Positions 1 to 64,000 of a stretch of DNA of 64,000 nucleotides are shown one piece after another. The position numbers and the translations under genes were made by a program. Position 1 is the stretch's first letter, and each line of letters starts with the position of its first letter. This stretch comes from Leucoraja ocellata. Its lineage: Eukaryota. Location: the NCBI GenBank assembly GCA_036785375.1, contig JAWMAR010000424.1, positions 310,001-374,000 on the forward strand. Reading direction: 5' to 3'. The notes below the pieces were generated by a model, which saw only the letters and a list, made by a program, of their open reading frames with translations, did not search any database and was not told the DNA's origin.

Positions 1-128
1 TGGATGAGAAGGGAATGGAGGGTTATGGTATGAGTGCAGGCAGGTGGGACTAAGGGAAAAAAAGTTGTTCGGCACGGACTTGTAGGGCCGAGATGGCCTG
101 TTTCCGTGCTGTAATTGTTATATGGTTA
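1..128 (+). mobile_element. CR1 LINE 3' tail (young family A)
   Basis: Same tail as other CR1-A copies, ending gtaattgttatatggtt. Confidence 0.8.
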
Positions 129-802
129 GGAGGAGCCCGAGGGCAGAGGGAGAGCTAAGAGATGGAAGATACAACAAGGGCTACTGGAAATTGGAGAATT
201 CAATGTTTATGCCACTAGGGTGCAGACTGCCCAAGCAGAATATGAGGTGCTGCTCCTCCAATCTCCGGCGGTGCTCACTCTGGCGATGGAGGAGGCCCAG
301 GACAGAAAAGATGGATTCGGAATGGGATTTTCCGGTGGTGCTCACTCTGGCCGTGGAGGAGCCATGGAGGAGCAGCACCTCCTATTTTAATTAGAGGAGC
401 AGCACGTCATATTCTTCCGGTAGCTCTTGCTGTCTTCTCCCCCTCTTAGCTCTCCCTCAGCCCTCGGGCTCCTAGAAACATAGAAAATAGGTGCAGGAGG
501 AGGCCATTCGGCCCTTCGAGCCAGCACTTCCATCATTGTGATCATGGCTGATCGTCCCCTATCAATAACCCATGCCTGCCTTCTCCCCATATCCCTTGGC
601 TTCACTAGCCCCTAGAGCTCTATCTAACTCTCTCTTAACTCCTTTTTCATTTCTTCTCCCCACCCTACATCAGTCCGGAGAAGGGTTTTGGCCGGAAACG
701 TTGCCTATTTCCTTCACTCCATAGATGCTGCTGCACCCGCTGAGTTTCTCCAGCACTTTTGTCTACCTTCGATTTTCCAGCATCTGCAGTTCCTTCGTAA
801 AC
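129..802. mobile_element. Penelope-like element fragments (GIY-YIG C-terminus, inverted pieces, pLTR) with a short CR1 tail inside
   Basis: ORF 181-378(-) LEEQHLIFCLGSLHPSGINIEFSNF; inverted copy at 390-470; degenerate hammerhead motif at about 670-705. Confidence 0.7.
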
Positions 803-1329
803 ATCAATTAGCTAACTGCACATAACCCATATCCCACCATTCCCAGCATATCCGTGTGTCCATCCGTGTGTCGTATCTGCCTCCACCACCACCCCTGGCC
901 ATGTGTTCTAGTCATCCACCATCCAATGTTTATAAAACCTACCCCACACATCTTCAACATTTGCCCTTCTCATCTTAAAGCTGTGCCCTCTAGTATATGA
1001 TTTTTCCATCCTGGGAAAAAGCTGTTGATAGTCTATCCACATACAACTTTATATACTTCTATCAGGAATATTTGCAAATATGCCAAATTTACTGTTTGGA
1101 ACCCTACACATTTATGCCTGGTACATCTGATCTGTGTCTCACCCAAAACATCACCCATTCCTTCTATCCAGAGATGCCTCCTGACCCATTGAGTTACTCC
1201 ATCATTTTGTGTCTGTGTACAACTGATCTGGTAGGTTGCCTGCAAAACAAAGCTTTACACTGTATCTCAGTACATGTGATATTAATAAACTTGAACGTAA
1301 ACCACGTGATTTTACTACAGAGTCATTGA

Positions 1330-2397
1330 GTCATCGAGAGATAGTGTGGAAGCAGGCCCTTCGGCCCAACTTGTCCACACGGGCGAACATGTCCCAGCTA
1401 CACCAGTCCCACATGCCCGCATTTGTTCCATATCCCACCAGACCTGTCCTATCCATGTACCTGTCCAACTGTTTTTAAATGTTAGGATGCCTCAACTACC
1501 TCCTCTGGCAGCTTGTTCCATAAACCAGAATCCTTTGTGTGAAAAAGTTACAACTCAGATCTATTCCTCTCATGATTTTGTACACTTCAATACGACCACT
1601 CCTCATCCTCCTGCGCTCCAAGGAATAGAGTCTCAGCCTACTCAACCTCTCCCTATAGCTCAGACCATCTAGCCCTGGCAACATCCTTGTAAATCTTCTC
1701 TGTACACTTTCCAGCTTGACAACATATTTCCTATAACACGGTGCCCAGAACTGAACACAATTCTCAAAATATGGCCTCACCAACATCTTCTACAACTGCA
1801 ACATGACCACCCACATTCTATACTCAACACTCTGTCTTAAGAAGGCCAATGTACCTAACACCTTTTTGACCACACTATCTACCTGTGACCAACTTCAAGG
1901 AACCATGTACCTGCACTCCTAGATCTCTCTGGTCTACAACACTTCCCAGAGGCCTACCATTCACTGTGTAGATCCTCCAAAATGTTAGACTTCACAAAGT
2001 GTAACACTTCACAATTCTTTGTATTAAATTCCTTCAACCATTCCTCAGCCCACCTGAACAATTGATCAAGATTCTGCTACATTTGTCACAACCATATCCA
2101 CTATCTGCAAAACCCCCCACTTTTGTATCATCAGCAAACTTGCTAATCTTGCCATGTGTGTTCTTATCCAAACCATTAACATAGATGACAATCAGTAACG
2201 GGTCCAGCACCGAACCCTGAGGCACACCACTAGTCACAGGCCTCCAATCTGAGAAGCAACCTTCCACCATCACCCTCTGCTTCCTTCCATTAAGCCAATT
2301 TTCTATCCATTCAGCTATCTCTCCTTGGGTCCCATGTGATCTAACCTTCCAGAGCAGCCTACTATGCGGAACCTTGTCGAATGCTTCACTGAAGTCC
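1330..2397 (-). mobile_element. Old CR1 RT fragment (part of the duplication unit)
   Basis: [23 protein letters not shown]; paralogous to 49860-51200 and 25390-26830. Confidence 0.85.
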
Positions 2398-3118
2398 GTG
2401 GGAGATGGCAGCCCTGCCGGAAGTCTGTTCATTTTTACTTTCTTTTTGTTATTTTTAGTTTGTTAAAAGTTCTGTTTTAATGTTCTTTGGTTGTTTTATG
2501 TGGTGGGGGGGGGGGCTTAATGTATTCGCTATTTGGATGAGAATGGTTGAAGGGGGTGTCTTCTAAACGCATGCGAGCTCACTCACAGAGACCTTCAGAG
2601 CTTCTTCTCAGATATGGCTTCAAAACACAGTCTTTTGATGAATAAATGCTTTATTGTTGATAGAAATCAGTAAGATACATCCAAGTTTCTTCCGACTTGT
2701 TACTACAACCTTTTTCGAACTCCAGCTTATTACTTTAGACATTAGTAAACTCCTCGTGTCTCCGTAACGCAGGCATGATCTGGCATGCGGCCAGCATGAT
2801 ATGCATGATCCAGCATGGTAGAAGGGTAAAACTTCCCCATCGTCTCTCCAAACTAATCTAAAAACTAAACTTCTAAGCATCTAAGCTCCAAACACGCCCA
2901 AAAACACGTCATAAATCCCACCCACAATATAACGGGCAGTCTAAAATTTAAAGGCACATGCCATCCTCTATGACATGCAAAACAGGCCAAATGGCCACTA
3001 CATACCAGCCCCTAATTGTTCTGAATATATAATGAGGCAATTACAAATAAAATTTAAAAAGTGGCCATAATGGCTTAACATATATCAAAACAAAAGGACA
3101 GGGAATAAAACCCTATGG

Positions 3119-3190
3119 ATTCTCGTCGGGAAATCGAACCCCGGTCTACCGCGTGACAGGCGGGGATACTAAACACTATACTAACGAGGA
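3119..3190 (-). tRNA. tRNA-Asp(GTC), probably degenerate
   Basis: TCCTCGTTAGTATAGTGTTTAGTATCCCCGCCTGTCACGCGGTAGACCGGGGTTCGATTTCCCGACGAGAAT closely matches vertebrate tRNA-Asp; D-loop GG>GT, C2:A71 acceptor mismatch, T discriminator. Confidence 0.85.
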
Positions 3191-3214
3191 AAGCAATAAC
3201 ATGCACAATATATC

Positions 3215-3500
3215 CGCAATCAGAATTCTTCAACTCTTTCATCTTCGCTTTCGCCTTCTAGACGCAAGCACAACTTGGTTATTAATCTTATTACAACAGT
3301 GGTTTTAGTTCAAAGTCGTATTGTGCATACCAATCCCTATAAATCAGGCATGATACCCAGTATATGGTCCAAAAGATAATAGTCCAAAGCTTTGACAGCA
3401 TGAAACCTCTTCCTCCATGTCCGATCAACTCATTGATGTGTTGTAACAGCAATGTTGAAGTATGAAAATCCTTCAAAAGAATAACAGGATCTTTAACAAT
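3215..3500 (-). mobile_element. BEL/Pao LTR-retrotransposon integrase zinc-finger fragment (a further piece at 4814-4899)
   Basis: KDPVILLKDFHTSTLLLQHINELIGHGGRGFMLSKL..W resembles the BEL H2C2 region; the 4814-4899 piece reads PDREW..EIPANDSDIK. Confidence 0.55.
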
Positions 3501-3502
3501 AA

Positions 3503-4813
3503 AGGATAAACAGGGTCTGATTAGGAACAGTCAACATGGATTTGTGCCTGGAAGGTCATGTTTAACTAATCTTCTTGATTTTTTTGAAGATGTTACTCGG
3601 GAAATTGATGAGGGTAAAGCAGTGGATGTTGTGTATATGGACTTCAGTAAGGCCTTTGACAAGCTTCCTCATGGAAGGTTTTTAAGAAGGTTCAATGGTT
3701 GGGTATTAATGGTGGAGTAGCAAGATGGATTCAACAGTGGCTGAATGGGAGATGCCAGAGAGTAATGGTGGATGGTTGTTTGTCAGGTTGGAGGCCAGTG
3801 ACGAGTGGGGTGCCACAGGGATCTGTGTTGGGTCCACTGTTGTTTGTCATGTACATCAATGATCTGGATGATGGTGTGGTAAATTGGATTAGTAAGTATA
3901 CAGATGATACTAAGATAGGTGGGGTTGCGGGTAATGAAGTAGAGTTTCAAAGTCTACAGAGAGATTTATGCCAGTTGGAAGAGTGGGCTGAAAGATGGCA
4001 GATGGAGTTTAATGCTGATAAGTGTGAGGTGCTACATCTTGGCAGGACAAATCAAAATAGGACGTACATGGTAAATGGTAGGGAATTGAAGAATGTAGGA
4101 GAACAGAGGGATCTGGGAATAACTGTGTACAGTTCCCTGAAAGTGGAATTTCATGTAGATAGGGTGGTAAAGAAAGCTTTTGGTGTGCTGGCCTTTATAA
4201 TTCAGAGCATTGAGTGTAGAAGTTGGGATGTAATGTTAAAATTGTACAAGGCATTGGTGAGGCCAATTCTGGAGAATGGTGTACAATTTTGGTCGCCTAA
4301 TTATAGGAAGGATGTCAACAAAATAGAGAGTGTACAGAGGAGATTTACTAGAATGTTGCCTGGGTTTCAGCAACTAAGTTACAGAGAAAGGTTGAACAAG
4401 TTAGGGCTTTATTCTTTGGAGCGCAGAAGGTTAAGGGGGGACTTGATAGAGGTTTTTAAAATGATGAGAGGGATAGACAGAGTTGACGTGGAAAAGCTTT
4501 TCCCACTGAGAGTAGGGAAGATTCAAACAAGGGGACATGACATGAGAATTAAGGGACTGAAGTTTATGAGGGGGAACTTCTTTACTCAGAGAGTGGTAGC
4601 TGTGTGGAATGAGCTTCCAGTGAAGGTGGTGGAGGCAGATTCGTTTTTATCATTTAAAAATAAATTGGATAGTTATATGGATGGGAAGGGAATGGAGGGT
4701 TATGGTCTGAGCGCAGGTATATGGGACTAGGGGAGATTATGTGTTCGGCACGGACTAGAAGGGTCGAGATGGCCTGTTTCCGTGCTGTAATTGTTATATG
4801 GTTATATGGTTAT
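3503..4813 (+). mobile_element. CR1-A LINE, 5'-truncated RT
   Basis: ORF 3699-4730 with [12 protein letters not shown]; (ATATGGTT)n tail. Confidence 0.95.
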
Positions 4814-4899
4814 AGTTCAACGTTAAGTTTGATTTAATGTCCGAATCATTGGCAGGGATTTCAATTTCCAGCTCAAGCATTGCCCATTCTCTGTCTGGC

Positions 4900-5465
4900 T
4901 TTTTTTTCAAGTTCTTACCTTCCCGGAGATGTGATCAATTTTCGGATCACATCCTCCAGGCTCTGCGGCCTACTATCGATGGAGCTGGAAGTGAGCCCCA
5001 CCGCGGGGCTCGGAATTAACATCAGAGTGAATGCCTTGCCTGGGGTCCCTCCTACTGCGGCCTGCGGACTTATCATCAAGGGCTCGCACTGGGGAGAGGC
5101 TGAGTCGGGAGCTCCAACGTCGCGGAAGATTTGTCCAGCCCCGACGTGAGGTTCGATCGACGGTGCGGGGGACCTGATAATCCCCCTGATGCGGGAGCTG
5201 ATCCCCTCGATGCTGAGGGCCCAATCGTCCCGTCAACGGAGGGCTCGAGGCCCACGACCGAGGAAGAACAAAAGGAAGGACTTGAACTTTATTTCATCTT
5301 CCATCACAGTGGAGAATGTGTAGGAGTCACTGTGGTGGATGTTCATGTTAAAATGTGTTTTTGAGTGATCTGTTGCTTTTAATTGTATGACTAACCTGGC
5401 CAATGAAATGCCTCGTATGTTGCAAAACCTACTTGGCGAATAAAGTGTGATGCTGATTCTGATTA
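4900..5465 (+). mobile_element. GC-rich non-autonomous retroposon (5' end at 2398-2516)
   Basis: Shared 3' core ttccatcacagtg..tgtggtggatgtt..aataaa plus microsatellite tail; same insertion site as 48655-49857. Confidence 0.6.
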
Positions 5466-7039
5466 TATGAAACATCTACTGTTCTGCCCTCATCGACCTT
5501 TTTGGTCAAGGCTTCAAAATACTCAATCAGATTTGTGAGACACAATTTCCCACGTACAAAACCATGCTGACTTTCCCAAATCACCCCTTGTCTGTCTAAA
5601 TGTCTGTATATCCTATCCCTCAGAATATTGTCTAGTAACTTTCCAACTACAGATGTTAAGCCCACTGCCCTATAACCATATAACAATTACAGCACGGAAA
5701 CAGGCCATCTCGACCCTTCTAGTCCGTGCCGAGCACATAATCTCCCCTAGTCCCATATACCTGCGCTCAGACCATAACCCTCCATTCCCTTCCCATCCAT
5801 ATAGATCCCAGCATTTTCCCTGCAGCCCTTCTTGAATAGAGGCACCCTCCAGTCTTCTGGCACCTCTCCTGTATTTAAAGAAGACTCGTAAATTTCAACC
5901 AGGGCTCCCACAATTTCCTCTCTGGTTTCACACAATGTCCGTCATATATCTGGTCAGGCCCCGGAGATTTGACTACCTGCATACATTATACATTTGGCCC
6001 TTCAAGTCTACTCCGTCATTCAATCATGCTGATCTATTTTTCCCTCAAAACCCCAATCTCTTGCTTTCTCCCCATGACCCTTGACATCGTTTTCTATGGT
6101 TTTCATCACACATCCCTAAGATGTGTGGGTTTGTCAGTTAATTGGCCGTCTGGAAATTGCCCCTAGTGTGGAGGGAGTCGATGAGAAAGTTGGACAACAC
6201 AGAACTACTGGGTGATCCACCGGTGGTCAGTGTGGACTCAGTGGTTACATGCTGGCTTCTGTAAATGCCCCCAGTGTTTAGGATAGGACTAGTGTATGGA
6301 GTTGTCACTGGTGGGCGCAGACTCAGTGGGTCGAAGAAATGTTCCCGTGCTGTATCTCTAAACTAAACTAAGTTTAAATGAATGAAGTTTGTAAATTATA
6401 TGCAAGGAATAGATGCAAAGCATCTACAGTTCCTTGTATCTTTCACTGTCACCCTCTGCTTCTGATGGGCTGAATGGCCTAATTCTGCTCCAAGAACTTA
6501 TCAACTTCAGGCCAATTCTGCATCCTCTACTAATCCAATTCTCTATTCCCCTTCATATACTTATACAAACTCGTTGCATTCTCCTTAATCTTCTCAACCA
6601 AAGCGATCTCATGCTTTCTCTTAAACGTCCCAATTTCCATCCGAAGTAAATCCTACATCCCGATGCTCCTCCAGGGATTCACGAGATCCCAGCTCTTTTT
6701 CCTGGTCCATGCCTCCGGCTGGAACCACAATATCTCTCTTGTATTCCAGGCTTCCCCAGTCCGTGCCGACCAGTGATCCCCATACATAGCACTATCCTAT
6801 ACATCAAAGTATGTTTAAGTTTATAAAGTTTGCCACAGTAAGTAGTTGAGGCCAGTTCATTGGCTATATTTAAGAGGGAGTTAGATGTGGCCCTTGTGGC
6901 TAGAGGGATCAGGGGGTATGGAGAGAAGGCAGGTACAGGATACTGAGTTGGATGATAAGCCATGATCATATTGAATGGCAGTGCAGGCTCGAAGGGCCGA
7001 ATCTGCACCTATTTTCTATGTTTCTATGTTTCTATCAGA

Positions 7040-7235
7040 AACAATTTGTACCAAAGCCAATTATCCTACAAACCTGTACGTCTGGAGTGCGGGAGCAAAC
7101 CACAGCAGCCGGAGAAAACCCACGCGGTCACGGGGAGAATGTAAAAACTCCATACAGACAGCGTCCATAGTCAGAATCGATCCTGGGTCACTGGTACAGT
7201 AAGGCACCAACTTGTCCACTGCTCCATCGTGCCAC
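7040..7235 (-). mobile_element. HE1/V-SINE-type tRNA-derived SINE
   Basis: ggcacgatggagcagtgg..gacccaggatcgattc..gtctgtatggagttt..ctccccgtgacc V-domain; paralog of 22137-22355. Confidence 0.7.
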
Positions 7236-7685
7236 TCCTAATTTGCGTTTGGTAAAACTATAAATAGTCATTAATGTGCAGGATAGTGTTAGTGTACGGT
7301 GTGATCACTGGTCGGCGTGGACTCGATGGGCCGAAGGGCTGAGTCTCTAAAGTTTACAGACAAATGAGCTTCAAAGTGAAGAAGCGTTGAAGGTATTTTC
7401 TGCAGGACTGAGAAACAGATCCTTCGGCAGATGAAGACTTCACTGTGGGGAAGAATAATAAAGTTCCTCAATGTGTGATCTAGCTTCTCACTTAGTTTGT
7501 CTCTGGATGTGTCCCTATTATCACATCTGAGAGACTTTCTACTCCCCTTGACACACGTGTATTTCCATACACCCACCCTTTGTGTGAAAAATGGAACAAC
7601 AATGGCAGGTATTTCTAGGAATAATACAGAAGGCGCAGGATCAGTTCATTCCTAGAAGGAAGAAAGATTCCAATGGGAATAATTT

Positions 7686-8262
7686 GGCGGCGCGACTCAC
7701 CCGTTGCAGCGCCCCCTACAGCCTGTCTGTCTTTTAAATTTTTTTTTGTCTAGTTAAATGTAGTGTTAGTGTTTTTTTAATACTGGTTTTAAATGTGTAT
7801 ATGTGGGGGGCGGTGGGGGGGGGGGGGGGGAGGGGGGGGGGGAACTGTTTAAAATCTCTTCCCTGTCCGGGAGACCCAAACTTTTCCCTGTCGGGTCTCC
7901 GTTGTCGTTGGGGCCTAGCACCGTGGAGCGGCCTCCAACCTGAACGACCCGAGGGCACGGGAGACTGCGGAGCTGCGGACTACTCACCATCGTGGGGCTG
8001 GCCGGCCTCGGAGCGTGGGGAGCGGTGGTGACTCGCTGCTGCGACTCGATTGCTGGGGCTTGGAGGCTCCAGCAACGCAGCTGCAGGTCCGGTGGACTGG
8101 GACATCGGGAGCTCGCGGGTCCGGGGGGAGAGACCGCTTCCCGGAGCTCCCGCAACGCGACTTCTCCAGCCCGTGTCGCGGGGTTGGAACGACCTGGAGC
8201 GGGATGTCCATCGCCCAGCACGGCTTCATGGCCGTGGGACATTCCAGCACCAGCCGGGGGCT
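7686..8262 (+). mobile_element. GC-rich non-autonomous retroposon, 5' part
   Basis: ggcggcgcgactc start, T-rich then G-run segment; homologous to 8690-9540 and 33436-34248. Confidence 0.6.
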
Positions 8263-8396
8263 CCAACATTTTTTGGCCCATTATCCCATTTAAGGGCCTG
8301 TCCCACAGGCGATTTTTCAGCAGACTGCCGGCAACTGTCAAGTTCACGGGACTCGCATGAGAAACTGGGAACTGGAACGGTGACTGTTAGAGTGGA

Positions 8397-8399
<3 letters not shown>

Positions 8400-8465
<66 letters not shown>
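8400..8465. repeat. (CA)n microsatellite, about 33 units
   Basis: Direct reading. Confidence 0.98.
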
Positions 8466-8466
<1 letters not shown>

Positions 8467-8689
8467 CGCAAAGGCGGGGTCCGGGGAAAATGGGGGGAGC
8501 ACTGCATGAAATTCACACTGTGCAAAGTCAAGGTGATACAGACACACACCGCGATGAACAGGAATGTTAAGACGGCTCGTGCAGTGTACTGCAAGTCCTT
8601 TAAAAGAAGGGGGACGGGGAGAAGATGTGGAGACACTTTTAAGAAGCCAGACAACTTTTAATAATCTTTTAATAACTTTTAATATATCC

Positions 8690-9540
8690 GGTGGGCGGCG
8701 CGACTCTGGTCAGCAGCGGCCTCTGCAGTCTGTCCGAGTTTTATTATTTTCTGTCTGTGTTTTAATGTAGTTTTTGTTATTTTTTGTTGGGGTGTGTGTG
8801 TGGCGGGGGTGGGGGTGGGGTGGGAGGGGGGGGGAAACTTTTTAAATCTCTCCCTGCACTGGAGACCCGACCTTTCTCGTCGGGTTTCCGTTGTCGTTGG
8901 GGCCGCAACGAGGAGCGGCCTCCAACAGGAAGAAGCCGGGGACTCTGGTGCTACGACTCACCGTCGCCGTCGCGGGGCTGGCCGAGTCCGGAGCGGGTGG
9001 AGCGGTGGAGGAGCGCTGCTGCTGCTGCTGCTGCTGCTACCGGAGAGTCGGAGGCTCCAACGGCAGGTCTGTGGACGGCGGCACCGGGAGCCCGCGGCTC
9101 CCTGGAGGGAGACCGCTTTTCAGGGCTCTCGCAACGGCGACTTCCCCCGCCCGAGTTGCGGGGTTGAAGAGCTCCTGGAGCGGGGCCTAACACCACTGCC
9201 CCGCGCGGCTTGGAATGGCCGCGGGACTCTGCGAGCGCACGCCGGGGCTCTAACACCAAGACCCGGTGTGCGACCTCGCACCACCCGGCGTGGCTTTAAT
9301 GGCCGCGGGACAATCGCCATCGCCAGCCGGGGGCTTTGACTTTGACTCTGACATCGGGGGGGGAGAGTGCAGTTGAGAGATAAGTTTATTAGGCCTTCCA
9401 TCACAGCGATGTGATGGATGTTTGTGTAAATTATGTTGTGTCTTGGGTTTATGTGTTTGTAATGTATGGCTGCAGAAACGGCATTTCGTTTGGAACTCAA
9501 GGGGTCCAAATGACAATTAAATGTATCTTGTATCTTGTAT
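8690..9540 (+). mobile_element. GC-rich non-autonomous retroposon nested in the MITE
   Basis: Internal (CTG)n; 3' ccttccatcacagcg..aaatgacaattaaa plus (TCTTGTA)n tail. Confidence 0.65.
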
Positions 9541-10199
9541 AAGCCAGAGATACACAGCTGTGAAGTTCAGCGGGCATTTAACATTACCGGTCGGTTGGCC
9601 TTGGTTCTGAAAACTCATGCTTACGTGTTTTATCCCCAATGAGCTAATGAAAATGACCAGTCAGCAAAGGCGATTAACTAAAACTACCTGCGACTACCCA
9701 TAACTACATGGCGACCCCACTACAACCGCACCTACGACTACAGGATTATCGATTTTCTCCATGGCGACCAATTGAACATGTTGAAAAATTCGCGGCGACC
9801 ATACTGAGGCCGTGACTAGTTCCCAGAATGTGGGATCTCCTCACGACCATGAAGGAGACTCACCAGCGAACATGTGGCAACCATGTGGCGAGTGCCGAGT
9901 CTCCTGCACTCGCCTAAAAGTCGCCTAAGTGGGACAGACCTTTTAGGCTAATTAATGCAAGCATTATATTTGCTTAATTAAAAATTAACATTTTAAATAC
10001 AGGTTTTCATGTTGCAACGAGCAGATGATAGGGCTTAACCTGCTTAAATTAGAATGTAGAACATAGAACAGTACAGGAATAGGCCCTTCGGCCCACTGTG
10101 TCCGTGCTAGTCATGGTTCCGACATGAATTCTGTGAATTATATGTACAATAATGTTTGCTTGGTTCCATTTCTAAGCTCTTTCCTTTGTGTTAATTCAG

Positions 10200-10309
10200 C
10201 ATCAACTCCAATGGGAATACAAGTGGAAGCAAAAGACAGCAAAGCAGAAAATGATTTTAAATCACAGAATCAGGAAGAGAAAGGGGAAACAGAATCGGAA
10301 AATGACTGA
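10200..10309 (+). CDS. Candidate terminal coding exon of the same gene family (acidic tail)
   Basis: Pyrimidine tract ctctttcctttgtgttaattcAG; phase-1 frame ASTPMGIQVEAKDSKAENDFKSQNQEEKGETESEND*, compositionally like the micro-exons; AATAAA at 12021 and about 12036 in AT-rich unique sequence downstream. Confidence 0.55.
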
Positions 10310-10542
10310 GAAAAAAGAAGAAAATAATTGACAGCTTTAAACAAAGCTTCAGACAAAGGCTGTATATAGGAACAAATGGTGTAAATTATAACATGGGGCT
10401 GCCAGCACGGTGGAGACACAAGGAACTGCAGATGCAGGAACATTGAGCAAAACACAAAGTGCTGGAGGAACTGAGTGGGTCAGGCAACATCCGTGGAGGG
10501 AACATCAAGGGTTCCGACTCCAAAGGTAATCAGTCCATTCTC

Positions 10543-11571
10543 TAGCAATGTTATAAAATTTTGAGATTTAAGAAATCAAGTCTGCAATTTATTCCACCAG
10601 ATAAAGCATAAAAAGAAGTTTAATTTGACACCTAATTCACTTTCATATCTTCACTATTAAAAAGGTTATGGCCATTTTCATACTCGGAAATATTAATCTT
10701 GTTCCCTATTGTTTTTCCATTGACTTAACACAAAAGCTGTGATCAAGGACTGTCAAAAACCCATAACTTTCTTAAAAATTAAGAGAACTGAATGAAATTT
10801 TCAGTTATTATAGATTGAAGCATTCTGAAACAAATATGAAATAATCTTACTTGGATGACTTGAAATTAAAGCATATAATTAGTTAGTTACCCAATTGTAG
10901 CTAATTCCAAAATTCAATGACTAGATCTAAACATATCCATTTCTTAAGAAAAGGTTAACATTTTTAAAAAGCCTATGTATCCAAATACCATTCACACAAG
11001 AATTCACAATATAACATGATTTTTTAATCTCATTGTTATGAATTTATAGGCCAACTGGAAGGAATTTAGTGTTCAATTCCTGTAAATCAATGGGCATTTA
11101 AATCATCTTGCGAGTGGGATTTTGAGGAACGCGCTGGTTTGGAACATTGCAGCTGCAGTGAATTGAAACCCCATATCGGCAGGAAAAATACTGCTGGTTC
11201 GTATATTTACATAATGACACTTTTGCAACTTAAAATTTTGATTAAAGGCATCCTAAGAAGCAAGTTTATATGAAAAAATAAATGGCATACCTTGCCTTGT
11301 CCCCTACGTGAGATCTGTCCTGTTGTCGGCGTTTGAAGATTACTTTAAATTTACTCCAATTAAATGATCCAGCACTAATTTAAATAAACTTAATAAAACG
11401 GCAGTCGAAGCGATTTTTCTTTAGCAACTAAACAGCCTGACAGAGATCAATTTGAATAAGTTGCTGAAAAATCGCATTTTAAACCCGCCCCCTCTCAAAG
11501 GCGCCAAAGTCGCGCACACGGGCAGCAACAGAACTGCAGCGCCGCTGAAGGTAAGTTTTGTAACATACCTA
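10543..11571. mobile_element. Non-autonomous TIR DNA transposon, 7-bp TSD (hAT-like)
   Basis: Ends TAGCAATGTTATAAAA / TTTTGTAACATACCTA; TSD CATTCTC. Confidence 0.8.
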
Positions 11572-12640
11572 CATTCTCTCTACAGATGCTGACTGACCAG
11601 CTGAGTTCCTCCAGCACTTTGTAATTTGTATGTAAGGTGGATCATTATTAAAATGAAAAGTAATGGAGTGGAACTCAATGATGAAAGGCATTATTGTATA
11701 AAGAAATCCTGATCATATGATGATCAATTCTACGATGATAAATATTCATTATCATTCTTTATACATCATTCAAGTTCTACAAATGAGACAAAGTGAATGG
11801 GTAAATCGTCCAATATTTCAACTAAAATTATATTTCAACAACATATGAATTGCACAAATTTAGAAGAAACATTTTGAATCAATCTAACAACCATACTTTT
11901 ATTTCTGTAATATAATTTTATAAAATAATTTTATTGGTACCCTCGACATATTCCTGCAGTATTAATTATGTATTGTTCCTAACACAAATAGTTTTTATTC
12001 TGTACTGCAATAGCTCAACTAATAAATGTATTCAAATAAATCTCACAATTAATCCCATAACAAATTAACCCAGTGATCTGAGATCAGTGATATTTTCTGC
12101 TTCAACTATTTATAGTTTTGTTCTGAATTGTATGACTACATTGTCTGGTTCCACAGACTTGCCGTATTGTCTGGTTTGCCAAAATAACAGAGGTGACGTC
12201 ATCGACAAGGAGGGAGGGGGCTGAGATACTGGTCTGTAGAGTCGGCCTCAGATGCTGGATATGGGAACAGATCTGCCGGCTCCGGCCGGGCTGGAGTTCC
12301 AGAGCTCCGGCCACAGGGGGCAAAATCAACCCACTGATCGGCATGGAAGTCCCAATGAGGTCGAGATCGGCCACCTGACCCGGCCCAGGTGCCACATTTT
12401 CCAGGGATATCCGGGGGGGGGGGGGGGGATTTCAAATGCGTTCTTGTAATTTTATCCAGATTAAAGGAGGTGCCGGACCACCAGTTGCTGGAAAATCAGT
12501 GGTGAATTTGTATATAGGTTTATTATTATGTTTATTGTTGTCACCTGTACCAAAGTACAGTGAATAGTTTTGTTTTACTTGCTATCCAAACAGATCAGAT
12601 ATACACAAAATGCTGGAGTAACTCATTGGGACAGGTAGCA

Positions 12641-12998
12641 TATAACATATAACCATATAATAATTACAGCACAGAAACAGGCCATCTCGGCCCTTCTAGC
12701 CTGTGCCGAACACTTATTCTCACCTAGTCCCATCTACCTGCACTCAAACCACACCCCTCCATTCCTTTCCCGCCCATATACCTATCCAATTTATTTTTAA
12801 ATTATAAAAACGAACCTGCCTCCACCACTTCCACTGGAAGCTCATTCCACACAGCTACCACTCTCTGAGGAAAGAAGTTCCCCCTCATGTTACCCCTAAA
12901 CTTCAGTCCCTTAATTCTAAAATCATGTCTTCTTGTTTGAATCTTCCCTACTCTCCACGTCAACTCTGTCTATCCCTCTCATCATTTTAAAGACCTCT
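12641..12998 (-). mobile_element. CR1-A 3' fragment
   Basis: Reverse complement of the CR1-A 3' end and tail. Confidence 0.85.
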
Positions 12999-12999
12999 A

Positions 13000-15900
13000 T
13001 TGGGACAGGTGGGGCCATTGTAGTGGGAGACTCCATTGTGAGAGGTACAGGGGTTTCTGCGGCAACAGACGGGATTCGAGGATGGTGTGCTCACTTCCTG
13101 GTGCCAGGATCCAGGATGTCACGGACAGAGTGCATAAAATCCTCAAGGGCGAAGGTGAACATCCGGAAGTGGTAGTGCATGTCGGCACAAATGATGTCGG
13201 AAAGAAGGGGATGAATATTCTGCAGCGTGACTTTAGAGAGCTCGGAAAAATGCTGAAAAGCAGGACCTCCAGGGTTGTTATCTCCGGTTTGCTTCTAGTT
13301 CCTCGTGCTGGCGAGAGCAGGAACAGGGAGATACGGGACCTGAACGTGTGGCTGAGGAACTGGTGCACGGGGCAGGGATTTAGATTCTTAGATCACTGGG
13401 ATCTGTTTTGGGGTAAGGGGGAACTGTACAAAAGGGACGGATTGCATCTTAACAGGTGTGGGACCAGTATTCTGGCAGGCAGGTTTGCCACTGCTACACG
13501 GGTGGTTTTAAACTGAATAAGGGGGGTGGGGTGTCGAATGGGATAGTGGAGGATGGTGTTAAAGGGAAAGGGTTTCTTAAATGTATGAGTGTTTAGACAG
13601 AGGGGTGTAAAATGAGGGTAGAAGCAATAGGTAGCAAGGTGAAAAGTAAAAGTGTCAGGCCGGCAAATCCAGGGCAAAAATCAAAAAGGGCCACTTTTCT
13701 GCATAATAGTATAAGGGGTTCAAGGAGGGCTGTGATTGGAAACTACATATTCCAGGATTTTGTTGCTTCAGGTGTGATAGAATTGGAGGGGCAAGAGGAG
13801 GAGGTGTTGCATTGCTTATCAGGGAAGATATTACAGCAGTGCTTTGGCAGGATAGATTAGAGGGCTCGTCTAGGGAGGCTATTTGGGTGGAACTGAAAAA
13901 TGGGAAAGGGGTAGAAACACTTATAGGGGTGTATTATAGACCGCCAAATGGGGAGCAAGAATTGGAAGAGCAAATATGTAAGGAGATTGCAGATATTAGT
14001 AGTAAGCACAAAGTAGTGATTGTGGGAGATTTCAATTTTCCACACATAGACTGGGAAACACATTCTGTAAATGGGCTGGATGGGTTGGAGTTTGTAAAAT
14101 GTGTGCAGGATAGTTTTTTGCAGCAATACATAGAAGTACCTACTAGAGAAGGGGCAGTGCTGGACCTCCTGTTAGGAAATGAGATGGGTCAGGTGGCAGA
14201 GGTATGCGTTGGGGAACAGTTTGGGACCAGTGATCACAATACCATTAATTTCAATATAATTATGGAGAGGGTCAGAACTGGACCTAGGGTTGAGATTTTT
14301 GATTGGAGAAAGGCTAACTTTGATGAGATGCGAAAGGATTTAAAAGGAGTAAATTGGGACAGTTTGTTTTATGGGAAAGATGTGGAAGAAAAATGGAGGA
14401 CATTTAAAGGTGAAATTTTAAGAATAGAGAATCTTTATGTCCCTGTTCGGTTGAAAGGAAATAGTAAAAATTGGAAAGAGCCATGGTTTTCAAGGGAAAT
14501 TGGACACGGTTCGGAAAAAGAGAGAGATCTACAATAATTATAGGCAGCATGGAGTAAAGGAGGTGCTTGAGGAGTATAAAGAATGTAAAAAGAATCTCAA
14601 GAAAGAAATTAGAAAAGCTAAAAGAAGATATGAGGTTGCTTTGGCAAGTAAGGTGAAAGTAAATCCTAAGGGTGTCTGCAGCTATATTAATAACAAAAGG
14701 ATAACAAGGGATAAAGTTGGTCCATTAGAGAGTCAGAGTGGACAGCTATCTGCAGAGCCAAAAGAGATGGGGAAGATATTGAACAATTTCTTTTCTTCGG
14801 TATTCACGAAGGAGAAGGATATTGAATTATGTGAGGTAAGGGAAACAAGTAGAGTAGCTATGCAAACTATGAGGATCAAAGAAGAGGAAGTACTGACACT
14901 TTTGAGAAATATAAAAGTGGATAAGTCTCCAGGTCCGGACAGGATATTCCCTAGGATATTGAGGGAAGTTAGTGTAGAAATAGCAGGGGCTATGACAGAA
15001 ATATTTCAAATGTCATTAGAAACTGGAATAGTGCCGGAGGATTGGCGTACTGCGCATGTTGTTCCATTGTTTAAAAAGGGGTCTAAGAGTAAACCTAGCA
15101 ATTATAGACCTGTTAGTTTGACGTCAGTGGTGGGCAAATTAATGTAAAGGATACTTAGAGATAATATATATAAGCACCTGGATAAACAGGGTCTGATTAG
15201 GAACAGTCAACATGGATTTGTGCCTGGAAGGTCATGTTTGACTAATCTTCTCGAATTTTTTGAAGAGGTTACTCGGGAAATTGATGAGGGTAAAACAGTG
15301 GATGCTGTATACATGGACTTCAGTAAGGCCTTTGACAAGGTTCCTCACAGGAAGGTTGGTTAAGAAGGTTCAATGGTTGGGGATTAATGAAGGAGTAGCA
15401 AGATGGATTCGACAGTGGCTGAATGGGAGATGCCAGAGAGTAATGGTGGATGGTTGTTTGTCAGGTTGGAGGCCAGTGACTAGTAGGGTTCCACAGGGAT
15501 CTGTGTTGGGTCCACTGTTGTTTGTCATGTACATCAATGATCTGGATGATGGTGTGGTAAATTGGATTAGTAAGTATGCAGATGATACTAAGATAGGTGG
15601 GGTTGTGGATAATGAAGTAGATTTTCAAAGTCTACAGAGAGATTTATGCCAGTTGGAAGAGTGGGCTGAAAGATGGCAGATGGAGTTTAAGGCTGATAAG
15701 TGTGAGGTGCTACATCTTGGCAGGACAAATCAAAATAGGACGTACATGGTAAATGGTAGGGAATTGAAGAATGCAGGTGAACAGAGGGATCTGGGAATAA
15801 CTGTGCACAGTTCCCTGAAAGTGGAATCTCATGTAGATAGGGTGGTAAAGAAAGCTTTTGGTGTGCTGGCCTTTATAAATCAGAGCATTGAGTATAGAAG

Positions 15901-18030
15901 TTGGGATGTAATGTTAAAATTGTACAAGGCATTGGTGAGGCCAATTTTGGAGTATGGTGTACAATTTTGGTCGCCTAATTATAGGAAGGATGTCAACAAA
16001 ATAGAGAGAGTACAGAGGAGATTTACTAGAATGTTGCCTGGGTTTCAGCAACTATGTTACAGAGAAAGGTTGAACAAGTTAGGGCTTTATTCTTTGGAGC
16101 GCAGAAGGCTAAGGGGGGACTTGATAGAGGTCTTTAAAATGATGAGAGGGATAGACAGAGTTGACGTGGATAAGCTTTTCCCACTGAGAGTAGGGACGAT
16201 TAAAACAAGGGGACATGACTTGAGAATTAAGGGACAGAAGTTTAGGGGTAACATGAGGGGGACCTTCTTTACTCAGAGAGTGGTGGCTGTGTGGAATGAG
16301 CTTCCAGTGAAGGTGGTGGAGGCAGGTTCTTTTTTGATAATTTAAAAATAAATTGGATAGTTATATGGACGGGAAAGGTGTGGAGGGTTATGGTCTGAAC
16401 GCAGGTTTATGGGACTAGGGGAGAATACGTGTTCGGCATGGACTAGAAGGGTCGTGTTGGCCTGTTTCTGTGCTATAATTGTTATATGGTTATATGGGTA
16501 AGAGTGTTGTAAAAACAAGCCTGAAGGCTTTGTGTCTCAATGCAAGGAGCATTCATAATAAGGTGGATGAGTTGAATGTGCAGATAGCTATTAATGACTA
16601 TGATATAGTTGGGATCACGGATACATGGCTCCAGGGTGACCAAGGCTGGGAGCTGAACATCCAGGGATATTCAATATCCAGGAGGGATAGACAGAAAGGG
16701 AAAGGAGGTGGGGTAGCGTTGCTGGTTAGAGAACAGATTAACGCAATAGAAAGGAAGGACATTAGCTTGGAGGATGTGGAATCAATATGGGTAGAGATGC
16801 GAAACACTAAGGGGCAGTAACGCTAGTGGGAGCTATGTACAGGCCACCTAACAGTAGTAGTGGAGTTGGGGATGGCATCAAACAGGAAATTAGAAATGCG
16901 TGCAACAAAGGTAAAACAATTATAATGGGTGACTTCAATCTACATATAGATTGGGTGAATCAAATTGGCAAGGGTGCTGAGGAAGAGGATTTCTTGGAAT
17001 GTATGCGGGATAGTTTTCTAAACCAACATGTAGAGGAACCAACGAGAGAGCAGGCTATTCTAGACTGGGTATTGAGTAATGAGGAAGGGTTAGTTAGCAG
17101 TCTTGTTGTGTGTGGCCCCTTGGGCAAGAGTGACCATAATATGGTTGAGTTCTTCATTAGGATGGAGTGTGACATCGTTAATTCAGAAACAAGGGTCCTG
17201 AACTTAAAGAAAGGTAAATTTGAGGGTATGAGATGTGAATTGGCCAAGATAGACTGGCGATTGATTCTTAATGGGTTGACAGTGGATATGCAAAGGAAGG
17301 CATTTAAAGACTGCATGGATGAACTACAACAATTGTTCATCCCAGTTTGGCAAAAAAAAAAATCAGGGAAGGTAGTGCATCCGTGGATAACATGGGAAAT
17401 CAGGGATAGTATCAAAACAAAAGATGAAGCGTACAAATTAGCCAGAAAATGCAGCCTACCAGAGGACTGGGAGAAATTCAGAGACCAGCAGAGGTGGACA
17501 AAGGGCTCAATTAGGAAAGGGAAAATAGATTATGAAAGAAAACTGGGAGGGAACATAAAAACTGACTGCAAAAGCTTTTATAGATATGTGAAGAGAAAAA
17601 GATTAGTTAAAACAAATGTAGGTCCCTTGCAGTCAGAAACAGGCGAATTGATCATGGGAAACAAGGACATGGCAGACCAATTCAATAACTACTTTGGTTC
17701 TGTCTTCACTAAGGAAGACATAAATAATCTGCCGGAAATAGCAGGGGACCGGGGGTCAAATGAGATGGAGGAACTGAGTGATATCCAGGTTAGCCGGGAA
17801 GTGGTGTTAGGTAAATTGAATGGATTAAAGGCCGATAAATCCCCAGGCCAGATAGGCTGCATCCCAGAGTACTTAAGGAAGTAGCCCCAGAAATAGTGGA
17901 TGCATTAGTGATAATTTTTCAAAACTCTTTAGATTCTGGAGTAGTTCCTGAGGACTGGAGGGTAGCTAATGTAACCCCACTTTTTAAAAAGGGAGGGAGA
18001 GAAAAAACGGGGAATTACAGTCCAGTTAGT
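13000..18030 (+). mobile_element. CR1 family B (ORF1 SGNH esterase 13000-13516; ORF2 EN 16497-18030), split by a CR1-A insertion and ending at the gap
   Basis: VVGDSIVRG/HVGTND/DGLHLN esterase motifs; LNARSI..MGDFN..SDHN endonuclease motifs. Confidence 0.9.
13720..16496 (+). mobile_element. CR1-A LINE (EN+RT, frameshifted) nested in CR1-B
   Basis: ORFs 13812, 14500, 15260; YADD; tail gttatatggttatatg. Confidence 0.92.
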
Positions 18031-18230
18031 NNNNNNNNNNNNNNNNNNNNNNNNNNNNNNNNNNNNNNNNNNNNNNNNNNNNNNNNNNNNNNNNNNNNNN
18101 NNNNNNNNNNNNNNNNNNNNNNNNNNNNNNNNNNNNNNNNNNNNNNNNNNNNNNNNNNNNNNNNNNNNNNNNNNNNNNNNNNNNNNNNNNNNNNNNNNNN
18201 NNNNNNNNNNNNNNNNNNNNNNNNNNNNNN
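18031..18230. other. Assembly gap (200 N)
   Basis: Direct reading. Confidence 1.
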
Positions 18231-20280
18231 TTGGATTGGTTGGGTTGGGCATCTCTAGGATAGCTTGGATCTTCTTCCGATCCAGTTCCAGGCCACGATC
18301 TGTAACTATATGTCCTAAATGTGATACACGTAGTTTTCACTGCCGACTTCTTCCGGTTCAGCTTGATCGCTCTGTCTCTGTATCGCTGAAGAAGATCTTG
18401 CAATCTTACTTCGTGATTCCTTTCTGCATCTTCTCTGGTGCCCCTACTCCGAATAGGAGGATGCATCTGCAACACATTCCACTCCCTTTAATCCTTCTAG
18501 TGCTTGTTGCAGCTTCTTCTGGAAGATCTCTGCACTTACTTTCAGTCTAAATGGCCACCTCTTCCAGCGATATCTCACAAAAGGAGTGTTCATGGTTGTT
18601 AGGAAATTGCTCTCCTCATCTAGTTCGCAGTAGAGTTATCCTGACTTCAGATCGAATTTGCAGAAAATCATCGCATTGGACAGCTCAGGGAGTACATCCT
18701 CTATGATAAGTAGCCTGTGGACTTTGTTGAGGGGTCTAGGTTCTATGCAGAACCTCAACTCTGTGCTGTCCTTTTTCTCCGTAACGACCAGCCTGTTACA
18801 CCACGCAGTTGGTTCTTCGACTTTAGTCAAGATGTCCTGCTCGATCAGCTTCATGAGACCATTCATGATCTTCTCTTTCATGGCTTTGCAGGACACTGTG
18901 ATGGGGTCACATCCTCCATCCTAGTTACCAACTTGACCTTGCCAGGTAGTCTCCCAGGTCTTTCGTCATCAAAGACATTCAGGCTCTTGAAGTTCTCGTA
19001 GTGAACCGTGATGAGTTTCATATGTTGTGCAGCTTTGTCGCTCTGGAGCGGTGTGAGCCAGCCTTTCTCTACCACTATGAAGTGAACACGGTACTTCGTG
19101 TTGTTCCTCTCTTTCCGGAGTATGACTTTCGTCCTACCTTCCGCCAGCAGGTTGGATCCGTTGTATATCTTTAAGATGATTTTCTCTCGTCTAATGCCCT
19201 CTTTGTTGGGTACAAGATCCTTGGGAATCACATTAACACTAGCACCAGATTCAACCTGAAAAATGATGGCTTCTGTGCCGACCTTCATCTCAGCAAGTAG
19301 GCCCGAAGAGGAATTGTTTCCAGCTGCATTGATCTCAATGCAACTCACAAACTCTGTGTCGGAAATGGACGTTGTGTCAGATGTCTCTACGACCTTGTGC
19401 AGACCCCGTTTCTGCATGCTCTCCTTCCTCCACTTGCAGCAGCAGGCGAAGTGGTTTTGTCGTACGCATCTGTTGCAGTCCTTCCCATAGGCTGGGCATT
19501 CCTCCTTCCTACGTTTGTATCCTTGCACAAAACTTACACTTGACTAGTCCCTGATTCTTCCTCTGTGAAGGAAAATCAACCATCTTTTCCCTCGGTTTGA
19601 ACCGTTCCACCTTGTGTATTGTCGGCTCTTCGCCGATGACCTGCATTCTTGCTGCTGTTACCTCCGAGGATCTACATATGTCTACAATCCCCTGCAGTGT
19701 CAGATTCCTCTTCTGAAGGGATATCTTCCTAGTTGACTGGTCCTCAATACCAATGACGATGCGATCTCGAATGAGGCTTTCTCTCAGGCACTTACAGAAG
19801 TTGCATGTTTTAGCAAGCTCCTTCAGCTCTGCAACATATGATTCAATGCTTTCCCCTGATTTCTGGTCTCGTTTATTGAAAATGAATCTTTCATATGTTT
19901 CATTCGGCTCTCCTATGATGATGGTAGACATCTTGTCGATGATGACTTTCACATCACAGATATCTGCTACCATTCAAATGTCAAGGTATTGAAGATTTGC
20001 AGTTGTTCTGGTCCAACAGTATGCAGGAATACTGCTTTTTTGATACTGTTTCTCTTTCTTATCCATTTCTGTTATCACTGCATAATTTCCATATATATGT
20101 CTGCTTACAAAATAAGTAAACCAGTACATAATATACAGAGAAAGATGGCTGCACACACACTCGTGTTGGGATCAAAAATAGGAATGATTTATTTCCAAGT
20201 CAAAGGTCACTGACTGACTTACTGAGCATGTGCAAGAATGAGTACAGCTCATGCGCATGAATTACATGGATATTGTCACA
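18231..20280 (-). mobile_element. Gypsy LTR retrotransposon, duplicated 5' part (LTR, gag, protease, RT)
   Basis: Homologous to 43416-45522, with the same flank atatccctccaaacc; gag CCHC knuckle, FQVESGASVNVI protease. Confidence 0.9.
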
Positions 20281-20889
20281 ATATCCCTCCAAACCTGTCC
20301 ATGTACCTGTCGAATAGTTTCTTAAATTTTGTGATAGTCCCCGTCTTCACTACCTCTTCTGGCAGCTTGTTCCATACACCCACCACCCTCTGGGTAAAAA
20401 AGTTATCCCTCAGGTCTTTTCGCTTCCACCTTAAACCTATGTTCTCTGGTTCTCAATTCACCTAATCTGGGCAAGAGACTCTGTGCCCTCTCATGATCCT
20501 ATACACCTCTGTAAGATCATTCATCATCCTCCTGCACTCCAAGAAATAGAGTCCCAGTGTACACAACCTCTCCCTGGAGCCCACACCCTCTAGTGTTCCG
20601 CACTATGACTCTGTGACTGTGACTATGTGTGGGGCAGGTTTTATACACAGAGGGTGGTGGGTGGTGGGTGATGGGTGACTGGAACGTGCTGCCAGGGGTG
20701 GTGGTGGAGACAGATGAGGCTCATTTATGAGGCTTTTGGATATGCACGGATATGCTGGGAATATAGGGATATGGGTTATGTGCAGGTAGCAGATGGTCTT
20801 GGCATCATGTTCAGCTAAGACACTGTGGGCTGAAGGGCCTGTTCCAGTGCTGTACTGTTCTATGTTATATATTTCAGCAAAAGCATTAC

Positions 20890-20979
20890 CTTCCTGTTTT
20901 CCTGCAGTTTGATTTTCCAGATTCTCTTTTTCCCTTTTGCCCTCATCGGGACTTCCTGTGGTGCATTCTGAATCCGGCG
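20890..20979 (-). CDS. 90-nt micro-exon type B
   Basis: gttttaatacAG / G|GTAATG; APDSECTTGSPDEGKREKENLENQTAGKQE. Confidence 0.75.
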
Positions 20980-21105
20980 CTGTATTAAAACACAGCAAGG
21001 TGACAACAACTGAACTTAAATGCATGTTGGCCCAAACAGAAAATTCCACATATTTGAGTATTGACCTGAATATTGTATAGAATATTTGCAGGGAATAACT
21101 AAATA

Positions 21106-21966
21106 TAGGTATGTTACAAAACCTACCTGAATCGTGGCTGAGCATCTGCCCCACCCCTTGTGTGTGATTTTGGAGCTGTTTGGAGGGGGCGGGTTTAAAA
21201 CCCGATTTTTACTAGGCTGTTCCAATCGCAGATGTTCAGCCTAGTAAATCATTAACGGAGAATCGCTGCAAGACCCGGTCCCAAAAGCTATTATTAGTTT
21301 TATAGGCCTCGAATAGTAGATATAATAAATTTAAAAACTCTCGTTCAGTTCGCAAGCTTTCGCAGCCCCAGGGTTTTATAAAGCAAACAATTAAAGGTAT
21401 GTACCTTATTTTTACATTAAATGGGGCATGTATATAACCCTATAATTATAATTATCTATAACGAATAGCTCATTTTGGGCTTTTTATATCCCGCAGTATT
21501 TTTCTCGGCATTTGAGGGCACTAATCTAGCGCGCTGTCAACATTCTAAACCTGCGCGTTCACAGAAACCCACTAGAAAACCGATTTAAATGGGCATTTAT
21601 TTACAGCAATTGAACACTAAATTCCTTCCATTTGGCCTATAAATTAATGTAAATTAGATATAAAAATCATGTTATATTGTGAATTATTTGTGAATAATCT
21701 TTGGACACTTAGGCTATTTAAAAATGTTAATCTTTCCTTAAGAAATGTGCTTTTGATTATCCAAGATCACAGCTTTTTTGTAATGCCCATTGAAAATCAA
21801 TAGGGAACAAGATGCTAATTTCCGAGTATGAAAATGGTCATAACTTTTTTAATACTTGAGATATGAAAGTGAATTAGGTGTCAAATTCAACTTATTGTTA
21901 TGCTTTATCTGATGGGATAAATTGCAGACTTGATTTTTTAAATCTCAAAATTTTGTAACATTGCTA
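21106..21966. mobile_element. Second member of the 7-bp-TSD TIR transposon family, opposite orientation
   Basis: TAGGTATGTTACAAAA / TTTTGTAACATTGCTA; TSD CTAAATA. Confidence 0.8.
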
Positions 21967-22136
21967 CTAAATATAAATATAAATAACTCTTCTTCACTTT
22001 GAACCTCATTTGTCTTTAGACTTTTAGATACAGCCCTTCGGCCCACCGAATCCGTGCCGACCAGTGGTCACACCGTACATTAACAATATTCTACACTTTA
22101 ATGACTATTTACAATTTTACCAAAAACAAATTAGGA

Positions 22137-22355
22137 ATGGCACGATGGAGCAGTGGACGAGTTGTTGCCTTACAGCGCCAGTGACCCAGGATCGATTCTG
22201 ACTATGGACACTGTCTGTATGGAGTTTGTACATTCTCCCCGTGACCGCGTGGGTTTTCTCTGGCTGCTCTGGTAGCTCCAGCACTACAGGTTTGTAGGTT
22301 AATTAGCTTTGCTACAAACTGTCCCTGATGTGTGGGATAGTGCTATGTATGGGGA
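22137..22355 (+). mobile_element. HE1/V-SINE-type SINE
   Basis: tRNA-like head with A/B-box-like motifs and V-domain. Confidence 0.7.
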
Positions 22356-22832
22356 TCACTGGTCGGCTCGGACTGGGGAAACCTGGAGTACAAGAGATAT
22401 TGTGGTTCCGGCTGGAGAAAAGGAGGAGTGGATCAGGAAGAAGAGCTGGGATCATGTGAATCCCTGGAGAAGCATCGGATGTAGGAGTTACTTCAGAAGG
22501 AAATTAGAATGAGGAAGAGAAGGCATGAGATCACTTTGGCTGAGAAGATTAAGGAGAATGCAAAGAGTTTTTATAAGTATATGAAGGGGAATAGATAATT
22601 GGATTAGTATCGGATGCAGAATTGGCCTGAAGTTCATTAGTTCATGGAACAGAATTAGGCCATTCAGCCCATCAGAAGCAGAGGGTGACAGTGAAAGATA
22701 CAAGGAACTGTAGATGGTGGTTTACAAAAACATGGACAGTTGGAGTAAGTGGTTCAAGAAGCATCTGTGGAAAACATGGATAGGTAATCTTTCGGGTTGG
22801 GACATTTTTTGGACTAGAGACCCTGGCTAGTG

Positions 22833-23213
22833 GAGTTGACGGAGGAATTGGGAATAGGGGATGGAGTCCTTACAGGAAGTAGGGTGGGAGGAATAGTAGT
22901 CAAGATAGCCGTGGAAGTCAGTGGGTTTATAGTGGATGTCGGTCAGAAGTCTATCACCTGCGATGGAGATTTCTGCATCCTGGTGGAATGAACATTGATT
23001 TCTCACTATTCTGTTAACCCTTGCTGTCTCCTCCCCTTCCTACCTCAGCCCTTGGCCTCCTCCTCCTCCTTTTTTCCTTTCTTCTCCCAGCCTCCCCGCC
23101 TCCCCCCACCCCCTATCAGTCTGAAGAAGGGTTTTGGCCCGAAACGTTGCCTATTTCCTTCGCTCCATAGATGCTGCTGCACCCGCTGAGTTTCTCCAGC
23201 ATTTTTGTGTACC
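22833..23213. mobile_element. Penelope-like insertion: inverted RT fragment plus pLTR
   Basis: Minus strand reads IHYKPTDFHGYLDYYSSHPTSCKDSIPYSQFLR; roughly 12-bp duplication cctg(g/t)ctagtgg; empty paralogous site at about 47893. Confidence 0.8.
23117..23152 (+). ncRNA. Minimal type-I hammerhead ribozyme motif in the Penelope pLTR
   Basis: CTGAAGA-AGGGTTTTGGCCC-GAAA-CGTT core. Confidence 0.6.
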
Positions 23214-23297
23214 TGTCTAGTGGTGTGCCTCCCATTGCTGTTTGTTATCTATATCAATAATTTAGATGAGAATGTACAAGGCATTTTTAGATATTAC

Positions 23298-23720
23298 CTG
23301 AGGTAACTTTGAGGGCTGTAGTATGTATTTCAGACCAAGGGGCATCTGGAGTGTTTGATTTGTGTTCAATATTGATCTGAGCGGCATCGTCCATGGATAA
23401 ATCAGGCTGCACCTTTATACAGCAGTGAATGTGTAGAAGACCCAGATGGTTACGTTGCAATTCAGGCTGATCTGCAGAGAAGGATTTATCTTCATTGCAT
23501 GAATTCAGTATAGTTAGAGGTTGTGTCACCCTTTGTGGTCCCTGCAATTGTTCTGCTGACAACTGCCAGTGAAATAATGTCTTTGCTTCCTCTCCTTTCC
23601 TCTTCAGTGATATAACAATATCCATTGGCACCAGAGTAGTCATGGTCACATCCCAGCTCACATCAGCAGTTTCACCATGTACGACTTCATACTCATTCTT
23701 TATACCACTTATTGCAGGAG
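23298..23720 (-). CDS. Exon: post-TM C1-derived Ig-like domain (copy D2)
   Basis: tctttcAG / G|GTAATA, 423 nt, phase 1-1, open; paralog of 47978-48409 with only in-frame indels (3 and 6 nt). Confidence 0.8.
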
Positions 23721-24021
23721 CTGAAAGATCGACACAAAAAACATTAAATTCAATGTAAACATAATGTTCCATTTTACTGCATTATTGTCCAGCGCATTAT
23801 TCCTTGCATATAATTTACAAACTTCATTCATTTAAACTTAGTTTAGTTTAGAGATACAGCACGGGAACAGTTCTTCAATCCACTGAGTCCGCGCACACCA
23901 GTAACCACTCCATACACTAGTCCTATCCTAAACACTGGGGGCATTTACAGAAGCCAGCACGTAACCCACTGATTCCACACTGACCACCGGTGGATCACCC
24001 CGTAGTTCTGTGTTATTATCC

Positions 24022-24796
24022 GAATGGTGGCCTATTATCTGAATGGTGGCCGATTAGGAAAGGGGGAGATGCAATGAGACCTGGGTGTCATGGTACACCA
24101 GTCATTAAAAGTAGGCATGCAGGTGCAGCAGGCAGTGAAGAAGGCAAATGGTATGGTAGCATTCATAGCAAAAGGATTTATAGGAGCAGGGAGGTTTTAC
24201 TGCAGTTGTACAGGGTCTTGGTGAGGCCACACCTGTAGTATTGTGTACAGTTTTGGTCTCCTAATCTGAGTAAAGATATTCTTGCCATAGAGGGAGTACA
24301 GAGAAGGTTCACCAGACTGATTCCTGGGATGTCAGGACTTTCATATGAAGAAAGACTGGATAGACTCGGTTTGTACTGGCTAGAATTTAGAAGATTGAGG
24401 GGGGATCTTATAGAAACTTACAAAATTCTTAAGGGGTTGGACAGGCTAGATGCAGGAAGATTGTTCCCGATGTTGGGGAAGTCCAGAACAAGGGGTCACA
24501 GTTTAAGGATAAGGGGGAAATCTTTTAGGACCGAGATGAGGAAAACTTTTTTCACACAGAGAGTGGTGAATCTCTGGAATTCTCTGCCGCAGAAGGTAGT
24601 TGAGGCCAGTTCATTGGCTATATTTAAGAGGGAGTTAGATTTGGCCCTTGTGGCTAAAGGGATTAGGGGGTATGGAGAGAAGGCAGGTACAGGATACTGA
24701 GTTGATCAGCCATGATCATATTGAATTGCGGTGCAGGCTCGAAGGGCCGAATGGCCTACTCCTGCACCTATTTTCTATGTCTCTATGTTTCTATGT
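24022..24796 (+). mobile_element. CR1-B 3' fragment
   Basis: ORF 24329-24700; (TTTCTATG)n-type tail. Confidence 0.85.
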
Positions 24797-25009
24797 GTTG
24801 CCCAACATTGTTATCGACTCCCTCCACACTAGGGGCAATTTCCAGAGGGCCAATTAACTGACAAACCCGCACGTCTTAGGGATGTGTGATGAAAACCATA
24901 GAAAACGATGTCAAGAGTTATGGGGAGAAAGCAAGAGATTGGGGTTGAGAGGGTAAGATAGATCAGCATGATTGAATGGCGGAGTAGACTTGAAGGGCAA
25001 AATGTATAA

Positions 25010-26830
25010 TGTATGCAGGTAGACAAATCCCCAGGGCCTGAGCAGATATATCCACGGACATTGCGGGAAACCAGGGAGGAAATTGTGGGAGCCCTGGTTG
25101 AAATTTACGAGTCTTCTTTAAATACGTGAGAGGTGCCGGTAGACTGGAGGGTGCCTCTATTCAAGAAGGGATGCAGGGAAAATGCTGGGATCTATAGGGC
25201 AGTGAGCTTTACATCTGTAGTTGGAAAGTTACTAGATAATATTCTGAGGGATACAGACATTTAGACAAGGGGTGATTTGGGAAAGTCAGCATGGTTTTGT
25301 ACGTGGGAGATTGTGTCTCACAAATCTGATTGCATTTTTTGAAGATGTGACCAAAAAGGTTGATGAGGGCAGAGCAGTAGATGTTTCATATATGGGCTTC
25401 AGTGAAGCATTCGACAAAGGTTCCGCATAGTAGGCTGCTCTGGAAGGTTAGATCGCATGGGACCCAAGGAGCGATAGCTGAATGGATAGAAAATTGGCTT
25501 AATGGAAGGAAGCAGAGGGTGATGGTGGAAGGTTGCTTCTCAGATTGAAGGCCTGTGACTAGTGGTGTGCCTCAGGGTTCGGTCCTGGACCCGTTACTGT
25601 TTGTCATCTATGTTAATGGTTTGGATAAGAACACACATCGCAAGATTAGCAAGTTTGCGGATGATACAAAAGTGGGGGGTTTTACAGATAGTGGATATGG
25701 TTGTGAAAAATTGCAGCAGGAATTTGATCAATTGTCCAGGTGGGCTGAGGAATGGTTGATGAAATTTAATACAAAGAATTGTGATGTGTTTCATTTTGTT
25801 ATTGCTCGCCAGTGGTGGGGGGGGGGGGGGGATTTCTGTTGCGCTAGTATGGGTGTTGTGGGCCGAAGGTACTGGCTTCCTGAGGGCTAGTATAGACATT
25901 GTGGGCCGAATATATTCTTGGGCTGGCAGCTTAGTCACTGAGGCCTGGCAGTACAGTCACTCGTTCATTTTGTACAATTTCATTTTGTGAACACAGTCAC
26001 TCGTACAAATTCATTTTGTGAACACAAACTTTTAAAAAAGGCGAAGCAAACAATCGAGCAGCAGCCACTTTACAGCCGCATCGAGGGGACTCAACATGGA
26101 GTAGACGTGCGTTCAGTGTTATTCGCAGCTCAGAGAGCCGTAACCCTCGCGCTTCCTGGGTCTGGCAGAGACTGAGTGAGGGACTAAACCTCCGGGTTTT
26201 ATAGTCCCTCCGCCCTCCCCTCTGCCGCCAGCGGGGTCAGCAGAGAGAATGAGGAATTTTAAAAAACCATTAATATCTCTCTGATTTTTCATCAATGGGA
26301 AAAATCCTCTGGTTCCGGAAGGCGGAGGGGGCTCTGAGCGAGGTGGTCAAAAATGTCTCTCGGAAATCGCAGCACAGTGGGCCAAAAGCGGTCAAGATCA
26401 GACTTTTAGTAATATAGATGTGTCAAGCTGGAAAGGGTACAGAGAAGATTTACAAGGATGTTGCCAGGGCTAGATCGTCTGAACTATAGGGAGAGGTTGA
26501 GTTGGCTGAGACTCTATACCTTGGAGTGCAGGAGGATGAGGAGTGATCGTATTGAAGTGTACAAAATCATGAGGAATAGATCTGAGTTGTAACATTTTCA
26601 CACAAAGGATTCTGGTTTATGGAACAAGCTGACAGAGGAGGTAGTTGAGGCAGGGACTATCCCAACATTTAAAAACAGATAGACAGGTACATGGATAGGA
26701 CCGGTCTGGTGGGATATGGAACAAATGTGGGCAGGTGTGACTGGTGTAGCTGGAACATGTTCGCCTATGTGGACAAGTTGGGCCGAAGGGCCTGCTTCCA
26801 CATTGTATCACTCGATGACTCAATGACTCT
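25010..26830 (+). mobile_element. Old CR1 RT fragments interrupted by a Helitron-like element
   Basis: [16 protein letters not shown]; paralog of 49860-51200. Confidence 0.8.
25805..26418 (-). mobile_element. Non-autonomous Helitron-like element, 3' end not seen
   Basis: 5' end A|TCTATATTACTAAAAG; no TSD; absent from paralogous copies. Confidence 0.55.
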
Positions 26831-27953
26831 GCAGTAAAATCACGTGGATGGGTTGTTGCCTTACAGCACCAGTGACCCAGGATCGATTCTGCTAGTGTTG
26901 CTCCTAATTACTTCTTCCAAATCATTAATATATATATGGTAAACAGTTGCGGCCCCAACACCGAGCTTTGCGGCACTCCACTCGCCACTGCCTGCCATTC
27001 TGAAAAGGACCCGTTCACTCCTACTCTTTGCTTCCGGTCTGCAACTAATCTTCTATCCATGTCAACACCCTACCCCCAATACCATGTGCTCTAATTTTAG
27101 CCACCAGTCTCCCATGCGGGATCTTATCAAAGGCTTTCTGAAAGCCTTGGTACACTACATCCACTGGCTCCCCTTCATCCGTTTTGACTTGGACTAATCC
27201 TTTTACTGCTATCCAAATGCCCCATTATTACCTCTTTAATAATTGACTCCAGCATCTTTCCCACCACCGAAGTCAGGCTGAGTCTCTATTCCTTGGAGCG
27301 CAGGAGGATGAGGAGTGATCTCATAGAGGTGTACAAAATCATGATAGGAATAGGTAGATGCACAGAGTCTCTTGCCCAGAATAGGACCAGAGGACATAGG
27401 TTCAAGGTGAAGGGGAAAAGATTTAAGAGGAATCTGAGGGGTAACTTTTTCACACAAAGGGTGGTGGGTGTGTGGAACAAGCTGCCAGAGGAGGTAGTTG
27501 AGGCTTTGACTGTCCCATCATTGAGAAACAGTAAGACAGGTACATGGATAGGACCGGTTTGGGTGATTATGGACCAAGCGCTGGCAGGTGGGACTAGTGT
27601 AGCTGGGACATAATGGCGTGTGTGGGCAAGTTGAGCCGAAGGAACTGTTTCCACACTGTATCACTGAATGACTGTGACTATGACTACATGCTGTGCAGGT
27701 TTTATACACAGTGGGAGGTGGGTGGTGGGTGGCTGGAACGCACTGCCAGGGGTGGTGGTCGAGGCTGATACGAAAGTGGCATTTAAGAGGCTTTTGGATC
27801 GACACAGGTGTATGCTGGGAATGGAGGGATATGGGTTATGTGCAGGTAGCTAATTGATGGTCTTGGCATCATATCCATCACAGACATTGTGGGCTGAAGG
27901 GCCGGTTCCTGTGCTGTACTGTTCTATGTTCAATATTTCAGCAAAATCATTAC

Positions 27954-28043
27954 CTTCCTGTTTTCTTGCACTTTGTTTTTCCTGATTCTCTTTTTCCATT
28001 TTACCTTCATCAAGATTTCTTGTTGCGACATCTGAATCCGGTG
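27954..28043 (-). CDS. 90-nt micro-exon type B
   Basis: gttttaatacAG / G|GTAATG; APDSDVATRNLDEGKMEKENQEKQSARKQE. Confidence 0.75.
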
Positions 28044-28258
28044 CTGTATTAAAACACAGCAAGGTGACAACAACTGAACATGAATGCATGTAGTCCCAAA
28101 CAGAAAATTACACATATTTGAGCATTGACCTGAATATTGTATATAATATTTGCAAGGAATTAATAAATAAAAATCATGCACAGTCTGCAGACAGTGGTTG
28201 GACATCAAATACCATTGAAAGGCCAACAATACTCTGGATGCTTTGAGAAATGCCTGAC

Positions 28259-28348
28259 CTTCACTTGCTCCTGCATTTTGGGTATCCTGCCTCTCTGTCT
28301 CCTGCTCACCTTCATCACAACTCCCTGTGGCAGCATCTGACTTGGGCA
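28259..28348 (-). CDS. 90-nt micro-exon type A
   Basis: tttaaatacAG / G|GTCAGG; VPKSDAATGSCDEGEQETERQDTQNAGASE; a CR1 tail lies about 30 nt upstream of the acceptor. Confidence 0.65.
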
Positions 28349-28375
28349 CTGTATTTAAACAAAATAAGGCATTCA

Positions 28376-31300
28376 ACATATAACATATAACCATATAACA
28401 ATTACAGCACGGAAACAGGCCATCTCGACCCTTCTAGTCCATGCCGAACACATAATCTCCCCTAGTCCCATATACCTGCGCTCAGACCATAACCCTCCAT
28501 TCCCTTCCCATCCATATAACTATCCAATTTATTTTTAAATGATAAAAATGAACCTGCCTCCACCACCTCCACTGGAAGCTCATTCCACACAGCTACCACT
28601 CTCTGAGTAAAGAAGTTCCCCCTCATGTTACCCCTAAACTTCAGTCCCTTAATTCTCATGTCATGTCCCCTTGTTTGAATCTTCCCTACTCTCAATGGGA
28701 AAAGCTTTTCCACGTCAACTCTGTCTATCCCTCTCATCATTTTAAAAATCTCTATCAAGTCCCCCCTTAACCTTCTGCACTCCAAAGAATAAAGCCCTAA
28801 CTTGTTCAACCTTTCTCTGTAACTTAGTTGCTGAAACCCAGGCAACATTCTAGTAAATCTCCTCTGTACTCTCTCTATTTTGTTGACATCCTTCCTATAA
28901 TTAGGCGACCAAAATTGTACACCATACTCCAGAATTGGCCTCACCAATGCCTTGTACAATTTTAACATTACATCCCAACTTCTATACTCAATGCTCTGAT
29001 TTATAAAGGCCAGCACACCAAAAGCTTTCTTTACCACCCTATCTACATGAGATTCCACTTTCAGGGAACTGTGCACAGTTATTGCCAGATCCCTCTGTTC
29101 ACCTACATTCTTCAATTCCCTACCATTTACCATGTACGTCCTATTTTGATTTGTCCTGCCAAGATGTAGCACCTCACACTTATCAGCATTAAACTCCATC
29201 TGCCATCTTTCAGCCCACTCTTCCACTGGCATAAATCTCTCTGTAGACTTTAAACTCTACTTCATTACCCGCAACCCCACCTATCTTAGTATCATCTGCA
29301 TACTTACTAATCCAATTTACCACACCATCATCCAGATCATTGATGTACATGACAAACAACAGTGGACCCAACACAGATCCCTGTGGCACCCCACTCGTCA
29401 CTGGCCTCCAACCTGACAAACAACCATCCACCATTACTCTCTGGCATCTCCCATTCAGCCACTGTTGAATCCATCTTGCTACTCCACCATTAATACCCAA
29501 CCATTGAACCTTCTTAACCAACCTTCCATGAGGAACCTTGTAAAAGGCCTTACTGAAGTCCATATACACAACATCCACTGCGTTACCCTCATCAATTTCC
29601 CGTGTAACATATAACCATATAACCATATAACAATTACAGCACGGAAACAGGCCATCTCGGCCCTACAAGTCCATGCCGAACACATTTTTTTCCCCTTAGT
29701 CCCACCTGCCTGCACTCGTACCATAACCCTCCATTCCCTTCTCATCCATATGCCTATCCAATTTATTTTTAAATGATACCAATGAACCTGCCTCCACCAC
29801 TTCCACTGGGAGCTCATTCCACACCGCCACCACTCTCTGCGTAAAGAAGTTCCCCCTCATATTACCCCTAAACTTCTGTCCCTTAATTCTGAAGTCATGT
29901 CCCCTTGTTTGAATGTTCCCTATTCTCAAAGGGAAAAGCTTACTACATCAACTCTGTCTATCCCTCTCATCATTTTAAAGACCTCTATCAGGTCCCCCCT
30001 TAACCTTCTGCGCTCCAGAGAATAAAGACCTAACTTATTCAACCTATCTCTGTAACTTAGTTGTTGAAACCCAGGCAACATTCTAGTAAATCTCCTCTGT
30101 ACTCTCTCTATTTTGTTGACATCCTTCCTATAATTTGGCGACCAAAATTGTACCCCATACTCCAGATTTGGTCTCACCAATGCCTTGTACAATTTTAACA
30201 TTACATCCCAGCTTCTATACTCAATGCTCTGATTTATAAAGGCTAGCATACCAAAAGCTTTCTTTACCACCCTATCTATATGAGATTCCACCTTCAAGGA
30301 ACTATGCACGGTTATACCCAGATCCCTCTGTTCAACTGTATTCTTCAATTCCCTACCATTTACCATGTACGTCCTATTTTGATTTGTCCTGCCAAGGTGT
30401 AGCACCTCACATTTATCAGCATTAAACTCCATCTGCCATCTTTCAGCCCATTTTTCCAAATGGCCTAAATCACTCTGTAGACTTTGGAAATCCTCTTCAT
30501 TATCCACAACACCCCCTATCTTAGTATCATCTGCATACTTACTAATCCAATTTACCACACCTTCATCCAGATCATTGATGTACATGACAAACAACAAAGG
30601 ACCCAACACAGATCCCTGAGGCACCCCACTAGTCACCTGCCTCCAACCCGATAAACAGCCATCCACCATTACCCTCTGGCTTCTCCCATTCAGCCACTGT
30701 TGAATCCATCTTGCTATTCCTGCATTTATACCCAACAGTTGAACCTTCTTAACCAACCTTCCATGAGGAACCTTGTCAAAGGCCTTACTAAAGTCCATAT
30801 AGACAACATCCACTGCTTTACCCTCGTCAATTTCCCTAGTAACCTCTTCAAAAAATTCAAGAAGATTAGTCAAACATGACCTTCCAGGCACAAATCCATG
30901 TTGACTGTTCCTAATCAGACCCTGTTTATCTAGATGCTTATATATATTGTCTCTAAGTATCTTTTCCATTAATTTGCCCACCACTGAAGTCAAACTAACA
31001 GGTCTATAATTGCTAGGTTTACTCTTAGAACCCTTTTTAAACAATGGAACAACATGCGCAGTACGCCAATCCTCGGGGACTATTCCCGTTTCTAATGACA
31101 TTTGAAATATTTCTGTCATAGCCCCGGCTATTTCTACACTAACTTCCCTCAATGTCCTAGGGAATATCCTGTCAGGACCTGGAGACTTATCCACTTTTAT
31201 ATTTTTCAAAAGTGTCAGTACTTCTTTTACTTTGAACCTCATAGTATCCATAGCTACTCTACTAGTTTCCCTTACCTCACATAATTCAATATCCTTCTCC

Positions 31301-33037
31301 TTGGTGAATACCGAAGAAAAAAAATTGTTCAATATCTCCCCCATCTCTTTTGGCTCTGCAGATAGCTGTCCACTCTGTCTCTCCAATGGACCAATTTTAT
31401 CCCTCGTTATCCTTTTGCTATTAATATAGCTGTAGAAACCCTTTGGATTGACTTTCACCTTACTTGCCAAAGCAACCTCACATCTTCAAAAAATTCAAGA
31501 AGATTAGTTAAACAAGACCTTCCAGGCACAAATCCACGTTGACTGTTCCTAATCAGACCCTGTTTATCCAGATGCTTATATATATTATCTCTAAGTATTC
31601 TTTCCATTAATTTGCCCACCACTGACGTCAAACTAACAGGTCTATAATTGCTAGGTTTACTCTTAGACCCCTTTTTAAACAATGGAACAACATGCGCAGT
31701 ACGCCAATCCTCCGGCACTATTCCCGTTTCTAACGACATTTGAAATATTTCTGCCATAGCCCCTGCTATTTCTACACTAACTTCCCTCAATGTCCTAGGG
31801 AATATCCTGTCCGGACCTGGAGACTTATCCACTTTTATATTTCTCAAAAGTGTCAGTACTTCCTCTTCATTGATCCTCATAGTTTCCATAGCTACTCTAC
31901 TTGTTTCCCTTACCTCACATAATTCAATATCCTTCTCCTTGGTGAATACCGAAGAAAAGAAACTGTTCAATATCTCCCCCATCTCTTTTGGCTCTGCAGA
32001 TAGTTGTCCACTCTGACTCTCTAATGGACCAATTTTATCCCTCGTTATCCTTTTGCTATTAATATAGCGGTAGAAACCCTTCGGATTTACTTTTACCTTA
32101 CTTGCCAAAGCAACCTCATATCTTCTTTTAGCTTTTCTAATTTCTTTCTTAAGATTCTTTTTACATTCTTTATACTCCTCAAGCACCTCATTTACTCCAT
32201 GCTGCCTATAATTATTGTAGATCTCCCTCTTTTTCCGAACAAGATGTCCAATTTCCCTTGAAAACCAGGGCTCTTTACAATTTTTACGATTTCCTTTCAA
32301 CCGAACAGGGACATAAAGATTCTGTACTCTTAAAATTTCACCTTTAAATGTACTCCATTTCTCTTCCACATCTTTCCCATAAAACAAACTGTCCCAATTT
32401 ACTCCTTTTAAATCCTTTCGCATCTCCTCAAAGTTAGCCTTTCTCCAATCAAAAATCTCAACCCTAGGTCCAGTTTTGTCCCTCTCCATAATTATATTGA
32501 AACTAATGGTATTGTGATCACTGGACCCGAACTGTTCCCCAACGCATACCTCTGCCACCTGACCCATCTCATTTCCTAACAGGAGGTCCAGTACCGCCCC
32601 TTCTCTAGTAGGTACTTCTATGTATTGTTGCAAAAAACTATCCTGCACACATTTTACAAACTCCAAACCATCCAGCCCATTTACAGAATGTGTTTCCCAG
32701 TCTATGTGTGGAAAATTGAAATCTCCCACAATCACTACCTTGTGCTTACTACTAATATCTGTAATCTCCTTACATATTTGTTCTTCCAATTCTCGCTCCC
32801 CATTTGGCGGTCTATAATACACCCCTATAAGTGTTGTTATCCCTTTCCCATTTCTCAGTTCCACCCAAATAGCCTCCCTAGACGAGTCCTCTAATCTATC
32901 CTGCCAAAGCACTGCTGTAATATCTTCCCTGATAAGCAATGCAACACCTCCACCTCTTGCCCCTCCAATTCTATCACACCTGAACCAACGAAATCCTGGA
33001 ATATTTAATTTCCAATCACAGCCCTCCTGCAACCATG
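28376..33037 (-). mobile_element. CR1-A LINE with a second CR1-A nested inside
   Basis: ORF 31455-33137 breaks at ..LEFFED and resumes VTREIDEG at about 29605. Confidence 0.92.
29610..31480 (-). mobile_element. Nested CR1-A copy with near-intact RT
   Basis: 514-aa ORF 29926-31470 with its own 3' tail. Confidence 0.92.
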
Positions 33038-33435
33038 CAACTATATCAACATAGTTTAGAGTAGTAGGCTGCTCTGGAAGATTAGATCGCATGGGATCCA
33101 AGAAGAGATAGCTGAATAAAGAGCAAATTGGCTTCATGGAAGAAAGCAGAGAGTGATGGTGGAAGGTTGCTTCTCAGACTGGAGGCCTGTGACTAGTGGA
33201 GTACCTCTGGGTTCGGTGCTGGACCCGTTACTGTTTGTCATCTATATCAATGATTTGGATGAGAACATACACGGCTTTTGACACATTGTCCTTCATCAGC
33301 CAGTGTATTGAGTATAGAAGTTGGGAAGACAAGATGAGGTTGTACAAGCCGTTGGTGAGGCCAAATTTAGAGTATTGTGTTCAGTTCTTGGCACCGTGTT
33401 ATAGGAAAGATGTTGTCAAGCTGGGAAGGGAACAT

Positions 33436-34248
33436 AGAATAGAATAGAATTGAATAGAATAGAATGCGATTTATTGTCATTCATACCTGGGTTTGAACGA
33501 AATTCCATTTCTACCGTTTTTTACATTACAAACACAATCCAAGACCCACACTTAACACAGTTTACATAAACATCCATCACAGTGAGTCTCCAACATCTCC
33601 TCACTGTGATGGAAGGCAAAGTCTTTATCTCTTCTCTTTGTTCCTTCTCCCGTGGTCCAGCAGTCCAACTGCAGTGTCAAGGCAAACTGGGGCTCCGATG
33701 TTAAAGCCCCCGGCGGGCGATGGTAAGTCCTGAGGCCGTTCAAGCCACGCCGCGTTATGTTAGGCCCCGGCTCCATGTCCTTAAACCCGTGATTCCAGCG
33801 GGAGAAGTCCCCGTGGCGGAGCTCGGAAAAGCGGTCTCCCACCTGGGACCTGCGAGCTCCCGATGTTCCCGTCCACCGGGTCTGCGGCCGGTGCCTCCGA
33901 ACTCCAAAAGTCGGGTCGCAGCCGCGCGCCACCACAGCTCTTCCCGCTCCGAAGTTGGCCAGCTCCGCGATGTCAGTTCCGCAGGCTCTGCAACTGGAGC
34001 CCCCAGGTTAGTCCCGGTCGGAGGTCGCCTCCGGCTCCACGATGTTAGGCCCAACGACATCCGAGACCCGACAGGGAATAGTCGGGTCCCCGCACAGGGA
34101 AGAGATTAACTGTTTCCCCCACAGCCCCCCACCCCCCACATATACACAGCTAAAAAAAAAAAAACTGACTCAAAAGACATACATTTAACAAGACAAAAAA
34201 AAAGGCAGACGACTGTAGTCGAGCCGCTGCCGTTAGGCGCAGCCACTC
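33436..34248 (-). mobile_element. GC-rich non-autonomous retroposon
   Basis: Same 3' core as other copies plus (TTCTA)n tail; inserted in an old CR1. Confidence 0.65.
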
Positions 34249-35339
34249 CACATAGAAGATTTACGAAGAAGTTGCCAGGACTAGAGGGTCAGAGCTATAG
34301 GCAGAGGTTGAGTAGGCTGGGACTCCATGTACATAGGTTTAAGGTGAAGGGGAATAGATTTAATAGGAATATGTGGCATAACTTTTTCACACAAAGGATG
34401 GTGGGTGTATGGAACAAGCTGCCAGAGGAGATAGTTGAGGCTGCGACTATCCCAATGTTTGAGAAACTGTTAGAAAGGTACATGGATAGGACAAGTTTGG
34501 AGGGATAGAGACCAAGCACAGGCAGTTGGGACTAGTGTAGCTGGGACATGTTGGCCTGTGTGGGCAGGTTGGGCAGGTTTCCATGCTGTATCACTCTATG
34601 ACTCTATGACTATCCCGTCCCTGCTACAAGACAAATGTTTACTCGACTTCAGAATGAACAATTCTGGGATATTCACACAGGACAAAATGTCTCTCTGTCA
34701 ACCCAGGGAATATAGATTGAAACAATTCAGCAAGTGCGCTTGTGTCTCATGGCAGAAGATCTTATTCTAGTAAAATCACATGGTTTAGCTTCCGGTTTAT
34801 TATTGTCACATGTAGCGAGGTTCAGTGAAAAGCTTTGTTTTGCAGCAATCCAACCAGATCAGGTGTACCAGCCATAAATATAATCAAGTCAAAGGGGAAG
34901 ATGAAGTGCAGAATATAGTTTATAGTTACAGGAAGAAAATAAGATTTAAATGGTCTACACTTGCAGGTGGAAAAAAAGATTTTAAAGGGCAGAGTACACA
35001 AAGAGTAACAACTGAACATGAATATGTGGATTTGCACACAGATAATGTGCCATCTTTGTGAATTTACCTGATATTTTTTAAAATTATAAGAGCCATAGAC
35101 AGTGTAGACAGTCAGAACCTTTTTCCAGGATGCGAGATACAAATACTACAGCTTTAAGATGAGAGGGGCAACGTTTAAAGGAGATATTCAGATGCACAAA
35201 GTCTCTTGCTCAGAGTAGGTGAATCGAGGACCAGGTTTAAGGTGAAGGGGAAAAGATTTAATTGGAATCTGAGGGGTAACTTTGTCACACAAAGGGAGGT
35301 AGGTGTATGGAACAAGAGGAGGTAGTTCAGGCAGGGACT

Positions 35340-36228
35340 AATAGAAACATAGAAACATAGAAAATAGGTGCAGGAGTCGGCCATTCGGCCCTTCGAGCCT
35401 GCACCGACATTCAAAATGATCATGGCTGATCATCCAACTCAGTATCCCGTACCTGCCTTCTCTCCAGCGGCAGCGGAGACCCGACTCGGCCTCTGAGCTG
35501 TGGCGAGGCAGCGACCACCCGCGGAGTTTGAACCGTCGCCTCGGCGCAGAGGGAGAACAAAGAGGGAAGAGCCAGAGACTTTAAGATTTTGCCTTCCACC
35601 ACAGTGAGGAGGTGTTTGGTGAACTCACTGTGGTGGATGTTAAATTTGTGTTGACTATGTGTTTTTGTCATTTTTAAAAATTATATGTATGACTGCAGGG
35701 AAACAAAATTTCGTTCAGACCAAAAGGTCTGAATGACAATAAACGAATCTAATCTAATCTAATCAATACCCCCTGATCCCTTTAGCCACAAGGGCCACAT
35801 CTAACTCCCTCTTAAATATAGCCAATGAACTGGCCTCAACTACCTTCTGTGGCAGAGAGTTCCAGAGATTCAACACTCTCTGTGCGAAAAAAGTTCTTCT
35901 CATCTCGGTCCTAAAGGATTTCCCCTCTATCCTTAAGCTCTGAACCCTTGTCCTGGACTTCTCCAACATCGGGAACAATCTTCCTGCATCTAGCATGTCC
36001 AACCCCTTAATAATTTTGTAAGTTTCTATAAGAACCCCCTCAATCTCCTAAATTCTAGCGAGTACAAGCCGAGTCTATCCGGTCTTTCTTCAAATGAAAG
36101 TCCTGACATCCCAGGAATCAGTCTGGTGAACCTTCTCTGCACTCCCTCTATGGCAATAATGTCCTTCCTCAGATTTGGAGACCAAAACTGTACGCAATAC
36201 TCCAGGTGTGGTCTCACCAAGACCCTGT
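35340..36228 (-). mobile_element. CR1-B 3' fragment with a + strand retroposon tail inserted (35467-35765)
   Basis: ORFs 35763 and 36026; (AATCT)n tail of the insert. Confidence 0.8.
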
Positions 36229-36676
36229 CAACGTTTAATAAACAGTTAGACAGGTAAATGGATGGGACTTGTTTGGAGGATTATGGAACAAATGTGGGCA
36301 GCTGGGACAAGTGTAGCTGGGACATATTGACCGGTGTGGGCAAGTTGGGCCGTAGGGCCTGTTTCCACACTGTATCACTCTATGACTCTGTGACTATGAC
36401 TATGTGCTGGGCAGGTTTTTTACATAGTAGGTGGTGGATGGTGGGTGGTGGGTGGCTGGAACGCGCTGCCAGGGGTGGTGGTCGAGGCTGATACGATAGT
36501 GACCTTTCAAAGGTTTTTGGATAGACACACGGATATGCTGGGAATGGAGGGATATGGGTTATGTGCAGGTAGCTAATTGATGGTCTTGGCATCATGTTCA
36601 GCATAGACATTGTGGGCTGAAGGGCCTGTTCCTGTGCTGTACTGTTCTATGTTCTGTAATTCAGCAAAAGCATTAC

Positions 36677-36766
36677 CTTCCTGTTTTACTGCTCTTTGTT
36701 TTTCCCGATTCTCCTTTTCCCTTTTACCCTCATCGGGACTTCCTGTGGTGACATATGAATCTGGCG
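36677..36766 (-). CDS. 90-nt micro-exon type B
   Basis: gttttaatacAG / G|GTAATG; APDSYVTTGSPDEGKREKENREKQRAVKQE. Confidence 0.75.
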
Positions 36767-36981
36767 CTGTATTAAAACACAGCAAGGTGACAATAACTGA
36801 ACTTGAATACGTGGAGTTCCAAACAGAAAATTCCACATATTTGATTATTGACCTGAATATTGTATATAATATTTGCAAGGATTAACTAAATATAAATCAT
36901 GTACAGTCTACAGACAATGGTTGGACATAAAATGCCAGTGAAAGACCAACAATACTCTGGATGATTTGAGAAATGACTTAC

Positions 36982-37071
36982 CTTCACTTGGTCCTGTATT
37001 TTGGATATCCTGCCTCTCTGTGTTCTGTTCACCTTCATCACAACTCCCTGTGTCAGCATCTGACTTGGGCA
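36982..37071 (-). CDS. 90-nt micro-exon type A
   Basis: tttaaatacAG / G|GTAAGT; VPKSDADTGSCDEGEQNTERQDIQNTGPSE. Confidence 0.75.
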
Positions 37072-37153
37072 CTGTATTTAAAGAAAAATAAAGTCTCTCA
37101 GATGTGATAATAGCAACACAGCCTGAGACAAGGTATGTGAGAAGCTGGATCAC

Positions 37154-37760
37154 ATCCGCACCGCGGTTTCAGACCTTCAGCTGGCCGAAGTGCCTTGCGG
37201 AGCTGTACGCATCATGGTCGTGTGCGATGTCTCCACTGGTCGCGCCCGCCCTATCGTCCCCTGTCAGTTGGAGACGGCGGGTCTTCGACGCCGTTCATGG
37301 CCTGGCTCACCCATCCAATCGGGCGACGTCCGCGCTGGTAGCAGCCAAGTTCGTCTGGCACGGGCTCCGTAAACAGTTGGCTGCCTGGGCCCATGCCTGT
37401 GTATCTTGTCAGACCTCCAAGGTCCAGCGACACAAGCGGCCCCCCGTGCAGGAGTTTGCGCTCCCTGAGGGTAGGTTCCTGCACGTGCATGTCGACCTTG
37501 TAGATCCCTTGCATCAGTCCCGCGGTGCCATGCACCTGCTCACTATCGTGGACCGTTTCACGTGGTGGCCAGAGGCGATCCCACTTTCTGATACCTCCGC
37601 CGCGGCTTGCGCTCGGGCTATAGCGGCCCACTGGGTCACCAGGTTTGGTGCAATCCGACATTTCCACCGACAGGGGGGCCCAGTTCAGCTCTTCCTTCTG
37701 GTCTGCCCTAGCCCAGCTCTACGGTGCCCGGTTACACCATGCGACCGCCTACCACCCGCA
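37154..37760 (+). mobile_element. Gypsy integrase internal fragment (second family)
   Basis: H-GLAH..CVSCQ zinc finger, VHVDLV rve core; no LTR. Confidence 0.85.
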
Positions 37761-38112
37761 TTAAAATAAAAGAAAGTCTCTCAGATGCGATAATGGCAAC
37801 ACAGCCTGAGACAAGGTATATGAGATGCTGGACAAAATGTAGACAAAAATGCTGGGGAAACTCAGTGGGTGGGGCAGCATCTATGGAGCGATGGAGATAG
37901 GCAACGTTTCGGGCGAAACTCATCTTTAGACACCTCAAGGAACTTTATTATTCTTCCCCACAGTGAAGTCTTCATCTGCCAAAGGATCTGTATCTCACTC
38001 CTGCAGAAAAGTTATGCCACAGATTCCTATTCAATCTATTCCCCTTCACCTTAAACCTATGTACGTAGAGTCACAGACTACTCAACCTCTGCCTATAGCT
38101 CTGACCCTCTAC

Positions 38113-39525
38113 TAGAAACATAGACATAGAAACATAGAAAATAGGTGCAATAGGGGGCGATTCGCCCCTTCGAGCCGGCACCGCCATTCATTGTGATCAT
38201 GGCTGATCGTCCCCAATCAATAGCCCCTGCCTGCCTTCTCCCCATATCCCTTGATTCCACTAGCCCCGAGAGCTCTATCTAACTCTCTCTTAAATCCATC
38301 CAGTGACTTGGCCTCCACTGCCTCCTCTGTGGCCGGGAATTCCACAAATTCACAACTCTCTGGGTGAAAATGCTTTTCCTCACCTCAGTCTTCCCCTTTA
38401 TTCTGAGACTGTGGCCCCTGGCTCTGGACTCGCCCAACATTGGGAACATTTTTCCTGCATCTAGCTTGTCCAGTCCCTTTATAATTTTATATGTTTCTAT
38501 AAGATCACCATTCATCCTTGAAACCTCTAGTAAATACAAGTCTAGTCTTTTCAATCTTTCCTTATATGACAGACCGCCATCCCAGGGAACAATTTCGTGA
38601 ACCTAAGCTGCACTGCCTCAATTACAAGGATGTCCTTCCTCAAATTAGGAGAACAAAACTGGACACAATACTCCAGATGTGGTCTCACCAGAGCCCCATA
38701 CTGCAGAAGAACCTCTTTACTACTATACTGAAATCCTCTTGTTATGAAGGCCAACATTCCATTAGCTTTCTTCACTGCCTGTTGTACCTGCACGCCAACT
38801 TGCAGTGACTGGTGTACAAGGACGCCCGGGTCTCGCTGCACCTCCCCCTTGCCATTGAGATATTAATCTGCCCACTTGTTTTTGTCGCCAAAGTGGATAA
38901 CCTCACATTTATCTATATTATACTGCATCTGCCACGCATCTGCCCACTCACTCAATCTGTTCAGGTCACCCTGCAACCTCCTAACATCCTCTTCACAGTT
39001 CACACTGCCACGCAGCTTTGTGTCATCCGCAAACCGACCAATTTTCTATCCAAGGTACACAAAATTGCTGGAAAAACTCAGCGGGTGCAGCAGCATCTAT
39101 GGAGCGAAGGAAATAGGCGACGTTTTGGGCCGAAACCCTTCTTCAGACGTTTCGGCCCGAAACGTCGCCTATTTCCTTCGCTCCATAGATGCTGCTGCAC
39201 CCGCTGAGTTTCTCCAGCAATTTTGTGTACCTTCAATCTTCAGGAATCTGCATTTCCTTCTTGAACAATTTTCTATCCATGTCAACACCCTACCCTCAAT
39301 GCCATGTGCTCTAATTTTAGTCACCAGTCTCCCGTGCGGGACCTTATCAAAGGCTTTCTGAAAACACATCCACTGGCACCCCTTCATCCATTTTACTTGT
39401 CCATCCTCAAAAAATTCCACAAGATTAGTCAAGCATGATTTCCCTTTCATAAATCCATGTTGACTTGGACTAATCCTTTTACTGCTATCCAAATGCCCCA
39501 TTATTACCTCTTTAATAATTGACTC
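38113..39525 (-). mobile_element. CR1 fragment containing an inverted pair of Penelope pLTRs (39054-39262)
   Basis: ORFs 38279, 38551, 39169; palindromic pLTR junction at about 39147. Confidence 0.8.
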
Positions 39526-40234
39526 CAAAATTCAAAGAGCCATAGATAGGGTAGACAGTCAGAACCTTTTTCTCAGGATGTGAGATACAAATACTAGAGG
39601 GCACAGCTTTAAGTTGAGAGGGGCAATATTTAAAGGAGATATCCAGATGCACAAAGCCCCTTGCTCACATTAGGTGAATCGAGGACCAGGTTTAAGGTGA
39701 AGGGGAAAATATTTAATTGGAATCTGAGGGCTAACGTTTTCACACAAAGGGAGGTAGGTGTATGGGACAAGCTGCCAGTGGACGTAGTTCAGGCAGGGAC
39801 TAAAACAACATTTAAGAAACAGTTAGACAGGTAAATGGATGGGACTTGTTTGGAGTATTATGTAACAAACGCGGGCAGCTGGGACAAGTGTAGCTGGGAC
39901 ATATTGGCTGGTGTGGCCAAGTTGTGTAATAGGGCCTGTATCCACACTGTATCTATGACTCTGTGACTATGACTATGTGCTGCCAGGTTTGATACACAGT
40001 GGGTGGTGGGTGACTGGAACGCGCCGCCAGGGGTGGTGGTGGAGGCAGATATGATAGTGACCTTTAAGAGGCTTTTGGATAGACACACGGATATGCTGGG
40101 AATATAGGGATATGGGTTATGTACAGGTAGATAAGTGATGGTCTTGGCATCATGTTCAGCACAGACATTGTGGGCTGAAGGGCCTGTTCCTGTGCTGTAC
40201 TGTTCTATGTTCTATGTTTCAGCAAAAGCATTAC

Positions 40235-40324
40235 CTTCCTGTTTTACTGCACTTGGATTTTCCAGATTCCTTGCTTGATTTTCATTCTCATCGGGACTTC
40301 CTGTGGTGACACCTGTAACCGGCG
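40235..40324 (-). CDS. 90-nt micro-exon type B (divergent)
   Basis: ttttaatacAG / G|GTAATG; APVTGVTTGSPDENENQARNLENPSAVKQE (not in the ORF track). Confidence 0.7.
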
Positions 40325-40809
40325 CTGTATTAAAATACAAGAAGGAGTCTCACATGTAATGATGCCAACACTGCCTGAGAAAATGTATCCCAACACATTC
40401 TGAGAAGCTGGATCACAGGACTCGAACTTTTGTAGTTTCCCACCAATAATTTAAGAGCTCAAAAGAGAAGCCGGACTAAAGATCTGCAATTTGTTGCTGC
40501 AAAAGTTACGTAGAATTGTTATTTAGTTAAATACATCAATCTAGACATCAAAATTCTACTGATCCCTTCCCTGCTGTAAGCCAAATGTTTACTAGACTTC
40601 AGAATGAACATTTCTGGGCTATTCACACTGGACAAAATGTCTCTCTGTCAACCCAGGGAATATAATATGAAACAATTCAGCAAGTGCACTTAGAGTCATA
40701 GAGTCATAGAGTGATACAACTTGGAAACAGGCCCTTCAGCCCAACTTGCCCACATCGACCAACATGTCCTAGCTACACTAGTCCCAGTTACCCAGATTTG
40801 GTCCATATC

Positions 40810-43800
40810 TGTTTTGATATATGTTTGCTTACAAAATAAGTAAACTAGCACATAATATACAGAGAAAGATGGCTGCACACACACTCGTGTTGGGATCAAA
40901 ACAGGAATGATTTATTTCCAAGTCAAAGGTCCTGACTGATTTACTAAGCATGTGCACGAATGAGTACAGCTCATACGCATAAGTTACATGGATATGTCAT
41001 ATCCTTTCCTTTTTGACATTTTGGGATTACATTTCCAACGATCCAAAACAAAGTAAACTTAAACACTTTTCATAATATTACACCGTAGTAATATGGTTTA
41101 ACAACAAAATAAAACAACTGTTCTGTCTTATCTCACAATTTCAATCATAGTCACACTTGTGACATTTCAATAACATAAAATAATGTTCACATGCTTTCTT
41201 CTCATAAGCATGTAGGTACAGCGCAATGAAACACATTACTTTGTGACATACTCGCCGTACCTCTCCGCCGGGCCGACAGCTCTTCCTGCCCTAGTCTTTG
41301 TGATGGTGTTTCTTTCAAGTGTCTTCTTTTCAGTGTGTACATTCTGTGCATCACTTCTAGTTTCTTCTCTTGTGCCACTTTGTTTTTGTTTAGATTTCTC
41401 TGTGTTATGAGTTTCACAAGTTGCATCTTTTTCTGGTGATGCTTGTTGTGTTGGTATATTTTGTGTCAGCTGAGGTTGCAAAGGTTTCTCAGTCTTCTCC
41501 GCGACTGGTAGTTTCTCAGGAGTTATGTGTGGGGGTAGTTCTCCGGTCTTCTTCAGATCCACTCGTCGGATTAGAAGTCCTGACTCTGCCTCGACTTCGT
41601 ATGATCTCTCATCCAGTCGTCTCTGAACTGTTGCTCTCTGCCATCTGGTATCTTCTAGTTTATAGGGTTTGAGTCTTACAACATCACCTTCTTCCAGGAT
41701 TGGCAGATCCTTGGCATGTTGGTTGTAGATTTTTGACTGTTTTCCTTGCAAATCCTTCATCTTTTTCCTCTCTTCTGTGAGTATCTCAGCACCACGCGGT
41801 TTGAGGAGGTTTTGAACCCTGGGTTGAATTTGCTAGGACTTGGGGAAGCTTTATGCAACATTTTCACACAATATAAATTGTCCCCTCTCCAACTGTTATA
41901 ATAATTCTTTTACCTTCATAGGTGAAACGGACTTGACGACAAACAGGGACGGACTTGACGACAAATTCTTTGCAGCCCAGATTCTGTTTTGCTTTTTTTT
42001 CTAGTTTAGGGGCTTTTGTTTTTCTCTTTTTTCTTTTTTTTCTTTTTATCTTTTTGTTTTTATATATACAAGTTCTCTTTTAAACACTTAACTATATTTA
42101 CATAGAGACCGGGAGGTCTATACTCAATGTGTATTTTGACACTGGACTCATATTTAGGTTCTACTTGTTATTTATGTAATCCTGATCCCTATGTATCAAT
42201 ATCATTGTTGTGTTTATCATTATTTTAATTTTTTTTTTGTTTTGTTTTTGTTTTTGAAAAAAACGAATAAAAACATTATAAAAGCCAAAAAAATAGGTTA
42301 GATGTAGTTGGAAGTGTCTTTCTTGTTCTCCTTCCATGTAATCTTTGTTCCAGACTACTGTTCACTCCCTCAAGTCCCACTTTCTCGCATGGTTGATCTG
42401 GGAGGTCATGGGGCATCAGAGTTTCTTTCTGATTCTGTTGTTCGTGCGTCCTGCAGGCTTCACAGTTTGAAATGAACTGCTTCACATCAGAGTTCATTCC
42501 GGGCCAGAAAATGCATTCTCTAGCACGTATGGGGGTTCCTTCCACTCCCAGGTGAGAGATGTGGAGTGTCTTCTTCATATCTTTGTGTAGAGTGACAGGG
42601 ATTACAACTCTCTCTCCTGTGAATAATAGGCCGTCTTGCACACTCAACTCGTCTCTGACGTTGAAGTATGGTGGTGCTGCCTCTGGGACTTCTGCCTTGT
42701 GATCTGGCCATACATTTTGGATTACTCTCTTAACTGTTTGTAGTGTTTCATCTTCCCTGATATGGGCTTGGATGCGTTTCACCTTGTCCTCTCCCATGCT
42801 CAAGGACTCAACTACGTTGACATCAGTGAATCTGGTTGATCCTGTGGTGTCAGGGGGTATGCTCGGGAGAACATATCTGCTAGATGCATGTCGTTTCCCT
42901 TTACCCACTTGATCTTGATGTCATTGTGTAGCATCCTCATCATCATGCCATGGAAACGTCTTGATCCTCTATGCAGAGGCTTTTTGACAATGACTTCCAA
43001 CGGCTTGTGGTCACTCTGAATGATCACTCTCTGTCCGTAGGTTTTACTGATGGAAGCGCTAGAGGGCAAACACTATTGCTAGTGCCTCCTTCTCAATCTG
43101 AACATATCTCTGCTCGGTTGGTGTCAATGTTCGACTCACATAGGACAGTGGTTGTTCTTTCTGCATGAGTGTTGCACCTAGACCTTCGTTGCATCACATT
43201 GTATGGTCAGCTGTTCGTCTGGTGTGTAGTACACCAGGATAGGTGCCGTTGTCAACAGCTCCTTGATCTTTGACATTGCCATGTCATGTTCTGATGACCA
43301 TTCCCACTCTGCTTCCTTGTGGGTCAATCTCCTCAAAGGCTCGAATGTGTCCGACAACATTGGCAGGAATCTTGCCAAGTAGTTTACACTGCCTTGTAAT
43401 CTTTGGATTTCTGTTGGATTGGTTGGTTTGGGCATCTCTAGGATAGCTTGGATCTTCTTCGGATCCGGTTCCAGGCCACGATCTGTAACTATATGTCCTA
43501 AATGTGATACATGTAGTTTTCACTGCCGACTTCTTCCGGTTCAGCTTGATCGCTCTGTCTCTGTATCGTTGAAGAAGATCTTGCAGTCTTGCATCGTGAT
43601 TCATTTCTGCATCTTCTCTGGTGTCCCCTACTCCGAATAGGATGATGTCATCTGCAACACATTCCATTCCCTTTCATCCTTCTAGTGCTTGTTGCAGCTT
43701 CTTCTGGAAGATCTCTGCACTTACTTTCTGTCCAAGTGGCCACCTCTTCCAACGATATCTCACAAAAGGAGTGTTCATGATTGTTAGGAAATTGCTCTCC

Positions 43801-45522
43801 TCATCTAGTTCACAGTGGAGGTATCCTGACTTCAGATCGAATCTGGAAAAAATCTTTGCCGGACAGCCAAGGGAGTACATCCTCTATGATAAGTAGTCTG
43901 TGGATCTCCCTTTTCAGGACTTTGTTGAGGGGTCTAGGATCTATGCAGAACCTCAACTCTGTTCTGTTCTTTTACTCCGTAACGACCAGTCTGCTACACA
44001 ACTCAGTTGGTTCTTCGACTTGAGTCAAGATGTCCTGCTCGACCAGCTTCATGAGACCATTCATGACCTTCTCTTTCATGGCTACAGGTACCGGCTTTGC
44101 AGGACACTGTGATGGGGTCACATCCTCCAACCTAGTTACCAACTTGACCTTGTCAGGCAGTCTCCCAGGTCTTTCCTCATCAAAGATATCTTTGTAGCTT
44201 GAGTAATGAGCCAGCCTCGCTAACAGCATTCAGGCTCTTGAAGTTCTCGTAGTGAACCGTGATGAGTTTCATCAGTTGTGCAGCTTTGCCGCTCAGGAGC
44301 GATGTGAGCCAGCCTTCCTCTAACACTATGAGGTGAACACGGTACTTCTTGTTCTACGGCTTGAAGTACGACTTTCATCCTACCTTCTGCCAGCAGGTTG
44401 GATCCGTTGTACATCTTTAAGATGATCTTCTTTCGATTAATGTCCTCATTGTTGGGTATAAGATCCTTGGAAATCACATTAACACTAGCACCAGAGTCAA
44501 TCTGAAACATGATGGCTTCTGTGCCGACCTGCATCTCAGCAAATAGGCCTGAAGAGGAATTGTTTCCAGCTGCATTGATCTCAATGCAACTCCCAAACTC
44601 TGTGTCGGAAATGGACGTTGTGTCAGATGTCTCTACGACCTTGTGCGGACCCCGTTTCTGCATGCTCTCCTTCCTCTACGTGCAGCAGCGGGTGAAATGG
44701 TTTTGTCGTCCGCATCTGTTGCAGTCCTTCCCATACGCTGGGCATTCCTCTTTCCTACGTTTGTATCCTTGCACAAAACTTACACTTGACTAGTCCCTGA
44801 TTCTTCCTCTGCGTAGGAAAATCAACCATCTTTTCCCTCAGTTTGAATCGTTCCACCTTGTTTATTGTCGGCTCTTCGCCGATGACCTGCATTCTTGCTG
44901 CTGTTACCTCCGAGGATCTACATATGTCCACAGTCTTCTGCAGTGTCAGATTCCTCTTCTGAAGGAATGTCTTTCTAGTTGATTGGTCCTCAATACCAAT
45001 GACGATGCGATCTCGAATGAGGCTTTCGCTCAGGCACTCAGAAGTTGCATGTTTTAACAAGTTCCTTCAGCTCTGCAACATACGATTCAATGCTTTCCCC
45101 TGATTTCTGGTCTCGTTTATTGAAAATGAATCTTTCATACGTTTCATTCGTCTCTCCTATGATGATGGTCGACATCTTGTGGATGATAACTTTCACATCC
45201 GTTTCATCTGCTACCGTTTCGAATGGCAGGGTATTGAAGATTCGCAGTCCTTCCGGTCCAACAGAATGCAGGAATACTGCTATTTGATACAGTTTCTCTT
45301 TCCTATCCAGTTCTGTTATCACTGCATAATTTTCAAACATATGTCTACTTACAAAATAATTAAACTAGTACATAATATACAGAGAAAGATGGCTGCATAC
45401 ATACTCGTGTTGGGATCAAAAACAGGAATGATTTATTTCTAAGTCAAAGGTCACTGACTGACAATGAGCATGTGCAAGAATGAGTACAGCTCATACGCAT
45501 AAATTACATGGATATTGTCACA
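40810..45522 (-). mobile_element. Gypsy LTR retrotransposon, degenerate near-full-length
   Basis: TG..CA ends; 5-bp TSD ATATC (40805-40809, 45523-45527); about 190-bp LTRs; PPT AAAAAGGAAAGGA at 41002-41014; gag-PR(DSGA)-RT(ADD)-RH(CDA/DHKPL)-IN order. Confidence 0.95.
41812..42294 (+). mobile_element. L1/Tx1-type LINE 3' end inserted in the Gypsy
   Basis: FARTWGSFMQHF* C-terminus, T-rich UTR, AATAAA plus A tail, TSD AGGTT. Confidence 0.65.
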
Positions 45523-46157
45523 ATATCCCTCCAAACCTGTCCATGTACCTGTCGAACAGTGTCTTAAATTTTGTGATAGTCCCCGTCTTAACTACCTCCT
45601 CTGGCAGCTTGTTCCATACACCCACCACCCTCTGTGTAAAAAGGTTACCGCTTAGATCTTTTCCCTTTCACCTTAAACCTATGTCCTCTGGTTCTCAATT
45701 CACCTAATCCGGGCAAGAGACTCTGTGCATCTACCCGATCTATTCCTCTCATGTTCCTATACACCTCTGTAAGATCACCCATCATCCTCCTGCACTCCAA
45801 GGAATAGAGTCCCAGAGTACACAACCTCTCTCTGTAGCCCACACCCTCTAGTGTTCTGCACTATGACTCTGTGACTATGACTATGTGTGGGGCAGGTTTT
45901 ATACACAGAGGGTGGTGGGTGGTAGGTGGTGGGTGACTGGAACGTGCTGCCAGGGGTGGTGGTGGAGGCAGATACGATAATGGCATTTAAGAGACTTTTG
46001 GATAGACACATGGATATGCTGGGAATAGAGGGATATGGGTTATGTGCAGTTAGCTAATTGATGGTCTTGGCATCATGTTCAGCACAGACATTGTGGGCTG
46101 AAGGGCCTGTTCCTGTGCTGTACTGTTCTATGTTCAATATTTCAGCAAAAGCATTAC

Positions 46158-46247
46158 CTTCCTGTTTTCCTGCACTTTGTTTTTCCTGATTCTCTTTTTC
46201 CATTTTACCTTCATCAAGATTTCTTGTTGCAACATCTGAATTTGGCG
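46158..46247 (-). CDS. 90-nt micro-exon type B
   Basis: gttttaatacAG / G|GTAATG; APNSDVATRNLDEGKMEKENQEKQSAGKQE. Confidence 0.75.
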
Positions 46248-46454
46248 CTGTATTAAAACACAGCAAGGTGACAACAATTGAAGTTGAATGCATGTAGTCC
46301 CCAATAGAAAATTCCACATATTTGAGTACTATTTGTATATAATATTTGCAAGGATTAACTAAATATAAATCATGTACAGTCTGCAGACAGTGGTTGGACA
46401 TCAAATGCCACTGAAAGGCCAACAATACTCTGGATCCTTTGAGAAATGTCGTAC

Positions 46455-46544
46455 CTTCACTTGCTCCTGCATTTTGTGTGTCCTTCCTCTCTGTCTCTTG
46501 TTCACCTTCATCACAACTCCCTGTGGCAGCATCTGACTTGGGCA
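46455..46544 (-). CDS. 90-nt micro-exon type A
   Basis: tttaaatgcAG / G|GTACGA; VPKSDAATGSCDEGEQETERKDTQNAGASE. Confidence 0.7.
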
Positions 46545-47399
46545 CTGCATTTAAACAAATGAAAGTCTCTCAGATATGATAATGGCAACACAGCCTGAGA
46601 CAAGGTTTATGAGAAGCTGGATCACACCTCAAGGAACTTCATTATTCTTCCCCACAGTGAAGTCTTCATCTGCCGAAGGATCTGTATCTCACTCCTGCAG
46701 AAAATACCTTCAACTCTTCTTTACTTTGAACCTCATTTGTCCTTAGACTTTAGAGATAGAGCCCTTTGGCCCATCGAGTCTGCGCTGACCAGTGATCACC
46801 CTGTACACTAACACTATCCTACACTTTAACGACTATTTACAATTTTACCAAACACAATCAGGGTTTTCTCCGGCTGCTCCGGTTTGCTCCCGCACTCCAT
46901 AGACGTACAGGTTTGTAGGTTAATTGGCTTTGGTACAAACTGTCCCTGATGTGTGGGATAGTGCTATGTATGGGGATCAATGGTCGGCACGGACTGGGGA
47001 AGCTTGGAATACAAGAGATATTGTGGTTCCGGCTGGAGAAAAGGAGGAATGGACCAGGAAGAAGAGCTGGGATCACGTGACTCCCTGGAGGAGCACTATT
47101 TACTTCAGAAGGAAATTAGAACGAGGTAGAGAAAGTTGAGAAAGTTAAGGAGAATGCAAAGAGTTTTTACAAGTATATGAAGGGGAATAGAGAATTGGAT
47201 TAGTATAGGATGCAGAATTGGCCTGAAGTTCATAAGTTCTTGGAGCAGAATTAGGCCATTCAGCCCATCAGTATTCACTGCCATTCAATGACGGATGAAG
47301 CAGTGGAAAACACAAGGAACCGTAGATGCTGGTTTACATTAACATGGGCACAAAGTGCTGGAGTAAGTGGTTCAAGTAGCATCTGTGGAAAACATGGAT

Positions 47400-47853
47400 A
47401 TGTCATATGAGGAAAGATTGAAAAGACTAGGCTTGTATTCACTGGAGTTTAGAAGGATGAGGAGGGTTCTTATAGATACATCTCCAATTATAAAAGGACT
47501 GGACAAGCTAGATGCAGGAAAAATGTTCCCAATGTTGGGCGAGTCCAGAACCAGGGGCCACAGTCTTAGAATAAAGGGGAGGTCATTTAAAACTGAGGTG
47601 AGAAAAAACTTTTTCACCCAGAGAGTTGTGAATTTATGGAATTCCATGCGACAGAGGGCAGTGGAGGCCAAGTCACTGGATGGATTTAAGAGAGAGTTAG
47701 ATAGAGCTCTAGGGGCTAGTGGAGTCAAGGGATATGGGGAGAAGACAGGCACGGGTTATTGATAGGGGACGATCATCCATGATCACAATGAATGGCGGTG
47801 CTGTGTTGAAGGGTCGAATGGCCTCCTCCTGCACCTATTTTCTATGTTTCTAT
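47400..47853 (+). mobile_element. CR1 3' fragment
   Basis: ORF 47367-47762; tttctatg tail; absent from the 22.8-kb paralog. Confidence 0.85.
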
Positions 47854-47977
47854 GTAATCTTTCGGGTTTGGACCTTTTTTGGACTTGAGACCCTGTCTAG
47901 TAGTGTGCCTCCCATTGCTGTTTGTTATCTACATCAATGATTTAGAAGAGAATGTACAAGGCATTATTAGATATTAC

Positions 47978-48409
47978 CTGAGGTAACTTTGAGGACTGCA
48001 GTGTGCATTTCAGACCAAGTGGCACCTGGAGTCTTTGATGTGTGTTCAATATTGATCTGAGCAGCATCGTCCATGGATAAACCAGGCTGCACCTTAATAC
48101 AGCAGTGAATGTGTGGAAGACCCATATGGGTAAGTTGCAATTCAGGCTGATCTGCGGAGAAGGATATACGGGTATCTTGCTTGCATGAATGAGGTATAGT
48201 TTTCAGAGGTTGTGTCACCCTTTTAGGTCCCTGCAATTGTTCTGCTGACAACTGCCAGTGAAATAATGTATTTGTTTCCTCTCCTTTCCTCTTCAGTGAT
48301 ATAACAATATCCATTGGCACCAGAGTAGTCATGGTCACATCCCAGCTCACATCAGCAGTTTCACGATGTACAACTTCATACTCATTCTTCATACCACTTA
48401 TTGCAGGAG
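47978..48409 (-). CDS. Exon: post-TM, C1-derived Ig-like domain lacking canonical cysteines (copy D1)
   Basis: ctatctttcAG / G|GTAATA, 432 nt, phase 1-1, open: APAISGMKNEYEVVHRETADVSWDV...IKVQPGLSMDDAAQINIEH...VLKVTS. Confidence 0.8.
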
Positions 48410-48857
48410 CTGAAAGATAGACACAAAAAAATTTAAATTCAATGTAAATGTAATGTTCCATTTTACTGCATTATTGTCCAGCGCATTATTCCTTGCATAT
48501 AATTTACAAACTTCATTCATTTAAACTTAGTTTAATTTAGAGATACAGCACGGGAACATTTTGTCGACCTACTGAGTCCGTGCCCACCAGTAACCACTCC
48601 AAACACTAGTCCTATCCTAAACACTGGGGGCATTTACAGCAGCCAGCCTGTAATGACGTTGGAGCTCCCGACTCAGCCTCTCCCGAGACTGCGAGCCCTT
48701 GATGGTGAGTTCGCAGGCCGCGGTGGGAGCGATACCAGGCAAGGGATCCACTCCGATGTTAAGTCCGCGCCCCGCGGTGGGGCTCACGACAGTCCAAGGA
48801 GGCCTCCAGCTCCATCGATGGTAGGCCGCAGAGCCCGGAGAATGTGATCCGAAAATT

Positions 48858-49678
48858 GATAGAAACATAGAAACATAGAAATTAGGTGCAGGAGTAGGCC
48901 ATTCGGCCCTTCGAGCCTGCACCGCCATTCAATATGATCATGGCTGATCATCCAACTCAGTATCCCGTACCTGCCTTCTCTCCATACCCCCTGATCCCCT
49001 TAGCCACAAGGGCCACATCTAACTCCCTCTTAAATATAGCCAATGAACTGGCCTCAACTACCCTCTGTGGCAGAGAGTTCCAGAGATTCACCACTCTCTG
49101 TGTGAAAAAAGTTCTTCTCATCTCGGTTTTAAAGGATTTCCCCCTTATCCTTAAGCTGTGACCCCTTGTCCTGGACTTCCCTAACATCGGGAACAATCTT
49201 CCTGCATCTAGCCTGTCCAACCCCTTAAGAATTTTGTAAGTTTCTATAAGATCCCCTCTCAATCTCCTAAATTCTAGAGAGTATAAACCAAGTCTATCCA
49301 GTCTTTCTTCATAAGACAGTCCTGACATCCCAGGAATCAGTCTGGTGAACCGTCTCTGCACTCCCTCTATGGCAATAAAGTCCTTCCTCAGATTTGGAGA
49401 CCAAAACTGTACGCAATACTCCAGGTGTGGTCTCACCAAGACCCTGTACAACTGCAGTAGAACCTCCCTGCTCCTATACTCAAATCCTTTTGCAATGAAA
49501 GCTAACATACCATTCGCTTTCTTTACAGCCTGCTGCACCTGCATGCCTACCTTCAATGACTGGTGTACCATGACACCCAGGTCTCGCTGCATCTCCCCCT
49601 CTCCCAATCGGCCACCATTTAGATAATAGTCTGCTTTCCCGTTTTTGCCACCAAAATAGATAACCTCACATTTATCAC
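48858..49678 (-). mobile_element. Young CR1-B 3' fragment inserted in a GC-rich retroposon (48655-49857)
   Basis: Uninterrupted ORF 48957-49769. Confidence 0.9.
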
Positions 49679-49859
49679 ATCTGCGGGATGGTAAGAACTT
49701 GAAAAAACGTTTCCCCCCAATCCCCCCCCCCCCCCCCTCTCCTCCCACATAAAACATGCCAAAGAACATTAAAACAAAACTTTTAACAAACTAAAAATAA
49801 CAAAATGAAAGAAAAAACGAACAGACTGCCGGCAGGGCTGCCATCTCCCTGGCACCCGT

Positions 49860-51200
49860 GGACTTCAGTGAAGCATTCGACAAGGTTCCGCATAGTAGGC
49901 TGCTCTGGAAGGTTAGATCGCATGGGACCCAAGGAGAGATAGTTGAATGGATGGAAAATTAGCTTAATGGAAGGAAGCAGAGGGTGATGGTGGAAGGTTG
50001 CTTCTCAGATTGGAGGCCTGTGACTAGTGGTGTGCCAGGGTTCGGTGCTGCACCCTTTACTGTTTGTCATCTGTGTTAATGGTTTGGATAAGAACACACA
50101 TGGCAAGATTAGCAAATTTGCTGATGATACAAAAGTGGGGGGTTTTGCTGATAGTGGATATGGTTGTGACAAATGTAGCAGGATCTTGATCAATTGTCCA
50201 GGTGGGCTGAGGAATGGTTGATGGAATTTAATACAAAGAATTGTGAGGTGTTACATTTTGTGAAGTCTAACGTTTGGGAAGATCTACACAGTGAATGGTA
50301 GGCCTCTGGGAAGTGTCGTAGACCAGTGAGATCTAGGATCCAGTGTGTTCAAAAAGGTGTTTGGCACATTGGCCTTCTTAAGACAGAGTATTGAGTATAG
50401 AATGTGGGTGGTCATGTTGCTGTTGTAGAAGATGTTGGTGAGGCCATATTTTGAGTATTGTGTTCAGTTCTGGGCACCATGTTATAGGAAATATGTTGTC
50501 AAACTGGAAATGGTACAGAGAAGATTTACAAGGATGTTGCCAGGGCTAGATGGTCTGAGCTATAGGGAAAGGTTGGATAGGCTGAGACTCTATTCCTTGG
50601 AGTGCAGGAGGATGAGGAGTGGTCGTATTGAAGTGTACAAAATCATGAGAGGAATAGATCTGAGTTGTAACTTTTTCACACAAAGGATTCTGGTTTATCA
50701 GATTCAGATTCAGATTCAGATTCAACTTTAATTGTCATTGTCAGTGTACAGTACAGAGATAACGAAATGCAGTTAGCATCTCCCTGGAAGAGCGACGTAG
50801 AATATGATTTCAATAAATACATCTATTTACATGTATACAGACATAGTGTTTTTCCTGTGGGAGGAGTGTCCGGGGGGGGGGGGGTGATTGGCAGTCACCG
50901 AGGTACATTGTTGAGTAGTGTGATAGCCGCAGGGAAGAAGCTGTTCCTGGACCTCCTGGTCCGGCAACGGAGAGACCTGTAGCGCCTCCCGGATGGTAGG
51001 AGGGTAAACAGTCCATGGTTGGGGTGAGAGCAGCTGCCAGAGGAGGTCGTTGAGGCAGGGACTATCCCAACATTTAAAAACAGGTAGACAGGTACATGGA
51101 TAGGACAGGTCTGGTGGGATATGGAACAAATGTGGGCAGGTGTGACTGGTGTAGCTGCGACATGTTCGCCCGTCTGCTTCCACAATGTATCACTATGACT
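49860..51200 (+). mobile_element. Old CR1 fragment with a Rex-type tail insertion (50697-51030, minus)
   Basis: RT motifs; SGRRYRSL..NSFFP and (TCAGAT)n. Confidence 0.8.
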
Positions 51201-51796
51201 CAATGACTCTGCAGTAAAATCACATGGTTTACGTTCAGGTTTATTAATGTCACATGTACAGAGATACAGTGAAAAGCTTTGTTTTGCAGGCAACCTACCA
51301 GATCAGTTGTACACAGACACAAAATGGGTCAGGAGGCATCTCTGGATAGAAGGAATGGGTGATGTTTCAGGTGAGATACAGATCAGATGTACCAGGCATA
51401 AATGTGTAGGGTTCCAAACAGTAAATTTGCATATTTGTGAATTTTCCTGATAGAAGTTATAAATATAATCGTGGATAGACTATCAACAGCTTTTTTCCAG
51501 GATGGAAAAATCATATACTAGAGGGCACAGCTTTAAGATGAGAAGGGCAAATGTTGAAGATGTGTGGGGTAGGTTTTATAAACAGTGGATGGTGGGTGAC
51601 AAGAACGCACGGCCAGGGCTGGTGGTGGAGGCTGATACGATAGTGGCATTTAAGAGACGTTTGGATAGACACATGGATATGCTGGGAATGGAGGGATATG
51701 GGTTATGTGCAGTTAGCTAATTGATGTTCTTGGCATCATGTTCAGCACAGACATTGTGGGCTGAAGGGCCTGTTCCTGTGCTGTACAGTTCTATGA

Positions 51797-54445
51797 TCTG
51801 TTTCATAATTGGCATCATTTGGATCAAGTGATCGTCCTTCTCTGTTTTTCGTGCGGATAGAACGGAAGAGTCTGGAAAATCCAAGGGTGGAGGGGTTTGC
51901 TTCATGACCAACAACAACTGGTGCAACCATAAGGATATTAAGATGCTTTCCTGTTCCTGCTCGTCGGACCTGGAGTATCTGACGATCTCATGCCGTCCAT
52001 TCTACCTTCCCCTGGAGTTCAGCAGAGTCATCATAACAGCGGTCTACATACCACCGCATGTGGACACCGACACGGCACTATCGGTCCTACATGATGTGTT
52101 ATGTTGGCATCAGAACAAGCATCCTGACACGGCTATGGTGGTGGCTGGGGATTTTCATTGGGCGAACCTCAAAAACATTATGCCTAACTTCTGCCAACTC
52201 ATCACTTGTGTTTCCAGGGGGGAAATAACTTTGGACCACTGTTACACACCATTCAAGAAAGGATACAAGGCCGTTTCTCTCCCTCCTTTTGGAAAATCTG
52301 ACCGCGCTGCCAATTTTCTGCTGTCGGAGTATAAACAACGGATAGTACGGGAAGCGGCAGTGACGAAGGACGTAAAGCGGTGGTCTGACCATTTAGAGCC
52401 CATGCTACAGGATGCACTGAGTGACGTTGACTGGAATATGTTCCACTCAGGTTCCAGATACGTCAGTGAGTTTGCGGAAGCTGTCACAGACTTCATAGTA
52501 ACATTAGCCGACAACATCATCCCCATGGTAAGGGTTAGCATCTTTCCTAACCAACAACCTTGGGTGGACAGGTCTATTCGCGTTGTTTTGAATAATCGCA
52601 CCGCTGCTTCCAACACCGGCCTGGCATCCGGCAACATGGATGACTACAAGGCAGAGTCCTACAAACTGCGGAGGGCGGTGAAGGGCGCAAAAAGCAGGTA
52701 CAGGGACAGGATGGAGTTGCAGCTGGAGCAGCGTGACACCAGATGTCTTTGGCAGGGGCTACGGACTATAACAAATTACCAGAGCAGACCCACTCAACCG
52801 GGAGTGGCGGCACCTCGTTAGCTGATGACCTGAACTCTTTCTATGCATGATTTGAGGTGACAACATTATCCCTAGCGCGCTGGCTAACATGGCTGGAGTG
52901 AGTTCCACCGCTGGGGATGTGCACACATTCTCGGTGTCTGAGCACGACATGAGGAGGGCTCTGATGCATGTGAACACGAGGAAAGCTGTTGGCCCAGATG
53001 GTATATCTGGGCAAGTACTAAAGTAGCTAATCAGCTAGTTCCAGTGTTCACCACAATATTCAACCTCTCCCTGGCCAAGTCCGTGGACCCTGCCTGTGAT
53101 CCACTATTGTCCCATTGCCTAAGAATGCCTCTCCAGCCTGCTTGATGACTACCGACCAGTAGCCCTCACCTCAGTGGTCATGAAATGCTTTGAGAGACTG
53201 ATGAAGAACTACATCTGCGCCTTCCTCCCTCGTACCATGGACCCGCTGCAGTTCGCATACCGTCCAAACAGATCCATGGATGATGCGGTCTCCCAGGTTT
53301 TACACACCACTCTCTCTCACCTTGACAGCCAGAAGGGGGGCTATGTGACGATGCTGTTCATTGATTTCAGTTCAGCTTTCAACACCATAGTTCCCACCAG
53401 ACTTGCTGAGAAGCTGCTGGAACTGGGACTGAACACTCCCCTGTGTGCCTGGGTCCTGGACTTTCTCACCGCCAGGCACCAGGTGGTCAAGATGGGGAGA
53501 CATACCTCTAACCCCCACACCCTGAACACAGGATCCCCCCAGGGTTGTGGCCTCAGCCCCCTACTGTACTCCCTGTACACACATGACTGTGTGGCTAGGT
53601 TCAGCTCCAACTCCATCAAGTTTGCTGATGACACAGTGGTGGTGGGCCTGATCTCCGATAACGATGAGAAGGTTTACCTGGAGGAGGTGGCTGATCTGGC
53701 ACTCTGGTGTCAGGACAACAGTCTCATCTTGAATGTCACAAAAACTAAGAAGTTGATTATGGACTTTAGAAGGACACAACAACTGAGAACGTGCACACCA
53801 CTGGGGATTAATGGGACTACTGTGGATAGGGTGAGCAGCTGTAAATACCTGGGAGTCCACATCACAGAGGATCTGACATGGACAACATTCATTGCCAAAC
53901 TGGTGAGAAAGGCAAGGCAGAGCCTTTACCACCTCAGGCAGCTGAAATTCAGAGACTCTCTGAGGATCCTTCATTCCTTCTACTCTGGTGCTGTAGAAAG
54001 CATCCTGCCAGATACATCTCCATCTGGTTTGGCAACAGCTCTGCCCAGGACAGGAAGGCTCTGCAGAGAGTAGTGCGTTCTGCCAAACACACCACGGGAA
54101 CTACATCCCCCCCCCCTTCAGGACCTATACACCAGGAGGTGCAGATCCAAAGCCAGCAGGATCATGAAGGACCCCTACCACCCCAGCAACGGACTGTTCC
54201 AGCAGCTGCGGTCAGGCAAACGCCTCCGCTGTCACACTGCGAAAACAGAGAGGATGAGATGCAGTTCCTTCCCACAGGCCATTAGGACTGTAAACTCTGA
54301 TCTCATGCTGTTGCATCTACTTTTTTAAATGTAAATACTGGTTATGTTCTGTTCTTTCCTGTTGTTTTGCACAATCTCGCAAGCATTGCCACTCTCATTT
54401 CACTGGACATCTTGTATGAGTATGTGACAAATAAAGTTGACTTGA
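51797..54445 (+). mobile_element. Rex1/Babar-type LINE, degenerate
   Basis: CRPFYLP.EFS EN region; [34 protein letters not shown]; aataaagttgacttga tail. Confidence 0.9.
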
Positions 54446-54465
54446 TGTTTCAGTAAAAGCATTAC

Positions 54466-54529
54466 CTTCCCATTTTCCTGCACTTTGATTTTCCAGATGC
54501 ATTGCTTGCCTTTCGCCCTCATCGGGACT
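54466..54529 (-). pseudogene. 5'-truncated 90-nt micro-exon (type B), acceptor lost
   Basis: SPDEGERQAMHLENQSAGKWEG plus G|GTAATG donor; the 5' third and acceptor are replaced by CR1-tail sequence. Confidence 0.7.
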
Positions 54530-54830
54530 AATGTAGCTGGGACATGTTGGCCGGTGTGGGCAAGGTGGGCCGAAGGGCCTGTTTCCAAGCTGTATCATTG
54601 TATGACTGTTTGATTATGAATGGCCAATTTCTATAACCTATAACCTATGAACTTATGAACATGGAGAAAACCCGCACAGTCACAGAGAGAACGTGCAAAC
54701 TCCATACAGACAGCACCCGTGGTTTTGTACTAATGTTTCAAAACTTGGTTTAAAAGTTCATCTAATTGTGTGTGTCGTGGGAAGAATAGGAATCTTGTAT
54801 TCGATATAATTAATCACCATAATCAATTAC

Positions 54831-54908
54831 CTCGTGCAGTTTGTGAGCCCGTCTTGGCGATAAGTGGTGTACGGTTTGGGTCTTCAACGTCCGTTGTATT
54901 TACCTGTC
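54831..54908 (-). CDS. Exon: juxtamembrane linker
   Basis: ttgtttatgttgttcAG / G|GTAATT, 78 nt, phase 1-1, open: GQVNTTDVEDPNRTPLIAKTGSQTAR. Confidence 0.75.
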
Positions 54909-55142
54909 CTGAACAACATAAACAAGACAATTAGCCGGGAAACAAGCTGACCAGGTGCCAGTTTAAAAAGTATAAAAATACACAGATCAATTCCAGCTTT
55001 CTGGACAATATATCTTTCTCTGGAATGCCAGAGGTTAAGGGGAGATCTGATGGAAGTAAATAAAATGATGAGAGACATAGATAGGGTAGACAGTCAGAAT
55101 TTTCATTTTTTGTTGATTGCTATAAGATAGAAAAGCGTTTAC

Positions 55143-55244
55143 CTTTAAATAACTTCTTCCACGTATAAAATGCTATGCACACAACACAGAGAAATATGCC
55201 GATGCCACAGATGCCTCCGATAATCAGCATCATTTTTCCACGTT
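55143..55244 (-). CDS. Exon: transmembrane segment
   Basis: gttttaacAG / G|GTAAAC, 102 nt, phase 1-1. ERGKMMLIIGGICGIGIFLCVVCIAFYTWKKLFK is a hydrophobic run followed by a basic stop-transfer. Confidence 0.85.
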
Positions 55245-56058
55245 CTGTTAAAACAGGCATAGATCTATGAAAACGTGAATAATAAATATACTAGGCCATT
55301 TACAACATTCATCAGAGACACTAGAATCTGCAGATGCTGGAATCTTGAACAAAACACAAAGTGCTGGAGGACTCAGTGGGTCAGGCAGCATCTGTGGAGG
55401 GAACATCACCTCTCCATTCCTTCCACAGATGCTGCCTGACCCGTTCAGTTCCTCCAGCATTTTGATTTATGTACAATATTCCACAGAATGTATCACTAAC
55501 TTATTCTACTTATCAGATTGGTTTAATCCCTCATGGAATTGGTGTAGTTCTGGTCACCCCATAACATAAAGAATGTGGAGGCTTTGGAAAGCGTGCAGAA
55601 GAGGTTTATCAGAGCGCTTGCTTGGATTAGGGGGATCAGCTACACTGAGAGGTTGGACAGATTTGGATTGTTTTCTTTGGAATGACGGAAGTGGAGGGGA
55701 GAACTGATGGAAATATATACAATTGTGAGAGAAATAGATACGGTGCAGTCAGAATTTTTTCCCAGGGTGTATTAGTGAGAATCTGGAGAGCATAGTTTTA
55801 AGGTGAGAAGAGTAAAGTTTAAACAAGATGTACAGGGCATGTTTTTAAACAGAGAGTGGATGCCGTGAACTGCACTGCTATGTGTGGTGGAGGCAGATAT
55901 GAACGATAGTGGCGTCTGGGAGGTTTATAAATAGACACATGGATATGCAGGGAATGGAGGGACATGGGCCACACACAGGCAGAGAAGATGAGTTTATCTT
56001 GGCATCATGTTCAACACTGTGGGCCAAAGGGCCTGCTCCTGTGCTGTACTGTTCTAGG

Positions 56059-56189
56059 TTATGTACTTAACTGGTACATATTGTGTTTATTTCCCGGGTG
56101 TGAAACAGCTGCAGCATTTAAGATTCCAAGGATTGTACATATCATCACCATGATGCAGATTATAATCAAAGAGTAATTTGATTTCTGGT
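56059..56189 (-). CDS. Candidate additional/alternative transmembrane exon
   Basis: cttttattcaaAG acceptor; phase-1 frame DQKSNYSLIIICIMVMICTILGILNAAAVSHPGNKHNMYQLST*. The only symmetric donor is weak (A|GTACAT, exon end 56067); otherwise it reads to the TAA ending at 56059. Confidence 0.55.
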
Positions 56190-56299
56190 CTTTGAATAAA
56201 AGAAGCAATAGATTGACTTAAATGGCCAGGAATGTGTTAATAATCCTTGATTTGATGAATTGTATTGAATTGAATTGAGAGATTGAATTGATTGATCAG

Positions 56300-56592
56300 A
56301 CCCTAAAGCCCACCAAGACCATGCTGACCATCGATCACCTGTTCACACTAGTTCTATGTTATCCCACTTTCTCATCTTCTCCCTACAAACTAGGGGCAAT
56401 TTACAGAGGGCCAATTAACCTACAATCCTGCACGTCCTTGTGATGCTGGTGGAAATTGGAGCACCCGGAGGAAACCCACGTGGTCACAGGGAGCACGGGC
56501 AAACTCCACACAGACGGCACCCGTGGTCAGGATCGAACCTCGGTCTCTGGAGCCATGAGGCAGCAACTCTCCTTGATGCAATTCTGTGCTGC
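56300..56592 (-). mobile_element. HE1/V-SINE-type SINE
   Basis: tRNA head gagaccgaggttcgatcctg plus V-domain. Confidence 0.7.
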
Positions 56593-57511
56593 CCCAGACT
56601 CTGGGAATGATCAGTGGTCCTAGATATATGGCAATCTGCAAAGTTGTATATATCTAGATTAATTGTCTAGAACCTGACTTGTTAGATATAACCAGACAAA
56701 CATTGAACCGGTGGTGATTCAACTGTGGAACACTGCTCATTGCCCTGAATCCATTTTGCCGCTGAGCCACACACTGACTCCATCAGTGAAACAGTTATCT
56801 CCAGAGCTGAGGGTCCTGATGCACTTCACATCTGGCCCCTCACTTCATTCATGGATGATGTACATCAGCGCTCATTACAAAAGGCTGACACCTCTAATTA
56901 TTTAATTATTAAATGTGTATTGAATCATGAGAGGAATAGATGGGGTGGATGCACAGAGACTTTTACCCCCCAGCCAAGGGGAATCAAGAACCAGGGGACA
57001 TAGGTGAGTGGGGAAAGATAGGAAGCTGAGGGGAAACGGTCACATTCAGAGGGCGGTGGATAAATGGAACAAGCTGCCAGAGGAGGGAGTTAGGGCTGGT
57101 ACTATAACAGCATTTAAAAGATTTTTGTACAGTACATGGATAGGAAAAGTTTAGAGGGATAAGGGCCAAATGCTTAGATAAGTTCGAATTCATATGATAG
57201 GCGCAGAATTAGGCAATTCAGACTAATTCATCAAGTCTACTCCACCTTTCAATTATGGCTGATCTATCTTTCCCACCCAATCCCAATCTCCTAGCTTGTC
57301 CCCATAACCCCGACACCCGTACTAATCAAGAATCCAACAATCTGCCTTAAAAATGCTCAATGACTTGACCTCCACAGTCATCTGTGGCAATGAATTCCAC
57401 AGATTCACCGCCCTCTGACTAAAGAAATTCCTCCACATCTGTCTAAAGGTGCGTCCTTGATTCTGAGGCTGTAGCCTCTGGTCCTAGACTCTCGCACTGT
57501 GTTCAACTCAC

Positions 57512-57823
57512 CTGTCACGATGAGAGAAGGTTCTATTGTGAGACCATTCAGTAATGTTTGATGTGTCACAATGCATCTGTATTGATCACCATTATCCTTC
57601 AATGTCGGGTGAATCTTCAGTTCACTCTCAGCATTGAAAGTGCGATCACCATTGGCAGTGATTTGAGTTGTATAGTTAGTCATGGAAACATTTCTTCTTC
57701 CTGTTATCTTCACCCAGGTGATCTTTATCGGTCGAGGATAAAATCCACTGGCTTTGCATGTCAGAGAAACTTCTGAACCTTTCTCAGTTGTGATGGACTG
57801 TGTCAATATAACGTTTGGTCGAG
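57512..57823 (-). CDS. Exon: Ig C1-set domain of a B7/B7-H6(NCR3LG1)/tapasin-like membrane protein
   Basis: tttaatgcAG acceptor, G|GTGAGT donor, 312 nt, phase 1-1. ARPNV..SLTCKASGFYPRPIKITW..NGDRTFNAESELKI..YRCIVTH has the canonical C1 Cys/Trp/Cys and FYP motifs. Confidence 0.9.
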
Positions 57824-58844
57824 CTGCATTAAAAAATGTACATTTAAATATTAAAGGAAGAGACTGCAGGTGCTGGAGATAGAAAACAAAAGCAGACAAT
57901 ACTGGAAGCACTAAGCAGGTCCAAAACATTGCCAGGGAATGGAACAGGGTCATTTCTTCAGGCTGGGGTCTCTTCATCAGAGTTAGGAATGTTAGAACCA
58001 TTAGCATCTGAAGACATTAATATGATAAAGTAGGCACATGGTGTGCTTGCATTCATTGGTTGGGGCTTTGAGTATAAGAGTCAGGAAGTCATGATTCAGT
58101 TTCATGGGACTTTGTTTCACCTGCATTTAGACTGTTGTGGGCAGTTCTGTTTCACGTCAGTTTAGTTTATTGTCACATGTAAAGAGGTACATAAAATACT
58201 TTGGTTGCATGCTAACCAGTCAGTGGAAAGACAATACATGATTACATCAAACCATTCACAGTGTACAGATGCATGATAAGGGAATTACCCCTAGTGCAAA
58301 ATAAAGCCAGTAAAGTCAGATTAAAGATAGTCCAAAGGTCACGAATGAAGTAGATAGTAGTTCAGGACTACTCTCCACTTGTGGTAGGGTGGTTCTGCTG
58401 CCTGATAATAGCTGGGAAGAAACTGTCCATGAATCTGGAGGTGTGCGTTTTCACACTTCTGTTCACCCCATTACAGGAAGGGTCTGGAGGGTTTGGAGAG
58501 AGTGCAGAGGAGATTTCCCAGAATGGATGGATTCGAGGGCATTCGCTACAGGGAGAGCTTGGACAGACTTGGATTGTTTTCTCTGGAATGCCAGAGGTTG
58601 TAGAAAGACCTGATTGAAGTATATCAAATTATGAGAGGCGCAGGTAGGGAAGACAGTCAGAACCATTTTCCCAGGATGAAAATATCAAATACTTGAAGCC
58701 GCTGCTTTAAGGTTAGAGGAGCAAAGTTTAAAGGAGATGTGTGGGGCAAGTTTTTTTACACAGTGGATGCCTGGAATGCACTTTAATAGGGGTGATGGTG
58801 GAGGCAGATACGATAGTGACATTTAGGAGACTTTTTGATAGGCA

Positions 58845-59200
58845 CATCCAAAACATCCCCTACAACTCCCACCAACTTCTACAGATACACTGTGGGAAGC
58901 ATTTTATCGCCTTGTTTGGGAACAGCTGCAACCAAGACCACACGATATTGCAGCAAATTGTGGACACAACTCAGACCATCGCACAAACCAACCTCCCTTC
59001 CATTGACTCCATTTATACCTCATGCTGCCTCGGCAAGGCCAGCAGCATAATCAAGGATGAGTCGCATCCTGGCCACTCCCTCTTCTCCCCTCTCCCATCA
59101 GACAAAGGATATAGAAGTGTGAAAATGCACACCTCCAGATTCAGGGACAGTTTCTTCCCAGCTGTTATCAGGCAACGGAACCATCCTATCAACAACTAGA
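58845..59200 (+). mobile_element. Rex/L2-like LINE 3' fragment
   Basis: SIIKDESHPGH.LFSPLPS..RFRDSFFPAVIR. Confidence 0.65.
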
Positions 59201-59204
59201 TAAC

Positions 59205-59737
59205 AATAGACAATAGACAAAAGACAATAGGTGCAGGAGTAGGCCATTTGACCCTTCAAGCTAGCACCGCCATTCAATGTGATCATGGCTGATCATCCAC
59301 AATCAGTAACCCGTTCCTGCCTTCTCCACATATCCCTTGACTCCGCTATTTTTAAGAGCCCTATCTAGCTCTCTCTTGAAAGCATCCAGAGAACCTGCCT
59401 CCACCGCCCTCTGAGGTAGAGAATTCCAGAGACTCACCACTCTCTGTGAGAAAAAGTGATTCCTCGTCTCCATTCTAAATGGCTTACTCCTTATTTTTAA
59501 ACTGTGGCCCCTGGTTTTGGACTCCCCCAACATCGGGAACATGTTTCCTGCCTCTAGTGTGTCCAAGCCCTTAACAATCTTATATGTTTCAATGAGATAT
59601 CCGCTCATCATTCTAAACTCCAGAGTGTACAAGCCCAGCTGCTCCATTCTCTCAGCATATGACAGTCCCGCCATCCCGGGAATTAACCTTGTAAACCTAC
59701 GCTGCACTCCCTCAATAGCAAGAATGTCCTTCCTCAA
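59205..59737 (-). mobile_element. CR1 3' fragment
   Basis: ORF 59303-59737. Confidence 0.85.
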
Positions 59738-59835
59738 AGTGCTGAAATACCATCAACCTCTTTGGTGAGCCATGGACTATCTTTGATTGGACTTCACTGG
59801 CCTTATCTTGCACTGAACGTTATTCTCTGAGCATG

Positions 59836-60090
59836 TATCTGTTGTTGTTTGTTGTTCATCCTGCGTAGTCGAAGAAGACGATGACTTCAGTGTTTTTGTT
59901 AGTGGGTCCCCAGGTGACTGGTGAGCCCGATCCGGGACTGGAAGGCTCGTTCACATATGGGACACAGCTGGGTGGGCGTCGCAGTAGAAGCCAAAGTGGC
60001 CCGAGCCCCACGCGCGGCGCGTTTCCTCTGTGTTTCTGCGGCGCGCCCCTTCCCAGCTGCACGCACTCCCGTGGTGATCCTGCTTCGCCC
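59836..60090 (-). mobile_element. RTE LINE 3' end
   Basis: CPICERAFQSRIGLTSHLGTH C-terminal zinc finger plus (CAA)n tail. Confidence 0.7.
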
Positions 60091-60175
60091 AGTTGTACAC
60101 TATAGATGGCTCAATTATAATTGTCTTTCCACTGACTGGTTAGCATACAACAAAAGCAACAAAATGCACACCTTG

Positions 60176-61665
60176 ATATAACCATATAACCATATAATAA
60201 TTACAGCACGGAAACAGGCCATCTCGACCCTTCTAGTCCGTGCTGAACACGTATTCTCCCCTAGTCCCATATACCTGTGCTCAGACCATAACCCTCCATT
60301 CCTTTCTCGTCCATATAACTATCCAATTTATTTTTAAATGATAAAAACGAACCTGCCTCCACCACCTTCACTGGAAGCTCATTCCACACAGCAACCACTC
60401 TCTGAGTAAAGAAGTTCCCCCTCATGTTACCCCTAAACTTCTGTCCCTTAATTCTCAAGTCATGTCCCCTTGTTTGCATCTTCCCTCCTCTCAGTGGGAA
60501 AAGCTTATCCACGTCAACTCTGTCTATCCCTCTCATCATTTTAAAGACCTCTATCAAGTCCCCCCTTAACCTTCTGCGCTCCAAAGAATAAAGCCCTAAC
60601 TTGTTCAACCTTTCTCTGTAACTTAGTTGCTGAAACCCAGGCAACATTCTAGTAAATCTCCTCTGTACTCTCTCTATTTTGTTGACATCCTTCCTATAAT
60701 TAGGCGACCAAAATTGTACACCATACTCCAGAATTGGCCTCACCAATGCCGTGTACAATTTTGACATTACATCCCAACTTCTATACTCAATGCTCTGATT
60801 TATAAAGGCCAGCACACCAAAAGCTTTCTTTACCACCCTATCTACATGAGATTCCACTTTCAGGGAACTGTGCACAGTTATTCACAGACACCTCTGTTCA
60901 TCTGCATTCTTCAATTCCCTACCATTTACCATGTACGCCCTATTTTGATTTGTCCTGCCAAGATGTAGCACCTCACACTTATCAGCATTAAACTCCATCT
61001 GCCATCGTTCAGTCCACTCTTCCAACTGGCATAAATTTATCTGTAGACTTTGAAAATCTACTTCATTATCCACAACCCCTCCTATCTTAGTATCATCTGC
61101 ATACTTACTAATCGAATTTACCACACCATCATCCAGATCATTGATGTACATGACAAACAACAGTGGACCCAACACAGATCCCTGTGGCACTAGTCACTGG
61201 CCTCCAACCTGACAAACAACCATCCACCATTACTCTCTGGCATCTCCCATTCAGCCACTGTTGAATCCATCTTGCTACTCCACCATTAATACCCAACCAT
61301 TGAACCTTAATAACCAACCTTCCATGAGGAACCTTGTCAAAGGCCTTACTGAAGTCCATATATACAACATCCACTGCTTTACCCTCATCAATTTCCCGAG
61401 TAACCTCTTCAAAAAATTCAAGAAGATTAGTCAAACATGACCTTCCAGGCACAAATCTATGTTGACTGTTCCTAATCAGACCCTGTTTATCCAGATGCTT
61501 ATATATATTATCTCTAAGTATCCTTTCCATTAATTTGCCCACCACTGACGTCAAACTAACAGGTCTATAATTGCTAGGTTTACTCTTGGACACTTTTTTA
61601 AACAATGGAACAACATGCGCAGTATGCTAATCCTCCGGCACTATTCCCATTTCTAATGACATTTG
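60176..61665 (-). mobile_element. CR1-A 5'-truncated
   Basis: ORFs 60261, 60882, 61138; ATATGGTT tail. Confidence 0.92.
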
Positions 61666-61774
61666 ACGATAAACTAAATCTACTGCACTGATAAACACAT
61701 GGAAATGCAGGGAATGGAGGGATATGTACTACACATAAGTGCAGGTAGATAAGAGATGGTCTTGGCATTATGTT

Positions 61775-62245
61775 CAGAGTACAAAAAGTAGTAAACACTG
61801 CCCAGTCCATCATCAGCTCTGACCTTCCTTCCATCGAGGGGATTTATCGCAGTCGCTGCCTCAAAAAGGCTGGCAGTATCATCAAAGACCCACACCATCC
61901 TGGCCACACACTCATCTCCCTGCTACCTTCAGGTAGAAGGTACAGGAGCCTGAAGACTGCAACAACCAGGTTCAGGAATAACTACTTCCCCACAGCCATC
62001 AGGCTATTAAACCTGGCTCGGACAAAACTCTGATTATTAATAACCACTTTCTGCTATTTGCACTTTATTAGTTTATTTACTCACATGTGTATATATTTAT
62101 ATCATGGTATATGGACACATTTATCTGTTTTGTAGTAAATGCCTCCTATTTTCTGTGTGCTTAAGCAAAGCAAGAATTTCATTATCCTATACAGGGACAC
62201 ATGACAATAAACTCACTTGAACACTCACTTGAACTTGAACACTTG
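61775..62245 (+). mobile_element. Rex/L2-like LINE 3' fragment
   Basis: IIKDPHHPGH..PSGRRYRSL..YFPTAIRLLN; (ACTTGA)n tail. Confidence 0.7.
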
Positions 62246-62319
62246 AGTAGACATTGTGGGCTGAATAGCTTGTTCCTGCGCTGTTCAGTTAAGTTGCAGA
62301 GAGGGGAGCATTCTTTTTT

Positions 62320-63640
62320 AAATTTGTTTTAAAATATTTTTATTAGAAGTAGTGTACAATAATATAAGACATGAATAACATATTACATTTCATGTACAAC
62401 TTCTTATTTTAAATTTAATAGTAAAAAAGAAGAGTAAGAAAAGCAAGAAATAGAGAGGAAGAGAAAATTATATAAAGTAGTAATATTGTTAATCCGTGAA
62501 AAAATAGGGGGAAAAAAGAGCTCACAAGGCCTTATAGCCCGAAAGAAAACAAGAAGGTGATGTGAAATAAGAAAGAAAAGGAATAGAGAAGAAAAAAAGA
62601 GAAGAAAAAAGAGAAAATGAAAGGGATATACCTACTTCGTATCTTTACCCACCCCTCACCCAGTTCTGAAACAGTTAATTTCTAAGTTTGCGTTGCACCA
62701 TATGCTTGTAATAAGTTGATAAAGGGAGACCAAATCTTTAAGAATTGGTCTGATTTGCCTGATAGGATTAATTTTTCTGTTGCAATTCTAAAGGGGAATT
62801 TTAAAAGGAGAGCAATCCTCTTTCTGCATTATTATCCAGTCTACTTGTTGAGCAGACTTGTCCAACCCATGAATTGCATTTTTGATCTCATATCTTCAAG
62901 ATGTAACATTTCCGACATGTTTGAAATCCACATTTTGAGCGTTGGTGTGGGTGCATTTTTCCAGAATTTAAGTATGTTTTTTTGCCGTTATTAAGCCATA
63001 ATTAAGGAGACATTTTTGAAACAAAGTCAGCTTACAGTCTTCCATTGATCCAAAGATAATCAGTTCTGTATTGGGGTTCAATTTTATTTTAAATAATTTT
63101 GTAAAAATTCCAAAGATTTCATTCCAAAATGTATGAAGTTTTATGCAAGAGACAAAAGAGTGTACTATAGCAGCATTTTGAGATAAGCATTTATCACAGA
63201 TGGGAGAAACATTTGGAAAAATGGTTTATTCAGTTTGGTTTTTGAGTAATATAATCTATGTAAAATTTTAAATTGAATTAAGTTACGTTTTACATTAATC
63301 GAGCATTTATGTACATATAGCAAGTATTTTTCCCATCTGTCATTCGGAATTTTTATAGATAATTCTTGTTCCCAGTCCATTCTAATAGCCTCTGACGATG
63401 GTATTTCTATATTTAAAATGATGTTATACAAATATGATATTAAATTACTTGATTCCGCTTTTCTGTTCATTCCTTCATCTAATAGATCTGAGGTTAAGGT
63501 TTGATATTCTTGCGTGTGTTTCTTCAAGTAATCTCGGATTTGTAGGTATTTGAAATATTGATTACTTTTCAGGTTGTATTTTAGTTGTAGTTGTTGAAAT
63601 GATAAAAGGTTTACCATTTCATACATGTCTCCAAACGTTT
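62320..63640 (-). mobile_element. L1/Tx1-type LINE 3' region
   Basis: FKYLQIRDYL..WEQEL..LIQFKILHRLY; aataaa plus A tail. Confidence 0.8.
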
Positions 63641-64000
63641 TAGAAACATAGAAATTAGGTGCAGGAGTAGGCCATTCGGCCCTTCGAGCCTGCACCGCCA
63701 TTCAATATGATCATGGCTGATCATCCAACTCAGTATCCTGTACCTGCCTTCTCTCCATACCCTCTGATCCCCTTAGCCACAAGGGCCACATCTAACTCCC
63801 TCTTAAATATAGCCAATGAACTGGCCTCAACTACCCTCTGTGGCAGAGAGTTCCAGAGATTCACCACTCTCTGTGTGAAAAAAGTTCTCCTCATCTTGGT
63901 TTTAAAGGATTTCCCCCTTATCCTTAAGCTGTGACCCCTTGTCCTGGACTTCCCCAACATCGGGAACAATCTTCCTGCATCTAGCCTGACCAACCCCTTA
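63641..64000 (-). mobile_element. CR1-B 3' fragment
   Basis: ORF 63730-63993. Confidence 0.85.

Follow-up and report, generated by a model that had tools for sequence, protein, structure and literature searches.

The window, by which we mean the whole 64,000-nt stretch of Leucoraja ocellata DNA that was analysed, contains on its minus strand part of a gene with the order leader, V, C1, transmembrane (TM), short cytoplasmic exon, Ig-like exon, repeats, Ig-like exon, repeats; phase 1-1 is common to every exon of the tail. The leader exons (about C424:388.7k and 391.2k) and the V exon (C424:376767-377096) lie outside the window on the same scaffold, C424. Within it are an Ig C1-set exon (57512..57823), a 102-nt TM exon followed by basic residues (55143..55244; homologous to the TM of P0001) and a first cytoplasmic exon of 78 nt (54831..54908). 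Two cytoplasmic Ig-like exons, which we designate X, are also present: one of 432 nt (47978..48409) and another, of 423 nt and open, that sits inside the repeat array (23298..23720). A terminal coding exon with a stop, at 10200..10310 on the plus strand, is part of a neighbouring gene copy (G2); for the gene in the window, the corresponding exon is likely C424:186120-186230. An assembly gap occupies 18031..18230.

The repeats themselves are eight exons of the minus strand, each 90 nt long, preceded by AG and followed by GT, and open in phase 1-1 (8/8). These exons are genuine, and they divide into classes of three and five members, just as a sequence-only reading of this DNA had described. We label the three-member class B (46455..46544, which is first in transcript order, 36982..37071 and 28259..28348), and we subdivide the five-member class into A (36677..36766 and 20890..20979, the latter being eighth in transcript order), A2 (46158..46247 and 27954..28043) and Ap (40235..40324). 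The two classes are homologous, as had also been proposed: 50-63 of 90 nt are identical between them, far above chance, and identity is about 62% in exon and in flank, yet both classes measure 90 nt. The term micro-exon is less apt, since its usual upper limit is about 27-51 nt. In two genome searches, the best 40 scored matches of each were confined to scaffold C424 and contig C2905, which rules out a dispersed transposon as the origin of the repeat exons. A dead, 5'-truncated ninth copy (54466..54529, minus strand) retains its donor and 3' 64 nt, with repeat-element sequence in place of the acceptor side; this copy, the host gene, the Ig-like exons and the much larger array described below were all missing from the earlier reading. 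We did not count as an exon a 36-nt stretch upstream of the B exons (window 46707-46742), which has a donor-like end and lacks an open phase-1 frame.

Which gene hosts these exons? A V-set match (E 9e-10) and a C1-set match (E 1e-14) together with a single TM segment describe the architecture of B7-H6/NCR3LG1 (PDB: 3pv6, 4zso, 6yjp), a type I membrane protein with a V + C1 ectodomain. Against the PDB, the best single-domain score for the V exon is to B7-H6 (51 bits, versus 36 per domain for CD276); by summed score, two-domain CD276 heads the list. The first match of a catshark homologue is also B7-H6 (E 2e-24), and by these two measures B7-H6 is the closest B7 relative in sequence. The C1 domain alone is a better match to UrIg2 and Ig constant domains than to B7-H6. 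As to gene neighbourhood, we take RPS13 and KCNJ11 to be the neighbours of human B7-H6/NCR3LG1: an RPS13 match lies on C11, and none of 23 Kir matches is on C424, a scaffold of only 1.87 Mb. We conclude that the host is probably a skate V + C1 + TM gene of the B7-H6/NCR3LG1 type, resembling an NKp30-type ligand. It differs from B7-H6 in its tail, which carries Ig-like domains and a set of repeat exons whose number ranges, by gene copy, from 10 to about 47; in humans, the B7-H6 tail is Gag-like. B7H6 genes are reportedly clustered and multi-copy in Xenopus, as Flajnik is said to have described in 2012.

The X exons are predicted to encode an Ig β-sandwich. The predicted model (pLDDT 87.8, pTM 0.83) superimposes on V-type Ig domains with a Z score of 12.2 and an rmsd of 2.5-2.7 over 112-115 residues, and a profile of X matches C1 (74%, E 2.7e-5) when the comparison is confined to the X columns, the alignment (A1) having also held the ectodomain C1 as a confounder. 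In that profile alignment, the canonical B-strand and F-strand cysteines of C1 align with Trp and an aliphatic residue, so that X would adopt the Ig fold without its usual disulfide. Searches with X gave no family match in Pfam and no usable match in Atlas, and a fold from the single sequence reached a pLDDT of only 38.

The array appears to extend far beyond the window. The contig to the right of the gap shares with C424:1-8723 an end-to-end overlap that contains 0 mismatches, whereas a rival copy for the same join shows 5 mismatches and 2 gaps; the window gene therefore likely continues at the C424 start. Joined in this way, the sequence would likely describe a single gene with 47 repeat exons and a tail of about 1,900 aa, of which the window's eight are the first. 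Two separate contig paths give about 47-51 repeat exons each (the second count is register-ambiguous), and neighbouring gene copies have 10 and 16, approximately a fivefold range among copies. On C424, 101 of 102 full-length repeat copies are intact, and nine copies have lost their acceptor through transposon-linked changes. The units of duplication are several kb long, comprising exon, intron and transposons, and duplicated blocks of 4-32 kb are 95-99.7% identical. C424 also has a reversed overlap, and both a second collinear block (95-98%) and contig C2905 have the appearance of a haplotype left uncollapsed; a mis-oriented contig and an uncollapsed haplotype are the likely reason that the gene is split in this assembly.

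These copies offer a means to ask what selection has preserved. Counting distinct variants, we found 0 stops (4.3 expected), 0 indels (3.2 expected) and 1 splice-dinucleotide variant (4.3 expected) in the repeat exons: in all, 1 disruptive change against about 12 expected. Each test is modest by itself (P 0.014, 0.04 and 0.07), because the copies are recent and not independent. We prefer these counts to tree-based parsimony (8.0 stops expected), as the latter counts recombined variants too often and takes in non-homologous flank. There is also an internal control: in a headless fragment, in which no V, C1 or TM was found, two repeat copies have decayed to 82 and 83 nt (hand count) beside a frameshifted X exon. 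The 90-nt length is, on the other hand, retained across about 38% inter-class divergence and in another skate genus. The sequence-only reading had proposed selection on frame and length, and had suggested the exon-intron comparison of indels that now favours it; its claim is supported for frame and splice sites, but not for total length, bearing in mind the copies with 10, 16 and 47 exons and the nine lost acceptors.

The residues tell a different story. Substitutions per site are 0.32 in repeat exons versus 0.36 in introns, and the introns directly adjoining the repeats are conserved about as well as the exons themselves, so the expectation that exon conservation would exceed that of the flanking intron is not supported. 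Nor is selection on amino acids: pooled over classes, 16 of 86 repeat variants are synonymous (20.8 expected), a dN/dS of about 1. All 18 variants of the Ap class are non-synonymous (0 synonymous), the neutral synonymous share being 0.24, an excess that drift fits poorly. Elsewhere in the gene, dN/dS is 1.06 for the X exon and not below 1 for V or C1, values that would also fit a family-wide relaxation of constraint; the V exon has 18 non-synonymous versus 3 synonymous variants (omega 2.1, P 0.32), and the TM exon combines excess divergence with a neutral N:S ratio, which suggests gene conversion. Overall, reading frame and splice sites look to be under selection while the amino acids drift.

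The repeats encode a disorder-like peptide, with a hydropathy of 0.29 where the boundary lies at 0.46, in agreement with the disordered spacer that had been envisaged. Its description as acidic suits only the three-member class (net charge -5.6 per 29 aa), class A being at -1.1. CK2-type sites, previously put forward as a feature of the repeats, occur at chance level (58 observed, 56 +/- 6 in shuffles), and we reject their enrichment as a designed feature.

We assign to the same family a set of uncharacterized cartilaginous-fish proteins, among them XP_078271721 (Rhinoraja), XP_055505892-899 (Leucoraja), XP_067902347-352 (Heterodontus) and XP_042197527 (Callorhinchus), which share V-C1-TM, a cytoplasmic X domain in 1-7 copies and charged repeats. 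The Rhinoraja model has V-C1-TM and 7 units; the eight Leucoraja (little skate) models are without V, C1 and TM and differ at their ends, and their units are identical to those of the window at 26-29 of 29 residues. These unnamed RefSeq predictions differ from the window gene in having fewer 30-aa units, at most 12 per retrieved protein. A 26-aa unit related to these is present in stingray tails, scoring 10-14 bits where the reversed control scores 1.2, and sharks use other periods (36, 60-63, 103 and 167 aa). Relative to Leucoraja isoform X1, one unit is absent from each of isoforms X3, X4 and X7, and two from X8; Heterodontus isoforms likewise differ by one 26-aa unit. Thus, in-frame skipping of any exon, which was anticipated from their symmetry, is seen for single units in relatives' gene models. 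Among the 15 listed matches of contigs from four putative-RNA sets to window 36500-55400 (2,144 further), none contains an exon joint; transposon matches dominate, making this uninformative either way. No description of the array or family was found in the literature searched, most subscription papers being outside its reach; Ohta and Flajnik (in 2015) may already have reported that B7H6 of amphibians or sharks has Ig domains in its cytoplasmic part.

We consider it probable that the repeats are coding-type cassettes, placed after the TM exon of a skate B7-H6-like gene and multiplied into a predicted disordered tail in which frame and splice sites alone are guarded. Unequal crossing-over likely multiplied the exons, and the window contig would join the C424 start. 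The exons would be included mostly one after another and skipped now and then; if one that is included acquired a stop or frameshift, the tail would be cut or the mRNA would decay, and the change would be purged, whereas exon gain or clean exon loss would be tolerated. Perhaps the tail serves as a bulk charged spacer between the cytoplasmic Ig-like domains, without a specific motif, and such a spacer might tune how long an NKp30-type ligand stays at the cell surface or how it is packed there.

The symmetry of every cassette and the isoforms that differ by whole units would also suit regulated splicing, in which, much as for the variable exons of CD44, the length or phosphorylation of the tail would be set by the subset of cassettes that a cell picks. 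We think this unlikely: the models retain most units in series, with no more than two missing from any, and they are computational predictions, in which repeats this similar can easily cause junctions to be mis-mapped; moreover, the units are interchangeable in composition, with apparently neutral amino acids and no excess of CK2 motifs. A less probable proposal is an arms race, in which the tail grows and diversifies under pathogens that strip B7-H6-type ligands from the cell surface. PMC6514059 describes downregulation of human B7-H6 by herpesviruses, tails have expanded with differing periods across sharks and rays, and the Ap and V variants lean the same way; the pooled synonymous share is nevertheless near neutral, and the divergence of the TM exon suggests gene conversion. 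Least probable of all, in our judgement, is a neutral or artefactual array arising from young duplications, a decaying gene or a count of 47 inflated by two mis-assembled haplotypes. An omega of about 1 in every exon tested and the assembly irregularities on C424 and C2905 are compatible with it; the deficit of disruptive changes, the constant exon length, the decay of the headless copies and the agreement of two contig paths argue against it. In a more ambitious reading, cartilaginous fish would carry an unnamed B7-H6-like family with intracellular disulfide-free Ig domains, and in skates its tail, reaching about 1,900 aa, would vary in length and exon order under pathogen pressure, both between the haplotypes of one animal and between transcripts. 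We regard this as a long shot; it would mean that the intracellular part of an NK-cell ligand is diversified in length by inheritance as well as by splicing.

Tandem symmetric exons that encode disorder are familiar from titin PEVK and the CD44 variable exons. The skate array shares with such proteins its phase 1-1 exons, internal tandem duplication, disorder-like product and potential for in-frame splicing; it differs in forming the cytoplasmic tail of an immune ligand, in being very young (copies are 90-100% identical), in that its exons move with kilobases of transposon-rich intron, and in that a functional motif is not conserved. According to PMC3632108, calpastatin, MAP2 and the SIBLING/enamel proteins are disordered and built from tandem symmetric exons. 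With that mechanism so well known, it is the size and location of the array that surprise: what we appear to have is an accordion of tandem exon duplication in an undescribed cartilaginous-fish B7-H6-like family. Several 'uncharacterized' shark and ray proteins thereby gain an identity, and the predicted structures suggest that a B7-H6-like protein can hold Ig-fold domains together with a very large, changing intracellular tail. The locus is also a natural case of birth and death at the level of the exon, in which frame is retained and residues drift, with a decayed control adjoining.

All eight repeat exons on the minus strand of the window (20890-20979, 27954-28043, 28259-28348, 36677-36766, 36982-37071, 40235-40324, 46158-46247 and 46455-46544) are exactly 90 nt long; each is flanked by AG and GT and stays open in phase 1-1 through 29 whole codons. 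The sequence-only reading had likewise given them as 90 nt, open and with splice sites intact; the array is a genuine feature. That reading's division into three class B exons and five others (A, A2 and Ap) was also recovered, with 50-63 of 90 nt in common between classes. Its label 'micro-exon', a term with a size limit below 90 nt, overstates their smallness, and 'acidic' applies strongly only to class B (net charge -5.6 per 29 aa), less so to Ap (-3.8), A2 (-2.0) and A (-1.1). A ninth copy (54466-54529, minus) keeps its donor, its acceptor side being replaced by repeat-element sequence.

The minus strand also carries, upstream of the array, exons for a short cytoplasmic segment (78 nt), for the TM segment and for a C1-set Ig domain; the V-set exon (C424:376767-377096, where C424 is scaffold JAWMAR010000424.1 and the window its positions 310001-374000) and, upstream of it, the leader exons fall outside the window. 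By sequence similarity the host gene is B7-H6-like: among solved structures B7-H6 is the best single-domain match to the V exon (51 bits), yet CD276 (36 bits per domain) comes first by summed score, and a catshark homologue has B7-H6 as its first match (E 2e-24). With the C1 exon alone, UrIg2 and antibody constant domains score above B7-H6. The TM exon (55143-55244) differs from C424:244240-244341 at 11 of 99 nt, against <2% in the flanks; the N:S ratio is neutral-like, so selection is no likelier a cause than gene conversion over a short tract. The C1 exon is duplicated in the neighbouring gene copy G2 (C424:226352-226663), and leader exons are duplicated in copies G1, G2 and G4 (C424:201575 and 208225; 388735 and 391251).

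We found 130 repeat-exon copies, 113 in 1.0 Mb of C424 (1.87 Mb in total) and 17 in 70 kb of another contig, C2905. On C424, 102 are full-length, 101 of them intact (the exception has AG changed to AA); nine lack the 5' part and two measure 82 and 83 nt. The contig carrying the eight exons starts at the edge of an assembly gap (18231), and its end, when reversed, aligns over the full length of C424:1-8723, and also to C2905:1-9592, with 0 mismatches each; against G2 there are 5 mismatches and 2 gaps. We infer that the join is mis-oriented and that the window gene continues through C424:1-186230. So joined, it would comprise 47 repeat exons, three exons (X) for a cytoplasmic Ig-like domain and a terminal exon, giving a tail of ~1,900 aa; G2 has 10 repeat exons and G4 has 16. 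An alternative path from C2905 to a block at 1.044 Mb (99.6% overlap) gives ~51 in a different order; this block, collinear with the first at 95-98% identity, could be a paralogue of it or belong to the second haplotype. Left of the gap, 464-7539 has inverted 85-95% matches to introns of the minus-strand gene and is the 3' end of G2, on the plus strand. An LTR-retrotransposon-like element (40819-45520) occupies an intron between two repeat exons; its terminal direct repeats (~185 nt) are 91% alike, and a partial second copy lies beside the gap (18231-20278). Elsewhere, C424:1341617-1343935 (minus) holds a 773-aa ORF that we take to resemble a P-element/THAP9-type transposase.

The two X exons in the window, phase 1-1 and 3' of the TM exon, lie directly before the array (47978-48409, 432 nt) and within it (23298-23720, 423 nt). 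X matched no Pfam family, and a search of 1.84 billion representatives returned 16 matches; the 10 looked up individually, and P0001 as well, all proved to be uncharacterized proteins of cartilaginous fish ranging from chimaera to rays. A further match, P0016 (E 4e-4), is a fibronectin-repeat protein and was rejected as a relative. From a 17-row alignment, the fold is predicted confidently (pLDDT 87.8) as an Ig sandwich by structure comparison (Z 12.2). The X profile aligns weakly with C1, both of whose cysteines are substituted in X, and this would fit a cytoplasmic location. In further B7-H6-like genes at C424:512k-643k, V and C1 precede Ig exons of X-like and C1-like type (C424:519.7k, 525.5k, 563.9k, 567.7k, 573k, 574k, 635k, 637k and 642k).

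The selection tests use distinct variants tallied across 99 full-length C424 copies; the other three of the 102, in which a LINE stands in place of flank, were left out, as were the C2905 copies and truncated and decayed copies. Substitution rates do not set the exons apart: 87 variants in 270 exon sites (0.32) and 180 in 503 flank sites (0.36). A and B share ~62% identity in exons and equally in flanks, yet the exons of both classes are 90 nt. Synonymous changes make up 16 of 86 classed exon variants (20.8 expected). That the array is neutral, or its count inflated by assembly, we consider very unlikely. Selection on the frame, as previously proposed, is supported by 0 stops against 4.3 expected (P 0.014) and 0 indels against 3.2 (P 0.04), with 1 splice-dinucleotide variant against 4.3 (P 0.07), the copies being non-independent and these P values a guide only. 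The two frameshifting copies (82 and 83 nt), probably one lineage, sit in a fragment with a frameshifted X exon, where no V, C1 or TM exon was found. Headless gene fragments (C424:446117-457014 and 479441-485275) hold the first cytoplasmic exon, a frameshifted X, a decayed repeat and the terminal exon, with no V, C1 or TM found, and serve as a decay control. Counting against a simple reading are omega elsewhere (also ~1 in X, 2.1 in V with P 0.32, and 1.5 in C1) and the Ap class (e.g. 40235-40324), with 18 non-synonymous and 0 synonymous distinct variants in 18 copies. Across the 47 exons, the suggested CK2-type S/T-x-x-D/E sites occur at chance (58 versus 56 +/- 6 in shuffles); in a charge-hydropathy comparison the repeat peptide falls well beyond the boundary towards disorder, in keeping with the proposed disordered spacer.

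Genomic comparison gives duplicated blocks of 4-32 kb. We propose that unequal crossing-over between kilobase units would gain or lose exons harmlessly, given that the exons of the tail all share phase 1-1, that transposon-linked acceptor loss would drop a single exon cleanly, and that the cost would be limited to stops and frameshifts within an included exon. Combinatorial splicing of the repeat exons under regulation seems unlikely to us. RefSeq gives eight isoforms of Leucoraja LOC129705962, with units identical to window units at 26-29 of 29 positions; one unit is missing from isoforms X3, X4 and X7, and two are missing from X8. These models are predictions, without an ectodomain, and presumably based on RNA junctions. 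Inside an intron, in an apparent LINE, is a 114-nt segment (38789-38902, minus) with AG/GT-like ends whose translation is 92% identical to a 38-aa insert of the Leucoraja models; it may be an in-frame exon of cryptic type. Sequences corresponding to a 45-aa insert lie at C424:12423 and 297253. Diversification of the tail driven by pathogens, which we hold slightly less likely than regulated splicing, would find a parallel in the targeting of human B7-H6 by herpesviruses (PMC6514059).

The skate array is a variant on a known theme, in which tandem symmetric exons build up disordered proteins (PMC3632108). Our literature search, with the main B7H6 evolution papers and supplements beyond its reach, found no description of the B7-H6-like family or the array, and the cartilaginous-fish family is absent from the accessible part of PMC10751288; its proteins are already predicted in RefSeq, without names. 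A Rhinoraja model (XP_078271721) has V-C1-TM and seven repeat units. Stingray tails carry a related 26-aa unit and shark tails other repeat periods, so tail expansion recurs across this family; in a Heterodontus homologue (P0002, XP_067902348), a tail of seven near-identical 167-aa repeats containing X looks like the same accordion, here built with the Ig-like exon. With unequal exchange between phase 1-1 units as the favoured reading, the array would encode a disordered, charged spacer that surrounds Ig-like domains in the cytoplasm, and our best guess is that the tail serves the surface lifetime or packing of a putative NKp30-type ligand.

What the first reader, a model, noticed from the sequence alone, without database searches (positions are those of the whole stretch)
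20890..57823. Hidden B7/B7-H6-like receptor with a very large modular post-TM region
Seen: 13 minus-strand exons, all AG/GT and phase 1-1, splice into 2067 nt with no stop. The order is C1(312)-TM(102)-linker(78)-D1(432)-A-B-B-A-B-A-B-D2(423)-B. Known: C1 plus TM is the membrane-proximal part of B7-family/tapasin-like proteins, which usually have short tails. Inference: this is a type-I immune-surface protein with more than 550 aa C-terminal of the TM (basic WKKLFK suggests cytosolic), made of Ig-derived domains and acidic repeats. The V domain and leader should lie beyond 64000.
Basis: partly seen in the sequence, partly recalled or inferred. Interest (0 to 1): 0.85.

Follow-up and report, generated by a model that had tools for sequence, protein, structure and literature searches.

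The report
Shark-type B7-H6 gene with Ig-domain tail
This is part of a real cartilaginous-fish immune-surface gene related to the NK-cell ligand B7-H6 whose long region after the membrane anchor is built from degenerate antibody-like domains and acidic spacers, an unusual and so far uncharacterised design.

Summary
All 13 minus-strand exons have AG/GT borders, phase 1-1 and no stops, and they sum to 2067 nt.

- The 143-aa D exon hits 16 proteins among 1.84 billion representatives. 15 are RefSeq or UniProt models from 11 chondrichthyan species.
- Ten of these models have the layout IgV-IgC1-TM followed by 1-8 D domains.
- The ectodomains of two of them match human NCR3LG1/B7-H6 best among solved structures.
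- A Rhinoraja model has the same TM-linker-D-A-B order as the window.
- D is a C1-set-derived Ig-like domain without the canonical disulfide.

Three things are not shown. Exon usage in this species is unknown, because the only available runs gave no exon-exon joints. The cytosolic location is unproven: a Heterodontus isoform skips exactly the TM exon. The use of all duplicated exons is also open, since D1 versus D2 gives dN/dS 0.73.

No paper describing this tail was found, but the key shark B7H6 papers were not readable.

The parts
57512..57823 (-). IgC1 (membrane-proximal) exon, 312 nt, phase 1-1
   Evidence: Pfam C1-set 1.1e-14. 51% identical to the C1 of the Scyliorhinus torazame family member P0003 and 43% to Callorhinchus P0007. 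AG/GT borders and frame checked.
55143..55244 (-). Transmembrane exon (LIIGGICGIGIFLCVVCIAFY followed by WKKLFK), 102 nt, phase 1-1
   Evidence: Aligns to the TM of Rhinoraja P0002. Because of its phase, skipping it would keep the frame. The Heterodontus isoform P0019 lacks exactly this exon.
54831..54908 (-). Linker exon, 78 nt (QVNTTDVEDPNRTPLIAKTGSQTAR)
   Evidence: 70% identical to residues 266-292 of Rhinoraja P0002, which lie directly after its TM. Borders checked.
54466..54527 (-). Truncated B-like exon remnant (62 nt, out of phase), not part of the 13-exon model
   Evidence: Found by tblastn. The sequence read shows its 5' part replaced by an interspersed-repeat-like sequence.
47978..48409 (-). 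D1: C1-set-derived, disulfide-less Ig-like domain exon, 432 nt
   Evidence: phmmer gave 16 hits among 1.84e9 representatives, 15 of them chondrichthyan. hhalign against the family C1 profile: probability 92.7%, E 4.2e-7. No Pfam hit for the exon itself.
46455..46544 (-). A1 acidic micro-exon, 90 nt
   Evidence: Matches the A-type modules of Rhinoraja P0002 (about 60-70% over alignments that run into the preceding intron) and of Leucoraja P0014.
46158..46247 (-). B1 mixed-charge micro-exon, 90 nt
   Evidence: Paralogous to A (48% aa identity).
40235..40324 (-). B' micro-exon, 90 nt (divergent B type)
   Evidence: 93% identical to residues 63-92 of the Leucoraja erinacea XP_055505898 model, so this exon type is used in a gene model.
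36982..37071 (-). A2 micro-exon, 90 nt
   Evidence: 93.5% identical to Leucoraja P0014 residues 123-153.
36677..36766 (-). B2 micro-exon, 90 nt
   Evidence: 90% identical to Leucoraja P0014 residues 153-182.
28259..28348 (-). A3 micro-exon, 90 nt
   Evidence: 96.6% aa identity to A1.
27954..28043 (-). B3 micro-exon, 90 nt
   Evidence: 93% aa identity to B1.
23298..23720 (-). D2: second copy of the D domain exon, 423 nt (two short in-frame gaps, 1 + 2 codons, relative to D1)
   Evidence: 82.5% aa identity to D1. 79% identical to the Rhinoraja D domain. dN/dS against D1 is 0.73.
20890..20979 (-).
   Evidence: 73% identical to Rhinoraja P0002 residues 528-557.
43414..48647 (.). Segmental duplicate 1 (D1-A1-B1 plus downstream retroelement remnants), partner of 18231-23958
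   Evidence: Self-blastn gives direct matches at 85-92% identity, introns included; see also repeat finder.
18231..23958 (.). Segmental duplicate 2 (D2-B4; the A exon is missing here). It abuts the assembly gap 18031-18230
   Evidence: No A-type hit lies between 21107 and 22285.
56067..56189 (-). Extra TM-like open exon (123 nt, phase 1-1) between C1 and TM. Weak candidate, not counted in the model
   Evidence: No tblastn match from any family protein was reported over it (searched with P0002 and P0014), and no family model has a second TM. A repeat-like sequence follows it directly.

Best explanation
The stretch is the C1-to-tail part of a real gene of a family restricted, so far, to cartilaginous fishes. 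It encodes a type-I IgSF surface protein whose ectodomain (IgV, which lies outside the window, plus IgC1) is of the B7-H6/NCR3LG1 kind.

After a single TM helix and a basic stop-transfer comes a modular region. It alternates ~30-aa acidic or mixed-charge spacers (A and B micro-exons) with ~140-aa 'D' modules. D is an Ig C1-set domain that has lost both canonical cysteines and gained an insert of about 35 residues.

Every exon is phase 1-1, so duplication, loss or skipping of any exon keeps the reading frame. In this genome, probably a skate, the array grew by recent segmental duplications (about 8-18% divergence between copies) and is riddled with transposon insertions.

Inferred, not shown:
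- The ectodomain is displayed as a ligand for NKp30-like receptors.
- The D/spacer array sits in the cytosol as a scaffold or inside-out regulatory module, comparable in logic to the B30.2 domain of butyrophilins or the FnIII repeats of the integrin beta-4 tail.
- A TM-skipping isoform, modelled in Heterodontus, would instead secrete the whole chain.
- Probably only a subset of the 13 exons is used in any one mRNA.
For: Exon anatomy: 13 of 13 exons have AG/GT borders, phase 1-1 and no stops. The C1 exon hits Pfam C1-set at 1.1e-14.

Homologues of D1: phmmer found 16 proteins among 1.84e9, and 15 were looked up and are chondrichthyan (Heterodontus, Rhinoraja, two Scyliorhinus, two Mobula, Stegostoma, Callorhinchus, Hemitrygon, Heptranchias, Leucoraja).

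Family architecture: in the 10 of 14 examined models that have a TM, a single TM lies before the first D, and each carries 1-8 D domains.

Same exon order as the window: Rhinoraja P0002 reads TM, linker, part of D, A, D, A, then B five times. It matches the window's linker at 70%, D at 74-79% and A/B mostly at 50-76%. Leucoraja models use A, B and B' modules that are 87-93% identical to the window's best-matching D-end, A2, B2 and B' exons.

B7-H6 relationship: the best solved relative of P0002 and P0003 is human NCR3LG1 (2.5e-23 and 2.1e-24). CD276 follows at about 1e-13 to 1e-15 and TAPBPR at about 1e-9 to 1e-10.

D is C1-like:
- hhalign against the family C1 profile gives probability 92.7%, E 4.2e-7 over 99 columns.
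- Controls: reversed C1 profile 0.1%, family V profile 3.5%.
- Pfam C1-set scores 68.7 bits on the tail-only Callorhinchus P0025.
- The Atlas model of a Scyliorhinus canicula D aligns to C1-set and tapasin clusters at TM 0.75 and 0.66.

Topology hints: sequons per 100 aa are 1.72 in ectodomains against 0.60 in D domains and 0.62 in spacers. A tryptophan replaces the B-strand cysteine in 15 of 15 aligned D domains.
Against: There is no transcript evidence from this species.
- The look-up of sequencing runs found no holder on record as RNA.
- In the four 'RNA?' contig sets laid on 45950-48650, A1 and the upstream part of B1 (the five bins 46223-46677) had zero depth, and the bin holding the rest of B1 was mostly repeat.
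- D1 had only two short contigs, both from another organism.
- No exon-exon joint was seen.

Within the window the duplicates show no detectable purifying selection. D1 versus D2 gives dN/dS 0.73 (8.5 synonymous and 22.5 nonsynonymous changes), and exon identity is about equal to intron identity. Some copies may therefore be unused.

The model is open at both ends: no stop codon, terminal exon, V exon or leader is in the window.

The window's C1 exon on its own matches Ig heavy-chain constant domains and UrIg2 better than NCR3LG1.

D1 and D2 have no Pfam hit, and a D profile finds nothing in the PDB at E<=1.

Some relatives (Leucoraja, S. canicula, Mobula hypostoma) are modelled as tail-only proteins without V, C1 or TM.

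The homologous models are automatic predictions, and I could not inspect their RNA support.
Confidence: 0.75

Rival explanations
1. Only the first unit is used (C1-TM-linker-D1-A1-B1, perhaps B'). The further A/B pairs and D2-B4 are young, unused or decaying duplicates, so the real tail is much shorter than 550 aa. This refines the best explanation rather than replacing it.
For: D1 versus D2 gives dN/dS 0.73, and the exons are no better conserved than the introns. One B-like exon near 54.5 kb is already truncated. The A exon is missing from the second duplicate. Introns of 4-9 kb are full of LINE and retroelement ORFs. No terminal exon follows B4.
Against: 13 of 13 exons keep an open frame and both splice sites. 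The indels between D1 and D2 are in frame. Relatives do carry many repeats: 7 D domains in Heterodontus, 8 in Callorhinchus, and 5 or more B modules in Rhinoraja and Leucoraja.
Confidence: 0.4
2. The D/A/B array is a separate transcription unit that encodes a cytosolic tail-only protein, not joined to the C1-TM gene in this species.
For: Leucoraja erinacea LOC129705962 (7 or more isoforms), S. canicula XP_038661993 and Mobula hypostoma XP_062919169 are modelled without V, C1 or TM. A 6.4-kb transposon-rich intron separates the linker from D1.
Against: Those tail-only models start inside a D domain, so they look like truncated predictions. Ten models from nine species join the TM to D, including the skate Rhinoraja with the same linker exon as the window. 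The linker exon has a good donor in phase 1 that fits the D1 acceptor.
Confidence: 0.12
3. The D domains work outside the cell. This could happen through a secreted isoform that skips the TM exon, or through a second TM exon (56189-56067) that would flip the tail to the outside.
For: Heterodontus isoform X3 (XP_067902349) lacks exactly the 31 residues of the TM exon and keeps the frame. The window's TM exon is phase 1-1. D is of Ig origin, and Ig domains are typically extracellular. An extra TM-like phase 1-1 open exon exists.
Against: All D copies lack the canonical disulfide. Sequon density in D and spacers is at about the level expected by chance (my estimate is about 0.5 per 100 aa) and three times lower than in the ectodomain. 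No family model has a second TM, and the extra exon has no homologue.
Confidence: 0.2
4. The exons are chance open frames in repetitive DNA.
For: They lie in duplicated, transposon-rich DNA, and each B exon is followed about 30 nt later by an interspersed-repeat-like sequence.
Against: Cross-species protein matches reach 2e-194 for D. The linker, A, B and B' exons match at 59-93% with the same order and the same junction residues as RefSeq models.
Confidence: 0.01

Closest known systems
Human B7-H6 / NCR3LG1 (ligand of NKp30)
   Same: It is a type-I protein with a membrane-distal IgV, a membrane-proximal IgC and one TM (passages seen in PMC6514059). It is the best solved relative of the family's ectodomains. 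It also has an unusually large, non-standard tail for a B7 protein.
   Different: The human tail is GAG-polyprotein-like and carries ITIM, SH2-binding and SH3-binding motifs (passage seen in PMC2715080). Here the tail is made of C1-derived Ig-like domains and acidic micro-exon spacers. The window's V domain is unseen, and NKp30 binding is untested.
RefSeq 'uncharacterized protein' models of cartilaginous fishes (e.g. Rhinoraja longicauda XP_078271721, Heterodontus francisci XP_067902347-52, Scyliorhinus torazame XP_072322181, Callorhinchus milii XP_042197527 / XP_042197504 / XP_042197506)
   Same: They share the window's D domain, TM and linker. The skates also share its A/B modules and exon order.
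   Different: The window's C1 groups with the S. torazame and Callorhinchus type, not with the Rhinoraja type, although its D groups with Rhinoraja. The number and order of modules differ. In Callorhinchus the D domains follow each other without acidic spacers.
Butyrophilins (BTN/BTNL)
   Same: They work alike in layout: a B7-related IgV-IgC ectodomain, one TM, then a large folded intracellular domain. This comparison rests on established knowledge and is recalled, not tested here.
   Different: Their intracellular domain is B30.2 (PRY/SPRY). No such Pfam hit was found in any tail exon or in four scanned family proteins. The window's gene is not a member.
Integrin beta-4
   Same: It is a type-I membrane protein whose cytoplasmic tail carries beta-sandwich (FnIII) repeats that act as a scaffold (recalled, not tested). 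It serves as a functional analogy for a cytosolic beta-sandwich array.
   Different: It is an unrelated family with FnIII rather than Ig C1-derived domains. No sequence relation was tested or claimed.
Ig C1-set domain (Pfam PF07654) / tapasin, TAPBPR, UrIg
   Same: D aligns over its whole length to the family's C1 profile. Callorhinchus D copies pass the Pfam C1-set threshold. Structural neighbours of a D model are C1-set, tapasin and TAPBPR clusters. The window's true C1 exon is closest to UrIg2 and Ig heavy-chain constant domains in the PDB.
   Different: D has W in place of the B-strand Cys, no F-strand Cys and a ~35-residue insert after the C strand. It lies after the TM. D1 and D2 themselves fail Pfam.

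Membership tests
B7-H6 / NCR3LG1-like B7 family member | N-terminal IgV domain after a leader | not testable with these tools
   No V-like exon and no family match lies in 57824-64000. It must lie beyond the window if it exists. Homologues have one.
B7-H6 / NCR3LG1-like B7 family member | Membrane-proximal Ig constant-type domain | tested here: met
   Pfam C1-set 1.1e-14, and also C2-set_2 (CD80-like) 4.8e-8.
B7-H6 / NCR3LG1-like B7 family member | Single transmembrane helix directly after the IgC domain | tested here: met
   The TM exon 55244-55143 has a hydrophobic core followed by WKKLFK. It is homologous to the TM of P0002.
B7-H6 / NCR3LG1-like B7 family member | NCR3LG1 is the closest characterised relative by sequence | tested here: inconclusive
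   Met for the full-length homologues P0002 and P0003 (6yjp_C at 2.5e-23 and 2.1e-24, ahead of CD276 and TAPBPR). For the window's C1 exon alone, NCR3LG1 scores 1.8e-11 but UrIg2 and Ig heavy chains rank higher.
B7-H6 / NCR3LG1-like B7 family member | Binds an NKp30-type receptor | not testable with these tools
   This needs a binding assay.
Chondrichthyan V-C1-TM-[D]n family (unnamed; RefSeq 'uncharacterized') | D domain (~140 aa; W22, KRKGE, LFHW, SFxAxxP, conserved C102) | tested here: met
   D1 matches family members at 2e-194 to 5.5e-14. The invariant columns are listed.
Chondrichthyan V-C1-TM-[D]n family (unnamed; RefSeq 'uncharacterized') | D domains encoded downstream of the TM exon on the same strand and in a compatible phase | tested here: met
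   for phase and order. The order is the same in Rhinoraja P0002 and in 10 of 14 examined models.
Chondrichthyan V-C1-TM-[D]n family (unnamed; RefSeq 'uncharacterized') | TM and D exons joined in mRNA of this species | tested here: inconclusive
   No run on record as RNA holds D1, and no exon-exon joints were seen in the four runs laid.
Ig C1-set domain (for the D module) | Sequence match to the C1-set profile | tested here: inconclusive
   D1 and D2 have no Pfam hit at E<=10, and the D profile has no PDB hit at E<=1. Against that, hhalign to the family C1 profile gives 92.7% probability, E 4.2e-7, with clean controls, and Callorhinchus D copies score 68.7 bits on PF07654.
Ig C1-set domain (for the D module) | Canonical B-F strand disulfide | tested here: not met
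   W stands at the B-strand Cys position in 15 of 15 aligned D domains. In the hhalign alignment the F-strand Cys column of C1 faces a non-Cys residue in D. A few Callorhinchus copies keep the B-strand Cys only.
Ig C1-set domain (for the D module) | Ig beta-sandwich fold | tested here: inconclusive
Butyrophilin | Intracellular B30.2 (PRY/SPRY) domain | tested here: not met
   No such Pfam hit in the six window exons scanned or in P0007, P0017, P0023 and P0025.

The most novel reading that the evidence does not exclude
Cartilaginous fishes have kept, since before the chimaera-shark split, a B7-H6-like NK-ligand lineage in which copies of the gene's own C1 exon were moved behind the TM exon. These copies lost their disulfide and became a cytosolic Ig-domain array. 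The array would couple the inside of the cell to display of the ligand, as an inside-out sensor or scaffold like butyrophilin B30.2.

A cassette TM exon would toggle the same chain between a membrane form, with the array inside, and a secreted multi-Ig form. The tails are exchanged or homogenised between old ectodomain paralogues: the C1 tree and the D tree disagree.
Probability: 0.3. Interest if true: 0.8.

Novelty: new variant of a known kind. Interest (0 to 1): 0.62.

Why it matters
B7-family and NK-ligand proteins are usually thought of as ectodomains with short or signalling-motif tails. This family has one to eight Ig-derived domains behind the membrane anchor. It is conserved across chimaeras, sharks, rays and skates, and every public record I saw calls it 'uncharacterized'.

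- It would be a rare case of Ig-superfamily domains recruited to the cytosolic side of an immune surface protein.
- It offers a natural example of exon shuffling across a TM exon made possible by uniform phase 1-1.
- It gives the old NKp30/B7-H6 co-evolution story a testable new component, namely what the tail binds.

For this window in particular it shows how fast such arrays grow and decay by segmental duplication.

Tried and rejected
Steps that led nowhere or were discarded:
- **C1 exon protein search.** The search for homologous proteins found nothing. Its length window excludes full-length relatives, so the blank means little.
- **Contaminated hhalign run.** The first run gave E 6e-30, but my C1 template wrongly included weak D-domain pieces. 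I discarded it and repeated with 9 strong C1 rows only.
- **D profile against the PDB.** There were 0 hits at E<=1.
- **Pfam on D1, D2, A1 and B1.** No family was found.
- **Terminal exon.** I looked for C-terminal motifs of relatives and ran tblastn of all fetched proteins on 1-20800 and 57901-64000. Only chance-level hits appeared.
- **Inverted unit at 800-7539.** It has no D, A or B exon, and I could not identify a last exon there.
- **RNA test.** Only 'RNA?' contig sets were offered, and interspersed repeats in the introns dominated them. The result neither supports nor refutes expression.
- **Literature.** Five searches found no paper describing a post-TM Ig array in shark B7H6-like genes.
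- **Unreadable papers.** Flajnik et al. 2012 (Immunogenetics 64:571) and Ohta & Flajnik 2015 were not held, so an earlier description cannot be excluded. Supplements were not consulted.
- **Chance ORFs.** Rejected as an explanation.
- **Butyrophilin membership.** Rejected, because there is no B30.2 domain.

Full report
**1. What is in the sequence**

The window is transposon-rich vertebrate DNA with one assembly gap at 18031-18230.

| Exon | Coordinates | Length |
|---|---|---|
| C1 | 57823-57512 | 312 nt |
| TM | 55244-55143 | 102 nt |
| linker | 54908-54831 | 78 nt |
| D1 | 48409-47978 | 432 nt |
| A1 | 46544-46455 | 90 nt |
| B1 | 46247-46158 | 90 nt |
| B' | 40324-40235 | 90 nt |
| A2 | 37071-36982 | 90 nt |
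| B2 | 36766-36677 | 90 nt |
| A3 | 28348-28259 | 90 nt |
| B3 | 28043-27954 | 90 nt |
| D2 | 23720-23298 | 423 nt |
| B4 | 20979-20890 | 90 nt |

- All 13 of 13 exons have AG/GT borders, a length divisible by three, phase 1-1 and no stop. The sum is 2067 nt.
- I did not build or search the joined model. Searches were exon by exon, and only the 12 junction codons were translated.
- The junction residues agree with the residues at the matching places of relatives, for example ..VTS-V-PKSD.. and ..ASE-A-PDS.. in P0002.

**2. The locus is a young, decaying array**

- Self-comparison shows a direct segmental duplication, 18231-23958 against 43414-48647, at 85-92% identity with introns included. 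The A-B units with their flanks are repeated 3-5 times at 82-90%.
- D1 versus D2 shows 8.5 synonymous and 22.5 nonsynonymous differences, which gives dN/dS 0.73. Exon identity is about equal to intron identity. Since the duplication there is therefore no measurable constraint.
- One B-like exon at 54527-54466 is truncated and out of phase. The second duplicate has lost its A exon.
- Introns hold LINE-type reverse-transcriptase ORFs and retroelement remnants.
- No V exon, leader, stop codon or terminal exon is in the window.

**3. What it is**

- *C1 exon.* It is a C1-set Ig domain (Pfam 1.1e-14).
- *D1 homologues.* A search of 1.84 billion representative proteins with the 143-aa D1 exon gave 16 hits.
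  - I looked up 15 of them. All are from cartilaginous fishes: Heterodontus francisci, Rhinoraja longicauda, Scyliorhinus torazame, S. canicula, Mobula hypostoma, M. birostris, Stegostoma tigrinum, Callorhinchus milii (5), Hemitrygon akajei, Heptranchias perlo and Leucoraja erinacea.
  - The 16th hit (E 4e-4) is a repetitive protein that I did not look up.
  - Nearly all are named 'uncharacterized protein'. A cluster-mate of one Callorhinchus hit (P0022, grouped with P0015) is named 'natural cytotoxicity triggering receptor 3 ligand 1-like'.
- *Family architecture.* Of 14 family models examined, 10 have a TM. In all 10 a single TM lies between the ectodomain and the first D, and they carry 1 to 8 D domains. 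The other 4 are tail-only models that start inside or at a D domain.
- *Same exon order in a skate.* Rhinoraja XP_078271721 reads TM, linker, part of D, A, D, A, then B five times. It matches the window's linker at 70%, D1 and D2 at 74% and 79%, and the A/B exons mostly at 50-76%. Leucoraja LOC129705962 isoforms use A, B and B' modules that are 87-93% identical to the window's best-matching D-end, A2, B2 and B' exons.
- *B7-H6 relationship.* Among solved structures, P0002 and P0003 match human NCR3LG1/B7-H6 best (2.5e-23 and 2.1e-24). CD276 follows at about 1e-13 to 1e-15 and TAPBPR at about 1e-9 to 1e-10. The window's C1 exon alone is less specific: UrIg2 and Ig heavy chains rank above NCR3LG1, which scores 1.8e-11.

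**4. The D module**

- Neither Pfam nor a D profile against the PDB recognises D1 or D2.
- Profile-profile comparison links D to the family's own C1 domain over its whole length: probability 92.7%, E 4.2e-7, 99 columns. A reversed C1 profile gives 0.1% and the family V profile gives 3.5%. An earlier value was contaminated and is withdrawn.
- Pfam C1-set scores 68.7 bits on a Callorhinchus protein that consists only of D domains, matching their N-terminal halves.
- The Atlas's model of a catshark D domain has Ig clusters (C1-set, tapasin, TAPBPR) as structural neighbours at TM 0.58-0.75. The by-feature scores of 0.86 are only a lead.
- D has W where C1 has the B-strand Cys in 15 of 15 aligned domains. 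In the hhalign alignment it has no Cys at the F-strand position. It also has an extra ~35 residues carrying the conserved KRKGE and LFHW motifs.

**5. Where the tail sits (inferred)**

- Each full-length model has one TM followed by basic residues; here that stretch is WKKLFK.
- N-glycosylation sequons number 1.72 per 100 aa in ectodomains but 0.60 in D domains and 0.62 in spacers. By my rough estimate the latter two are about what chance gives.
- Together with the lost disulfide, this fits a cytosolic array.
- Against a simple picture, Heterodontus isoform X3 lacks exactly the 31-residue TM exon and stays in frame. That predicts a secreted V-C1-[spacer-D]7 chain, and the window's TM exon has the same symmetric phase.
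- An extra TM-like open exon at 56189-56067 has no homologue, and I give it little weight.

**6. Expression in this species: not resolved**

- No run on record as RNA holds D1. The high-share holders are probably the genome's own DNA runs.
- I laid 45950-48650 on the four 'RNA?' contig sets at 88% likeness.
  - Signal came only from interspersed repeats in the introns.
  - A1 and the upstream part of B1 (the five bins 46223-46677) had zero depth; the bin holding the rest of B1 was mostly repeat.
  - Two short D1-like contigs came from another organism (130 nt with 14 mismatches; 118 nt with 4).
  - No exon-exon joints were seen.
- Contigs show presence, not absence, so this neither supports nor refutes the model.

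**7. An extra observation**

- The window's C1 is 51% identical to the S. torazame C1 and 43% to a Callorhinchus C1, but only 33-34% to the C1 of the skate Rhinoraja. Its D is 77% identical to the Rhinoraja D and 43% to the catshark D.
- In trees of 9 rows each, C1 places the window with S. torazame (support 96/95) and Callorhinchus (96/97), apart from Rhinoraja plus the rays. D follows taxonomy: window plus Rhinoraja at 100/99, and batoids at 99/98.
- This suggests old ectodomain paralogues whose tails are exchanged or homogenised within lineages.
- Caveats: the window's C1 sits on a long branch, the trees have few rows, only the first full D of each protein was used, and the root is at the midpoint only.

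**8. Comparison with what is known**

- Human B7-H6 is a 454-aa type-I protein with IgV and IgC. Its intracytoplasmic domain is homologous to GAG polyprotein and carries ITIM, SH2-binding and SH3-binding motifs (passages seen in PMC2715080, and PMC6514059). The ectodomain type is shared, but the tail is unrelated.
- Butyrophilins and integrin beta-4 are analogies for a large folded cytosolic domain behind an Ig or adhesion ectodomain. These are recalled. Membership in the butyrophilins is excluded because there is no B30.2 domain.
- Five full-text searches found no description of this tail. The two most relevant papers could not be read, and supplements were closed.
- The scan itself noted a similar gene on another piece of this genome (s1-884593). 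I did not test that note.

**9. Verdict**

- The gene is a new variant of a known kind: a B7-H6-like protein with a post-TM Ig-derived array. Relatives are already present but uncharacterised in public annotation.
- Open points are the exon usage in this species, the topology and the function of the tail.

Noticed in passing
window 56067-56189 (-): A TM-like open exon (123 nt, AG/GT, phase 1-1, YSLIIICIMVMICTILGIL) lies between the C1 and TM exons. It is followed directly by a repeat-like sequence. It has no homologue in any family protein, so it is probably spurious.
   Followed up: partly
window 800-7539 (+) versus 46561-51728 and 21985-25799: This is an inverted copy of intronic or repeat segments of the locus at 84-96% identity. 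It has no D, A or B exon: the homology stops just before the place where A1 would lie. I could not find the 'last exon' another note places here.
   Followed up: partly
window 20800-20860, 27870-27925, 36590-36650, 46070-46130, 54580-54620, 56020-56060 (-): The same interspersed-repeat-like sequence (translated ..EQYSTGTGPSAH..) starts about 30 nt after the donor of every B exon. It also occurs next to the truncated B remnant and next to the extra TM-like exon. In the read data it is extremely abundant.
   Followed up: no
window 28462-33137 (-), 60261-61605 (-), 3504-4820, 13723-16500: Several LINE-type endonuclease/reverse-transcriptase ORFs of up to 560 aa, 91-97% identical to each other, sit in the introns and flanks. 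This looks like a recently active family.
   Followed up: no
window 51904-54285 (+): A different retroelement lies on the opposite strand inside the linker-to-D1 intron, with ORFs of 305 and 299 aa (endonuclease-like and RT-like).
   Followed up: no
window 41236-45340 (-) and 18231-20000: Remnants of an LTR-retroelement-like gag/integrase region lie downstream of B1. They are duplicated together with the D-B unit.
   Followed up: no
proteins P0017, P0001, P0019, P0020, P0018 (Heterodontus francisci): The RefSeq isoforms differ by cassette use. X3 skips the TM exon. P0020 (X4) and P0018 lack the V domain. X2 lacks one C-terminal spacer.
   Followed up: partly
family trees: The C1 tree and the D tree disagree. 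The window's ectodomain type groups with the catshark and chimaera, while its tail type groups with the skate Rhinoraja. This hints at concerted evolution or exon exchange of tails between old paralogues.
   Followed up: partly
window ~8400-8480 (+): A (CA)n-type microsatellite, read as a THTHTH.. run in translation.
   Followed up: no
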